Shown: positions 1 through 64,000, counted from the first letter of the stretch. The stretch: 64,000 nucleotides of DNA from Carcharhinus amblyrhynchos (GCA_965287045.1 OZ336885.1:62248001-62312000), one strand, 5' to 3'. Program-made: numbers and translations. The notes: generated by a model not told the origin, from the letters alone.

Positions 1-1039
1 TCATTATAATGGGACAAAGTATTCAATAACCTCCCGTTACTTTGGTTACCAGTGGGGCCGGATGTAATAAACCCAATGCTTAAATGGGAAGTGCCATTGG
101 ATCACATCAAGCATGGGTCTAGATTTAAATTTCTTAAGATGACTCATCCATCGTTATGTTTACATAATGATAGAAAACATTGAGGAATCCATGAGGTCAA
201 GGGTATAAGAATTATTTCTATTCCGCCTCTTGGCTTGGTGAAACAAGGTTTCACGACACAAGTAGTTGTGTCATGGGGTGCAGACAGGTAAACTAAGAAA
301 AAAACATAAAAGCCTGGATAGTTCAACTAGGTTACAAATGGGTGCAATTTTGTTGTTGCAATATTCTTAGTTTTGAAAAGAGCATCCGATTTACTGACAG
401 AAAGTGCACGTGCGATGGGGCAGTTCATATACCAGAGGAGATTAACAGATACGAAAAATAATACAGTTGTGGCTACTTGAATTAACATAGACTGGAGGAA
501 GGTGCGTGCATGACTTACATATGATCTGGTGTTAGTGCTTCGCTCTGATTCATGCATAAGAAAGCAGACTGAAAATGTTGCACAAGATGAAGATTCACGA
601 GAATTGTACTTGCAATGAGAACAGATATTTGCATGAAGAGCTTGGAGAAGTCAGGTGAATTTTGTTGTGTATATAAGGCGGAACATGGCATACGATAGTG
701 GGATAGAAAATACCAGGCTCTCCATAGAGTAGAGAAAAGGAAACGTGCTCAACCGTGTTTAGATTACAGAACAGAGGGGTGCATTATCTCATTCAAATGG
801 CACAATGCACAGTTGTGACATGCGCATTTGTACCTCAGCAAAACGAACCCGGACGATCCCAGGTGCACAATCAGGAGCTGTGTTTTATGGCAATGGAATC
901 AAGAAATTCACATGGGAGAAAAGATGAATTGGCTGGAATTAAATATCGGAACTTGGGGCAAATTTGTGGAGAGGTGACACACTAAATGTATAATTCCGTC
1001 AGCTCCCTAAATGCTGTATGAATTTTAGAATTATTAAAA

Positions 1040-1330
1040 CCATCGCTGCTGCAGAGCAAATAACACTGATGTGTGGCATTGCCGAGGGACAGAGGTTCGA
1101 TTCCAAACTTGGGTGACTGTGTCTATGAAATTTGCGTGATCTTGCAATATCTGGATTTCTTCCAAGCATTCTTGTTTCCTCCCACAGTTCAAAGATCTGC
1201 ATATGAGGCGTTTTAGCCATGCCAACTCTTCCTGCAGTATCCAAGGTTGTGTAGGTTCCGTTGATTAGCCACGGATATATTCATCGAGTATCAATGGAGA
1301 GTCAGTGCAGATACATTTGAACAAATGACA
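1040..1330 (+). mobile_element. V-SINE (HE1-like) copy, diverged
   Basis: tRNA-like head (GGTTCGATTCC) followed by a degenerate V-domain (...GTTTCCTCCCACAGTTCAAAGATCTGC...). Confidence 0.7.
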
Positions 1331-1718
1331 TTTTTTTTCTTCTGCGTTGGAGAGACCGCAAGGTTTCTTGACCTATCAGCCTGGTATGGAGCGCATGTTT
1401 TCGAAATGCTTTACGAATATGCTCTTCAATGTGGGATGTTGTTTTATTTCCCATTGTTTGACAACTATAAAAACACAACCATGGGTCATTGATTGGTTAT
1501 TTGAGAACTGTGGAGTTGCACGGCCGATGAAGAGCCTGCATCACTTACTGCATGAGTAATAATTATGGGTGATTGACATGGCAATGAAGGAATGGTAATT
1601 TTGAGTGAAAGGATGCCTACGATTTTGGTATAACAATGAATGCACAGTCACTTGATGGATCTGAATTGAGTGAGCAGTCGAGTGAAGAAGAACATAAGGA
1701 CTAGGATCAGGAATAGGC

Positions 1719-2366
1719 TGTGAGCGCGACTGGGCGAAACGACCACTATGGACTCAGGGTGAAGTTCAATAACGGCACAGCTTTATTTTCTTTTTACGTC
1801 GAGGAGAAACACAGTCAGGACATACAGTCGGACTGTCCCTAAAGTGCTCTAAAGACACCCCCACAATGGGCTATAGTTATAACTGAACTCTGCGTTTCAA
1901 ATGCTGATCTTTTATTTACAGTATTTGACTTCAGCCATCCTGTTTCGATGTTTTCGAGTGTTGGAGCAATTGTTTTAAGTATGTATTAAACCTTTTTGTC
2001 TGGTTGGTTATCAATGGTCTGGAATCTCTGGGGATTGAACCATAGGTGTGTTATTGATCGCATGAGTTTTGAGAGGCCAAGGATGCTTTCTTAACTGTGT
2101 TAATTTTAGGTGTCTCCTTGGGTTGTTTGACTGGTTTAGAAGGGCTGATTTTGATGGGGTGGGGATGTGTTGTTTAATTTAGATCCTGTAGGTGCCAACC
2201 TGTCCAATTTCCCTTATGGGCTAGCCCTTATCTGCATTCTAAAAGCATGTTCTTGCCTACTGATCAGTGTCTGTTACTTTGTGATTTCAGTGGAGGTCTC
2301 TGAGGATAGTTTTAGTTTGCTTCCACTTTGTGAGCCCAATTTCATAAAATTTGTTGTCCAATAACA
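1719..2366 (-). mobile_element. Solo LTR (ERV/Gypsy type)
   Basis: On the minus strand it starts TGTTATTGG and ends CGCTCACA (TG...CA). TATA-like motif near 1872-1882 and AATAAA near 1783-1788, both near its 3' end. No matching TSD. Confidence 0.55.
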
Positions 2367-2535
2367 GTGTGATTCTCAGCTTGGGTCACTGTCTGTGTGG
2401 AGTTTGCACATTCTCCTCGTGTGTGTATGGGTTTCCTCAATCCAAAGATGTGCAGGTTAGGTTGATTGGCCATGCTAAAATTGTCCCTTAGTGCCCTGAG
2501 ATGCATGGATTAGAGGGATTGGTGGGTACATGAAT
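2367..2535 (+). mobile_element. 5'-truncated V-SINE (HE1-like)
   Basis: CTGTGTGGAGTTTGCACATTCTCC...TCCAAAGATGTGCAGGTTAGGTTGATTGGCCATGCTAAA core. Confidence 0.85.
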
Positions 2536-2552
2536 TAATATTAATTAATAAA

Positions 2553-2717
2553 TATGAAGGCAGACTCCAATTATTACTGTAAACCCCAAATGAGTTCAAT
2601 ACAGATTGAATAATAACAATATTCAATCCCCCATAATTATTACTCATGCAGTCAGTGATGCAGGCTCTTCGGCCGTGCAACTCCACAGTTCTCACTTACC
2701 CAATCAATGACCCATGG
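2553..2717. repeat. Patchwork of two inverted local copies (of 3947-4003 and 1479-1576) joined by a fold-back
   Basis: 2553-2609 is the reverse complement of 3947-4003 (3 mismatches in 57). 2623-2717 is the reverse complement of 1479-1576. GATTGAATA/TATTCAATC hairpin at 2604-2628. Confidence 0.9.
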
Positions 2718-5700
2718 CTTTCAAATGCTTCTTCAGTGAATGACGTAATGGTTTAGGCGCCTCGGCCCTGAATCACAGACCAACTGGAAGTTTGAATTAT
2801 TGATTTGAGATGAAATATGAAATGTTGATTAATATGAATTATTGATCAATCTGAGACCTACAGACCGAGAAGCACTCCTCCGGGCTATCTACTTGTGGCT
2901 TGCAGACCGAATAATTGGCAACTCTTCCGAGAGAAGGGAACTGTTCTACATCTCAGCCTTCAATTGTCTGACGTAAATTCCGAGTCTGGCTCCTTTGGTT
3001 TCAGACTCTGCCTTGAGTGAAAACATTCGCTCAGAATATATTGTGTTAAGCAGGTTTAAATAAAAGATCAATTCTAATTTAATACAAATCTAATTCTTCC
3101 GAAACATAGTATCTGATCTGTTCAGCATTTCGTCATAAAACAATCGTTCCGTCATTGAATTCATCCTGGTGAACCTTCTCTCAAGTCCCTCTGAAGATAT
3201 GATATATCCGATTAAATAAGGGGAGTGAAAATCTCACAATACTCAGTAGGTTACCGTATGTTTTTTTTAGCAAGATTTCCTTATTCATACTCAAATGCCT
3301 TTGAATAACAACATTCTATTAACCTTCGTGCGTTACTGTTGAGTGCCAGTATTCATTGTCTTGCATATAAATCCGCCAAAGATCTTTTATAATGCAGGAT
3401 CTGCCGCTTGTCTCCTTTCATATATCAGTTTGAATTTCTGTCCAACAACATCAGCTTCGTATTTCCTATATTATTTGTTTCCACATTTTTGCACAGTGAC
3501 TTAACTTATCAGCGGCACTTTTTAACTCGTTACATATTTCTCAAACCTTGCATTTTAAACATTTGTTTTTTTTGCAAAACAAAAATGCATGACAGGTTGT
3601 GCAATGGGGTGGTTACTTGTCATTTGAGCTGTTACTTGTCATTTGAGATTGAAGATCTTCTCTAGTTCTGCTGCTGAAATCTGAAATACTGTCTTTGGCA
3701 AATGAAGTGTTCCTACGGATTTCTGGGTTTGACCTTCGGAGGATGAATTTGCCTTCTTGGGACACTGGCCTTCTCTAATCTACCCCCAATTTTCGCCCAA
3801 AAAGTTTGTATATGATAACTTCTGTTTGTTGTCTTGTCTTTTTTCTGCTCTGATTGTTTATCGTGGGCCTGCCTCAGCAATCCTTAGCAATATGTCACTT
3901 GCTTTCCTCACACAGAGCACGTTTTAGGAAGCTAAGTTGCGTCTGATCAATCTGTATTGAACTCATTTGGGGTTTACAATAATAATTGGATTCTGCTTTC
4001 ATAGCCAAGTTCGCAACATTAAAAAGCTGTTTCCTGTTGAAACACCCACATTTATAGTTCGAGTTATAGTTGGGCTAAATCCCTCTTTGAACATGCACTG
4101 AACATATTGTCATCCCAAGTACAATTTCCGATCCGTCTATTATCTACATAAACCGTGGATTTTCATTCTCTGTATTCTGCTACAGATTATTTGGGCTATT
4201 GTTTAACTAAGATTACTTTAAACCAATTAGTGTGTCACTCACCCTTCCGTCCATTTAAATTCCTCATACACTTGGTGTTCACTACCATCGGCTGCAAATA
4301 TTCAATCGTTCCCTGTCAAGGAATCGCGTAATATTTACTACTCTGGCTCATGTAAATACTAATTTATTAAAATAATTACGCCATCAAAATGAAAAAAAAA
4401 AGATGAACATCTCAAATCTCTTAACTCATCCATGCTTTCTCACAAAGCCGATTTTTGGAGCTTGCGAGGCAACCGGCCTGATTTTTCAATCAACAGATGT
4501 TCATCTTTCATCGATGACGGTCATCATCAGTAGATATTGTCAGCGTTCCTCTCCCTGTAATAGATGGTTTTATTATTCTATGGCGTGGTGTTACCAGAAC
4601 AGCCAATGCCGTTGTACGACTACAAGGGAATCCCCATCTTCCTGAGTTACCCTCTCTTTTATATAATACATATATATTTTCCTAACTGTTTCATCCTCAC
4701 CCGCATCCTCTGAGGTTTGAGGATACAACGACATTATTACTACCACCACTATGGACATACTTTCGGAGTCTTCCACAACAGATTTACTGTTACTGTTTGT
4801 GAACTGAGTATCGTTTTATCAATTGTTCCCACGTTATATCAGCAAAATAAAAATAAATCATCTGTAATATGCACAAATGAACAATAATACATGTCACATT
4901 CCTTAACCAGCTGCGTCATACCTACTGGCATAATTACATTTTAATTGTGCGTACAATCTTGAACCCCACCAACCCCCCCCCCCCCTTTCCTTGGCTGAAC
5001 CTACGTCCCATGTTGCCTAGTAACCTAAAATATAAATTCAAAGTTCAAATGAACATTCTCATGGGTTCCCTGAGAGGTCACTGCCAAATCAGCTAAACAC
5101 GTACATTCATATGTTCTAGACAGCGAACAAACATTAATCAAGAAATTAGATCGATTGTTCCCAACGTTTAAACGTTCTCTTGGAATATGACTTCGCCCTC
5201 ATTCTTTTTAGGTTGATGCTTTACAACAATTTGCTCTGAGCTAAAATGAACAATGTGCCTCAATCATATTATTAACATTACGATATCAGCATACGCGCTA
5301 TATAAAGAAAACACAACTTAAAATTCCTTAATGCACCTCTTATGTGTAACTGAGTAATTGTTAGCTCATAAGCTTGTTTAAACCGTCAGTTGACGTTATG
5401 TCAGTAGTTCTGTCAGTGCATTACTGCCTAAACTATTCGTGCCCCCTCCCCCACGCCCCCGTACTGACGATGTTAGACAGCAGTACCTGTGACTGTGCCA
5501 CAATTACATCTCCTTGACATCATCTTGAACTTTGACTGCGGGACACGTGAGAGAGCCAAATGAAGCCATTTCAACCCACTTCATCAAAAATAAATGATTT
5601 TCATTTCTGAAGTGAATTATGCACCTTATCCAGCAAATAGTATCACTATGTTAAATTTTGAAGCGATGCCATGGAAGTGCTTTATGGTGCAATATTATGT

Positions 5701-5799
5701 ACTTTTATCGTGCAATTTCAAAAAAAGCTTCATCGACGAAAAGTCCCCAACCAGGCTCTTTGTAATAGAAGCGTTGCAGCTTGCCCTCAGCTGTATCAG

Positions 5800-8620
5800 A
5801 TAAAACAAATTGAACACATGATGAAAAACACTCCCGCGTTTTACAGCAGGATCTGTCATAATGGTGCTATTTACCGGAGTAATGGAAGATAAAACTTCTA
5901 ATGTCCGTATTTCCCTGGCAGTTGGGACGGGGGAATAAGAATGAGGAGCGAAACCAGGAAGGGATAGGATCCAGAGATTGTCGGCAGAATGAATTTGAAG
6001 AACGGTGAGAGAATATTGCGCAGGAGAAACTGGTGGGCTATGAAGACCAGGAGTAAGGTGCGCTGCCGTGTAGAGCATAGCATCAAGGATGCAAAGAAGG
6101 GACAGATGGATCGTCGAAGGTTATTGGGTTTAACAGAAGCAGGCCATGTGCTTGCTTGAGACCAGAACTTTACGTATGGAACAGGAAATGCGGCTAGCCG
6201 AACAAAACAGGAGGGACCTGCCCTCAACCTGGAGTGGGAAGTGTACAGATTTTGCCAGTGGTGTTTCCCAACTGAGGCATGGTAAGGGATGGTGTGGTGG
6301 GGTTTTGGCAGAGAGAAATACATGTCATGCGTCGATCCAATCATACCGCGTGTCTAGGGCCAACGTTGACCACGTACCTCGTTTTGTTTTTGAGGCGAAC
6401 GAGGTAAGACGATTTACACGGGTGTGAAGAAGGGTAAGTGTCTATAGAGTTAAGTTTGAGATCGTAATTGGAGCGTGAGATAATGTGTGCCAATGCCACG
6501 CAACTCAGCGTTTTTTTTAGACTCAAGGCGGATGTAGAGGCGGAAGGAGGGTGTCCGTTGTCGGGTGTCAGAAGCAGAGCTGCCCCGCTGTTTAGAGAGG
6601 GATAATGATTCTAGAGGATTGGAGCTGGAGTTGGTCTATGATAGCATGTAGATGGGGTTCCAGTCTTTCTTTGAGATATGTGTGCTGTGATGGGTCTTGC
6701 TACGAGAAGAGATGATTCGTGACGCTGGGCCTTCGTGCTTAGATTTTTGATCTAGTGTTTGCCTACTTATTTTTCCACATTTCTTTTTATTAGTTGTAGC
6801 TAGCAGTGCAAAACTTGGACATTCCAGCTCAATTTGTTCTCTGTAACTTCAGCATAATTGCCACATCCATCCGAATGGCAAACATTAAGTAATTACCTTT
6901 GCTGTAATTGGACAGTACCTGCCTTGGCCAAACTTCTAGGCTCAGTCTTGAGAAAAAAAATGTGCAGGGTGCCCTTAGCAGCGTAAGTGCATAGTAACTG
7001 ATGTGCAACGATGTCACTTACTTTGGCTTTTTCTGGAGCTGTACCTGCCGTAATGGCTGCCTATAAATGAACAGATACGTAGACATTTTTTTTTCTGTGT
7101 TAGGTAATTGGAGGACTAGTGGGATGGAAGCCGGAAGTGAGACAATGACTGTGAAAGTTGGGAAACCCTGGAAAGGGCTGGACAGAGAGCATGGGTGTCC
7201 CAGAGGAAGCAGTGATGTAATGGAGTGAATTTGAGTCTCCCTGAGTGGGATGGGGGACCGGTTGGGATGTGACCAGTTCGTAGAGGTCAACCCAAAGCAC
7301 ATCTGCAGAAAAAATAAGAGCTGGGCTATTATGCAGAGAGGGAGTGGGTCGAGGCAGAGTGCAAGATGCTGCCATATCAGATGGAATACACAGCTGGAAG
7401 TGGATTTTGGACCAGGTTGGGGAATGTTGCTTTGCTAGGATGGAAAAGGATGGACACGGAGCCAACAAGGTTTCAGACAGTATCTGAAGGAGAATAAGTT
7501 CAGTAGGAGTTTATGAAAGTTGAAGGGGATTTTCAAGGTGTGACTGGGTGCGGTATTAAACCAAAAGGGTGGTGCGTAATCAAATCAGAATAGGAGATGT
7601 TTGGACTGGAGGGAGGAAAAGAGCCCGAGTTCGGTTGGGAGAAGGTGTGCGTTCACAAAATGGGAATGAAGAGCAATTGGAAAAAAAATCAGATCCTTGT
7701 TGGACGGCAGTGTTAGGCTGGATTTGTTGGGTGGCATCTATCTGGGGCTTGTCGAACCAGAGCTGGGGATGTTGAAGCATAATTGGCTGTTTGCCTGAGA
7801 AGTAGAATTGGATTGTAACAATAGGCTGTCAGAATTGTAGAGGAACAACACAGCTTGCAGAGTGGTCAGACTGGAGGTGAAGGATTATCGTTGGGAGTGT
7901 TGGACTTCATTGGCAGATGAACCAGGCTGGCCGGATGGGGAAGCACATCACATCACGGAGTTCATAGCCGAGTGGTATTACCTCTAGACTATTAATGCAG
8001 AAATTCAACCAATGTTCTGGAGACTTGGGTTTGAATGCTGCCACGACAGCTTGTGGAATCAAAATTCAGTGAAAACTATCTCTAACTGAGAACCTATTGT
8101 TGACCATGAAGCCATTATCGATTGTTGAAAAAGAAAATCTGATTTGTCCTTCTTCTTTCGGGAAAGAAATTTATTACCCTTCCCTGGTCTGCCCCACATG
8201 TGACTCGAGAACCCCATCAGTGTGCTTGGCTCTAAAATGCCTTCAGACAACTAGGAAGGGCAATAAATCCTGGCCAGACAACGACGTCCATAATCCACCA
8301 TTAACACGAAAAAGAAAACATTTGGAGAGGAATTGCCCCAGAGTCGGAATCATTATGAGGCCTGGAGTGGTTTTTCGACTGATGACAGAAAGGCCTGATG
8401 CTTACACCATCCGGATTTCAGCAGGGTGGGGGAGGATTGACCTGAGCAAGATTCGTTTGTTGCATGCAGGGACAGTCAGACTAAAAGCAGAGAGACAATA
8501 TGATCCGGATTCAGTCTGGGAGGGGATATGCACTGGGGATAACGCTGTGTGTGACGGGATGAAGTGGATTCAGATTCACAGTGACCGTTGGACTTGAGAC
8601 GGTGCAGGGGCAATGGGCCA
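5800..8620 (-). mobile_element. Highly decayed non-LTR retrotransposon, L2-like, interrupted by a SINE
   Basis: Long G-rich plus strand; broken Pro/Ser-rich frames on the minus strand including SGFHP (cf. RT motif QSGFRP) near 7130. Confidence 0.4.
7965..8310 (+). mobile_element. tRNA-derived SINE (SacSINE1/DeuSINE-like)
   Basis: tRNA-like head (GTGGTATTA...GGGTTTGAATGC); 3' tail CAACTAGGAAGGGCAATAAATCCTGGCCAGACAACGACGTCCA matches the LINE tail at 42330-42385. Confidence 0.7.
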
Positions 8621-9003
8621 TTTTATGGCTGTATTAAGCTGTTTAGAAACTTAAGGTAGGTTTAGAAGTGACATTCTATCTCTGTCAGAGTAACAATCAG
8701 TATTAATCTGGCAAAGCCGTCCAAGCTTAGGAATATAAGTGACTTCCGCCAGTGTGGTCTAATATCTAATATGAAAGGAAATTATAAAGTTTTCCATAAG
8801 CATATCTTGAATGGAAGAGCTATGAGACATGGAATGGGCCGGAAAAGTGTCAGAACTCATATTTATAAGGATGAACAAATAGGTGCCAAATAATTTATTG
8901 CCAGCAGCATTTAAAAAGAAACATGGGTTGCAACACTTCATTGTGAATTGCATGGGACGTTCGTTTCTTCAGACAGTATATCTCGCTTTCCAATAAATTG
9001 TCG

Positions 9004-9075
9004 CTCTGGATGAACATTCACAATCTATGTCCCTCCCTACCCTTCCTCACTGTCCCCAACATACAGCCCCCATCA
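9004..9075 (+). pseudogene. Candidate 72-nt phase-1 exon (xLDEHSQSMSLPTLPHCPQHTAPI), unit 0; diverged duplicate near 9795-9870
   Basis: Open frame and perfect GTGAGT donor at 9076; the acceptor reads CG instead of AG. Confidence 0.4.
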
Positions 9076-10429
9076 GTGAGTTTCAAAGACCAAGTCGAAT
9101 TGCACTCCAAGTGCTTTTTTTTAAATTTTAGTTTTGTTTCATATAGACGCTTGACAAATTTTAGCAGTCATTCAAGTTTAACGGGGAAGTTCCGGGAATA
9201 TCTAAAGAGAAATTACTGTCAGATGGAACAAGTTATGCATATAAGTCTGCTAAAGACCTCTGAAACCCGAGAACAAAGCATTCCTTCCTCCACTGCACCA
9301 ACCGGTCGGTCCAAATAACACCAATGCACATACGGTTGAGATAGGAATTTCGGTAATAGCTGTTTCCTGAAGTGGCATTTATTGTCGTTCCTTCTTCTTT
9401 CTGTCGCTGGATGATATTTCGTATTATCCTTTTATAATGCCCAGCTCACACAGTGCCTAATTGAAGTACTGTATTCTCATAGGCCTAAACGAGGGGCACA
9501 TATTTCCTTTTGGCTTTCGTTAAGTAAAAAAAAACCTTCGATCGGTCCGATAAGAAAGCCATCAAAACATATAAACTCACATGATGTCCTGCCTAGTTCG
9601 TTAAAATTCCAATAACGTTTAGCACCTCCCTCCAAATTACGGTTTGTTTTTCATATCTTTGGCAGAAAAAAATTGTGTTTCTGCTGCATTCCTCAAACTT
9701 TTTTTTTTGATGATGTGGGCACCTGCTGACATGCAACCCTAAGTTCACTCTGAATTCTATGGGGTCGTATGTTCATAGCATGAGAAATTTATCGCTCTGG
9801 ATAAGCATACACAACCTACAACCTCCCTGCTCTCCCATACTGCCCCCAACGTGCTGCGCCATCCCAGAGATGTCATTCTCTTAGACTTTCTATAACTGAT
9901 TACAGTTCCTCTAGGAAAAATTAAAAAAAAAACACTGCCAGTTCACACAACACGTCGATCTTCTTCATCGCCCTGTGTGGTTATTGTTAATTGCGAGCCG
10001 ACATCTTGATATTAAATGAAGGCTAGATTGGTGCAAAGAAAACCTTTCAACTACTGGAAATCGGTAATCAAATCAGACCACGCTGGCAAACTCGCAGCAT
10101 GCCTGTCAACATCTGTAGATACAGAGAGGAATGCTACAAAATCGATATGACAAATTCATGCGGACTCCAAATGTTAACTCTGATTTTTGCTCCAGCATTG
10201 CCTCTAGAAATCTAAAATTTTACAGCATTTTCTGCAGATTGACTGGAAACACAGTTTTAAGTCAATCTGTCGTGTTAAATTGAGTCAACAGAGTTTTATA
10301 TGCTGTATGATGCGTGTTCAATGACTTAGATAAAGAAACATTTGGAAATACGCGAATGTTTGCGGTTATATTCGGCTGGGCCTGTGTTATTTTGGATATT
10401 ATTTATTAGTTATAAGTAAGGTTTGCATT

Positions 10430-10665
10430 AACAGCAACGAAGTTCCTGCGAAATCCCCCTAGTCGCCACAGTAAGACACCTGTTCAGGTCAATTCATCTA
10501 ATCAGCACATCTTTTCGACTGTGGGAAGATACTGGAGCACCCAGAGGGAACGCACACAGACCCGGGGATAATGTGCAAATTCCACACAAACAGTGATCCA
10601 ATCTGGGAATCGAATGCAGGTCCCTGGCGCTGTAAAACAGCAGTGTTAACTGCTGTGCCACTTTG
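10430..10665 (-). mobile_element. V-SINE (HE1-like)
   Basis: Reverse complement of the V-domain (CTGTGGGAAGATACTGGAGCACCC...GTGCAAATTCCACACAAACAG) and of the tRNA head. Confidence 0.85.
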
Positions 10666-11154
10666 CCGGTCAATTAAGTCATCGGTTTTGCTCTGTGAAT
10701 AACTATCGCCGTCAAACATTTGCAGTTATCGATCACCTAAATATGCAATAATTAGTGACTTATATATAGTCAAAGAAACATTCTTTTAGCATCAATGTTA
10801 AAGATGATGTGTGAACACCAGGGGTCGGAGTGTATTTCTCCTGCATAAATACAGAACGTGGAAAGCAGGTGGACAATTCATCAAGAGCCGGTCATCATGA
10901 AGCGAAACTGGAGGATATGGATTTAAACATTCCCATAGTGGTGATGTGCTTCTGCGCGAATCCAGAAATGGAAGACTGCATGACATTTTGTCAGATTTCC
11001 GAAACTTATGTGATGCTTTCTAAAAGATGAGTTTTTAAAGGAAAAACACACGTTCTAACTCAATTGTTATATTAAAATTGAAATAAAGGATACGCAAAAT
11101 GCAACTGATATAACTTACCTATCACGACACTAATTTATCGATGTTTTATTGCAG

Positions 11155-12984
11155 CAAAGAAGAATATCTTGAAAGAGGATGGTAAATGAATCTTGCAGAA
11201 TTTTTCTTTCATACCGAAAACAAAATCTGGACATTTTCCCCATGCTAGCCTCTGACCGGCTGCAAAATTATATGTGCAGCTCTGAAAGGGTGGCAAATGC
11301 AATCTTCAGTAGGGTAAGCCATACTGGGCGCCGTTTTGCTCTGTCCGTTAACATTCTCTAAGTGAACCAATGCGCTAAGAATACTGACGGCACAAATTCG
11401 AAGTCATCTCTGCCGTTCTATCGCTCAAGTTCCAAACAATGTAGTACAATGGATAATGCTCGACATTCACCACTGTTAGCAAATTAATCCTCCTCTGCAG
11501 TAACATGAAGAAAGTTCAGTTGTGTTGTTGACGAGTGCTGACATTTGTTTTTCCCTTTACAGAGAACAATTCCGCGAGGCAGCCGGGACCCAAAAAACCG
11601 TATGGGGGTAAGAATACTTAATCTCGCCATGTGGTTTGTCAACAGACAGTCCTGCTCACGTGCTTGTTTTGAAAAAACGCAGGCTATCTGGCACGCAGGA
11701 AACATCTGTTGTTACATTATTGCAAGTTATGCCTAGTGCCTTGTGAGGGCTAGCATGAAGCTCTCACCAAGTTCAATGTATGAAACATCTTAAAGATTGA
11801 TGTACGAACATTTTGTGCTGATGTTCAGAACAAAATCAAAACAAATGATAACAGGTCTGGAATAACCGTGCGATGCAATCACCAAGTAATCGAATTCAAA
11901 TTAATCAGGAGAGAAATAATAATTCCCTTTGCTTTAACTTCACACAGCTTGCAAAAACAAACCTCTTAAATGTCTATTGTTCAATTATCAACAATATGTG
12001 TTAAATTTTAAGGCAACATTTCAGCATTTAATTTGCTTAACGCTCCCACTATCATCATCTCAGTGTATCCACTCTCAACACATAGCACACGTGTAAAAAA
12101 GAGTATGATTACTACATACTGAGATAATTATGCGAGCTACGAGTATTTCCACCAATTAATATATCTAGTTCCGATTGACCATCGTACACTGAACACTCAC
12201 GAGCAGGTTGTGCTGTTCATGTTCTCATCTATGTTTACCTTTTAAATCAGTTTCCATCTCTCCGAATTAATTTCCTTGTTTTGTGCAACGAGGAATCCTA
12301 GTTCTTGTACGTTCCTTCGCCTTAAAAAAAAAATGAAGCTCACCTTTCAACTGTCATCAATTTTAGGTAGATCTTCTGGCAAAATAATAGAATCTTGTTT
12401 CTGGAAATCCCGCGCATTTCCCAGCGATACATACACACTCTGGCCCTCAATTTGAAATTTTACACTGAATGGCTTCTTCAATGAGAGACCTGTGTGAGCT
12501 ACTTAACAATACACGTCTCTCGTCGAAATCAGCATCTGGTATTGCATTATAACTTTGCATTGAGTTTTTCGTTCAGGTACAAATTATCGTCTGATTATTC
12601 AGTTGAAGTTTATGCGCGATGCTAAAATGTTTCTTCATTTTTCCGCTTAATTTGTTGAAGAGAATATTAATTTTAAGACAACATATTTCATAATTTGTGT
12701 ACGCAACCTAACCCTGTTGAAAACTATTGGGAATAGTGATGATTAACAGCCGTGTATTTTACACACATGACAACGTAGATATCGGATTAATACAATCGAA
12801 AAAAAAGAAAGAATTTTATGGCCCATGTTTCAGAGGTGAAAAATCTGAAATAAGAGTTAAGATCAAAAGGTACTTACCAAAAAGAAGACAAAGATTGTCT
12901 TTCTCGTTCGCAGAAGATTGACATTTTATTTCTTTTGCATTTTTTTTTCCATTCAGCGATTAATTCCGATGAATTGAGACACTG
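11155..12984 (+). pseudogene. Unit 0 exon cluster of an unidentified micro-exon gene: 11155-11181 (27 nt), 11249-11452 (204), 11563-11607 (45), 12834-12869 (36), 12957-12984 (28)
   Basis: Polypyrimidine-AG acceptors and GT donors at positions homologous to copies A and B, with the same lengths (204 = 192 plus an in-frame 12-nt indel). In-frame stops in the 204- and 36-nt exons; donor lost at 11453. Confidence 0.65.
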
Positions 12985-13474
12985 GTTAGGGAAAAAATAA
13001 TCGCTGCAATCAGAATATTTCCTTCATCAGTTCAGTTTTAAATGCATTAATTCATGTTCAGATTCAGTATTCGTGATCTAAACGAAGTTTGAGCGATTCA
13101 CAGTTCTCTGCACTTAATAACAAGAACATTTGATTCTGGATCATGGTAAAAGGAGATAATTCTGTATGGCTGATTGACTGAACATGTGTGAGTGAAGTGA
13201 TCAATGTAACCGCCTGGCGAGGAGATTATTCAGGAGGAACGTGAAGTATTAGGGCGCTGACAGGATGTATAGAACTAAAACACAGCATGGAAATGTGAAA
13301 GTCTGTGTTATTGAGCATGCAATCCGTTCAATATGCTGCATATTGCATTACCTTTTCAGTGTTTGCCTCACTGAGTGTACGCATGCGTTCATGATCGCTT
13401 GAATGTGCTTTTTGGAGACCACGCACATGCTTGAGCCAGTGGTTGATTAAACATCTATTTATACTTATTCTTAA

Positions 13475-13690
13475 GTGTATGTGAATGTTTGTGTGCGCGC
13501 GCGTGTGTGTGTGTGTGATTTGTTTGTGCGCGCGCACCTGGTTTTGCATGTCTCTGTGCATGTGTGCATGTGTTTCTGTTTGTGTCCGTGTGTGTTTCGC
13601 GTTCTCCTGTGTATTTGTGCATGTGGCTGTTTGTGTCTCTTTGTGTCTATGTGTGTGTGTCTGTGTGCACTTTTGCATGTGTGCAAGTTA
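13475..13690. repeat. Degenerate (TG)n microsatellite
   Basis: TG/CG dinucleotide run; explains four spurious ORFs. Confidence 0.9.
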
Positions 13691-14739
13691 AAAAAAAATG
13701 TGTTCCTTAGAAAAGGAGGTTGTGAAAATTTTCCACATTTGCATTGGTAAACGCATTGTTTCCTGGATCAACAGTTGTACGGTAAAACAAACTGCTGAGC
13801 ATTTGGTGTTCTCAGTTGCGGGAGGGACTCTCCTTACTGCAACATATCCTCAGAGAGATTCATGTCGAGCAGGATAACTTGAGGGGCAATTCTGCACTTT
13901 ATGCAGAAAAATAATTAATCTGTTACAAACGGGCTATCCAGCAGAACAAGGCAACAATGGCATAAGCCCCATCACACGCGCTACTCTAAAATAAACTGAC
14001 GAATTAAACAAGGAAGCACTCACTTTGGGAGTTCAGACATATCCGAACTGAGTGCACTGTGAGTAATGCAACGTACATTTTAGCGGATGAGTTGGGGAGT
14101 TGGGTTTTTGAGTTACGCTCCAAAACAAGAAGTAATACGGAATGACCAATAGGTATTCGGTATTTAGAGTGTGGGTCAAATTTCAGGCGGCTAGGTTGGT
14201 ATAATCAGTCCTAGTACTGATATTTCAGTGACTCTACATGGTACTCCTGGATGGCGAAAATGGATCAGTTTGCCAATACTGCTAAACCACTCTGGCATTC
14301 ATGAATAATGGAGTTGGTAAATGGGGTAAGATCTTGCACAACCACTGCAGTTGATGATATTTGGAAAATGAACAAGAAGCCTCTCAATGGACGGCCTGAT
14401 GTACTCCCAAATTTAAGTTATTGAAATGAAAGGCCTGGGCATATTAGTAATGGATGAGCAAATTATGTCAATGAGATTTGCATTGATTTGTCGTATATTT
14501 GAGTTGTTCATGTAATGGTTCTCACTTTGGGAAGTTAATCTCGGACAAAGGGCAACACACAGTTTCGAATCCTTCCATGTCAAGTGTTGGAATTCCAATT
14601 AAATGAAAAAGAGTGGTAGTGACGAGTAAAACATAATCCTTGGCGTAATATCACATCTGGCTTGTATGTCCTGACACTTAACGTGGTGAATATGTACAGC
14701 GGTATCTCTTTTGACACCCACCAAATAAATACACTCAAA

Positions 14740-16845
14740 TTAATTGAGTGACAAATTAAAAGGGGCTGCTCCATAAAAGGAAGGGGACAGCCCGACCAAA
14801 AAAACAATTCGAAACGAAACTTAAAATATCAAATTAAAATGTGATTGTCGGGGTGTACAATGCACCCCAGTACCTGCAGAGCCCAGCGGGCGCGGAATGC
14901 GTCAACTGCGCTCGTGGACACCGCATGCTCCTTCTCCAGGGGTACCTGGCCGCGAATGTAGCCACGGTAGAGGGGCAGACAGTCAGGATGGATGGCCCCG
15001 TCGATCTCCCGCTGCCTGGGCCTATTAATGGCGCGTCTGGCCAGGCCGAATGACAGCTGCACGAGGAGGTCGTCATCCCGACTCGCCCGTCTCCGCACCA
15101 GGTGCCCATAGATTCGGGGCGTGGGACTGAAAGGCAAACAAACATTAGTAATAGAAGTTTAAGGAAACTAAAAAAATAGGTGTGCGATCTATAACACAGA
15201 AAGTAGGCATGGTCCACGGGCTTCTCGAGGCCACAGAAGGGACAGTCTTGGGACACAGCGAACCGGGAAAACCTACGGTTGTACGGCACCATTGCATGTA
15301 GCACCAACCGCGCCCCTCCCCACCCCCCCAACCCCACCACCCTACCACATGTCTGCAAGCTAATTGGAGGACAACCCCCAGTAGAGGGCCCTTCACTGGG
15401 GACGTCCGCTGGCAGGTGTCATCAAGGCCCGCCAATGTGTTTTTGGGCGACAGGTGAGCACGTGGTAGTGAAAGGTGTGCGGCATCAGCCCGTGTAGAAA
15501 ACGCCTCCGTGCGATGGAAAACGGTACAGGAGGTCAATTCCGCGAGGCCGCACATGCAGTGGGGCACCTGACTAGGCGGGTGGGGGGCGGGGAGGAGGAG
15601 GGGGATGTCTGGGCTTTGGACCAATGTGAATTCCGTCCGAGTAGGGGAACCCTCGGGCTGGATCCCACTGTACGTTTGTGCTAAATTGAGACTGCTTGCA
15701 CACTCGGGGCAGAGCATAACCATCCCAAGGTCTTGAATGGCTTTGTGCGCGCGCCAGACGGCCAGCACTGAGCGCTCAGCCAGCACGTGGGGGCTCAGCC
15801 AGCCGCTCCTCCGCCATCCAGTACGTCCCCGATCCTGGTCACCCTGGTGTGCATGGGCCTCCTCTCGGCCAGCCATCTGAGTTTGTGCGGCTGGAGCTGC
15901 AGATTTCTGAGCAGCCACTCTCGCACGAGAGCTGCTACTCCTGATGGGGGTGAGCTGCTTCGCTATGTGAATGGGTTTCCAGAAAGTGAGGAGTTCCTGC
16001 TCAAAGACGAACAAATCCCAAAAGGAGGTTGGAATGAACCTCAGGATGATATGCAGAACTGTCCGTTGTAATTGAGGCCGTGCAACTGGCGGAAGAAATA
16101 TGTTGCCAGGGCACGCTATCGTAGAAGATGCTCCATGTAAATGAATCTCTACAGTGCCTGGAGGTGGAAGGTCAATACCTGTCTGACAAGGCACAGGAGA
16201 CCTTGACAGCTGTCCCCAAGCTGGAGAAGCAGAACCTCGGCAGAGACCCAGTGCAGTTGGTTGTCCCAGAAGAACAACACGAATATTTTTTTGCAAATTA
16301 GAGACAAAGCCAGGGGGACAAGTCGTAGCGACCAGCAAGTATCACAGCATGGGAGCAACCAGCTGGTTTATGATGATAATTTTTGCCCTGTGGGACAACA
16401 CTCAGAGCAGTCATGTCCAGCTACTCAGGCAGCCATGTCTTTGGCCTCCAGCTCCCGCCAGTTCTCTGGTTAGGATTCCTCCGCCGGGCAGAGAAGGACC
16501 CCCCGCTTGAGGAGGTTGTTCCTGCTCCACGAGAAAGGCCTGAGGTCCTCCAGAATGTGGGCCATCTCCCACGGACCGACCCGGAGTCCGGAACACTGGG
16601 CCCAGATGATCCTGGCAGAGGATGCCGTGAAGTACACCTCCTAGCATTCTCGCATCCTCCGCAGGTAAGTCAGATCCGTGAACATGAGGAACACGTCATT
16701 GGCGTAAGCGGACAAGTCCACCTCTTTGTCCAGGACGCGCAGGGACAAACCGGTCAACCTCCTCGGCAAGAAGTGCAGGAATTGTTCCATGCATACAGAA
16801 TACATTTGGCTGGACAATGGACAACCCTGCAGTGCTCCTCTTCCA
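14740..16845 (-). mobile_element. Tx1-like (L1 clade) LINE, 5'-truncated and frameshifted
   Basis: Minus-strand RT remnants (QGCPLS-like near 16820, YAND for YADD near 16700) and C-terminal zinc motif DCPFCGLEKPVDHAYFLC. Confidence 0.85.
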
Positions 16846-19800
16846 AATTGAGGGACCCGTTAACCTTAAAGATATGTATATCTATGTGGTTGCCATTTGA
16901 AAGACAGCGATGCTCTCATGCCATTTTAAAATATATTTCAAGCAACACGTTAACAACGGTCAATCTGACGTTTGCAATTCTATCTAAACGTCCTTGGAAC
17001 AAATTACGGACTGTGTTATTTGGCAGTGCTAGTGGGGAAGAACAAAGCTGGTTTGGTAAAAACAACAGAATAAACAATTACCATATGATAACAGCAGGCA
17101 CATTCATAAGGACATTTGAAATGCAAGCCATCGTGCGCTAATTAAAACAAACATACAAATCATCGGCTGACCGCAGAATTGCACAGTGCCAGAGATTAAT
17201 GACTCTTTCGCAGGAGGTGTGGAAGGAGTATAAGATGCAAGTGGACGCAATCTATTCGCGACCCATTGTCTATTATGAAAATAGGGAGGATGAGGGTTTA
17301 ACTCGCAGACAATATGTCATTACAGGGAAAAAGTTCTAACAGCTGATTCATGGAGGCAACATAATTGGCAAGTACACAGGGAAAAAAAAAGCTATGCCAC
17401 AAACAATAGCCTTATTAATTCAAGAACTGTTCAGGACACGGAGGCATAAAGTGTGCATAGTCCGCAGGAAAATAAAGTCGCTACGAAGATGAGATTTACA
17501 CATTCGAATACAGATTTTGATGGTTGTGACCAGGACGTAAGTAAGAAATGGTTCAGTAGTGTTTCTGAAAAAAAAATCGCACAGTAGCACATTTTGAGTT
17601 CAACAACAAGGAAACAATGTCCGAACATATTTATTGGGAATGGGGTGAATCACATGCCACGGAAGCAAAATTTAGAGGACAATTAGAGCTCATTCATTCT
17701 CCAATGCTGCAAGATGAGTTCCAAGTTCCAACTCAACCTCATATCAGTTTGTTTCCCAAGACGACAACTTGCCAATGTTTGATTGTTGAGTTTATAAGGT
17801 CTGAAAGAAATTTAAAAAATGATGGCAAACCATTATGTGGTCACTTTAAAAAAAAAGTTTTGGGTTTCAGTGCTTAGAGACTTAAATTACTAAGTACTTA
17901 CAGAGGTCCAAACTGAATCATTTCTCTCCGAATCCAAGACCAGAAAACGGTTGTAAAATGTTTCAGGCATTTGAATGTTCGATTTTTCCTAATCAATTAA
18001 AGAAAGCACCCGCCAGGCAAGAGCCGATAGAATTTGAATTTGATAATGTTGGGGAGAAAAAAAAACAGAACTATTCTGTTGTCGAGAAAAAAAATATAGG
18101 TAACCACGGAGATAAACGAAATTGCAAGCGGAGCTCACGGGTCAGCAAACCCCACCTCGCAGGTCAAGAGGAAGTCTACAGCTCTCCACCCTTTCAGCTG
18201 TCTGCGTGTCTCACGAGAACACACCAGCAAAAGACCAAAATTAATGAAATCAGAAAGAGATCACAAACAGAGGGAGTACACAAAAGAACTCCTAAAGATT
18301 TCTAAAGACACCAAGCCTAGTTCTATTTTTTTGACAGTGGTGGAATTCCATTTTTTTTTTTAGTTAATGAATGATTATTATATTTAGTTGAACAACGGTT
18401 CCAGGAGAATCTTACTTTATTTGGTATGTTACTTGTTTAATTATAGTTCCATATTATGTAAGGAAAAGAAAAACTAGCGAGACTCATAGATGTCTTGTTG
18501 TTAATTATAAATCGTTACGGGAGGCCAGTTCACTTCCCCACTTTCTTTGAACAGATTATGTGGCAAATTTATTATCTTTGGGGATTTCGACAGAATGTCT
18601 TCAAGGGGAACAACCTACTCATCGTAAAGTGCTGTGGACTCGGGTCTGGGATCTCAACATTCCTGGGTTTAAAAAGTAAAAGTGATCACATGTCTATTAG
18701 CAATGGTAAAGAGATTTTTGTGCTGAAGATACTTGCCAACATACACAAACTTCAGAGAAAGAGACAAAGGTGACAAATGTAGAAGTAGCAAACAGGCTAC
18801 TTGAATTTATGCACAGGTAATAAAGTATCTCAAATAGCAACGGAGTTAGCCAAGCATTTGAATGTATCCGATCATCAGTCTGGTGCGGTGGAATTCGAAA
18901 TAAAAACATAAATTGCAACCGAGACAGTTGATAAGGAAGTGAACTCAGAATTACGGGTTCAGAAGCTTGGAAAAAGGGGAAAAAAGAAATAGAAAAATGC
19001 AAAAGCGAAATAAACAGAGAGAGACAGAGAGAGAAGAAGAGATATAGAGGGAGAGAAAGAGAGAGGTTTTCGCCGAAGAAAAAGGGGGAAAGTAAAGGTG
19101 GCTTGTTTTAGAGAAATCTCAATTTGGATGCTGAATCAAGAAGATTTCAAATGACAGAAGGAAGAGTACCACATTGAACTGATAATCAGCAGTGTCACCC
19201 TTGCACCCGCCTGGCGAGGGTATATACAACTATCTCCAAACATGTCTAAAATTTGATGAGAAAGATGCAGACGTGTTTTTCATCTCTATTGAGAAATGAA
19301 TTGGCTACACAGATGAACTGACCACAAGAGGTATGGGTAATGTTAATTCAGGCCGTGTTGTTAGGCATTGCTAAAGGCTATGTTTTTCTTTGGGAGATGA
19401 CAGAAAGGTATGAAGAAGGGATGATTTTTTTTTAGTACTTAGCAATTACTACCAGAAGCATATATAAAACGATTCCGAAGTCTAAGGAAATAACTAGGTC
19501 AGTCCTATATCGAGGTTGAAATAATTAAGCAGTACGACTTCAATGGATGCGTTAGAGCATTGAACATGGAAAAGACATATGCAAACCGTGGTGATAGGAC
19601 ACTGCTGGGGGAGTTTAAAAACTAACCTCCGGCAATGATAAAAACTCATGTTGAGTATTAGAAAGATAACAGAACGACAAGGCCTGCAGAGATGTTGGAT
19701 GGCTATGCATTAGTGCACAAATTCAAATTTGGTTGCTGGCAACAATTTGAGTCCGTGCCGGATAGATATTGAGAAGAAAAAGAGAGTTCCTTCAATGATA

Positions 19801-19944
19801 AGAAAGAAAAATGTGGCCCACACTGGGAGCAGTTTATCACGAGTGAATAAATGCACTCAAGAGTTTGCCAAAGAGATGAAAGACCTCAAATATTTTCACT
19901 GTATTTAGTAGGGACAAACACAAAGGTTTACGGAATCCTAAATT

Positions 19945-20245
19945 GCAGTAGGAGGCCATTCCGACCCTCGAGTCTGCACTGAACAGAACTCCACCATGCC
20001 TTATCCCCACATCCCTTTGCATATTCCCTGCACATCCATTGATACTACAACACACTTTTTGTATGGCCAATCCACCTAACCCGCACATATGTGGACTGTG
20101 GGAGTACACAGAAAAACAGGAGGAAACCAACACAGGCACCAGGAGAAGGTGAAAATTGCACGTAGACGGTTACCCAAGCAGCAAATCGAAAACGGTTCCA
20201 TGGCGCTTTGGGGTAGCAGTGCGAACCACTGCGCCACAGTGCAGC
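19945..20245 (-). mobile_element. V-SINE nested in Gypsy gag
   Basis: Reverse complement V-domain (TGGACTGTGGGAG...GGAGGAAACC) and head (AACCACTGCGCCAC). Confidence 0.85.
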
Positions 20246-23200
20246 CCCAGGGTGTTGGCACCTTAGGGAAGGCAAAGAGAAAAACAAAAAATAATGTGGT
20301 GAACTAGATTCAACCAGAGGAAATAGATCAGGCATTGATTAAAAAAAACCGAAAGGCGTCGATGAGCTGATTGAACGTGGACAACCTAGAGACAGGCTGG
20401 TTCATAATGTAATGACCCGTCTTTGAATTCAATTGTGTGGTTGAAGATTACTCAGGTACAACAGGATGAGATCAAAGAAAATTAAAATATTGAGATAATT
20501 TGGTTCAATAGTAAATAAGGGGAAAAAATGCCCTCCTTTTGAAATATTGCCGAGTGAGTGGTCAATTTCCGAATAGCAAAAAGAGGAGCAGTGTTCCCTT
20601 GTGCAAAATCAGGCTGCAAAATCCAATCCAGTGTTTGGAATTGATCGTGGGAGTGACGGAAAACCTGTCAGATATATAGTTTTTTTTCTTGGAAATGATA
20701 CAGCTGGATCAAAGCTTCGGAAATTCTAATTGCGCAAAATCAAAATGTGAGCTGGAGACCTGAGAAGTAAAAAAAAACGTGGATTAATTGTTTTTTTCTT
20801 TCCTGACGGTGTGGTGAGCAGATCCCACAGTAATACATTAAAACAGGAATGTAGTACCACACCGAAAGATGGAGGAATTATGGTCCAGTTAACTCTCACT
20901 TTGTTTGATGAGGTGGTTAGGGGGAAAAGAAAATATAAGCAAGTCGAGCATTAAGTAAACGTGCCCAATCAAAAAAATTAAATTGATTTACATTATACAG
21001 ACTGGCTGCAAAGGATTTATAGTAGAAAGTCTGTGCAGAAAATAAATCAACTTGTATCTCAGACAGATAATAACATAAGGAGAAAACGTTATGGCAGAAA
21101 TTGAGACCTTAGCGGATTTGTGCAAATTAGGAATGGGTGGAAACTAACCAGATGGTGATGTCGTTAGAATACAGGCAGAACGTATTGTGAGTGGTGTACA
21201 AATTACCTGTAGGAGATCATTAAATATGTGGAAGACTGACGCTAAAATGCAGAAGAATTTTATTGCCCACGATTACACCTAGATTTGGCGGAAATTTGCC
21301 GTACCTTGTGTATGTTTTAGATTGCAGTAAAACCAAAGGCGTTGATCACAAAGGGTTGACAAGGATTTCTGCATTTGAAGAACTTTTTTCCAATGGTTCC
21401 CTCAAAAACGAAAACTTGAAAGCAATATTTGTTAACTTAAGCGGGTGTGTCTCTCAGATTTCCCACGGCAATTCATTAACCAGATATCAAGATTTTTTTT
21501 TTTAAGTTGTGGAGAAGCTGTTTGTTTTCTTTTTGCACTATGTGCATTACTCAGTGAAATTTAATCAGACCAAGAGTCGAGTTTTACTTCCAAATTGTTT
21601 ACTAGGTCGTGGATAGCTTAGGCATCAATCAATTTACCGCAAATGTTTACCATTCTGATTGGCAGGGAGCATTGGAAAGGTGGCATCAGACGCCAAAGAC
21701 CGCATTGAGGTTGCATGTTCATGATGACCAAAAAGATTGGGATTTATTTTATTTGGTATTAGAGGTGCTTCAAATTAATGGGCTCAGTTTACTCTATTTA
21801 AGTTGATGTACAGACATGAAGTCAGAGGTCCTTTACAATTAATTAAGGGAAAAAAAGGTAGATCCGAACTGAGAAATTTCACAGTTGGATTATGAGCCTG
21901 AGTTGAGAAGTAAAAATTACTCAGAGTAGGTGAATTAGCTAAGCAACATTTGCAGACGGCGCAGCATCTAATGATGCAACAAACAGATGTCAAATATAAA
22001 AATTGGAAATATTCAGGTGCAAACGAAATATTGCTGCAGTTAGCATTGGTATTAGACGCATTCAAGACGAGATAAGTGATCCTTGTCTGATTGAAAAAAA
22101 ACTTAATTTAGGTAAATTAACTGGCTTTGATAGCAGACAAGAAACAAAAATAGGAGATGCTATGCAAGCATGCTAAAACCAGAGAAACCGTCATGTGTTA
22201 CTGTCTTTCGGAGTGAGCAATTAAATCCTGATGATGTGGATTCGGATGCACTTAAACTGATGTTAAATAACAGAAGTGTATTGAGATATCGATCTCAGGA
22301 ACACAGCACTGAAGTGAAAAAAAAACTAGTTATAGTGCGGTGTGGACCTAGGCAGAATAATGGTGGGGGGTGGGGGGGGGGGCGGGGGGGGGGGGGGGAA
22401 CGCCATCTTGCGTAAGGTTGATATAGGGAGTGTTCTTCTGATTAAGAAAAAAAACGCAACTCATTCTGCTTAATTCGTTCAAAGCAGCATAGGATCAGAA
22501 AGAAGAGGAAGCAATGCGGGAAGAAGACAATGACGTGCCAAATCAAAGCAAGTGAATTTCAACGATGGTGCTGTCCCAAACCTTATGATAGTTTACAGTT
22601 CTGTATAACTTACTGAAAGATCAACACATTGACTAAAACAGGTCGTTCCTAATTCCACGTTTGGATGATTGCATGCAAAAAGTGTAGGACAAGTCACATA
22701 CATCACGAAGTTGGGCTTACCTAACGATTACTACAAGTTACATTGTCGAAAGAAAACAAAAAAAGAACTGTTTTTTTTAACCCGAAATTGGTTATATCGG
22801 TTTAAAGTAGTGACGTTGCAGTGAACAACAGCAACCAAAACACAACAACCACAGGTCAAAGACTATGAAGAGGGTTCGTTAAGGATTGAGTGACTGTACA
22901 GTAAATGACGTCGTCATATTTAACGGTTCTTGGAAAGATCTCTTCGAGAGACAGTGGAAGTCAAAGTTTGACCTGAATTTGGCAAAGGTAGAATATGCGA
23001 AGGCAGGAGTGACATTCTTAGGAAACAACATTTGATACTGATGGGTGAAACTGAGAAACACGAAGGTGACGGTCATAGAAGAATACTTATTTGATTAAAA
23101 AAATGAGCGCTACGGTGGGCTGAACAATGCATTTGAGGATTATCAAACTGTATTAGACATCACACGTCTTTTTGACACGTCCGAAATCCTGAAAGATATA

Positions 23201-24424
23201 AAATTCGCCATCAACGCCAGCGATGTAGGTTTTGAGCCATGTTGTTACATATGGATGATTGTGGACTTGCAAGGCCAATTGGCTATTTTTCGATTAAAAA
23301 AAACCCACAGCCAGCTGATAAAAAATCCACTCTTGAAAAATGTTACTGAGTTTAATAGTGGCCCTAAAATGTTTTAAAACAGTGTGTCGGAGACGACTGT
23401 GTACACCAATGCTGATACTTTCAATTTTGAAAAGATTTAAGGACAAAATCTTCAGGTCACTTCGTTGGAGCCTGATGCTATAACTATTTAGTTGACGTTT
23501 TTTTTTCTGATATTTTTGCTAAATAAATGGGTATTGTATTTATTTGAACAGCATGCAATTATAATACTGTTTTGTATGTTATGTTACTTGTTTAGTTCAA
23601 TGTCCATCCTAGTTAAATAAAAACAAATTTGAATGTTCATTTTGATGCACTATCAGGAGTTTCTATTATTAATCCATTAAAACCACTGAAGGGCATTTCA
23701 CCTCACACACTTTCAAGCTATTATGAGGTGAAGGGTTTTTTTTTTGGTTCTTAAAAATACTATAATGGGGACGTCATCGAGGGTTTAAATAACATAGCCA
23801 CCCTTTCATGATGATGTTTCTTCTTTACTTAAGTGGAATATGATGCAATTTATAGTTGTAAAGATAGAATGGATGTAAATAAAATGCTGGAAAGACAAAA
23901 GATTATGCGGTCCCTTTAAAAACTGGTGTTGTTTTCATTGATTGGAGGTTTAAATGCAAACAGCGTACAATGCCTAGGACTCAGACATCTGTATCCAAAT
24001 CCGAGGCCAGAAAACATGATGGCCTTGGTAATAAGCTTGAGAAACTTGATTTTTTTTCTTTTTTCTCTTGCCCAATAAATTTAAAACAATAAGTGAGTTA
24101 CCAAGAAACTTTAAGATTAGAATTTGATGATGTTGAACATTTCAGACCAATGATGTTGAAGGAACGTTGATGGGTTATCAAAGTATAAAAGTGAGTGCAA
24201 GAGGAAACTGTGGCGAACAAATGCCACCTTTCAAGTCGGGAGCGAGAGAGCAGCTCTCCAGTCTATCAGCTAAATATATCCATCACACCATCGATCCAGT
24301 GAAATATATCAATTCAAATGGAGCGCAGAGAGAGAGAAAATTCATGGAAGAACTCCAAAGTTTTCAAAAGTAAAAGAAAAAATAATGTCATATTTAATGA
24401 AAGAGGTGGAATTGCATTACTTCA

Positions 24425-26402
24425 CTTGACGTCAGTGGTAGGGAAGTTGTTAGAGAGGATTCTTAGAGATAGGATGTATGCTCATTTAAAATATAGCAAT
24501 CTGATTAATGACAAGCAAAATGGCTTTGTAAAGGGGAGGTCGTGCCTTACGAATCTGGTAGGTTTTTTTTTGAAGAGGCAACAAAAACGGTTGACGAAGG
24601 ACGAGCCGTGGATGTTGTCTATATGGATTTCAGTAAGGTGTTTGACAAAGTTCCTCATCGTAGGTTGGTGACAAAAGGTTAAGGCTCATGGGATACAAGG
24701 ACAGGTGGCTAGATGGATTGAGCACTGGCTTGGCAACAGGAGACAGAGAGAATAGTGGAAGGGCCTTTTTCTAGCTGGAGGTCTGTGACTAGTGGTGTGC
24801 CTTAGGGCTCCGTACTGGGACATCTGTTATTTGTAATATATATAAATGATTTGGAAGAGGGAGTAACTGGTGTGATCAGCAAGCTTGCAGATGACACGGA
24901 GATGGCTGGACTTGCTGATAGTGATGAACAGTGTCGGACAATACAGCAGGATATAAATAGGCTGGTGGATTGGGCAGAGAAATGACAGGTCGAATTTAAT
25001 CCAGATAAATTCAAGGTGATGCATTTTGGAAGAAATAACATAGGGGGAGTTATACAAAAATGGTAGGACTATGAAGAGTATAGAAACTCAGCGGGACCCA
25101 GGGGTGCAAGTTCACAAGTCCTTGAAGGTGGCAGTACAGGCGGAGAAGGTGGTGAAGAAGGCATATGGTATGCTTGCCTTTTTTAGGAAGGGGTATAGAT
25201 TATAAAAGCTGGCGTGTAATGTTGCACTTGTGTAGATCGTTGGTTAGACCACGTTTGGAGTACTGCATCCAGTTCTAGTCACCGTACGACCTGAAGGATG
25301 TGGAGACCCTGGAGAGAGTGCGCAAGAGGTTTACCAAGATACTGCCTGGTATAGAACATCTTAACTATGAGCTGAGATTGGGCAAATTGGGCTGTTCTCT
25401 CTGGAAAGACGGACAACGAGGGGAGACCTAATAGGGGTGAATAAAATTTTGAAGGGCATAGATAGAGTGAAGAGTGGGAAGCTTTTTCCCAGGTTGGATA
25501 CGAAAATCACGAGGAGCCACGGGCTTAGGCTGAGAGGGGCGAGGTATAATTCAGATGTTACAGGAAGGTTTTTCACACAGAGGGGTGTGGGGACCTGGAA
25601 TGAACTGCCAAGTAGATTGGTGGAGGCAGGCATGCTAGAGTTATTTAAGGCTTACCTAGATAGGCACATGAACAGACGAGAGATGGAAGGATACAAAATA
25701 ATGTTCTAGTTAAGGATCAAGAGCCTCAGGACGTTCCTGGGAATCAATACATTCCTATGGGCCGTCCAACATATTTTAAGGCTCAGCTGTCTCTTACGTT
25801 TGAGCTTCCGAGGATCTTCCGTGAATGTCTGTATAGGCTGTGTGTGTTTATTGATGTCTCTTTTTTTCACATCCACAGGTGATTCAGTCCGTCGTATTGG
25901 CCAACAAGGGGCATAGACGCGATGGTTCGTGCGAGGGCTGCTCTTGGATGTTGCTTCGAGAGTTGCCTTCAGCTTCATCTCGTTAGTGTACACTTAACCT
26001 GGACCAACTGACGGGCAACACTACAGCTCAGTGACTATCACTGTTTGCTGTGCAGATACAGGGACCCGGGTCGGTACTCCAACTTGGGTCGGTGTCTGTG
26101 GGAGTTTGCACATTCTTTGCGCTTGCTTGGGTTTTTCCGGGTGCTCCGGTTTCCTCCCGCACTCCAAAAACGTGTTTTTTGGCTGATTGGTGTTAATAAA
26201 TTGTCCCTAAATTAGTCCTCCATTAATCTGGCGCACATATAATTCTCAAAATTGCACCCATTTATTGTGGAGTCCAAGAGGCGTAGACAGAAGTCATAGG
26301 TAGGAGGCGGATTGGAATGGGACACTCATTGAATGCTAAAATGGGCCGCGCGGGCTTGTAGGGCCGAAGGGCTTGTTTCCTATGCGGTGGTGTTCTTTGT
26401 TC
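24425..26402 (+). mobile_element. CR1 LINE (5'-truncated) with a long composite 3' UTR containing a V-SINE domain
   Basis: LTSVVGKLLE, NGFVKGRSCLTNL, ADD and FFTQRGVGTWNELP motifs; V-domain at 26020-26200. Confidence 0.9.
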
Positions 26403-27693
26403 GATATTTCTGCTTAATGAATGGGTATTGCATTAAGTTGAACAGCATTCCATGAGAAAATTGTTTTATTCATTATGTTGCATGTTCATGGAAAGTTTAT
26501 CTTGGGTAAATATATAAATTGTTAAACGTTTTTAAAAGAAATGCCAGGTATTTATGTTAATGAACCGCTAAATGTTACTGAAGGTTAAATCACCTTCTCA
26601 TACAGGTTGAAGATATTATGAGGCGAAGTTATTGTGTTTAGGGGAGTTAGCATTGCGTCTCAGCGGAAACAACTGTGTTGCAACGTTGTCAACATATTTC
26701 TTAACAGGATGTGTGTCCAGTGCTTTCTGAGGCACATTCCCACAACGTCACATCACTCGAGAGCAAACTAAACTCCACCACTTGGCCTGGATGCTGGCGT
26801 ATTAATTAGCATTGCTCGTTCACAACACCAGAAAACTTGTTCCGATTTTGGCCTCGGTTAATAGCTGCGTGGAGATTCCACATCCCGTGCACCTCTAACT
26901 GAAATTATTCCCGTCCTCCAGTTTCCACCACTTACCCCCCCCCCCCCCCCCACCCCCCCCCGGCACCAGTCTAAAATAGGCAACTTTATGGATTGGCTAT
27001 GCTAAACTTATCCTTAATATGCAACAGTATTTTTGTAATTTAGATTAGCACGCACATAGGAACAGGTTGTCTATGGATCTGGATAAGTATGTTTTCCAGA
27101 GAATCGCTGGAGTCGCGGAGGCGGGCAGGAATCCTTGACACTTGCCACTCGAGGCATTCTTAGGTTCTATGGATTTTCCAAATACATTCCATAATGTTCT
27201 TGAAAACAGAAGCACAACATTTTATATTTGCACTGCTAAAAATCACTCCGACAGAAATAATTCGTTTTAATGCAAAATGTTGCTTGCAGGATTCCTATGT
27301 CGCCAATATATGTGAAACAACTTAATGATATGATCCACTGAACTAGCATTGCTAATTGCTAAATTTCAAGGACTCGGTACAGTTATTTAACTCCATGATA
27401 GGACAGTGTCAAACTCATTGAAGAATTATCTATTTCGAAATGCTGTTATTTGTTCTTCCATAGAATCAACGTTTTAGAGATGCTGATCTAGACTCCTCCG
27501 GAATGTGTATAATGTCAGAGAGCGACCAAAATATAGTTTCAACATCTCGAGCCTGATATCAGGAATCAGTTTCGTCAGAACGTCGCTACTGGAATGAAAC
27601 CCCTGAACAAATAAAATGCATAGCAACATCAGCTATCAAATTATAGTGTTATTAAGTTTATTTTCAAAGATTTTGGTTTGTTTATTTTCGTAG

Positions 27694-27851
27694 GACAAGT
27701 TGAACTGTGTCGCCTGGCCATCGGTGCTGAGCTCTATGAATATGTTAAAACTGAAGCTTTTGTTCCAATATTCCCTGCAGGTTGCCATAATCATAGTCTA
27801 CACGCCAAACTAGTGATCACGCAAATTTCCACAATGCAGAATACATGGTGA
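27694..27851 (+). pseudogene. Candidate terminal exon, unit 0 (phase 1: QVELCRLAIGAELYEYVKTEAFVPIFPAGCHNHSLHAKLVITQISTMQNTW*)
   Basis: Strong acceptor TTTATTTTCGTAG; same acceptor and stop position in all three copies. Frame uncertain, since phase 0 is also open for about 39 codons. Confidence 0.5.
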
Positions 27852-29822
27852 TGCTCATGTATCCATTTCTCATTATGAAAATGCACTTGCTGATTGCTCT
27901 TTTACATTTATCAGAAATGAATTCAGCTGACATAGCTTCTGGTCGAAACCCTAAAGAATCCGTTTGGAACATGTATAAGTTTGAGTGATGGTTAACGAAA
28001 CCTACTCCAGTAGTTGCAGTTCCATTGATGTAGGAAGGAGAAAGTGTTGGGATGAGTTTCAAAAAAAAAGTTGAAAACTGTTCTAATATGTTGTTGATGA
28101 TTGGTGCTTAATTTCCGTTGAATACACTTGCAGTGTGTCATTTGAACCTATAGATACCAAGTTGTGCAGTGGAAGAGATTTCTCAATTTGTTGTGCATTT
28201 TCCATGTAATCAAATTTTAGCTTCGAATTGTATTGCACGTCTCAAGATTTTTCCTGTTGATGAGGATATCTTCTGTTACGTTATCCTGTTTAGAAATACT
28301 TAATTGACATTGTCTCCAGAATGAATCATTAGACCTGATAACCCATTCCAAAACAATTATGACAAATCAAATAACTCATTGATATCTCATCCGACGTAGA
28401 CGTACTGGCGTTGCTCGATGTGAAATCTGCCATCATCATTTTTTTTTTATTGCTGGATAGAGATGATAACCTAATCATCTCCAGTTGCAATAATTACATG
28501 TATTACGCTATCACTCCAAAATAGAGTTCAATCTTAAATATGTTTTTACAATCTGACAGGCCAGCCGGGTGCACCCATCCCAGAATCACCCAATGGGCAT
28601 TTATGCACATTCTTATGTAATGGACGACACTTTTCCAGTCGTTTTGATTTCAACCAGCAAATCTCAGACTCAGTCCAACGTTACCATTTCATTCCATAAC
28701 TCAACCGTTTATTTCTCGATTTTAACCCTGGAGGATCTTTTGTTGAGGTAACTTCCAGGAAACACAGGATATTTCATCATCGTGATCTCATAATGCTAAG
28801 CCAACAATGAAAAGCTAACGTTTGGGCGAATAACGCATCTTTTGGAATTATTGTTAAAGGAGATGAGTGAACAGCGTAGGTTGGAATGCATTTTCCATAT
28901 CTAAAGGGCAAAATGTTGAAAACAAATGTACAATTCAGTAAGGAGAACTAGAAAATATGGATGAAAACATCCCAATGGGTTGCAGGTTATCTGCGGATAT
29001 CTACAAACAAGATATTTAATTTAGTCAATGACATTGTACAATTTACCTTGCTATTTTTCTCCATTTTGAAAGCAATTGATACATGAGAATTAAAGCATGT
29101 TAGGGCCATATGCATAAATGGAAGTGATACGGCGCCCCTCTCATGTCATTAATCCACTTCATTACAACAACCCGAAATATCTCGAAAGAGGATGGTAAAT
29201 AATTCATCCTGAATATGTTTCCTTTCAACAGCGTGTCAAATTTGGGATGTTTTCTTTCTGGTGGTCTCTGATCTTCTGCAAAGTCATGTGTGCGAAGTCG
29301 AATTAGTGCCAAAGGCACCCTTCAATTGGGATAACCACATTGGTCTGGTCGTTAACGCTCTGTCAGTGAACCGAAGTAACAAGAATGCCAAGGACAAAAA
29401 TTTGAAGTCACCTCTGCAATACTATAGCTTAACTTTCGACGCATCTAACAAAATGGGTAAGTGTTCGATATTCACTCTTGTTAGCAAATGAATTCTTCTC
29501 TGCAGTTGAAATTTCAGAATGTTTATATATTTTGTTGTCAGCGAGTTTTTTTTTCTTCACAGACAGAAATTTGATGGGACAAACTGGCCTGGCAAAGCAG
29601 CATTCAGGTTAGATTAGTTCATCTCGGCTTGTGGTTCGGGAACGGAATGATGTTTCTCACGTAAGAGTTGTGACAGAATCGGGTATATGCAACACAGGAG
29701 CCATCTGTCGACACATAATTGCAATTTATGACACATTTCTTGTGGGAGCTATCATAAAGCATGCCAAATTCAATGTGTGAAATGGACTGAAGATTGAAGA
29801 ACAACCGCTTTGTGCTGGTGTT

Positions 29823-29823
<1 letters not shown>

Positions 29824-29850
<27 letters not shown>
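29824..29850. repeat. (TA)n microsatellite
   Basis: Direct observation. Confidence 0.9.
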
Positions 29851-29853
<3 letters not shown>

Positions 29854-30756
29854 CTGGAAACACCGTTTGATGCAGTCACCAGCATATGGAAATGAAATGA
29901 TTCAGGAGAGAAACCATAATTGTCTTCTTTTCTTTAACTTCCCTTAGCTGACAATTCAATTGCATCTTCGAGGAAAGACAACAGTGGCTTAAGAGGTAAT
30001 TATCAATAGCCAAATAAATTGTGTAACATAATGGAATATATGATTCTTGCATTTTGCAGCAAACGTAATTTGAGGTCAGACATTTAAAGTAACGATGAGC
30101 GAGATTAAGCGTAGAAGCTTCTCCGCCATTCAATGCGACCATGGTTTATCTTCTTTTGGCCTCTGCACGACATGTCGTCTCTTTCAAAATTACATTTCAC
30201 CCAAAAAACGAATTAAATACCTGTCTCCTCCTTACATTTACTGACTGTCCCTACATCGAGCTGACGTTTGAGGTATTAAATTAATTATTGCATGCGAATT
30301 GACTGAATTCATTTCACATGATCTATGTTTTAAAGCTTCCTAGGGCTTATGCTAAAACTACACTGTCTGTTTCGAGATTGATAGAATTGTTTCAAGGCGA
30401 AATATCCTCTCTGCATCAACCCTCGAAGACATTTTAGAATTTGATCGATCCAGATGAAAGTGTCCCTCATTTCCTACCTGGAGGGAGACAAGACTCAACC
30501 AATAGCCAATAAACACTCCAGCCATCTCTGAAATTCAATCTGGTGAGCCTTCTCTGAAATGCATCCAATACAATTACAAAATAACAGGTGTGATCTCCAA
30601 AAATATGCACAATTCTCCACATGCGCTGTTAGTAACTTTATCTACTTTTTTCGTCAAAACTCCACTACTTTCTTCCTACGTTACTTTCGCATCGAATGTC
30701 AAAATTCAGTTTTCCTTCCTCATTAACTGGTCAATGTATATACACGTTTGCTGCAT

Positions 30757-32970
30757 ATAAGGGGGATGCCGTTGTCAGCTGACCACCATTTCGCAGAAGC
30801 TAAGCGCCAACTCTCAAATAATTAATTGTTCATTTCCCTGGACCACGATCGCACCAGTGAACGTCAAGCTTTACCTTCAGCGCCGTGAGCAACCTCACTT
30901 CCTCTGGCAGCGCTCCCCCCACAGCGTTCAACCTCACATTCTCCCATTCCAGGACTGCCTGTTCTTACTTACCTCCGAAAATCCACAAAACAGTACTGCT
31001 CTGATAGGCCATTTGTGCTAGCACGTTCCTCCCCACCAAACTAATTTCCCCTTGTCTTGACTGCATCCTCACTCCACTGGTCCATTCCCTCCCCAAACAC
31101 ATCTGGGATTCCTCGGATGCTGTACGTCATATTGACAGCTTCCAGTTTGCAGGCCCTAAGCGTTTCCTATTCACCACAGATGTGCAATCGCTCTACACCT
31201 CCATCCTACACGACGATGACCTGAGGGTTTTTCCCTTCTTTTTTTTTGAAAAAGAAGCCTGAAGAATTCCCATCCAAAACCAGTCTCCTCCGCCTGGCCA
31301 AACGTATTTTTCTCTGAAGAACTTCGCCTGTAACTCATCTCTCTTCGTCCAAATCAAAGGCGAAGCATTGCGTACCCGCTAGTTCCAAGATACGTTTGTC
31401 TTTTTTCTCATGGGGTGCGGGAAACATTGCTTGTTTGAGGCCTCCGCTCCCACAGCTCCTTTAATAGTACATCAGTTATTATCTTGGTGCTGATTCATGC
31501 ACCTATCCGCACCTGGGGAAAAAAAAATCAACTTTCCTTCCAGTTTCCACCCATCTAGCACCTTCAACTGGTTCATCTCAGACACCTGCCTTCCCTTCCT
31601 TGACATTTCTGCCTCCATTTCTGGCAACATTCTTTCTATGAATACTCTTTAAAAGCACAATTCCACCTGGAGGTATCTGGACCACATTTATCGCATCCTT
31701 TATCCTCTGAATATTCCTTAACCCTTTCCCTCAGCTCCTTTGCATCTGTCACATTTGTTCAGCCGATATCAATATCCAAAGTGATGCATCTGATATATGC
31801 TCTTTCCACAACCATGGTTTCCCACTACAGTGGTAGACAGGGTTCTGAACAGCAGGCGATCCATTTCCTGCGCTCCGACCCTCAGCCCCTCCCCTGCCTC
31901 CCAAAACAACGATAAAGTCCCCATTGTTCTCGCATTTCACCCAATCAACCGCTGCATGCGAAGCATAACCCTCCACCATTTTTGCCTAAACTAGTGTGAT
32001 GCCACTTTCAAACGCGCCTTCACTTCTCTCCCTCAATCAGAATTCCACAGAGAGTATTCCATCCAACATAACATAATTCAGTCCTCCACTATAAATAACA
32101 ACTGTCGCATTACCCATGGTATTTTCCCATTGAATCGCAAAAGTTATAATAAATGCTCCTTTACCTCTTCAATACTTATCACCCAAGTTTCAAACTATTC
32201 ATTCAAGTTGCAGCATGGGTTGCAGCTCCTTCAAATTGGCCTATTGCATTCACTGCTTCTCATATTGTCTCCTCCATATCGGAGAAACTTAACGTAGACT
32301 GGGTGATCACTTTTCTGAGCACATTTGGTCTATGCACAGTCATGACCCTGACTTCACATTTCAACACGGAATCCTCCTCCCATGCCCATATATCTGTCAT
32401 TGGTCTGCTGCAATGTTGAAGTGAAGCTCAACACATTCAGGGAAAAAAAATCATCTCACACCTTCCAGCTCGGCACATTACAGCGTTCAACAAATTCTGA
32501 TGAATGGATTTACCCCATCTCGAACCCATTCTTTTAATTTTACTTTTATTTTAACTGTTCGTCACTTTTCCTTCATTATTGGCTTTCTTCATTTTTCTTC
32601 AGGCTACAATTCCCTCCCCAGCCCCCTTATCCCCACTTTCCGTATATTTTCTCCCCTTTTGCCTCCTTCTCACCATTTTCTCAACTTTACACCTTCCACT
32701 CCATAAATCATCACTTGCCACACCTAACTCTCTGATTTCAACTTTTTTTTTTCCGATTGGTCAACCACATCTTCGAATTTACCATGGGCTTTCTTTAGCA
32801 GCCTTTCCTCCTGTTTTGTGTTTTTTTTTATATTCCTTCACCCTACAGTATAAACAACTCCCATTTTGTATGCACGTTACCTTTGACAAGGGACCTGGAC
32901 TCCAAACATCTGCTTTTTTTCTCTCTCTCCTTGCAGATGCTGCCAGACTTGGTGAGATTTTCCACCTTTT
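30757..32970 (+). mobile_element. Penelope-like element (RT + GIY-YIG), decayed
   Basis: LLPKIHK, TTDVQSLYTSI, LPFLDI and ICS motifs; GIY-YIG remnant IAFTAS...IGET near 32240-32290; CAGATGCTGCCAGAC terminal motif. Confidence 0.85.
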
Positions 32971-35059
32971 TTTCACTTTTCTTGCAAGTTTGTTGCAATT
33001 TATGCACGAGCATATCCAAAACCTCTGTAGCCGAACACTTTGACGTTTGTTTCAGTTTAGAATTAAACTGCATTTCCATTGTATTTTTCCGACCAAAATC
33101 GATAAATTCATATGTTTCAATTTCCAATTCCGTGCGTTAAATGTTGGCCCATCCAGCAATACTATTAAATTCAAAATGCAACTTTGTTTTATGATTTCAA
33201 TTCCCTATTTCGTTTTTGTTATCTACAAATGAGCTGTGCCACCTTACATCCCGGGCTTCATGTCAATAATATGCAACATAATTATTTAGTAGACCAGGAA
33301 CTAACACGATGACCCTTCACGTGATCCCCCTTGCCAACCGAAAAAAATACCCATATATCCCAAATTTCTGTGTTCTGTTTTTCACATGCTAGTAGGTTAT
33401 TCCTAACTCCACGTGATCTTACTATGTGAATTAAGTTTTAGTGTGGCACCTAGTAAAATGTCTTCAAAAAGTCCATTCTCCACCCAATATCCTGACCATT
33501 CACTTTGCTTGCAACATTTGTTGATGATTCAAGCAAATTTGTGGATCATAAATTATCATTTATATATCTATGGTCATGCTAAAGAATTGTGCATTCAAAT
33601 TCCACGTGTCACGTTATTAATTTTTTTTTCTAATAAGTTGCCAAACACAGATTGGAAACAGCTTACTCGAAATTATTCTACTTCATGTCAACCTCGCTCC
33701 GTGAATAAGAAAAATAATTGAGCAGTTACTTCCAGGTCACTGGAACATTTCCCAAAATCAGAAAAAAAAATGGAGTACTAAAACTAAGGAATCCAACATG
33801 ACTGGAAATACTTCATTTAAGACGCACAGATTTAGGGAATCAGTTCTTGAACTTGTTTGCTTTCAATCTCAAATGATCATTTAGTGCAGATTTTTGAGAT
33901 TATGATAATAATTGTTCGTATTTCCTTCGTTTCTGTTATCTGTTTTGTCTATCAATCGCGCGTTAGCCTGGTCCTGCGCTGTGAAAACTCAGGCAAATTA
34001 CTAACATTACTGTTGTCCATCAAACATTTGCAATTATCAGAAAATGTTAAAATGCAACAAAGCATGGCCGACGTTTCCTCGAAGAACCAAACTTTAGAAA
34101 TAATGTCATTTCATGTGAGTGAACACCATGCGCTGGAATGCATTTCCCCTGTTTACTGCCCACATTGCTAAAGGCAAATTCGCGGATCATCGACGGTCAG
34201 CTATCTGGAAAGATGGAAATGGATTAATACAAAAATGGGAAGAGGATAGAAATTGGAGGTGCCAAGATGATAAACTTGAGTATATCGATGAAAGAGTTCT
34301 AAAGCAGTGTAGTGGTATTTAATATGTAAGGACCTGGTGTCCAATCCTTCCGCAATCTTTTGCAATAGCCTTTGATTAAGACCAGAACACTAATGTGGAA
34401 ATCTCAATTTGAGCTCTACATTGAAATTTAAATTACAGAATGTCATGACCATTCGCCCTTAGGTGATGTTTAACTATAAGGTCATGAATTGATCCCTCCT
34501 CATTATACAACACCAAATCTCGAGCAGTTTGTTCTGTGGTTCATTTTCTCACAGAACCAATCCTCAGTGCATTCAATGTACATACATCAAAACTATCTTT
34601 CATAGCTGTTTAACTAATCTGACCACATTTTAAAATCAGCCATAATTATTGTCCTACCTTTCCTCCAAATCCCTAACAATTCCTAATCTATGATCTGCAC
34701 CGCTACAGATTTTTTTTTCCTGCTTACTATCTTTCTACCATCAGGAATGTATCATGTTTTTTGCTACTGAAATGAGACTGTATATTTTAGAAGACAACTT
34801 CAGATATATTGTTGAAGAGGAGTTGTTGTAGTATCCGGATGCACTCTGCGTCTTTCTGTCTACCAGCACCCAACTCTTTCTTCATTGCAGCATCACAATT
34901 TCTCTCACTGTCTCGAATGCCACTATTAATCTGAACTAAAGTCGTTCTGTTGTTTTCCACTGAGCTATTGCCGTGCGAGGCTTGATGATATTATTTGCAG
35001 TTCCAGCAATGCGGCGTGGAAGCTGGGTTGACAGAGAATGTTCAAGCACAAATTCTGCA

Positions 35060-35150
35060 ATTCCAGTTGAGAAGAAGCTGCGCTTCCAGCCCGCCGCCCC
35101 ACGCCCTGCCTCTGATGTTTCTCATTGGAGCGTGGTAGGGGATCCGTGTA
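35060..35150 (-). promoter_or_regulatory. GC-box/CCAAT-like patch (also at 54421-54550)
   Basis: Minus-strand CCAAT followed by GGGCGTGGGGCGGCGGG, CpG-rich in an AT-rich context. Confidence 0.3.
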
Positions 35151-37359
35151 TTCCTTTCAAATTCTGTTCAATGAGTGTGGATTTTTCTCCGAGAGTTTCT
35201 GTTTCCAAAGTTTCTCAGCCCAGCAGTAATAATAATATAAAATAACTGAATATACAGCATCAAAGTAAACATTTATTTTCATGTGCAAATTTATTCCAGA
35301 GATAGGTTCATGTAGATGGACCGCTGCACATAGGAACAACAAAGATTGAAAGTTATTAAGGATTATACATTGCAAGGTCAAAGCTTAATTTATTTGTAAG
35401 GTTAAAGTTTTTTTTAAAATATATTGTATATGTGTTCTAAGTTATATGTAAGAGGCCAGGTGAAACACGTTGTTTGCTCACCTTCGTATAAAAATCAAAT
35501 GCAGAGTTTGACGAATATTTCAAAAGTACAATAGTGTGTCTGTTATGTATCTTAACACTTCCAAAACTATTCTACATCTTGCTCTCCGGTATTTTTTAAA
35601 ACATTTTTCACCACAACATTGCTCTCTTTATTACCTACCAGATCAGCACAGCCTCAAATTGATTTGAGTTTATGCTTACGAGGTACTTAACACCTCTGGT
35701 TAAATAAATATCAAACGTCGTTTTCCGGCAATGGCCTCTCAGTGAATATCTATGAAACAATCCATGTGCCTACTTTTATCGTGTTAACTGACTTCCTTTT
35801 ATCCCCTAATGCGTCCCAAATTCTAGTTCAGAGCCTTTACACTTTATATAATGGTCATAACTCATTTCACTTGCCTGATTCACTGATGTGAAAAAATTTT
35901 GACATCTTCTGTCATTTCATTTTAATTTTTGCGAGCAATGAGACTAATCACTAACATTCAGTTCTACCCTCCCCTTAAAGGTTATTTTTCTTATTGTCAC
36001 ATGCAACTTTACTTCACCCTGACGCCCTGAATACGACACACACACACACACACACACAGGCGCACACACGAGTAAAAAAAAGAACCCTTCTATCATCAGA
36101 GTTCTGCGATTTACCTGGACGCTTGTGACAACATGATTCATTGGGAGTGCGCATGAAGGAAATGTTCGGTTGCTAATTTATCAATAAACAGAACATATTT
36201 CCCCTACGCCAACGTTTGAGGCACACATTTGCCTCCATATACATATTGACACATAGCACTTATCTCGTGGCTCATGCCAATTATCTCGTGGTTCAGACAT
36301 TATTATTGTTTTTGTTACGTTACTTAAATTAGTTCCTGGCTGCTCGCATTACTTCAGTGTAACAACAATTCATATTTTCATCCCTCTTCAGTTCTCTGAG
36401 CATCATCTTGGATGTTCTGAACACTGGCAGTGGCCGGACAATATGAACAGAATCTCTATCAGGGCCAAAGTGTATAGTGTCTATGCCTCAGGCTAACAGA
36501 TCACGAATTAAGTTATAATTCACCTTTCTAACCTGACCTGAATTCTCTCCTGCACCAGGACATAATGATTAGATTTCTGCAAGCAATGTCCACGAATCAC
36601 AAAACGTTTGGACATGGGCAAGGGTGAAGTCTCCTGGAACGCATGCCTGTGGAGCTATCTAGCTGTTTGAGTTGTAATAACTGCATCCTTCCCATGAGTA
36701 CTTGCCGAATTCGTGGTCGTTATCCCTTGTGGTTTGATTGTCTTCTGAAACATAGCATCAATTGAACTGTCTCCTTATCTGACACATCACCATATCTATG
36801 CATATGGCACCAAATCATGATTCTTAGCCATAGTCCCTCGATAATGCAACACCTGCTTAATGCCTGCTCATACGGAACCGTGATGGTGTACAAAAGTTTC
36901 ATATGTTTCACGTACAGATCGTCAACAGACCCCGAATCACTACTTTGTGATTCAATATGCACTTAAAGTTTATCCTTTTTTGTTTACTTTCTCATAAATC
37001 ATCTATTCACCTTTAATTTGACAGTAATTTAGAGAGGGCGCTTTAAATTCAGCTCATTTCAACCAATGATTTTACAATTTCCCTTTGATTGCACTCTGAT
37101 GCTGACTTCTTCGTGTCGTCTCATTGTGCCCGCCTATCTGGATCTGCAATATTTCAGGGTGGTTTTGCTCTATATTTTAGCCTGGCCTTGGAATGTCCCT
37201 ATCGAGAAAGTAGGGAACAGGAAACAGTAATATCTTCCTCCTCCACTTTGCTAAACTCCCACACTTAGCCTAACTACAGATCACCATACTCGGCTGGCAG
37301 TGTGCAGATGCAGATTCAAGTATTGAGGCTTCCATTAAAGTTCAAGGCCTCCTTTAAAA

Positions 37360-38945
37360 GATTAAGACTCAAGGGATACGAGGCCAGGTATCTAGGTAGG
37401 TGGAGAACTGGCTTGCTAAGAGGAGACAGAGAGTAGTTCGTGGAGGGGTCCTTTTCTAGATGGAGGTCTGTCACTAGTGGTGTGCCGCAGGGCTCAGTAC
37501 TGGGACCTCTTCTCTTTGTAGTGCATATAAATGACTTGGAAGAGGGTGTGATCAGCAATTTGCTGATGACACCAAGACGGCTGGATGGGCGGGCAGTGAG
37601 GAGCAGTGTCTGGCAATACAACGGGATATAGATAGGCTGGTATATTGGGCAGATATATGGCAAATGGAGTTTAATCCGGATAAATGTGAGGTGATGCACT
37701 TTGGCCGGAATCATGTAGGAGGGAGTTATATAAATAAAGGGTAAGCCCATAAGGAGTATAGAAACGCAGCGAGACCTGGGGGTGCAAGTGCACAAGTCTT
37801 TGAAGGTGGCAGTACAAGTGGAAAAGGCTGTGAAGAAAGCCTATGGTTTGTTAGCCTTTATAAGAAGTGGCATAGAATATAAGAGCTGGAGTCTAATGTT
37901 GCAATTGTATAGAACGTTGGTTCGGCCGCATTTAGAGTACTGCGTCCAGTCCTGGTTGCCTGACTACCGGGAGGACGTGGAGACTCAGGAGAGAGTGCAG
38001 AGGAGGTTTACCAGGATGTTGCCTTGTATGGAAGGACTGTGTTATGAGGAAAGATTGAGCAAATTGGGGCTGTTTTCCCTTGAAAGACGGCGACTGAGGG
38101 GGGAACTAATACAGGTGTACAAGATTATGAAGGGTGTAGTTAGAGTAAACAGAGGTAAGCTATTTCCTATATTAGAGGCGCACAGTACAAGGGGCCATGG
38201 GATTAAGGTGAGGGGGGAGACGAATAACACAGATATTAGAGGGAGGTTTTTCACACACAGGGTAGTGGGGGTATGGAATGCTCTGCCAAGTAAGGCTGTG
38301 GAGGCAGGCACGCTGGAGTTGTTTAAGAGGAACTTAGACGGACAATGAGCGGGTTGGAGATGGGAGGATATAGGAGATTGTTTTAAATAAAGCTCATTAG
38401 CAGTGGGCCGTCCCTGGTCATGTAAAGGGATATGGTATGATACTTTTTTTTTTCTCTTTTAATTCGCAGGTTTTATGTCGGTCCGCCTCGTTGTCCAACG
38501 AGGGGCATACACGCGATGGGTAGTACTTGGGCTGCTCTTGAATGTTCGAGATTGGCCCAGTGCTTCATGCCGTTAGTGTGCGCTTAAACTGGACCAGATG
38601 CTGCGCAATACGACAGCTCAGTGTCTATCACTGTTTGCTGTGCAGACACATGGATTTGGGCCTGTGTCTGTGGGAGTTTGCGCATTCTTCCCGTGCTTGC
38701 GTGGGTTTTCTCCGGGTGCTCCGGTTTCCTCTCACACCCCAAAGATGCGTTATTAGGCTGATTGGAATTAATAACTTGTCCCTAAATTAGTTTCCCTCAA
38801 TGTGGATTGCCATAAAATACAATAGATAAGGGTCATGGGTGGAAGGGGGGGTGGGGGGGAACTGGTAATGTTAAAATGGCGGCGCGGGCTCGTTGGGCCG
38901 AAGGGCCTGTTTCCCGGGCTGTTTTTGTTCTTTGCTCTTTGTTCT
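37360..38945 (+). mobile_element. CR1 LINE with composite V-SINE-containing 3' UTR; copy-A-specific insertion
   Basis: [14 protein letters not shown] and a 188-aa ORF2 C-terminus (LVRPHLEYCVQ, ERRRLRG); absent at the homologous site near 56665. Confidence 0.93.
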
Positions 38946-39239
38946 TAGTAATGACCTCAAACATTTTTGAAATACTGCTCTTAACTCTCGAAACATTCGA
39001 CAGCAATATAATGTTTATTGTTTCTTACTCTGAGACTAAAGGATATTCAACTCCGTCTGCTTAATCGTACATTTGATTCAAATGAGTTCCATGGCATTAC
39101 AGGTTAAAACAAAATATATAGAAAAACAGAAACGAATTATTGCTGCTCTGTCCACAGGGCGAGTGCTGCCAGACGGTGTGAGAGTATTTTTGGAGTGTGA
39201 CTGGGACATTTTTTTTTTTCTGTCAGGGTCATAGGAGGC

Positions 39240-39615
39240 TCTTACACAGTGCCATAATCTAACGAAGGGGACAGATCGGCAAGATAGTCCGTATCTTTGT
39301 CCAACGGTAGTGGAGTCTAAAACAAGTGGGCATAGCTTTAGGGTGAGAAGGGAGACAAGCAAAAGTGTCCAGAGGGACCATTTCTTTACACAGAGGGCGG
39401 AGAGTGTCTAGAACAAGCTATCAGAGGTAGTGGTAGGACGGGTACAATTTTGTGTTTTAAAAAACATTCAGAAAGTTGCATGGGTAAGATGCGTATTCAG
39501 GGATAAGGGCCAAATGTGGGCAATTGAGATTAGTTTAGAGGTTAAAAAGGCCGACATGGGCAAGTTGGGCCGAATGGCCCGTTTCCATTTAGTAAACGTT
39601 TATGACACTATGACA
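39240..39615 (+). mobile_element. Old CR1 3' fragment (shared with 56910-57300)
   Basis: ORF2 end plus GGGCCGAATGGCC hairpin and CTATGA repeats. Confidence 0.75.
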
Positions 39616-40169
39616 GAATGCTATGACATGTGTTTCAGAGCTGGAAAAGTTCAATGAAGAGTTAAGATCAGCGGGTACGTAGTCAATAATGTTTGCATTA
39701 CTCGTTGCAAGGAAATCGATATGTTCTTTTCATTTTTCAACGAACTTTAAGTGATTTTTACTGAGAAGGTAAGCAATTGTTCCGCAAGAATTAATCTCTA
39801 CCATCAGAATAATTTTCGAATCTGTTTATGTTCATGTTTAGATTCAGTTATTGTATTCAAAACAAATTCTGAATTAGACAGGGCATTGCATGTAACAATA
39901 AGAACAGTTCAATCTGAAGCACAGTAAAACGATATGATTTTGTCCGGCCGATTGGCAGAGTCCCTGTGAATGACACACTCAATCTAACAGTCAATGTGAA
40001 GGAGGCCCGTCCTATGAAAGTGAAGCACAGCATGAAGATGGGAACAGATAACCGTTCAGTATATTGAAGTGCATGGCCTGATTATTTTAAATTTCATTGC
40101 GAGTGCCATGTCGAACAGATGAATAGAAATGGTCAATCTGCAGTTTCACAATATGCGCAAACTTGTATA

Positions 40170-40812
40170 AACTTGACGTTTATAGCGAGGGGGATAGTAT
40201 ATAAAAGTAAGAAGTCTTGCTACGACTGTACAGGTTACTGGTGAGGTCGCATCTGGGGTACTGCGTGCTGTTTTGGTCGCCGCACTTGCGGAAGGATATA
40301 TTGGCCTTCGAGGGAGTGCAGAAGAGATTAACTAAGCTGACACGGGAGATGAGGGAGTTGGACTATGAAGAGAGACTAAAGTGACTCGGTCTGTGCTCGT
40401 TGGAGTTTAGAAGGATGAGGGGGGGATCTTATAGAGCCGTGTATGCTAATGAAGGGGATGGATAGTGTAGAGTTAGAGAACTTCTTCCCGCTTAGAAAAG
40501 TTAACAGGGCTAGAGGGCACAGCCTCAAGATAAGGGGCGGCGGGCAGTTTAGATCGGAGTTGAGGAGGAACATCTTCACTCAAAGAGTGGTGAATTTCTG
40601 GAATTCTGTGCCGGTTGAAGTGGTGGAGGCTACCTCGCTAAAAAATATTTAAGTCACGGGGAGATAGGTTTTCGATAGCCAAGGGAATTAAGGGTTATGG
40701 GGAGAAAGCGGAAAAGTGGAACTGATCCACTTCAGATCTTATTGAATGGCCGGGCAGGCTCGAAGGGCTAGATGGCCTACTCCTGCTCCTTTTTCTTATG
40801 ACGTTATGTTCT
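40170..40812 (+). mobile_element. CR1 3' fragment, copy-A-specific
   Basis: ORF2 C-terminus and TTCTTATG tail; empty site near 57910; TAAAC on both sides. Confidence 0.9.
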
Positions 40813-41649
40813 TAAACGAGCTACTAAACAGAACAAGGTACCTTTGACATAAGCCGAAACAGCACGTGTGGTTCGCCGGATGGAAAAAAAAATCTGTAGA
40901 ATGATCAAAATCACTTGTCAACTGGGGAGTTCAGGTATATCCATCCCACTGCACTGCGATTGCGAAAGCGTACAGGTTGTGCATTGGCGGGGGAGATGAG
41001 ATTATAAAGTGCCGTCCTAGGCAGAAAATACCAAAAATAACAACAACTAATAGACTTTCAGTTTTTGGATCAAAGTTCAGACAGCCAGATTGGAGTGCTG
41101 AATCTGCGATTGGATGGGTACTGAGCGTTCTGGGATGGCGGGAGCGGCGTTGGTTTATTAAGAATGATTAACACCAGTGACGTTAATGAACATTGGAGAT
41201 GCTAAATAAGAGTGATACTTTTTTTTTCCCGGAAATTAACAAGTAGGCTCTTGAAGGTAGTTCTAATGAACTTACAAATCTATCTGTGAATTATTGAACG
41301 GAAAGTATATGGCATATTAAGAACAATTCGTCAATTGTTGACAAGGACATATTTATAGATGTGTCGATTTTCTGAGTGGTTACGGTAATGGTCCTTTAAT
41401 TGGGCATGTATTCTTAAATGTTGGGATTTATTTAGTAGAAAGTATGGTTAAATGTGTAATGTGATGTACAACAATGCAGTTGCCACTTGAACGACCACGA
41501 AACGCTAATGCTTTTTTTTATATTACAAGCAGCTCTGTGATATGTTGAACGTCTAAAGTTAGCAATTCAATTTAAGCAGCTTTGGGCCGATTTAGCACGA
41601 GCGTGATTTGGTGTGTAAGTGAAGAATGACTGAACAAAAAGTAACATAC

Positions 41650-42390
41650 ATGGCACACAAATGCCAGGACCAAAATGAAGCACCGTAACAACTGCCCCTT
41701 GACATTCAGAGATGGTACATCACTGAATTCCCCATATCAACATGTTGCCGTTACCATTGGCCAGAAACTCAACTGGACTCACCACATTAACACAGTAACT
41801 ACATAGCGCTCAATGGCGAGGAGTACCGTGGCGAGTAACTCATCTCCAGACCCCACAAAAATCCTACCCACCATATACAAGTCGCAAGTCAAGATTGTGA
41901 TGAAATACGTCCTATTTATCTGGAAAGATGCAGCTCCAAAAAAAGCCTCTAGGTGCTTGACGCCATCCAGGATAAAAAAAACGACTTGATTGGCAAAGAA
42001 TGTACACATTTCAGTCCCTCCACCACCTGCGGTCAGTCGCGGCAGTGTGCCACTGACGACAAGACGCACGATAGCAATTCACAAAGATTTTTCGACAGAA
42101 CCTTCCAAACCCACGACCACTTCCATTTAGAAGGACAAGGGTGGGAAAAACATGAGAACACCACCACCTGCATGTTCGGCTTCAAGTAACTCTTGGAAGA
42201 ATACAGCCGTTCTTACACAGTTGCTGGTTCAAAATCGTGCAATTCCCTTCATAACGTCTTTGTGATTCAACTTGCAGTACGGGGACTGCAACAATTCATG
42301 AAGGCAGCTCAACTCCGCGTTCCCAAGGACAACTAGGGTTGGACAACAAATGCTGGCCTGTCAGCGACGCACATGTCCCAGTAATGAAGA
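41650..42390 (+). mobile_element. CR1/L2-group LINE 3' fragment (shared with 58870-59600)
   Basis: QKLNWTHHIN, TIYKSQV and LDAIQDK motifs; tail shared with the SINE at 7965-8310. Confidence 0.8.
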
Positions 42391-42609
42391 AAGACATGGC
42401 AAGGAAAAAAAGATCAGAAGGAGGACTTGCAATAAGACGATTATCAAAATATACTATATAATTACCTTCTTTTTTCAAAGTTTTTTTTGTTTATTTTCGC
42501 AGGGTGTCGTCTGGCCATGGGTGCTAAGTGCTATGAATATATTAAAACTGAAGCTTTTGTTCCAATATTTCGTGCAGGTTGCCGCAATCACATTCTACAC
42601 GCCAAACCA

Positions 42610-44120
42610 ATTTACCAAAATTCGCTGGATTCCGGGGAAGTGCTGGAACATTGGAAAACGGCTAATGTTACGCAGCTGTTTAAAAACGTAGCAGACAAAA
42701 GGCGGGGAATTATAGGCCGGTTAGTGTAATGTCTGCAGTTGGAAAAAGGTTTGAATCCGTCATCAGAGAAGAAATAGCGAGGCACCTGGAAAGGAATGGT
42801 TTGATAACAGACACAGCACAGATTCGTTATGGGGAAGTGGTGTTTGACGAATTTATTGAATTTCTATCAGAATGTGACTAGGGCGGGAGACAGAGGGGAA
42901 CCGGTGGATGTGGTGTTTCTAGATGTTTAAATGGTGTTTGATAAGGTGTCACACAAAAAGTTGCTTCAGAAGGTTAGGGTGCATGGAGTTGGGGGTCAGG
43001 GGTTAGCGTGGATAGAGGATTCGTTGCCTAATAGGAGGGCGATAGTTGGTATCAATGGGTGCTATTCTGATTGGTGGTTGGTGACTAGTGGAGTGCCGCA
43101 GGGATCGGTGCTGGGGCCTCAGATATTTACCATTTATGTAGATGATCTGGAGGAGGGGGCTGTGTAGGGTGACAAAATTTGCTGATGACACGAAGATGAG
43201 TGCAAAAGCAAATTGCGCAGAGGATGTGGACAGTCTACACAGTGATCTAGATAGGCTGAGCGAGTGGGCGGGGACCTGGCAGATGGAATATAATGTTTGT
43301 AAGTGTGAGGTTATCCACTTTGCCAGAAATAATAGTAGGAGTGATTACTATTTAAAGGGCGAAAAGCTGCAGCATGCTCTGGTGCAGAGGGACCTGTGGG
43401 TACTTGCGCATGAGTCGCAAAAAGCCAGTCTGCAGGTGCAGCAGGTGATCAAGAAGAGAAATGGTAATCTGACCTTTACAGCGAGGGGGATTGAGTATAA
43501 ATACAGGGAGGTCTTGCTGCAACTGTACAGGGCACTGGTGAAGCCGCAGCTGGAGTATTGTGTGCAATGTTGGTCGCCATACTTGCGGAAGGATATTTTG
43601 GCCTTGGGGGGAGTGCAGAGGAGGTTCACTCGGCTGATACTGGAGATGAGGGGGATGATCTATGAAGAGAGACTAAATAGAATGGGTCTGCACTCGCTGG
43701 AGTTTAGAAGGATGAGGGGGGATCTTATAGAGATGTATAAGATAATGAAAAGGATGGATAGGGTAGAGGTAGAGAGATTCTTCCCGCTTAGAAAGGATAG
43801 CAGGCCTAGAGCGCACAGCCTCAAGATAAGGGGCGGGGCGGGGGGGGGGGGTGCAGTTTAGATCGGAGTTGAGGAGGAGCTTCTTCACTCAAAGGGTGGT
43901 GAATCTCTGGAATTCTCTGCCCGTTGAAGTGGCGGAGGCTACCTCGCTGAATATATTTAAGTCATGGGTAGATAGGTTTTTGACAGACAGGGACATTAAG
44001 GGTTATGAGAAAAGAGCAGAAAAGTGGAACTGATCAGCCATGATCTTACTGAATGGCGGGGCAGGCTCGAAGGGCTGGGTGGCCTACTCCTGCTCCTATT
44101 TCTTATTTTATTATGTTCTT
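42610..44120 (+). mobile_element. Young CR1 LINE inserted in the terminal exon of copy A
   Basis: [11 protein letters not shown] and KFADDTK motifs, 239-aa ORF; AACCA duplicated at 42605-42609 and 44121-44125; empty sites near 27810 and 59826. Confidence 0.95.
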
Positions 44121-47100
44121 AACCAGTAAAATCGCAACGTTCCACGATGCAGGATACATCGTGATGCTCATGTATCAATTGTTCATTCTGAAATTGCCCC
44201 TGTTCCTTCACATTTATCAGTAATGAATTCAACAGCCATAACTTCCGATGGAAACCCTGAAGAATCCGTTTGGAAGATGTGCAAGTTTGAGTGACAGTTA
44301 AGGAAACCTTCTCAAGTTATTGAAGTTCCATTGATGTTGGAGCGATAAAGCGTTGGGATGTGTTTCCAAACAGAAGAGTGGAACCTATTTCAATATGCTG
44401 TTGTTGATCGGAGCTTAATTTCCGTTGAACACACTTGCAGTGTTTCACTTGAACCGATAGATACCAAGTTGTACAATTTGTTGTACATTTTCCATGTAAC
44501 CAAATTTTAGCTCCCAATTTTAATGCATGTCTCGAGGTTTTTCATGTTGGAGAGAATATCTTCTGTTACGTTACCCTACTTAGAATTACTTCATTGATAT
44601 TGTCTCCAGAATGAATCATTAGATCTGATAATCCATTGCAAAACAATTATTCTAGATCAAATAACTCATGGATATATCATTCGACATAGATATACTGGCA
44701 TTGCTCGATGTGAAATCTGACGTCATCTTTTTTTTTGCTGGACAGAGATGACGATCCAATCATCTCCAGTTGCAATAATTACATGTAGTGTGTTATCACT
44801 CCAAAATAGAGTTCAGCCTTCAATATGTTTTACAATCTGAAAGGCCAGCCAAGTACACCTATCCTAGATTTACCCAATAGGCATTTATGTGCATTCTTCT
44901 GTAATGAACGAAACTTTTCCAGTCGTTTTAAATTGAACCAACAAAGCTCTGACTCAGTCCAACGTTACCATTCCATTCCATAAATCAATCGTTTATTTCT
45001 CGATGGTAACCCTGGAGGTTATTTTGCTGAGGTAACGCCCAGGGAATATTTCAGCATTGTGCTCTCATAATGCTCGGCCATCAGCCACTGCACCGGCCTT
45101 TCATCCAGCACTTTTGGAGGAGTAAAGCCGACAGGTCCTACTTCTGGGAATAAAAAAAAATCACACACCTTTATGGAAAAGTGCAAGAAAAACAATGAAA
45201 TGTTACTTCTTCTTTGTTGCAATTCGGTACAACACAACTCATCTGATTTGAGTTCGTGCCAGTTGAAATGCCTGTACAGGAGAAACAATATGATAAATAC
45301 GTCATTGAGCATGTTTTCACATTTAATGTCGCATGATCGAAATGTGATCTCTCTTCACATGGCACAATTTGATGCAGATGGGTTGGAGCAGCACATCTCC
45401 TATCGAATTTTCTTACAAACTTGCGACACCATTTTAAAGGAGAAATATTGCCGGATTAATTTGGAGAAAAAAAAAGATCATTAACTTTCTTACAAGTACC
45501 AACTGCTAGATATGACACGGCAGAATGCCGAATGAAGATTCCGCAATTTCCTGATTGTTGCGCGTAAATGCTTGTCAGAAATGCACACACTACTGGAAAC
45601 GAGGTTGTTTTCCTATTTTGAGGTGCACATTTCTGGCATTGTCCGTGAAATATGGCGTGCGTATATTTTGTTTACATTAAATCTTCCGCCACATTGTATT
45701 GAATATACAAAGTGGCAGGCATGGGATTAATATTTCTTTTTTTTTTAGCCCCTTCGCACATACTTCATTGATTTTCATTGTTGGTATTCTTTGATGCCCA
45801 CAACAGTTCGAAACGCCAATTATTTAAGGAATTGTACTTTTTTGATATAAATAATGACATCATTCATGGGTCCCAAATGCACTGTCCCATTGCGTCTCAC
45901 CAGAACAATCGTGCCTCACATGCATGCATGATTTATTTTTCACATATTTTGCCATTTTTGATCATAAGCCTCCAGCATGATCTGTTTTTTTTTTCAAAAG
46001 ATGGTAGTCTTTGTCGAAACCCAAAGGCAGATAAAATCAAAACTAAGTGGCCGTTAGATAAATGGAGGAAACTTACGGTGAAAGGTATAATCTCTGTGAC
46101 ACACGTGTTTATATTTCCACCTTCTTCCTCATTCCCCTTTTACTTATTAATGTGTGTTTGGGCAGAAAATAAAATCTGTCCTTTTTTTTTTATTTCAGCG
46201 TGCACTTTCCAATGCATTCTGAAGCAAAAGTAGCATTGGTCTGTTGATGAGACGTTAATAATCAAAATGTGGCCATCTGAGTGTGGGAGTGAATCTGGGA
46301 TCATTAACTCATCAACGAAGTGCTTGATCCAGTATTATTGAACGATATCTACTGTTCTCTATTTACCCTTTCACTGCTGAACAACCTACTAAGTGATAAA
46401 ACCAAATATCTCATGTGTATAAATAGTTTTATCTTCCGTAAATAAGTTACACATGGAATGCTGAGAGATGTAAGTTGACGTCTCCAAATAAGGGGCTTGA
46501 AAGTGTATGCTATGTCAAAGGCCTCAGAGAGTAAAACGGTCGATTTTCAGACGCAAAAAAGAACAAAATGTCTGAAATCCATGTTCCAGCTTAGAAAAGA
46601 GTAAAAAAAAAAGTTTCAAGCAAACGCATCTCGAAGTAATACAATCATGTATTCCCGCCTCACAATGAACACGCTTTCTAACATTGGCTTCCCCAATCAT
46701 TACGATGCGGATGCAAAAACTTGGATTTCAAACAGCACCATTATTTTAAACACACACACCAAGCGATAGTTAGTAGATGGACCACTCCGTAACAATCCAA
46801 TGGACCATGCACATCACCAGAGAAAAACAGTCATTCGAACAGGGAGGAAGTGACACAGTGATATTTTCACAATACTCGACCCAGACACCCAAGAGAAAGC
46901 CTTGGGAACTGTGCTCGAATCCCATGTGGTGGATGGTAAAAATATAATTCAACAAAACATGTGTACTTAAAATCTAATGATGACCATAAAATCATTGCCG
47001 ATTGCCCCCTCCCCACATGCGCCAACACGCACACATATAAAAAAAACCTGCTCCACTGGACAAGAGAATTTGGCACTCATATCCAGTCTCGCCCAAAAGT

Positions 47101-47279
47101 GACTCCTGATCCGTAAAATAGACAATTGAATCTCAAGTGCCTACGGAAATGAAGAGCAAACACGAATGAACACTTAATGCTGTGCTCAGCCCTCAACGCC
47201 AACATTCGACAAAATAGCACCGCGGCCCCGATGATATTCCTAACGATGATATCACTCAGCATCCCATCCCTTCCATCGA

Positions 47280-47800
47280 AATAACTCTAAGCTTCTCGCT
47301 TTCCAAATATGCCACGGAACAGCCCACTGCCCTGAATGCACGAACGCTACCGATCCCGCAGTCCCATTATATGATCCACCTCACGAGAAGTGAATGACCG
47401 CAGCACCCTCCTGGAAGTGCACCAATCCCTAAACTACCCAGCCCAAACAGGCGCGAGAAACTCCTCCCGACCCAAACACTTGTCAGAGCCGACAACCGTC
47501 AAACTGAAGAGTTCAAGAAACGATTAGCATCGAAATTGCCCACCCAATGTCGCACCACATGATCAGATCTGCCCCCACACCCGCCACGTTGACCATATAC
47601 ATGGCACAAATTCATTCGAACCAGCAGTTCCTCAAGTATATTCTCTGAATCCTGTTGACCCCCAATCTATTGCACATCCCAACATAGCTAGCAGGCTTCC
47701 CCCTCCAACTTGTCGACCAGATACGGGAGGAGAACGACATAACCTTACTCCATTAGCTGCCCCTTGCAAGATTGACAAGTGGCATGTTCGTAGCCACATT
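47280..47800 (+). mobile_element. Possible L2-like endonuclease remnant (also 63600-64000)
   Basis: ALNARTL motif and C/A-rich composition; weak. Confidence 0.3.
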
Positions 47801-48007
47801 CACATAGTCCATTCATGTATCTCAAAATTTTACATTCTAACTTTCAATGGGATATTTAAACTGATTTACTTAATGCCACAATCAATGCTGTGGAAACGCG
47901 GCATGCTAGGATTTACTCCACTCATTTTGCACTTTGGTGCATTGGCCCACAAATAGCATTGCTTCTGTTGTCTCACCATGTATGACTGAATCATTTCCAC
48001 AATACAG

Positions 48008-48914
48008 CTTCTGCCCATTTTGAGCACGGCGAAGTCGCTTCTTTGGAGATGAAATACGCTGCTGGATCACCACGCCAAGGAAGTTGTGGTAAAATTGTTT
48101 AAAACGATCTGTGCTTTTTTCATAACCCCATATCCTTTTATGAATTCATCTGTCAGCGATAACTGAGAATCTGATGGATTCCCACATGCAATATTCACAT
48201 TAGACAGCACGAGTCAGCCACATGTAGGGAAAATTATCTCCTCAGCAGTTCAGGTGAGTTTTTTATTGGATCGCGAGCTATAGTTCTGCTATGCCTTCTG
48301 AATCGGACTCTGCTGCAAACTTTGTCAATAGTACATGCCTTCTAACCCTTTACGAATTTGTACAGCTCTTTCGACTCTCCTCTTAATCCTCATCGCTGGA
48401 GCAACATTGTCAATGTTCCCATATTATTTTTTCGGAAATGTATGCACAACCCTACGATTTCTGCTATGCAGCGAAGGTCAAATCCATCTCGCGTTTTATA
48501 AGTCAATACTATTCACCCCTGTTTGCATTCCAATAATCTGGTAAGTAATTGGTGCAAATTATCAGTTTCTCATGCCTTCAAATCTGTGTGCGTGCGTGTG
48601 TGTGTGCGTGTGTGTGTGTGTATTTGACTGTGCGCATGTCTGCGAATGTAGCCATTTGTTGCAGTTTTCTCAGATCGTAAATTTAAATTGAGCGCGATAT
48701 CACTTACATTTGGGGAATGCTGTGCCAAGAAATGCAATTCCCACTTCTGAAACTCACTCAATGTTTTCTCTTCTGCCATATGCCTGTCACTTTGATTACT
48801 CGTTCGAGAGCTCCAGAAGTCTGTCTCGATTCTACAGGACTGTCCGCTTGTTGTTTCATTCAGCAGACCGGTCTGTGCAGGCAGTGGAAGTATCCCCTGC
48901 CTGCTTCAACGATG
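48008..48914 (+). pseudogene. Upstream candidate exons of copy B: 48008-48088 (81 nt, open), ~48157-48253, 48366-? (hydrophobic), 48472-48540 (69), 48867-48914 (48)
   Basis: Donors GTAAAA, GTGAGT (48254) and GTAAGT (48541); CTAAC branch point plus acceptor at 48365 followed by LSTLLLILIAGATLSMFPYYFF. Single copy, so no comparative support. Confidence 0.4.
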
Positions 48915-51654
48915 GCACTAAATTCAATCAGCCGATTAACTAAGCGATTAGTACAATAGTGACTGGTGGCAACATAATTGAGTTATTCTCATCATTTCAC
49001 TGCTTAAAAAATGCTACTGAAATATCAGTGTTAAATTGATAACATTCTGCGCTCTTTGCATACTCATCTTCGAAGTGCTACAGAACGTACACTTAGGACA
49101 GACACTTTATCCGCTGATGTTTAGGAGGAAACGCGATTAGGATGACAATGGAGGAGATGGAGAAGCTTGAAAATTACACTGGTTAAGGAGTTGAACTAAA
49201 TATTACTGTCACATAGTTGATTGTCTTGCTAGCAATCTGGTAACAACCGTACAATTATGTCAATCTGCAGAATCCACTGAGACAATAACGAACATCTGTC
49301 GTTTTATAGAAATGCAATCAATCACTTAGTTGGTGGAATGCCAGGAAAACACGAAGTTTTTTTTTGCGGTATATGAGTTTCTAGTTACGCCATACTCTTC
49401 ACTCTATCAACAACATTGGTCGTCAAACATTTGCACTGCCAGACAGGTGAAGATCCAACAATGAATAGCTAACGTTTGGTCGAAGAACACGTCTTTTTGG
49501 AATTAATGTTAAAGGGGATGAGCAAACACCATATTTTGGAAAGTATTTCCCACATCTAAAGAGCAAAATTTTGAAAGCAAATGTACAAGTCAGTAAGGAG
49601 AACGAGAAAATACGGATGAAAACATCCCAACGGGTTGCAGGTTTTCTGAGGAAAACTACAAACAACACATTTAATTTAGTCAATGTCATTGTACAATTTG
49701 CCGAGCTGTTTTTTCTCCATTTCGAAAGCAATTGGTACATGAGAATTAAAGCATGTTTGGTGAATATGCACGAATGGAACTGCTACGGCGCCCCAATCAT
49801 GTCATTAATTCACTTCATTACAACAAACCGAAATATCTCGAAACAGGATGGTAAACCAGTCATCCTGAATATGTTTCCTTTCAATAACGAGTCAACTTCG
49901 GGACGTTTTCTTTCTGGTAGCCTCTGATCTTCTACAAAATCATTTATGTGAAGTCGAATAGGTGACAAATGCACCCTTCAACTGGGAGAGTCACATTGGT
50001 CTGGCCGTTAAAGTTTTGACAGTGAACCGAAGCAACAAGAATGCCAACGACAGAAATTTGAAGACGCCTCTGCAATTCTATAGCTTAAGTGTCGAGCCAT
50101 CTAACAAAATGGGTAAGAGCTCTGCATTCACTCTTGTAAGCAAATGAACTCATCTCTGCAGTTGAAATTTCAGAACATTTACATATATTGTTTTCAGCGA
50201 GATTTTTTTTTTACTTTCCAGAGAGAAATTTGGTGGCACAAACTGGCCCTGGAAAGCAGCATTCAGTTAAGAATAGTACATCTGGGCTTGTGGTTCGGGA
50301 ACAGAATGATGTTACTCACGTAAGCGTTGTGACGGAACAGGGTTTATAAAAGGCAGGAGCCATCTTTGGACTCATTATTGCAACTTATCACAAATTTCTT
50401 GTCGGAGCTATCATAAAGCATGCCAAATTCAATGTGTGAAACGGGCTGAAGTTTGAAGAACAACCGTTTTGTGCGGGTGTTCATACTGAAGTTTCGGTAT
50501 TTATGTATATATACATATATCGATAAATAATATATATGCATACAGATACCGTGAAACTGCAACATCTGTTTCGAGATCGATAGAATTCTTTCAAGAGGAC
50601 AAATCCTCTCTGCATAAACCCTCTAATACATTATATATATAATATGTATATATAATATATAAAAAGTTAATACGTCTGGAAACAGCGATTGATGCAATCA
50701 CCAGCATGTGGAAATCAAATGATTCAGGAGAGAAAACATATTTGTTTTTTTTTCCTTTAACTCCCTTAGCTTACAATTCAGTTGCATCTTTGAGGAATGA
50801 CAATAGTTTTTTTTAAATCGATATAAAATCTTCAGAGGTAATTAGCAATAGCGAAAAAAATTGTGTAACATAATGCAACATATGATTCTTGCATTTTGCA
50901 GCAAATGGTTAAAGTGAGAAAGCAAAAAAAAACAGGCAACATCCATTAAAGTCGTGGAAAAAAAAAGTTAGGAAATTTAACGTAACGATGAGTGAGAATG
51001 AGCGTAGTAGCTTGTCCGCCAATCAACAGAATCATGGCTTCACTTCTTTTGGCCTCGGCACGACATTTCTTCTCTTTCAAAATTGCATTTCAACCAATTA
51101 CGAATAAAATATTTGTCCACCTCCTCCTTACATTTACTGACTGTCCCGACATCCAACTGCCGTTTGAGGTATTGAAATGAAGAGTTGCATGCGGATGGAA
51201 TGAATTAATTTCATATGATCTATGTTTTTAAGCTTTCGAGAGCTTATCGTTGACTACACCATGTGTTTCGAGATCGATGGAATTCTTTCAAGAGGACAAA
51301 TCCGCTCTGCATAAACCCTGTAATACATTTCAGAATTTGGTAAGTCCCGATCACATTGTCCCTCACTACTAAACTGGAGGGGTAGAAGGCTCAAACTATC
51401 GCTTTTAAACACTTCAGCCATCTCTGAAATTCATTCTGGTGAGCCTTCTCTGAAATGCATCTAACGCAATTACATAATAACAAGTACCATCACCAAAAAA
51501 TGTGCACAATTTTCCATGTGCGCTGCTCGTAATTGTATCTACTTTTTCCTGCAAAACTCAACCACTTTCTTCCTACGTTACTTTAGCATCGAATGCCAAA
51601 ATTCAGTTTTCCTTCCTCATTAACTGGGAAATGTATATACACGTTTGCTGCATA

Positions 51655-53900
51655 TAAGGGAGTGCTGTTGTCAGCTGACCACCATTTCGCAGAAGCTGAG
51701 CGCCAACTCTCAAATACTTAATTTTGCATTCCCCTGGACCATGATCACACCACTGAACATCAAGCTATTATCTGCAATGCCGTGACCAACATCACTTCCT
51801 CCGGCTGCCCTCCGCCCACAGCGTTCAACCTCATATTCGCTCAATCCTGGACTGCCTGTTCCTACGTACTTCCGAAAATCCACAAAACAGGACTGTTCTG
51901 GTAGGCCATTTGTGCCAGCATGTTCCTTCCCACGAAACTAATTTCCTCTTGTCTTGGTCGCATCCTCACTCCACTGGTCCATTCCCTCCCTACCTACATC
52001 TTAAATTCATCGGATGTTGTACATCATATTGACAGCTTCCAGTTTGCAGGCCCTAAGCGCCTCCTACTCACCATCGGTGTGTAATCATTCTTCACCTCCA
52101 TCCCACACCACGATCACTTGAGGGTTTTTCTCCTTTCTTTTTTGAAAAACAATCCTGAACAATTCTCATCCAAAACCAGTCTTCTCCACCTGGCGGAACT
52201 CATTTTTCTCTGAAGAACTTCTCCTGTAACTGGTCCCTCTTTGTCCAAATCAAAGGCGAAGATATGCGGACCTGTTAGGTCCCTGCAATGTTAGTCTTTT
52301 TTTTTCTCATGGGTTGCGGGAAATATTGTTTGTTTCAGGCCTCCGCTCCCACAACTCCTTTAAAAGTGTATCAGTTAGTATTTCGGTGCGGATTCATGCT
52401 CTCATGGTTGCTGGGGCAGGGGGCGGCGGGGTGGGCGGGGGGGGGGGGGGAGAATCAACTTTCCTCCCAGTTTCCACCCATCTAGCACCTTCACCTGGTT
52501 CACCTCAGGCCCATGTCTTTCCTTCCTTCGCATTTCTGTCTCCATTTCTGCCAACACTCTTTCTAGCAGTACTCGTTAAAAGCCCAATCACACCCGGAGA
52601 AATCTGGACCACATTCATTGCATCTTTTATCTTCTGAATACCCAATAACCCTTTCCCTCAGCTCCTTGGCATCTGTCGCATTTCTCCAGCCGATGTCAAT
52701 TTCCAAGGTGATGCATCTGACATATGCTCCTTCCGCAACCATGGCTTCCCACTACAGTGGACGACAGGGTTCTCAACAGCAGGCGACCCATTTCCTGCGC
52801 TCCTACCCTCAACCCCTCCCCTGCTTCCCAATACAACGCTAAATTCCCCATTGTTCTTGCGTATCACCCAACCAACTGCTACATGCAAAGCATAATCCTC
52901 CACCATTTTTGCCGAACACAGTGTGATGCCACCGTCAAACGCGCCTTCACTTCACTCCCTCTATCACAATTCCACAGAGATTGTTCTATCAAAAATACCC
53001 TAATTCAGTCCTCCACGAGAAATAACAACTCTCCCATTACCCATGGTACTTTCCCATTGAATCACAAAAGCTACAATGCCTGCCTCTTTACCCCTTCAAT
53101 ACTTATCATCCAAGTTTCAAACTACTCATTCAAGTTGCAGCATGGCTTGCAGCTTCTTCAAATTGGCCTATTACACACACTGCTTCTCATCTTGTCTCCT
53201 CCATATCGGAGAAACCTAACGTAGACTGGGTGATCACTCATCTGAGCACATTTGGTCTATGCGCAATCATAACTCTGACTTCACATTTTCACACGGAATC
53301 TTTCTCCCATGCCCACATATCTGTTATTGATCTGCTGCAATGTTCAAGTGAAGCTCAACACATTCAGGGGAAAAAAAAAACAGCTCACACCTTGAGCTCG
53401 GCACATGACAGCGTTCAGCAACTCCTGATGATTGGCTTTACCCCATCTCGAAACCTTTTTTTATTTACTTTTTATTTTTTTTATTTTAACTGTTCCTTAC
53501 TTTTCCTTCATTATTGTCTATCTTCATTTTTCTCCAGGCTACAATTCCCTCCCCAAACCCCTCATCCCCTCTTTCCGTATATATCCTCCCCTATTGCTTC
53601 CTTTTTCACCATATTTTCAACTTTACACCCTCCAGTCCATAAATCGTCATCTGCCACACCTAACTCTCTGATTTCAATTTTTTCTTCGTTTGGTCAACCA
53701 CATCTTCTAATTTACCACAGACTTCCATTACCAGCCTTTCCTCCTGTTTTGTGCCTATATATTCCTTCACCCTGCAGTGTATGCAATTCCCATTTTGTAA
53801 GCATTTTACCTTTGACAAGGGACCTGGGCTCCAAACGTCTGTTTATTTTTCTTCTCTCTCCTTGCAGATGCTGACAGACTTGCTGAGATTTTCCATCTTT
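51655..53900 (+). mobile_element. Penelope-like element, copy B counterpart of 30757-32970
   Basis: YVLPKIHK, GRPFV and GIY-YIG remnant; same insertion site as in copy A. Confidence 0.85.
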
Positions 53901-55451
53901 TATTTTCTTTTAGTTACAAGTTTGTTGCAATTATACACGAGCAAAACCAAAACTTCTATAGCCGAACACTCTGAAGTTTCTTTCAGTTTAGAATTAAACT
54001 GCCTTTCCATCGTATTTTTCCGACCAAAATCGATAAATTCGTGTGTTTCAATGTTCAATTCCATGCAGCAAATGTTGGCCCATCCAACAATAATATTAAA
54101 TTGAAAATGCAACTTTGTTTTATGATTTTAATTCCTATTTCTTTTGTGTTAACTACAAATTAGCTGTGCTATCTTACATCCTGGGCTCCATGTCAATCAT
54201 ATGCAACATAATTATTTGGTAGCCCAAGAACTAATACTATGACCCCTCACGTGGTCCCCCGTGCCAACCGAAAAAAAAAGGCCCATATATCCCAACTTTC
54301 TGTGTTCTGGTTTTTCACAAGATATCAGGTCATTCCTAACTCCACGTGATCTTATCATGTGAATTAAGTTTTAGTGGCGCATCTAGGCAAATGTCTTCAA
54401 AAAGTCCATTCTCCACCTAATTCCAGTTGAGAAACAGCTGCGCTCGCCACCCCATCGCCACCACCCTCCCCCCCGCCCCCCCTCCGCGACTCCGCCCGCC
54501 CTCCGGCCTCCTCTGAAGTTTCTCATTGGAGCGTGTTAGGGAATCCGTGTATTCAGCTGAAATTCTGTTCCATGAGTGTGCATTTTTCTCCGACACCTTC
54601 TGCTTTCAAAATTTCTCAGTCCAGCAGTAACAATAATACAAAAAAAAATGAATATACAGCATCAAAGTAAACATTTATTTTCATACGCAAACTTGTTCCA
54701 GAGGTAGGATCATGTATATGGACCGCTGCACATTGGAAAAATAAATATTGAAAGTTACTCAGGATTATACATTTCAAGGTCAAAGCTTAATTTATTTGTA
54801 ACTTTGTAGTTTTTTTTAATATATTGTATATGTGTTCTAAGTTATACATAAGAGGCCAAGTGAAACACTTTGTTTGCTCACCTTCGTATAAATATCAATT
54901 GCAGGGTTTGATGACTATTTCCAAAGTAGAACAGTGTGTCTGTTATGTATCGTAACACTTCCAAAACTATTCTGCATCTTGCTCTCGGGAAATTTTTTAT
55001 ATTTTTTCACCACAAATTTGCTCTCTTTATTCCTTACCAAATCAGCACAGCCTCAAATTGATATGAGTCTATGCTTACGAGGTACTCAACACCTCTGGAT
55101 ATATAACTGACAAACCAAGTTCTCCGGCAATGGCCTCTCAGTGAAGGTCTGCGAAACAATCCATGTGTCTACTTTTTTCGTGTTAACTGACTTCGTTTTA
55201 TTCCCTAATCCGTCCAAAATTCTGGTCCAGAGCTTTTACACTTTATTTAATGACCATAACTCATTTCACTTGCCTGATTCGTTTATGTCAAACAATGTTG
55301 ACATCTTCTGTCATTTCATTTTATTTATTGCTAACAATGGGACTAATCACTAACATTCATTTTTACCCTCCCCTTAAAGGTTATTCTTCTTATTGTCACA
55401 TGCAACTTTACTTCACCCTGACGCCCTCATACGATACACACGCACAAACAT

Positions 55452-55452
<1 letters not shown>

Positions 55453-55515
<63 letters not shown>

Positions 55516-55524
55516 ACACACACA
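55453..55524. repeat. (CA)n microsatellite (shorter homolog at 36037-36058)
   Basis: Direct observation. Confidence 0.95.
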
Positions 55525-58500
55525 TTAGCAAAAAAAAATCTCTTTGTGATCAGAGTTCTGCGATTTACCTGGACGCTTGTGCCAACATGATTCATTTGGA
55601 ATGTACCTGAAGGAAATGTTCGGTTGCCAATGTATCAATAAATAGAACATATTTCCCCTACGCGAACGTGTGAGCCACGCAATTACCTCTGCATACTTAT
55701 AGGCAGTTAGCACATATCTCGTGGCTCATGCCAATAATCTCTTGGTTCAGACATTATTATCGTTTCTGTTACGTTACTTAATTTGGTTCCTGGCTGCTCG
55801 TATTCCTTCAGTATAACAACAATCCATATTTTCATCCCTCTTCAGTTCTCTGAGCATTATCTTGGACGTTCTGAACACTTGCAGTGGCCAGCCAATATGA
55901 ACAGAATCTCCATCAGGGCCAAAGTGTACAGTGTCTATGCCTCAGACTAACAGATCACTAATTAAGTTATAATTCACCTTTCTAACCCGACCTGAATTTT
56001 TTTCCGATATCAGGACATTATGCTCAGATTTATGCAAACAGATTCCACGAAACACAATACGTTTTGTCATGGACAAGGGCGAAGTCTCCTGGGACGCATG
56101 CCTGTGGATCTCTCTAAATGCTTGAATTGTAATCGCTGCATCCTTCCCATGACTACTTGCCGAATTCATGGTGGTTATTCCTTGTGGTTTGATTGTCTTC
56201 TGAAACATAGCATCAATAGAACTCTCCCCTTACCTGACGCATCACCATATCTGTGGATCTGGCACCAAATCAAGATTCTTAACCACAGTTCCTCGATAAT
56301 GCAACACCTGCATAATGCCTACTCATGCGGAACGGTGATGGTGTACAGAAGTTTCATATGGTTCACGTACAGATCGTCAACTGACCCCGAATCAATACTT
56401 TGATTATGTTTCAATTTGCTATTAAAGTTTATCCGTTTTTATTTACTTTCTTATAAATCATCTATTCAACTTTAATCTCACAGAAATTAAGAGAGGGCGC
56501 TTTAAATTCAGTTCACTTCAACCAATGTATTTACAGTTTTCCTTTGATGGCACTCTGGTGCTCACTTCGTTGCGTCGTCTCATTGTGCCCGACTATCTGG
56601 ATCTGCAATATATCAGGGTGGTTTTGCTCTATAATTTAGCTTGGCCTTGGAATGTCCCTATCGACAAACTTTCTACAACAAGATAATGTCTATTGTTTCT
56701 TAATCTGAGACAGAAAGGTATTCAACTCCGCCTGTCCAATTGTACAATTGATTCAAACGAGTTCCATGGCATTACAGGTTAAAACAAAATACATAACGAG
56801 AAAAACAGAAACGAATTATTGCTGCTCTGTCCACAGGGTGAGTGCTGCCTGACGGTGTGAGAGTGTTTTTGGAGTTTGACTGGGACATGTTTTTTTTTCT
56901 CTCTCTGGAGCATAGGAGGCTCTTTCAGAATGTCATAATATAACGAAGGGGACAGATCAGCAAGATAGTCAGTATCTTTGTCCGACGGTAGTGGAGTCTA
57001 AAACAAGTGGGCATAGGTTTAGGGTGAGAAGGGCGACAAGCAAAAGTGTCCAGAAGGACAATTTCTTTCCACAGAGGGGGAAAATGCCTGAAACAAGCTA
57101 TCAGAGGTAATGGTAGGAAGGGTGCAATTTTGTGTTTTAAAAAACATTCAGAAATTTGCATGGGTAAGATGCGTATTCAGGGATAAGGACCAAATACGGG
57201 CAATTGGGATTAGTTTAGTGTTTAAAAAGGCCGACATGGACAAGTTGGGCCGAATGGCCTGTTTCCATTTAGTTAACGTTTATGACACTATGACTCTCTG
57301 ACAGAATGCTATGACATGTGTTTCAGAGCTGGAAAGGTTCAATGAAGTTTTAAGATCAGCGGGTACGTATTGAATAATGATTGCATGCCTCGTTACAAGG
57401 AAATCGATATGTTCTTTTCATTTTTCAACGAACTTTAAGTGATTATTACTAAGAAGTGAAGCAATTGTTCCGTAAGAATTAATCTCTACCATCAGAATAA
57501 TTTTCGAATTTTTCCAGTGTTAAAAACATACGTTCATGTTTAGATTCAGTTATTGTATTCAAAACAAATTCTGAGTTAGATAGTGCATTGCTTTAAACAA
57601 TAAGAACAGCTGATTCTGACGCACAGTAAAACCACATGATTTTGTCCGGCCGATTGGCAGACTCTATGTGAATGACGCACTCAATGTAACAGTCAGCCGA
57701 GGAGGCATTTCAAGAGGGATGCGAAGGAGGCCCGACCTATGAAAGTGAAACAGAGCATGAAGATGGGAACGGATGTGCTATTGGACAGTTAAGTGTTCAG
57801 TATGTTGAAGTGCATGGCCTGATTATTTTAAATTTCTGGGCGAGTGCCATGTCGAACAGGTGAGTAGAAATGGCCAATCTGCAGTTTAACAAAATGCAGA
57901 ATCTGTTATAAACGAGCAAGTCAACAGAACAAGGCATCTTTGACATAAACCGAAACAACACGTGTGCTTCGCCGGACGGAAATAAAAAATATCTGTCGAA
58001 TGATCAAAACCACTTGTCAGCTGTGGAGTTCAGGTATATCCATCTCACTCCACTGTGATTGCGACAGCGTACAGGTTGTGTATTGTTGGGGGAGATGTAA
58101 TTATAAATTGCCGTCCTACGCAGAGAATACCAAAAAGAACAATACTGAACAGAATTTCTGTTTTTGGATCAATGTTCGAACAGCCACATAGGAGTGCTGA
58201 ATCTGCGATTGGACGGGTACTCAGTATTCTGGGAATGCGCCCGCGGCGTTGGGTTATTAATAGAGATTAACACCAGTGGCATTGGTAAAAATTGGAGATG
58301 CTAAATAAAGATGATGCTTTTCTTTTCGAAAATTAACAAGTAGGCTCTTGAAGGTAGTCCTAATGAACTTCCAAATCTATACATGAATCATTGAACGGAA
58401 AGTTTATGGCATATTAAGAATAATTCGTCAGTTGTTGACAAGGGAGTAAGTATAGAAGTGTCGATTTTCCGAGTGTTTGCGGTAATGGTCCTATCATTAG

Positions 58501-61292
58501 GCATGTAGTCTTAAATGAAGCGTTATACAGCGTTTCGATTCCAAACGCGGCAGGTGGTGCAATTCGGATTAAATAGAAATGTTAAGTTAGAATTCTAACT
58601 ATGACCAATAAAACAGTATGTACTGGCATAGCATTCCATCTGGTTTGCAATGCATAGTCGGACCTATGGTTAAAATGCGTAATGTGATGTACACCAACGC
58701 AGTTGGTGTACTACCACGAAACGCTGACGCTTGTTTTTCATACTTCAATCAGCTCTGTGATATGTGGAACATTTAAGGTCAGCTATTCAATTTAAGCAGG
58801 CTTGGGCCAATTTAGTACCAGCGTGATTTAGTGTTTCAGTGAAGAATGACTCAACAAAAATTAACATTCACGGCACACAAATGCTAGCACCAAAACGAAG
58901 CACCGTAACAACTCTCCCTTCACATTCAGTGATAGTACATCACTGAATTCCCCATATCAACATATTGGTGTTACCAATGGCCAGAATCTCAACTGGACTC
59001 ACCACATTAATACAGTAACTACACAGCGCTCAGTGGCGAGGAATACTTCGGCGAGTAACTCATCTCCAGACTCCCCAAGTCCTATCCACCAAGTCGCAAG
59101 TCAAGATTGTGATGGAATACGCCCTTTTTATCTGGATGGGTGCAACTCCAAAAACACTCAAGGTGCTTGACGTCATCCAGGATAAAAAAAAAGCCTACTT
59201 GATGGCAAAGTATGTACAAACTTCAGTCCCTCCACCACCTACGCTCAGTAGCGGCAGTGCCACTGACGAAAAGACGCACTATAGCAATTCCCAAAGATTT
59301 TTCGGTGGAACCTTCCAAACCCACGACCACTTCCATCCAGAAGGACAAGGGCGGGAGATACATGGGGAAACCACCACCTGCACGTTCCAGTTCAAGCCAC
59401 TCTTGGAATAATATAGCCGTTCTTTCACAGTGGCTGGCTGAAAATCTTGCAGTTCCCTTCATAACGGCATTGTAGTTCAATTTGCAATACGAAGACTGCA
59501 ACAATTCATGAAGGCAGATCAGTTCCACGTTCCCAAGGGCGACTAGGGATGGACAGTAAATGCTGGGCAGTCAGCGACGCCCATGTCCCAGTAATGAAGA
59601 AAGACATGGCAAAAAATAAAATCAGAAGGAAGACTTGCAATAAATCGATTATCAAAATATACTGCATAATTAACATATTTTTTCAAAGATTGTGTTTTAT
59701 TTTCGCAGGATAATTTGAACCGTGTCGCCTGGCCATGGGTGCTGAGCTCTGTGAATATGTTAAAACTGAAGCTTTTCTTCCAATATTTCCTGCAGGTTGC
59801 CGCAATCACATTCTACACGCCAAACCAGTAACCACGCAACTTTCCACGATGCAGAATACATCGTGATGCTCATGTATCAATTGTTCATTATGAAAGAAAA
59901 AACATTTGCTCTTGTTTCTTTTAAGTTTATTAGAAATTAATTCAAAAGGCATAGCTTCGGGTAGAAACCCTGAAGAATCCGTTTGGAAGATGTGTAAGTT
60001 TGAGTGATGGTTAACGAAACCTTCTCAAGTAATTACAGTTCCACTGATGTAGGAATGAGAAAGCGTTGGGATGAGTTTCCAAAAAAAAGTGGAAACTATG
60101 TTAATATGCTGTTGTTGATTGTTGCTTAATTTCCGTTGAACGCAATTGCACTGTATCACTTGAACCTATAGATACCAAGTTGTGCAGTGGACGGGATTTC
60201 TCAATTTGTTGTACATTTTCCATGTAACCAAACTTTAGCTTCCAATTTTAATGCGTCTCTCGAGATTGTTCATGTTGATGAGAACATTTTCTGTTACGTT
60301 ACCCGATTCAGAATTACTTCATTGGCATCGTTTCCAGAATGAATCATTAGATCTGATAACCCAATCCGAAACAATTATTCTAGATCAAATAACTCATGGA
60401 TATCTCATTCGACATAGATACACTGGCATTGCTCGATGTGAAATCTGACATCATCTTTTTTTTGCTGGACAGAGATGACGATCCAATCATCTCCAGTTGC
60501 AAAAAAAAATACACGTTTTATGTGATCACTCCAAAATGGAGTTCAGTCTTCAGTAGTCTTTACAATCTCACAGGCCAGCCAGGTACACCCATCATAAGTT
60601 TACCCAGTGGGCATTTATGCACATTCTGATATAATGAACGGCACTTTTCCAGTCGATTTGATTTGAATCAGCAAAGCTCTGACTCAGTCCAATGTTACCA
60701 TTTTATTCCACAATGCAATCGTTTATTTCTCGATTGTAACCCAGGAAGTTGTTTTGCTGAGGTAAAGTCCAGGGAACACAGAATATTTCAGCATCGTGTT
60801 CTCATAATGCTAAGCCATCAGCCACTGCACTAGCCTTTTATGCAGTATCTTTGCAGGAGTAAAGACGACAGGTCGTACTTCTGAAAAAAAAAGTCACACA
60901 TCATTATGGAACAGCGCAACAAAAGCCATGAAATGCTATCTCTTTGTTGCAATTCGGTACAACTCGAAGTAACTGATTTGAGTTAGGACCAGATGAAATG
61001 CCTGTACAGGAGAAACAATATAACAAATACGTCATTGAATGTGTTTTCAGATTTATTATGCCCAAGATCGAAATGTGATTTCTTCTCAAATGGCACAATT
61101 TGATCCAGATGAAGTTGGAGCAGCACACCTCGTACCGAATTTACTTACAGAATTGCGACATCATTTATGAGGAGAAATATTGCCAAATTAATTTCGAAAA
61201 AAAAAACAAATCATTAACTTTCTTGTAAGTACCGACTGCTAGATATGAAGCTGCACAATGCCAAATGAAGATTCCGCAATTCCCCGATTATT

Positions 61293-61862
61293 GCGGCTGG
61301 AGTACTGTGTGCAGTTTTGGGCACCGCACCTGTGCAAGGATATTTTGGCCCTGGAGGGAGTGCAGGGGAGGTTTACTAGGCTGATACCGGAGTTGAGGGG
61401 GTTGAGCTATGAGGAGAGGCTGAATAAACTAGGCTTGTACTCGCTAGAGTTTAGAAGAATGAGGGGAGATCTCATTGAGACGTATAAGATGATGAATGGG
61501 ATGGATAGGATAGAGGTGGAGAGACTCTTCCCGCTCAAAAAAGACAGTAGGACTAGGGGGCACAGCCTCAAGATAAAGGGGAGGCGGTTTAGAACGGAGT
61601 TGAGGAGGAACTTCTTCACTCAAAGGGTGGTGAATCTCTGGAATTCTCTGCCCGTTGAAGTGGTGGAGGCTGCCTCGCTAAATATTTTTAAGAAGCGGGT
61701 TGATGGGTTTTTGATAAGAGAGGGGATTAAGGGTTATGGGGAGAGGGCGGGAAAGTGGAACTGAGCCACAACAGATCAGCCATGATCTTATTGAATGGCG
61801 GGGCAGGCTCGAAGGGCTAGATGGCCTACTCCTGCTCCTATTTCTTATGTTCTTATGTTCTT
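61293..61862 (+). mobile_element. Young CR1 3' fragment, copy-B-specific
   Basis: Intact ORF2 C-terminus (LEYCVQFWAPHL...GKWN*) and (TTCTTATG)n tail; empty site near 45562. Confidence 0.95.
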
Positions 61863-64000
61863 AAATACCTGTCAGAAATACATGCACTACTGGAAACTAG
61901 CAAAACAAATAGAAACATAGAAACAAAATAGCTTTCCTGTTTTGAGGTGCACATTTCTGGCATTCTCCGTGGAACATTGCGTGCGTATATTTTATTTACG
62001 TTAAACCTTCTGCCACGTTGTAATGAATATACAAACCGGCAGTCATGGGATTAATATTTATTTCCCCCCTTCGCACACAGTTCCATGATTTTCATTATTG
62101 ATATACTTTGATTCTCACAACAGTTTGAAACACCAATTATTTAAGGAATTGTACTTTTTATCAATAATGACATCATTCATGGGTCCCAAATGCACTGTTC
62201 CATTGCGCTTCACCAGGCTCATCCTGCCCCATGTGCATGTATTGAGATTTATTTTTCACAGATTTTGCTGTCTTTGATCAAAAGACTCCAACGTGTTCTT
62301 TCTTTTAATTGGTCGCCACTGTCGAAACGCAATGGCAGATAAAAGCAAAACTAAGGGGTAGCTCGATAAATACAGGACACTTACGGCGAAGTATACAATC
62401 TCTGGGACACACATATTTATGTCCCCCCCTTCTTCCTGAATCCCCTTTTACTTATTAGGGTGGGTGTGTGCGCGCAGATAATAAAATCTGTCCTAAGTAT
62501 TTTTATTTCACCATGCGGTTGCCAATACATTCTGAAGCAGAAGTGGCATTGGTCTGTTGGTGAGACGTTGATAATTAAAATGTGGCCGTCGAAGTGTGGG
62601 AGTGAATCTGGGATCATTAACTCATCAACGAGGTGCTAGATCCAGTATTACTGAACTACATCTGGCGCTCGGGTATTTACCCTTTCACTACTGAACAACC
62701 AACGAAGTGATAAAACCAAACATCTCGTCGATATAAATATGTTTACCTTCCGTAAATAAACTACACACGGAATGCTGAGAGATTTAAGTTGACGTCATCA
62801 AATAAGGAGCTTAAAAGTGTATGCTATGTCGAACGCCTCAGGGAGTGAAGCGGTCGATTTTCAGATGCAAAAAAAAGTCTGAAATCCATGTTCCAGCTTA
62901 GAAAGGAGTACAAAAGTGTCAAGCGAACACCATCTCGAAGTAATACAATCATGTATTCCCGTCTCACAGTGAACACGCTTTCTAACATTGGCTCCCCCAA
63001 CCATTCCCATGCAGATGCAAAAACTTGGGTTTCAAACTGCTCCTTTACTTTAAACACACACACCAAGCGATAGTCAGTAGATGCACCACTCCGCAACAAT
63101 CCAATTGACCATGCACATCACCAGAGAAAACCAAACGGTAATTCGATCAGGGAAGAAGTGACACAGTGGTATTTTCACAATACTAGAATCCAGACTCCCA
63201 AGATTAAGCCTTGGAAACTGTGTTCAATCCCCGGATGGCAGGTGGTAAAAATATAATTCAACAAATCATGTGTATTTAAAATCTAATAATGAACATAAAA
63301 TCATTGCCGATTGGCCCCCACCCCCACGCACCCACACGCACACATACAAAAAAAAAGCTGCTTCAATACACAAGTGAATTTGGCATTGATATCCAGTCTC
63401 GCCCGATGTGACTCCTGATCCGTAAAAAGACAGTTCAATATCAAGTGCCTACGGAAATGAAGAGCAAACACGAATGAACACTTAATGCTGTGCTCAGCCC
63501 ACAACGCCAACATTCGACAAAATAGCACTGCGGCCCCGATGATATTCCTAACGATGATATCACTCAGCATCCCATCCCTTCCATCGAAATAACTCTAAGC
63601 TTCTCGCTTTCCAAATATGCCACGTAAAAACCCACTGCCCTGAATGCACGAACACTACCGATCCCGCAGTCCGATTATGTGATCCACCTCACGAGAAGTG
63701 AATGACTCTAGCAGCCTTATGGATGTGCTCCAACCCCCAAACTACACAGCCCAAACAGGCGCGAGAAACTCTTTCGCACCCAAACACTTGTCAGAGCCAA
63801 CACCCGTCAAACTGAAGACTTCAAGGAACGATTACCATCGAAATAGCCCACCCAATGTCGCACCACATGATCAGATCTGCCCCCATACCCGCCACGTTGA
63901 CCGCATTCATGCCACAAATTTATTCGTGCCGGCCCTTCCTCAAATATATACTCCGAATCCTGTTGATCTCCAATCTATTGCACATCCCAACATAGCTGGC

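What the first reader, a model, noticed from the sequence alone, without database searches (positions are those of the whole stretch)
9004..59866. Tandem family of an unrecognised micro-exon gene built from symmetric phase-1 exons
Seen: three paralogs keep splice signals at homologous positions with identical exon lengths (27, 192, 45, 36, 28, 158 nt to stop; unit 0 has a 12-nt in-frame indel in the 192-nt exon), although unit 0 is visibly much more diverged. Several introns are very short (~65-110 nt). The ORF track misses this almost entirely. Known: strings of short symmetric phase-1 exons occur in butyrophilin/BG heptad tails, TSBP1, titin PEVK, triadin and elastin. Inference: a birth-and-death multigene family, possibly a lineage-specific membrane receptor; I cannot assign a family.
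Basis: partly seen in the sequence, partly recalled or inferred. Interest (0 to 1): 0.7.

Follow-up and report, generated by a model that had tools for sequence, protein, structure and literature searches.

The report
Dead tandem gene array, unknown parent
Five side-by-side copies of what was likely once a small-exon protein gene lie here; every copy is broken or incomplete, the candidate exons have changed as fast as the DNA around them, and no intact relative turned up, so this is likely a gene fossil rather than an active receptor family.

Summary
The repeats are real, and larger than reported: five units (u0, A-D; C and D run past the window). A-D are 85-87% identical, u0 62-65%. Every copy is disabled or incomplete. 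Exons are barely more conserved than introns (u0: 65.5 vs 65.0%), dN/dS equals the non-coding background (0.57-0.88 vs 0.74-0.81), and private changes are 27% synonymous against a neutral 24%. No paralogue appeared elsewhere in the genome and no homologue in three word-index searches, one HMMER search, Pfam or PDB; shark coverage of those libraries was not verified. Identity jumps from ~60-70% to ~85-90% just before the last exon, which points to unequal crossing-over between two old paralogues making hybrid units. Verdict: likely a pseudogene array of an unidentified phase-1-exon gene; 'receptor' is unsupported.

The parts
10674..14664 (+). Unit u0 (old paralogue X), 5' block; 62-65% identical to A-D, continues at 16867-17039 after a retrotransposon
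11155..11181 (+). u0 candidate exon, 27 nt, AG/GT intact, open
11249..11452 (+). u0 candidate exon, 204 nt, donor GT>AT, one stop
11563..11607 (+). u0 candidate exon, 45 nt, intact and open
12834..12869 (+). u0 candidate exon, 36 nt, signals intact, one stop
12957..12984 (+). u0 candidate exon, 28 nt (27 in A, B, C), so out of frame with the phase-1 chain
14829..26662 (.). Transposon block filling u0's last intron (GC-rich LINE-like piece, labelled Tx1/L1-like from recall; dispersed repeats at 18066-23081, 24042-25745, 25846-26662)
27630..27693 (+). Array boundary: identity of u0 to the ends of A, B, C rises from about 60-70% to about 85-90% in the 30-60 nt before the last-exon acceptor; inferred crossover point
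27694..27851 (+). Last exon, 158 nt to stop, open; first copy of the amplified segment
28461..28747 (+).
28801..42609 (+). Unit A; lacks the block that B holds at 45083-49455
29168..29194 (+). A 27-nt candidate, acceptor AG>AA (shared by A-D)
29265..29456 (+). A 192-nt candidate, acceptor AG>GG, open; an in-frame AG 33 nt upstream (29232) would give an open 225-nt exon
29563..29607 (+). A 45-nt candidate, open
29948..29983 (+). Extra 36-nt candidate (B 50770-50805), not kept in u0
33851..34170 (+). Open frame of 106 codons with a hydrophobic stretch; its 3' part is an old internal duplicate of 10699-10843 / 49416-49582; present in A, C, D only
39639..39778 (+). A 36-nt (39639-39674) and 27-nt (39752-39778) candidates, intact and open
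40172..40815 (+). LINE fragment at the same site in A and C, empty site in B
42503..42609 (+). Last exon of gene copy A: 12-nt deletion, then interrupted
42610..44120 (+). 1.5-kb LINE inserted in that exon, 5-nt target-site duplication
44121..59650 (+).
49824..50266 (+). B 27-nt (acceptor lost), 192-nt (stop shared with D) and 45-nt (donor GT>TT) candidates
57327..57466 (+). B 36-nt (open) and 27-nt (stop) candidates
57450..58650 (+). 1.2-kb block shared by u0, A, B, C; stops in every frame, several at the same place in u0 and A-C; likely intron, not a large exon
59709..59866 (+). Last exon of gene copy B, 158 nt, stop in its first full codon
59867..64000 (+). Start of unit C (spacer, private LINE at 61293-61864); C and D continue to about window position 88400

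Best explanation
This is a tandem array of five broken or incomplete copies of what was likely a protein-coding gene with mostly 3n, phase-1 exons, likely made by unequal crossing-over and evolving without detectable selection. Shown: five units, their lesions, and neutral-level change. Inferred history: an old duplication gave paralogues X (u0) and Y (about 0.5 substitutions per site apart); a misaligned crossover 30-60 nt before the last exon copied the segment 'X last exon + spacer + Y body', and a burst of further crossovers (star tree, about 0.15 per site) left hybrids A-D; stops, frameshifts, lost splice sites, LINEs and an LTR element then accumulated. It likely makes no protein today. 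What the parent protein did is not shown; my best guess (about 0.3) is a low-structure, possibly membrane-anchored protein with a tyrosine-motif tail.
For: Units and identities. Lesions in 5 of 5 copies: u0 two stops, lost donor, 28-nt exon; A 4.4-kb deletion and LINE in last exon; B three stops; C 35-nt deletion and stops; D stop and truncation. Exon vs intron identity u0 to A-D 65.2-65.9% vs 64.5-65.9% in the E27-E45 block; over all blocks 65-66% vs 62-64%, and among A-D 86-90% vs 85-87%. NG86 dN/dS 0.57-0.88 on 83-236 codons per pair, all 20 bootstrap intervals reach 1; non-exon background 0.74-0.81. Private changes: 39 synonymous of 144 (0.27) vs 0.24 neutral, p = 0.21; no branch below p = 0.18; A's core exons 1 of 16 synonymous. 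Boundary step in identity. Mosaic signal: LINE shared by A and C but not B while the 5' block groups B with C at 85/92 (not a starred fork). Exon ancestry: chain test passes in A and D; gap openings 1-3 in 276 exon columns vs 19-23 in 1060 intron columns. No further paralogue in G000 for four protein queries or in +/-300 kb; the same search found 148 matches down to about 30-40% identity for a dispersed repeat.
Against: No parent gene was found, so coding ancestry rests on splice signals and open frames that were picked by eye. The chain test fails in 3 of 5 copies. No X-type counterparts of the 39-, 188- and 57-nt candidates were found in 40 kb upstream, and no Y-type last exon in 75 kb downstream of D, both of which the crossover model expects unless deleted. 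The only lesion shared by all of A-D (27-nt acceptor) is harmless to frame, so it is not shown that Y was dead before the burst. Samples are small: weak selection cannot be excluded. Stops are somewhat fewer than neutral (3 seen, 5.8 expected). Expression was not testable.
Confidence: 0.7

Rival explanations
1. It never coded for protein: a non-coding region (or a spliced non-coding RNA) was duplicated, and AG/GT pairs with 3n spacing were picked out by eye.
For: No homologue or domain anywhere; exon identity equals intron identity; no codon-position bias; chain test not significant in u0, B, C; AlphaFold model of the 192-nt exon has pLDDT 49.
Against: Chain test beats 100 of 100 shuffles in A and D; strong donors and pyrimidine tracts around 67-110 nt introns; indels depleted in exons and the one u0 indel in E192 is in frame.
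Confidence: 0.18
2. Copy A, or a transcript spliced across units, is still expressed: symmetric exons can be skipped without losing frame, and A's spliceable internal exons are all open.
For: A has no stop in its six internal candidates, and a new in-frame AG 33 nt upstream of its lost acceptor.
Against: A lacks the upstream block, its 39- and 188-nt candidates carry stops, its last exon runs into a LINE and stops after 74 codons, and its branch has 15 non-synonymous to 1 synonymous change in core exons. About 1.5 stops would be expected, so zero is unremarkable (my estimate).
Confidence: 0.07
3. One reading: a living birth-and-death family of a lineage-specific membrane receptor with intact members elsewhere in the genome.
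For: Tandem same-strand array with hybrid units, as described for chicken BG genes (PMC4046983, passages); a hydrophobic stretch near 33880-33950 in A, C, D; tyrosine motifs in the last exon; N-glycosylation sequons in several A-D exons.
Against: No intact member in 5 of 5; none elsewhere in G000; no receptor domain in Pfam scans; hydrophobic stretch absent from u0 and B.
Confidence: 0.05

Closest known systems
Duplicated (non-processed) pseudogene arrays made by unequal crossing-over (general knowledge, recalled)
   Same: Intron-exon layout kept, same orientation, hybrid units, stops, frameshifts, lost splice sites, neutral change.
   Different: No functional parent found in the genome or in the libraries searched.
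Chicken BG genes / butyrophilins (PMC4046983, passages seen)
   Same: Same-strand tandem array with hybrid genes from unequal crossing-over or deletion; many small exons.
   Different: BG genes are expressed and have a V-like domain, a transmembrane region and repeated 21-nt tail exons; here exon lengths are 27-204 nt, they are not repeats of each other, no V domain was detected and all copies are broken.
Schistosoma micro-exon genes, MEGs (PMC4015677, passages seen)
   Same: Short exons that could be skipped in frame.
Ankyrin repeat
   Same: A 33-residue part of the 192-nt exon aligns with designed ankyrin repeats and one ankyrin protein.
   Different: Per-domain E-values are about 8-11, the database hit is E = 0.38 over 22% of the query, Pfam finds nothing, there is one repeat only and the predicted model shows a single helix at low confidence.

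Membership tests
Duplicated pseudogene array | Disabling lesions in each copy | tested here: met
   5 of 5 copies
Duplicated pseudogene array | Neutral sequence change | tested here: met
   small samples
Duplicated pseudogene array | Homology to a functional parent gene | tested here: inconclusive
   none found; chondrichthyan coverage of the libraries not verified
Duplicated pseudogene array | No translated spliced transcript | not testable with these tools
   no RNA holder listed, which is no evidence either way
Birth-and-death multigene family | Repeated duplication | tested here: met
   five units of two ages
Birth-and-death multigene family | At least some members retained as functional genes | tested here: not met
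   0 of 5 intact; none elsewhere among the candidates scored in G000
Butyrophilin / BG | Ig V-like ectodomain | tested here: not met
   no Pfam hit at E <= 0.5 in three + frames of the non-repeat parts scanned
Butyrophilin / BG | Repeated 21-nt heptad tail exons | tested here: not met
   lengths 27, 192, 45, 36, 36, 27, 158; no exon-to-exon repeats in self-BLAST
Butyrophilin / BG | Transmembrane exon | tested here: inconclusive
   one hydrophobic stretch in A, C, D, judged by eye, splice borders weak
Micro-exon genes (MEG type) | Most coding sequence in micro-exons | tested here: not met
   192 + 158 nt of 485 nt lie in two ordinary-sized exons
Micro-exon genes (MEG type) | Splice variants by exon skipping | not testable with these tools
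   no reads
Ankyrin-repeat protein | Two or more 33-residue repeats above Pfam cut-off | tested here: not met

The most novel reading that the evidence does not exclude
The array is the fossil of an undescribed, fast-evolving cartilaginous-fish gene family built from symmetric phase-1 exons, with no homologue in current protein libraries, that is still intact and expressed in related species, possibly as a membrane adaptor with a tyrosine-motif tail.
Probability: 0.25. Interest if true: 0.45.

Novelty: new member of a known kind. Interest (0 to 1): 0.16.

Why it matters
As it stands it matters little: a dead array. It is a clean small example of hybrid units made by a crossover just before a last exon. 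It would matter more if an intact orthologue exists in another cartilaginous fish, because the exon coordinates here would then point to a vertebrate gene family that Pfam and the protein libraries searched do not hold.

Tried and rejected
1.2-kb block (57450-58640) as one large exon: a frame with fewer stops was searched; no hit except a repetitive single-contig ORF (P0001, rejected), and stops at the same places in u0 and A-C argue against coding. Much of the homology budget (2 of 3 word searches and the one HMMER job) went on this likely non-coding block; only the 192-nt exon got a library-wide search (proteins of 119-2000 residues), the 158- and 188-nt exons only PDB, Pfam and own-genome searches. 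One search used the wrong frame by my mistake. TIR, Schlafen, sushi, SH2 and Mab-21 likenesses seen by eye: no Pfam support, dropped. Ankyrin likeness: below significance. 129-codon open frame at 56014-56400: a dispersed repeat (148 matches); its angiogenin match (E 0.02) rejected. Structure prediction: pLDDT 49, no fold search run. Atlas: no answer. RNA: no RNA holder listed, not evidence. Rfam: 0 matches. Synteny: no cellular gene recognised in 664 kb, but only 126, 129 (chosen from 298 candidates plus 4 window frames) and 141 (of 3008) ORFs were scanned, so neighbours may have been missed. Earlier findings of the scan: nothing in five look-ups. Literature searches (listings only, apart from passages of two papers) showed no description of this array; subscription papers and bioRxiv supplements were not visible.

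Full report
Setting. The window is G000:C16:62248001-62312000 of a 2.92-Gb genome in 1520 contigs. I fetched 300 kb on each side. Positions above 64000 continue the window's numbering.

The repeats. Self-comparison shows five related units on the + strand: u0 (10.7-14.7 kb, resuming at 16867-17039), and a segment that starts at about 27634 and recurs at 42442, 59650 and about 77600, ending at 88400 where an LTR-type element cuts copy D. A-D are 85.0-87.0% identical over 5,473-10,934 aligned columns (JC 0.14-0.17), u0 is 62.1-64.5% identical to them (JC 0.48-0.53); the tree of A-D is nearly a star. Old repeats (56-71% like their relatives) are shared by the young units, younger LINEs (86-99%) are mostly private.

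The exon candidates. 28 of 33 splice dinucleotides are intact in the three window copies. The 27-nt exon's acceptor is AA in 4 of 4 young copies; A lost the 192-nt acceptor, u0 the 192-nt donor, B the 45-nt donor. The '28-nt' exon is 28 nt in u0 only. Further candidates are 57 nt (B, C, D), a second 36 nt (A-D), 39 nt and 188 nt. A chain score for 3n, phase-1, open exons beat 100 of 100 second-order Markov shuffles in A and D but not in u0, B or C (15, 21, 12 of 100). A whole-unit count of strong acceptor-donor pairs gave 8 on +, 4 on -, against 2.9 +/- 2.0. Indels are fewer in exons (1-3 in 276 columns vs 19-23 in 1060). The splice scores are my own simple weights, and the candidates were chosen by eye, so these tests make exon ancestry likely without proving it.

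State of each copy. u0: stops in the 204- and 36-nt exons, lost donor, out-of-frame 28-nt exon. A: internal exons open and an in-frame AG 33 nt upstream of the lost acceptor, but 4.4 kb of upstream sequence is deleted, the 39- and 188-nt candidates carry stops, and a 1.5-kb LINE with a 5-nt target-site duplication sits in the last exon. B: three stops. C: 35-nt deletion in the 192-nt exon and further stops. D: the stop shared with B, and truncation.

Selection. u0 against A-D: exon identity 65.2-65.9%, intron 64.5-65.9% in the E27-E45 block. NG86 dN/dS is 0.57-0.88 for the ten pairs in two exon sets, every bootstrap interval reaches 1, and non-exonic columns give 0.74-0.81 by the same method. 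Private changes on the four young branches are 102 non-synonymous, 39 synonymous and 3 stops; the synonymous share 0.27 does not exceed the neutral 0.24 (p = 0.21). Against this reading: exons are 0-4 points more conserved than non-exons over all blocks, stops are fewer than the 5.8 expected, and codon numbers are small.

How the array formed (inferred). The last exon after u0 (27694) is as close to the young copies as they are to each other, while sequence 30-70 nt upstream of its acceptor is only about 60-70% like theirs. The simplest reading is a misaligned crossover between old paralogues X and Y just before the last exon, which amplifies 'X last exon + spacer + Y body'. A LINE shared by A and C at a site empty in B, against a B+C grouping in the 5' block (85/92), fits repeated crossovers. 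Missing pieces: X-type upstream exons and a Y-type last exon were not found. Chicken BG genes show the same kind of hybrid formation (PMC4046983, passages).

Identity of the parent. Not found. Own-genome protein searches with four pieces and DNA searches with four stretches returned only this array, apart from repeats and two matches at E 0.3 and 5.6 that I inspected and rejected; the same search reached 30-40% identity on a dispersed repeat. Library searches gave nothing credible, nor did Pfam or PDB beyond a weak one-repeat ankyrin likeness. Most of that budget went on a 1.2-kb block that I later judged non-coding, and I did not verify that the libraries hold cartilaginous-fish proteomes, so the blank is weak evidence of novelty. 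Hints of a membrane protein (hydrophobic stretch in A, C, D; sequons; tyrosines in the last exon) were seen by eye and are not enough to name a function.

Verdict. Observation partly confirmed; interpretation partly supported. Best reading: a pseudogene array of an unidentified gene (0.70); never coding (0.18); one copy still used (0.07); living receptor family (0.05). Interest 0.16.

Noticed in passing
L008:4400-7600 (window position about 88400-91600): Broken LTR-retroelement or retrovirus-like element on the - strand (RNase H and zinc-knuckle Pfam hits) that cuts off unit D.
   Followed up: partly
L073:1410-5143, - strand (about 248 kb upstream): Retrovirus-like element with long open frames of 746 and 513 codons (protease, reverse transcriptase, zinc knuckle), so probably young. 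Described only.
   Followed up: partly
window 42503-42730: The LINE in copy A's last exon is in frame with the exon's phase-1 reading, giving a fused frame that stops after 74 codons.
   Followed up: partly
window 10699-10843, 34006-34179, 49416-49582: An old internal duplicate (about 65% alike) occurs twice per young unit and once in u0; no match elsewhere among scored candidates. Possibly the remnant of a further ancient copy.
   Followed up: partly
L007:4390-4676 (window position 78390-78676): Small inversion at a deletion breakpoint in unit D.
   Followed up: no
window 9148-9305: 158-nt AG...GT stretch inside a 123-codon open frame upstream of u0; no clear counterpart in A-D, no Pfam hit.
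   Followed up: partly
   Followed up: no
window 1479-1576 and 2623-2717: Inverted pair, 92% alike over 98 nt, flanking about 1 kb of repeats.
   Followed up: no
L024:5000-6800 (about 14 kb upstream): CpG-rich island with stop-free frames on both strands (142 and 70 codons), no Pfam hit; may mark a neighbouring gene's promoter.
   Followed up: partly
window 48855-48980: Most conserved 100-nt stretch among B, C, D (97%, mean 86%); not significant over 563 overlapping windows, unique to the array.
   Followed up: partly
window 56014-56400: 129-codon open frame that is a dispersed old repeat with 148 matches in the genome.
   Followed up: yes
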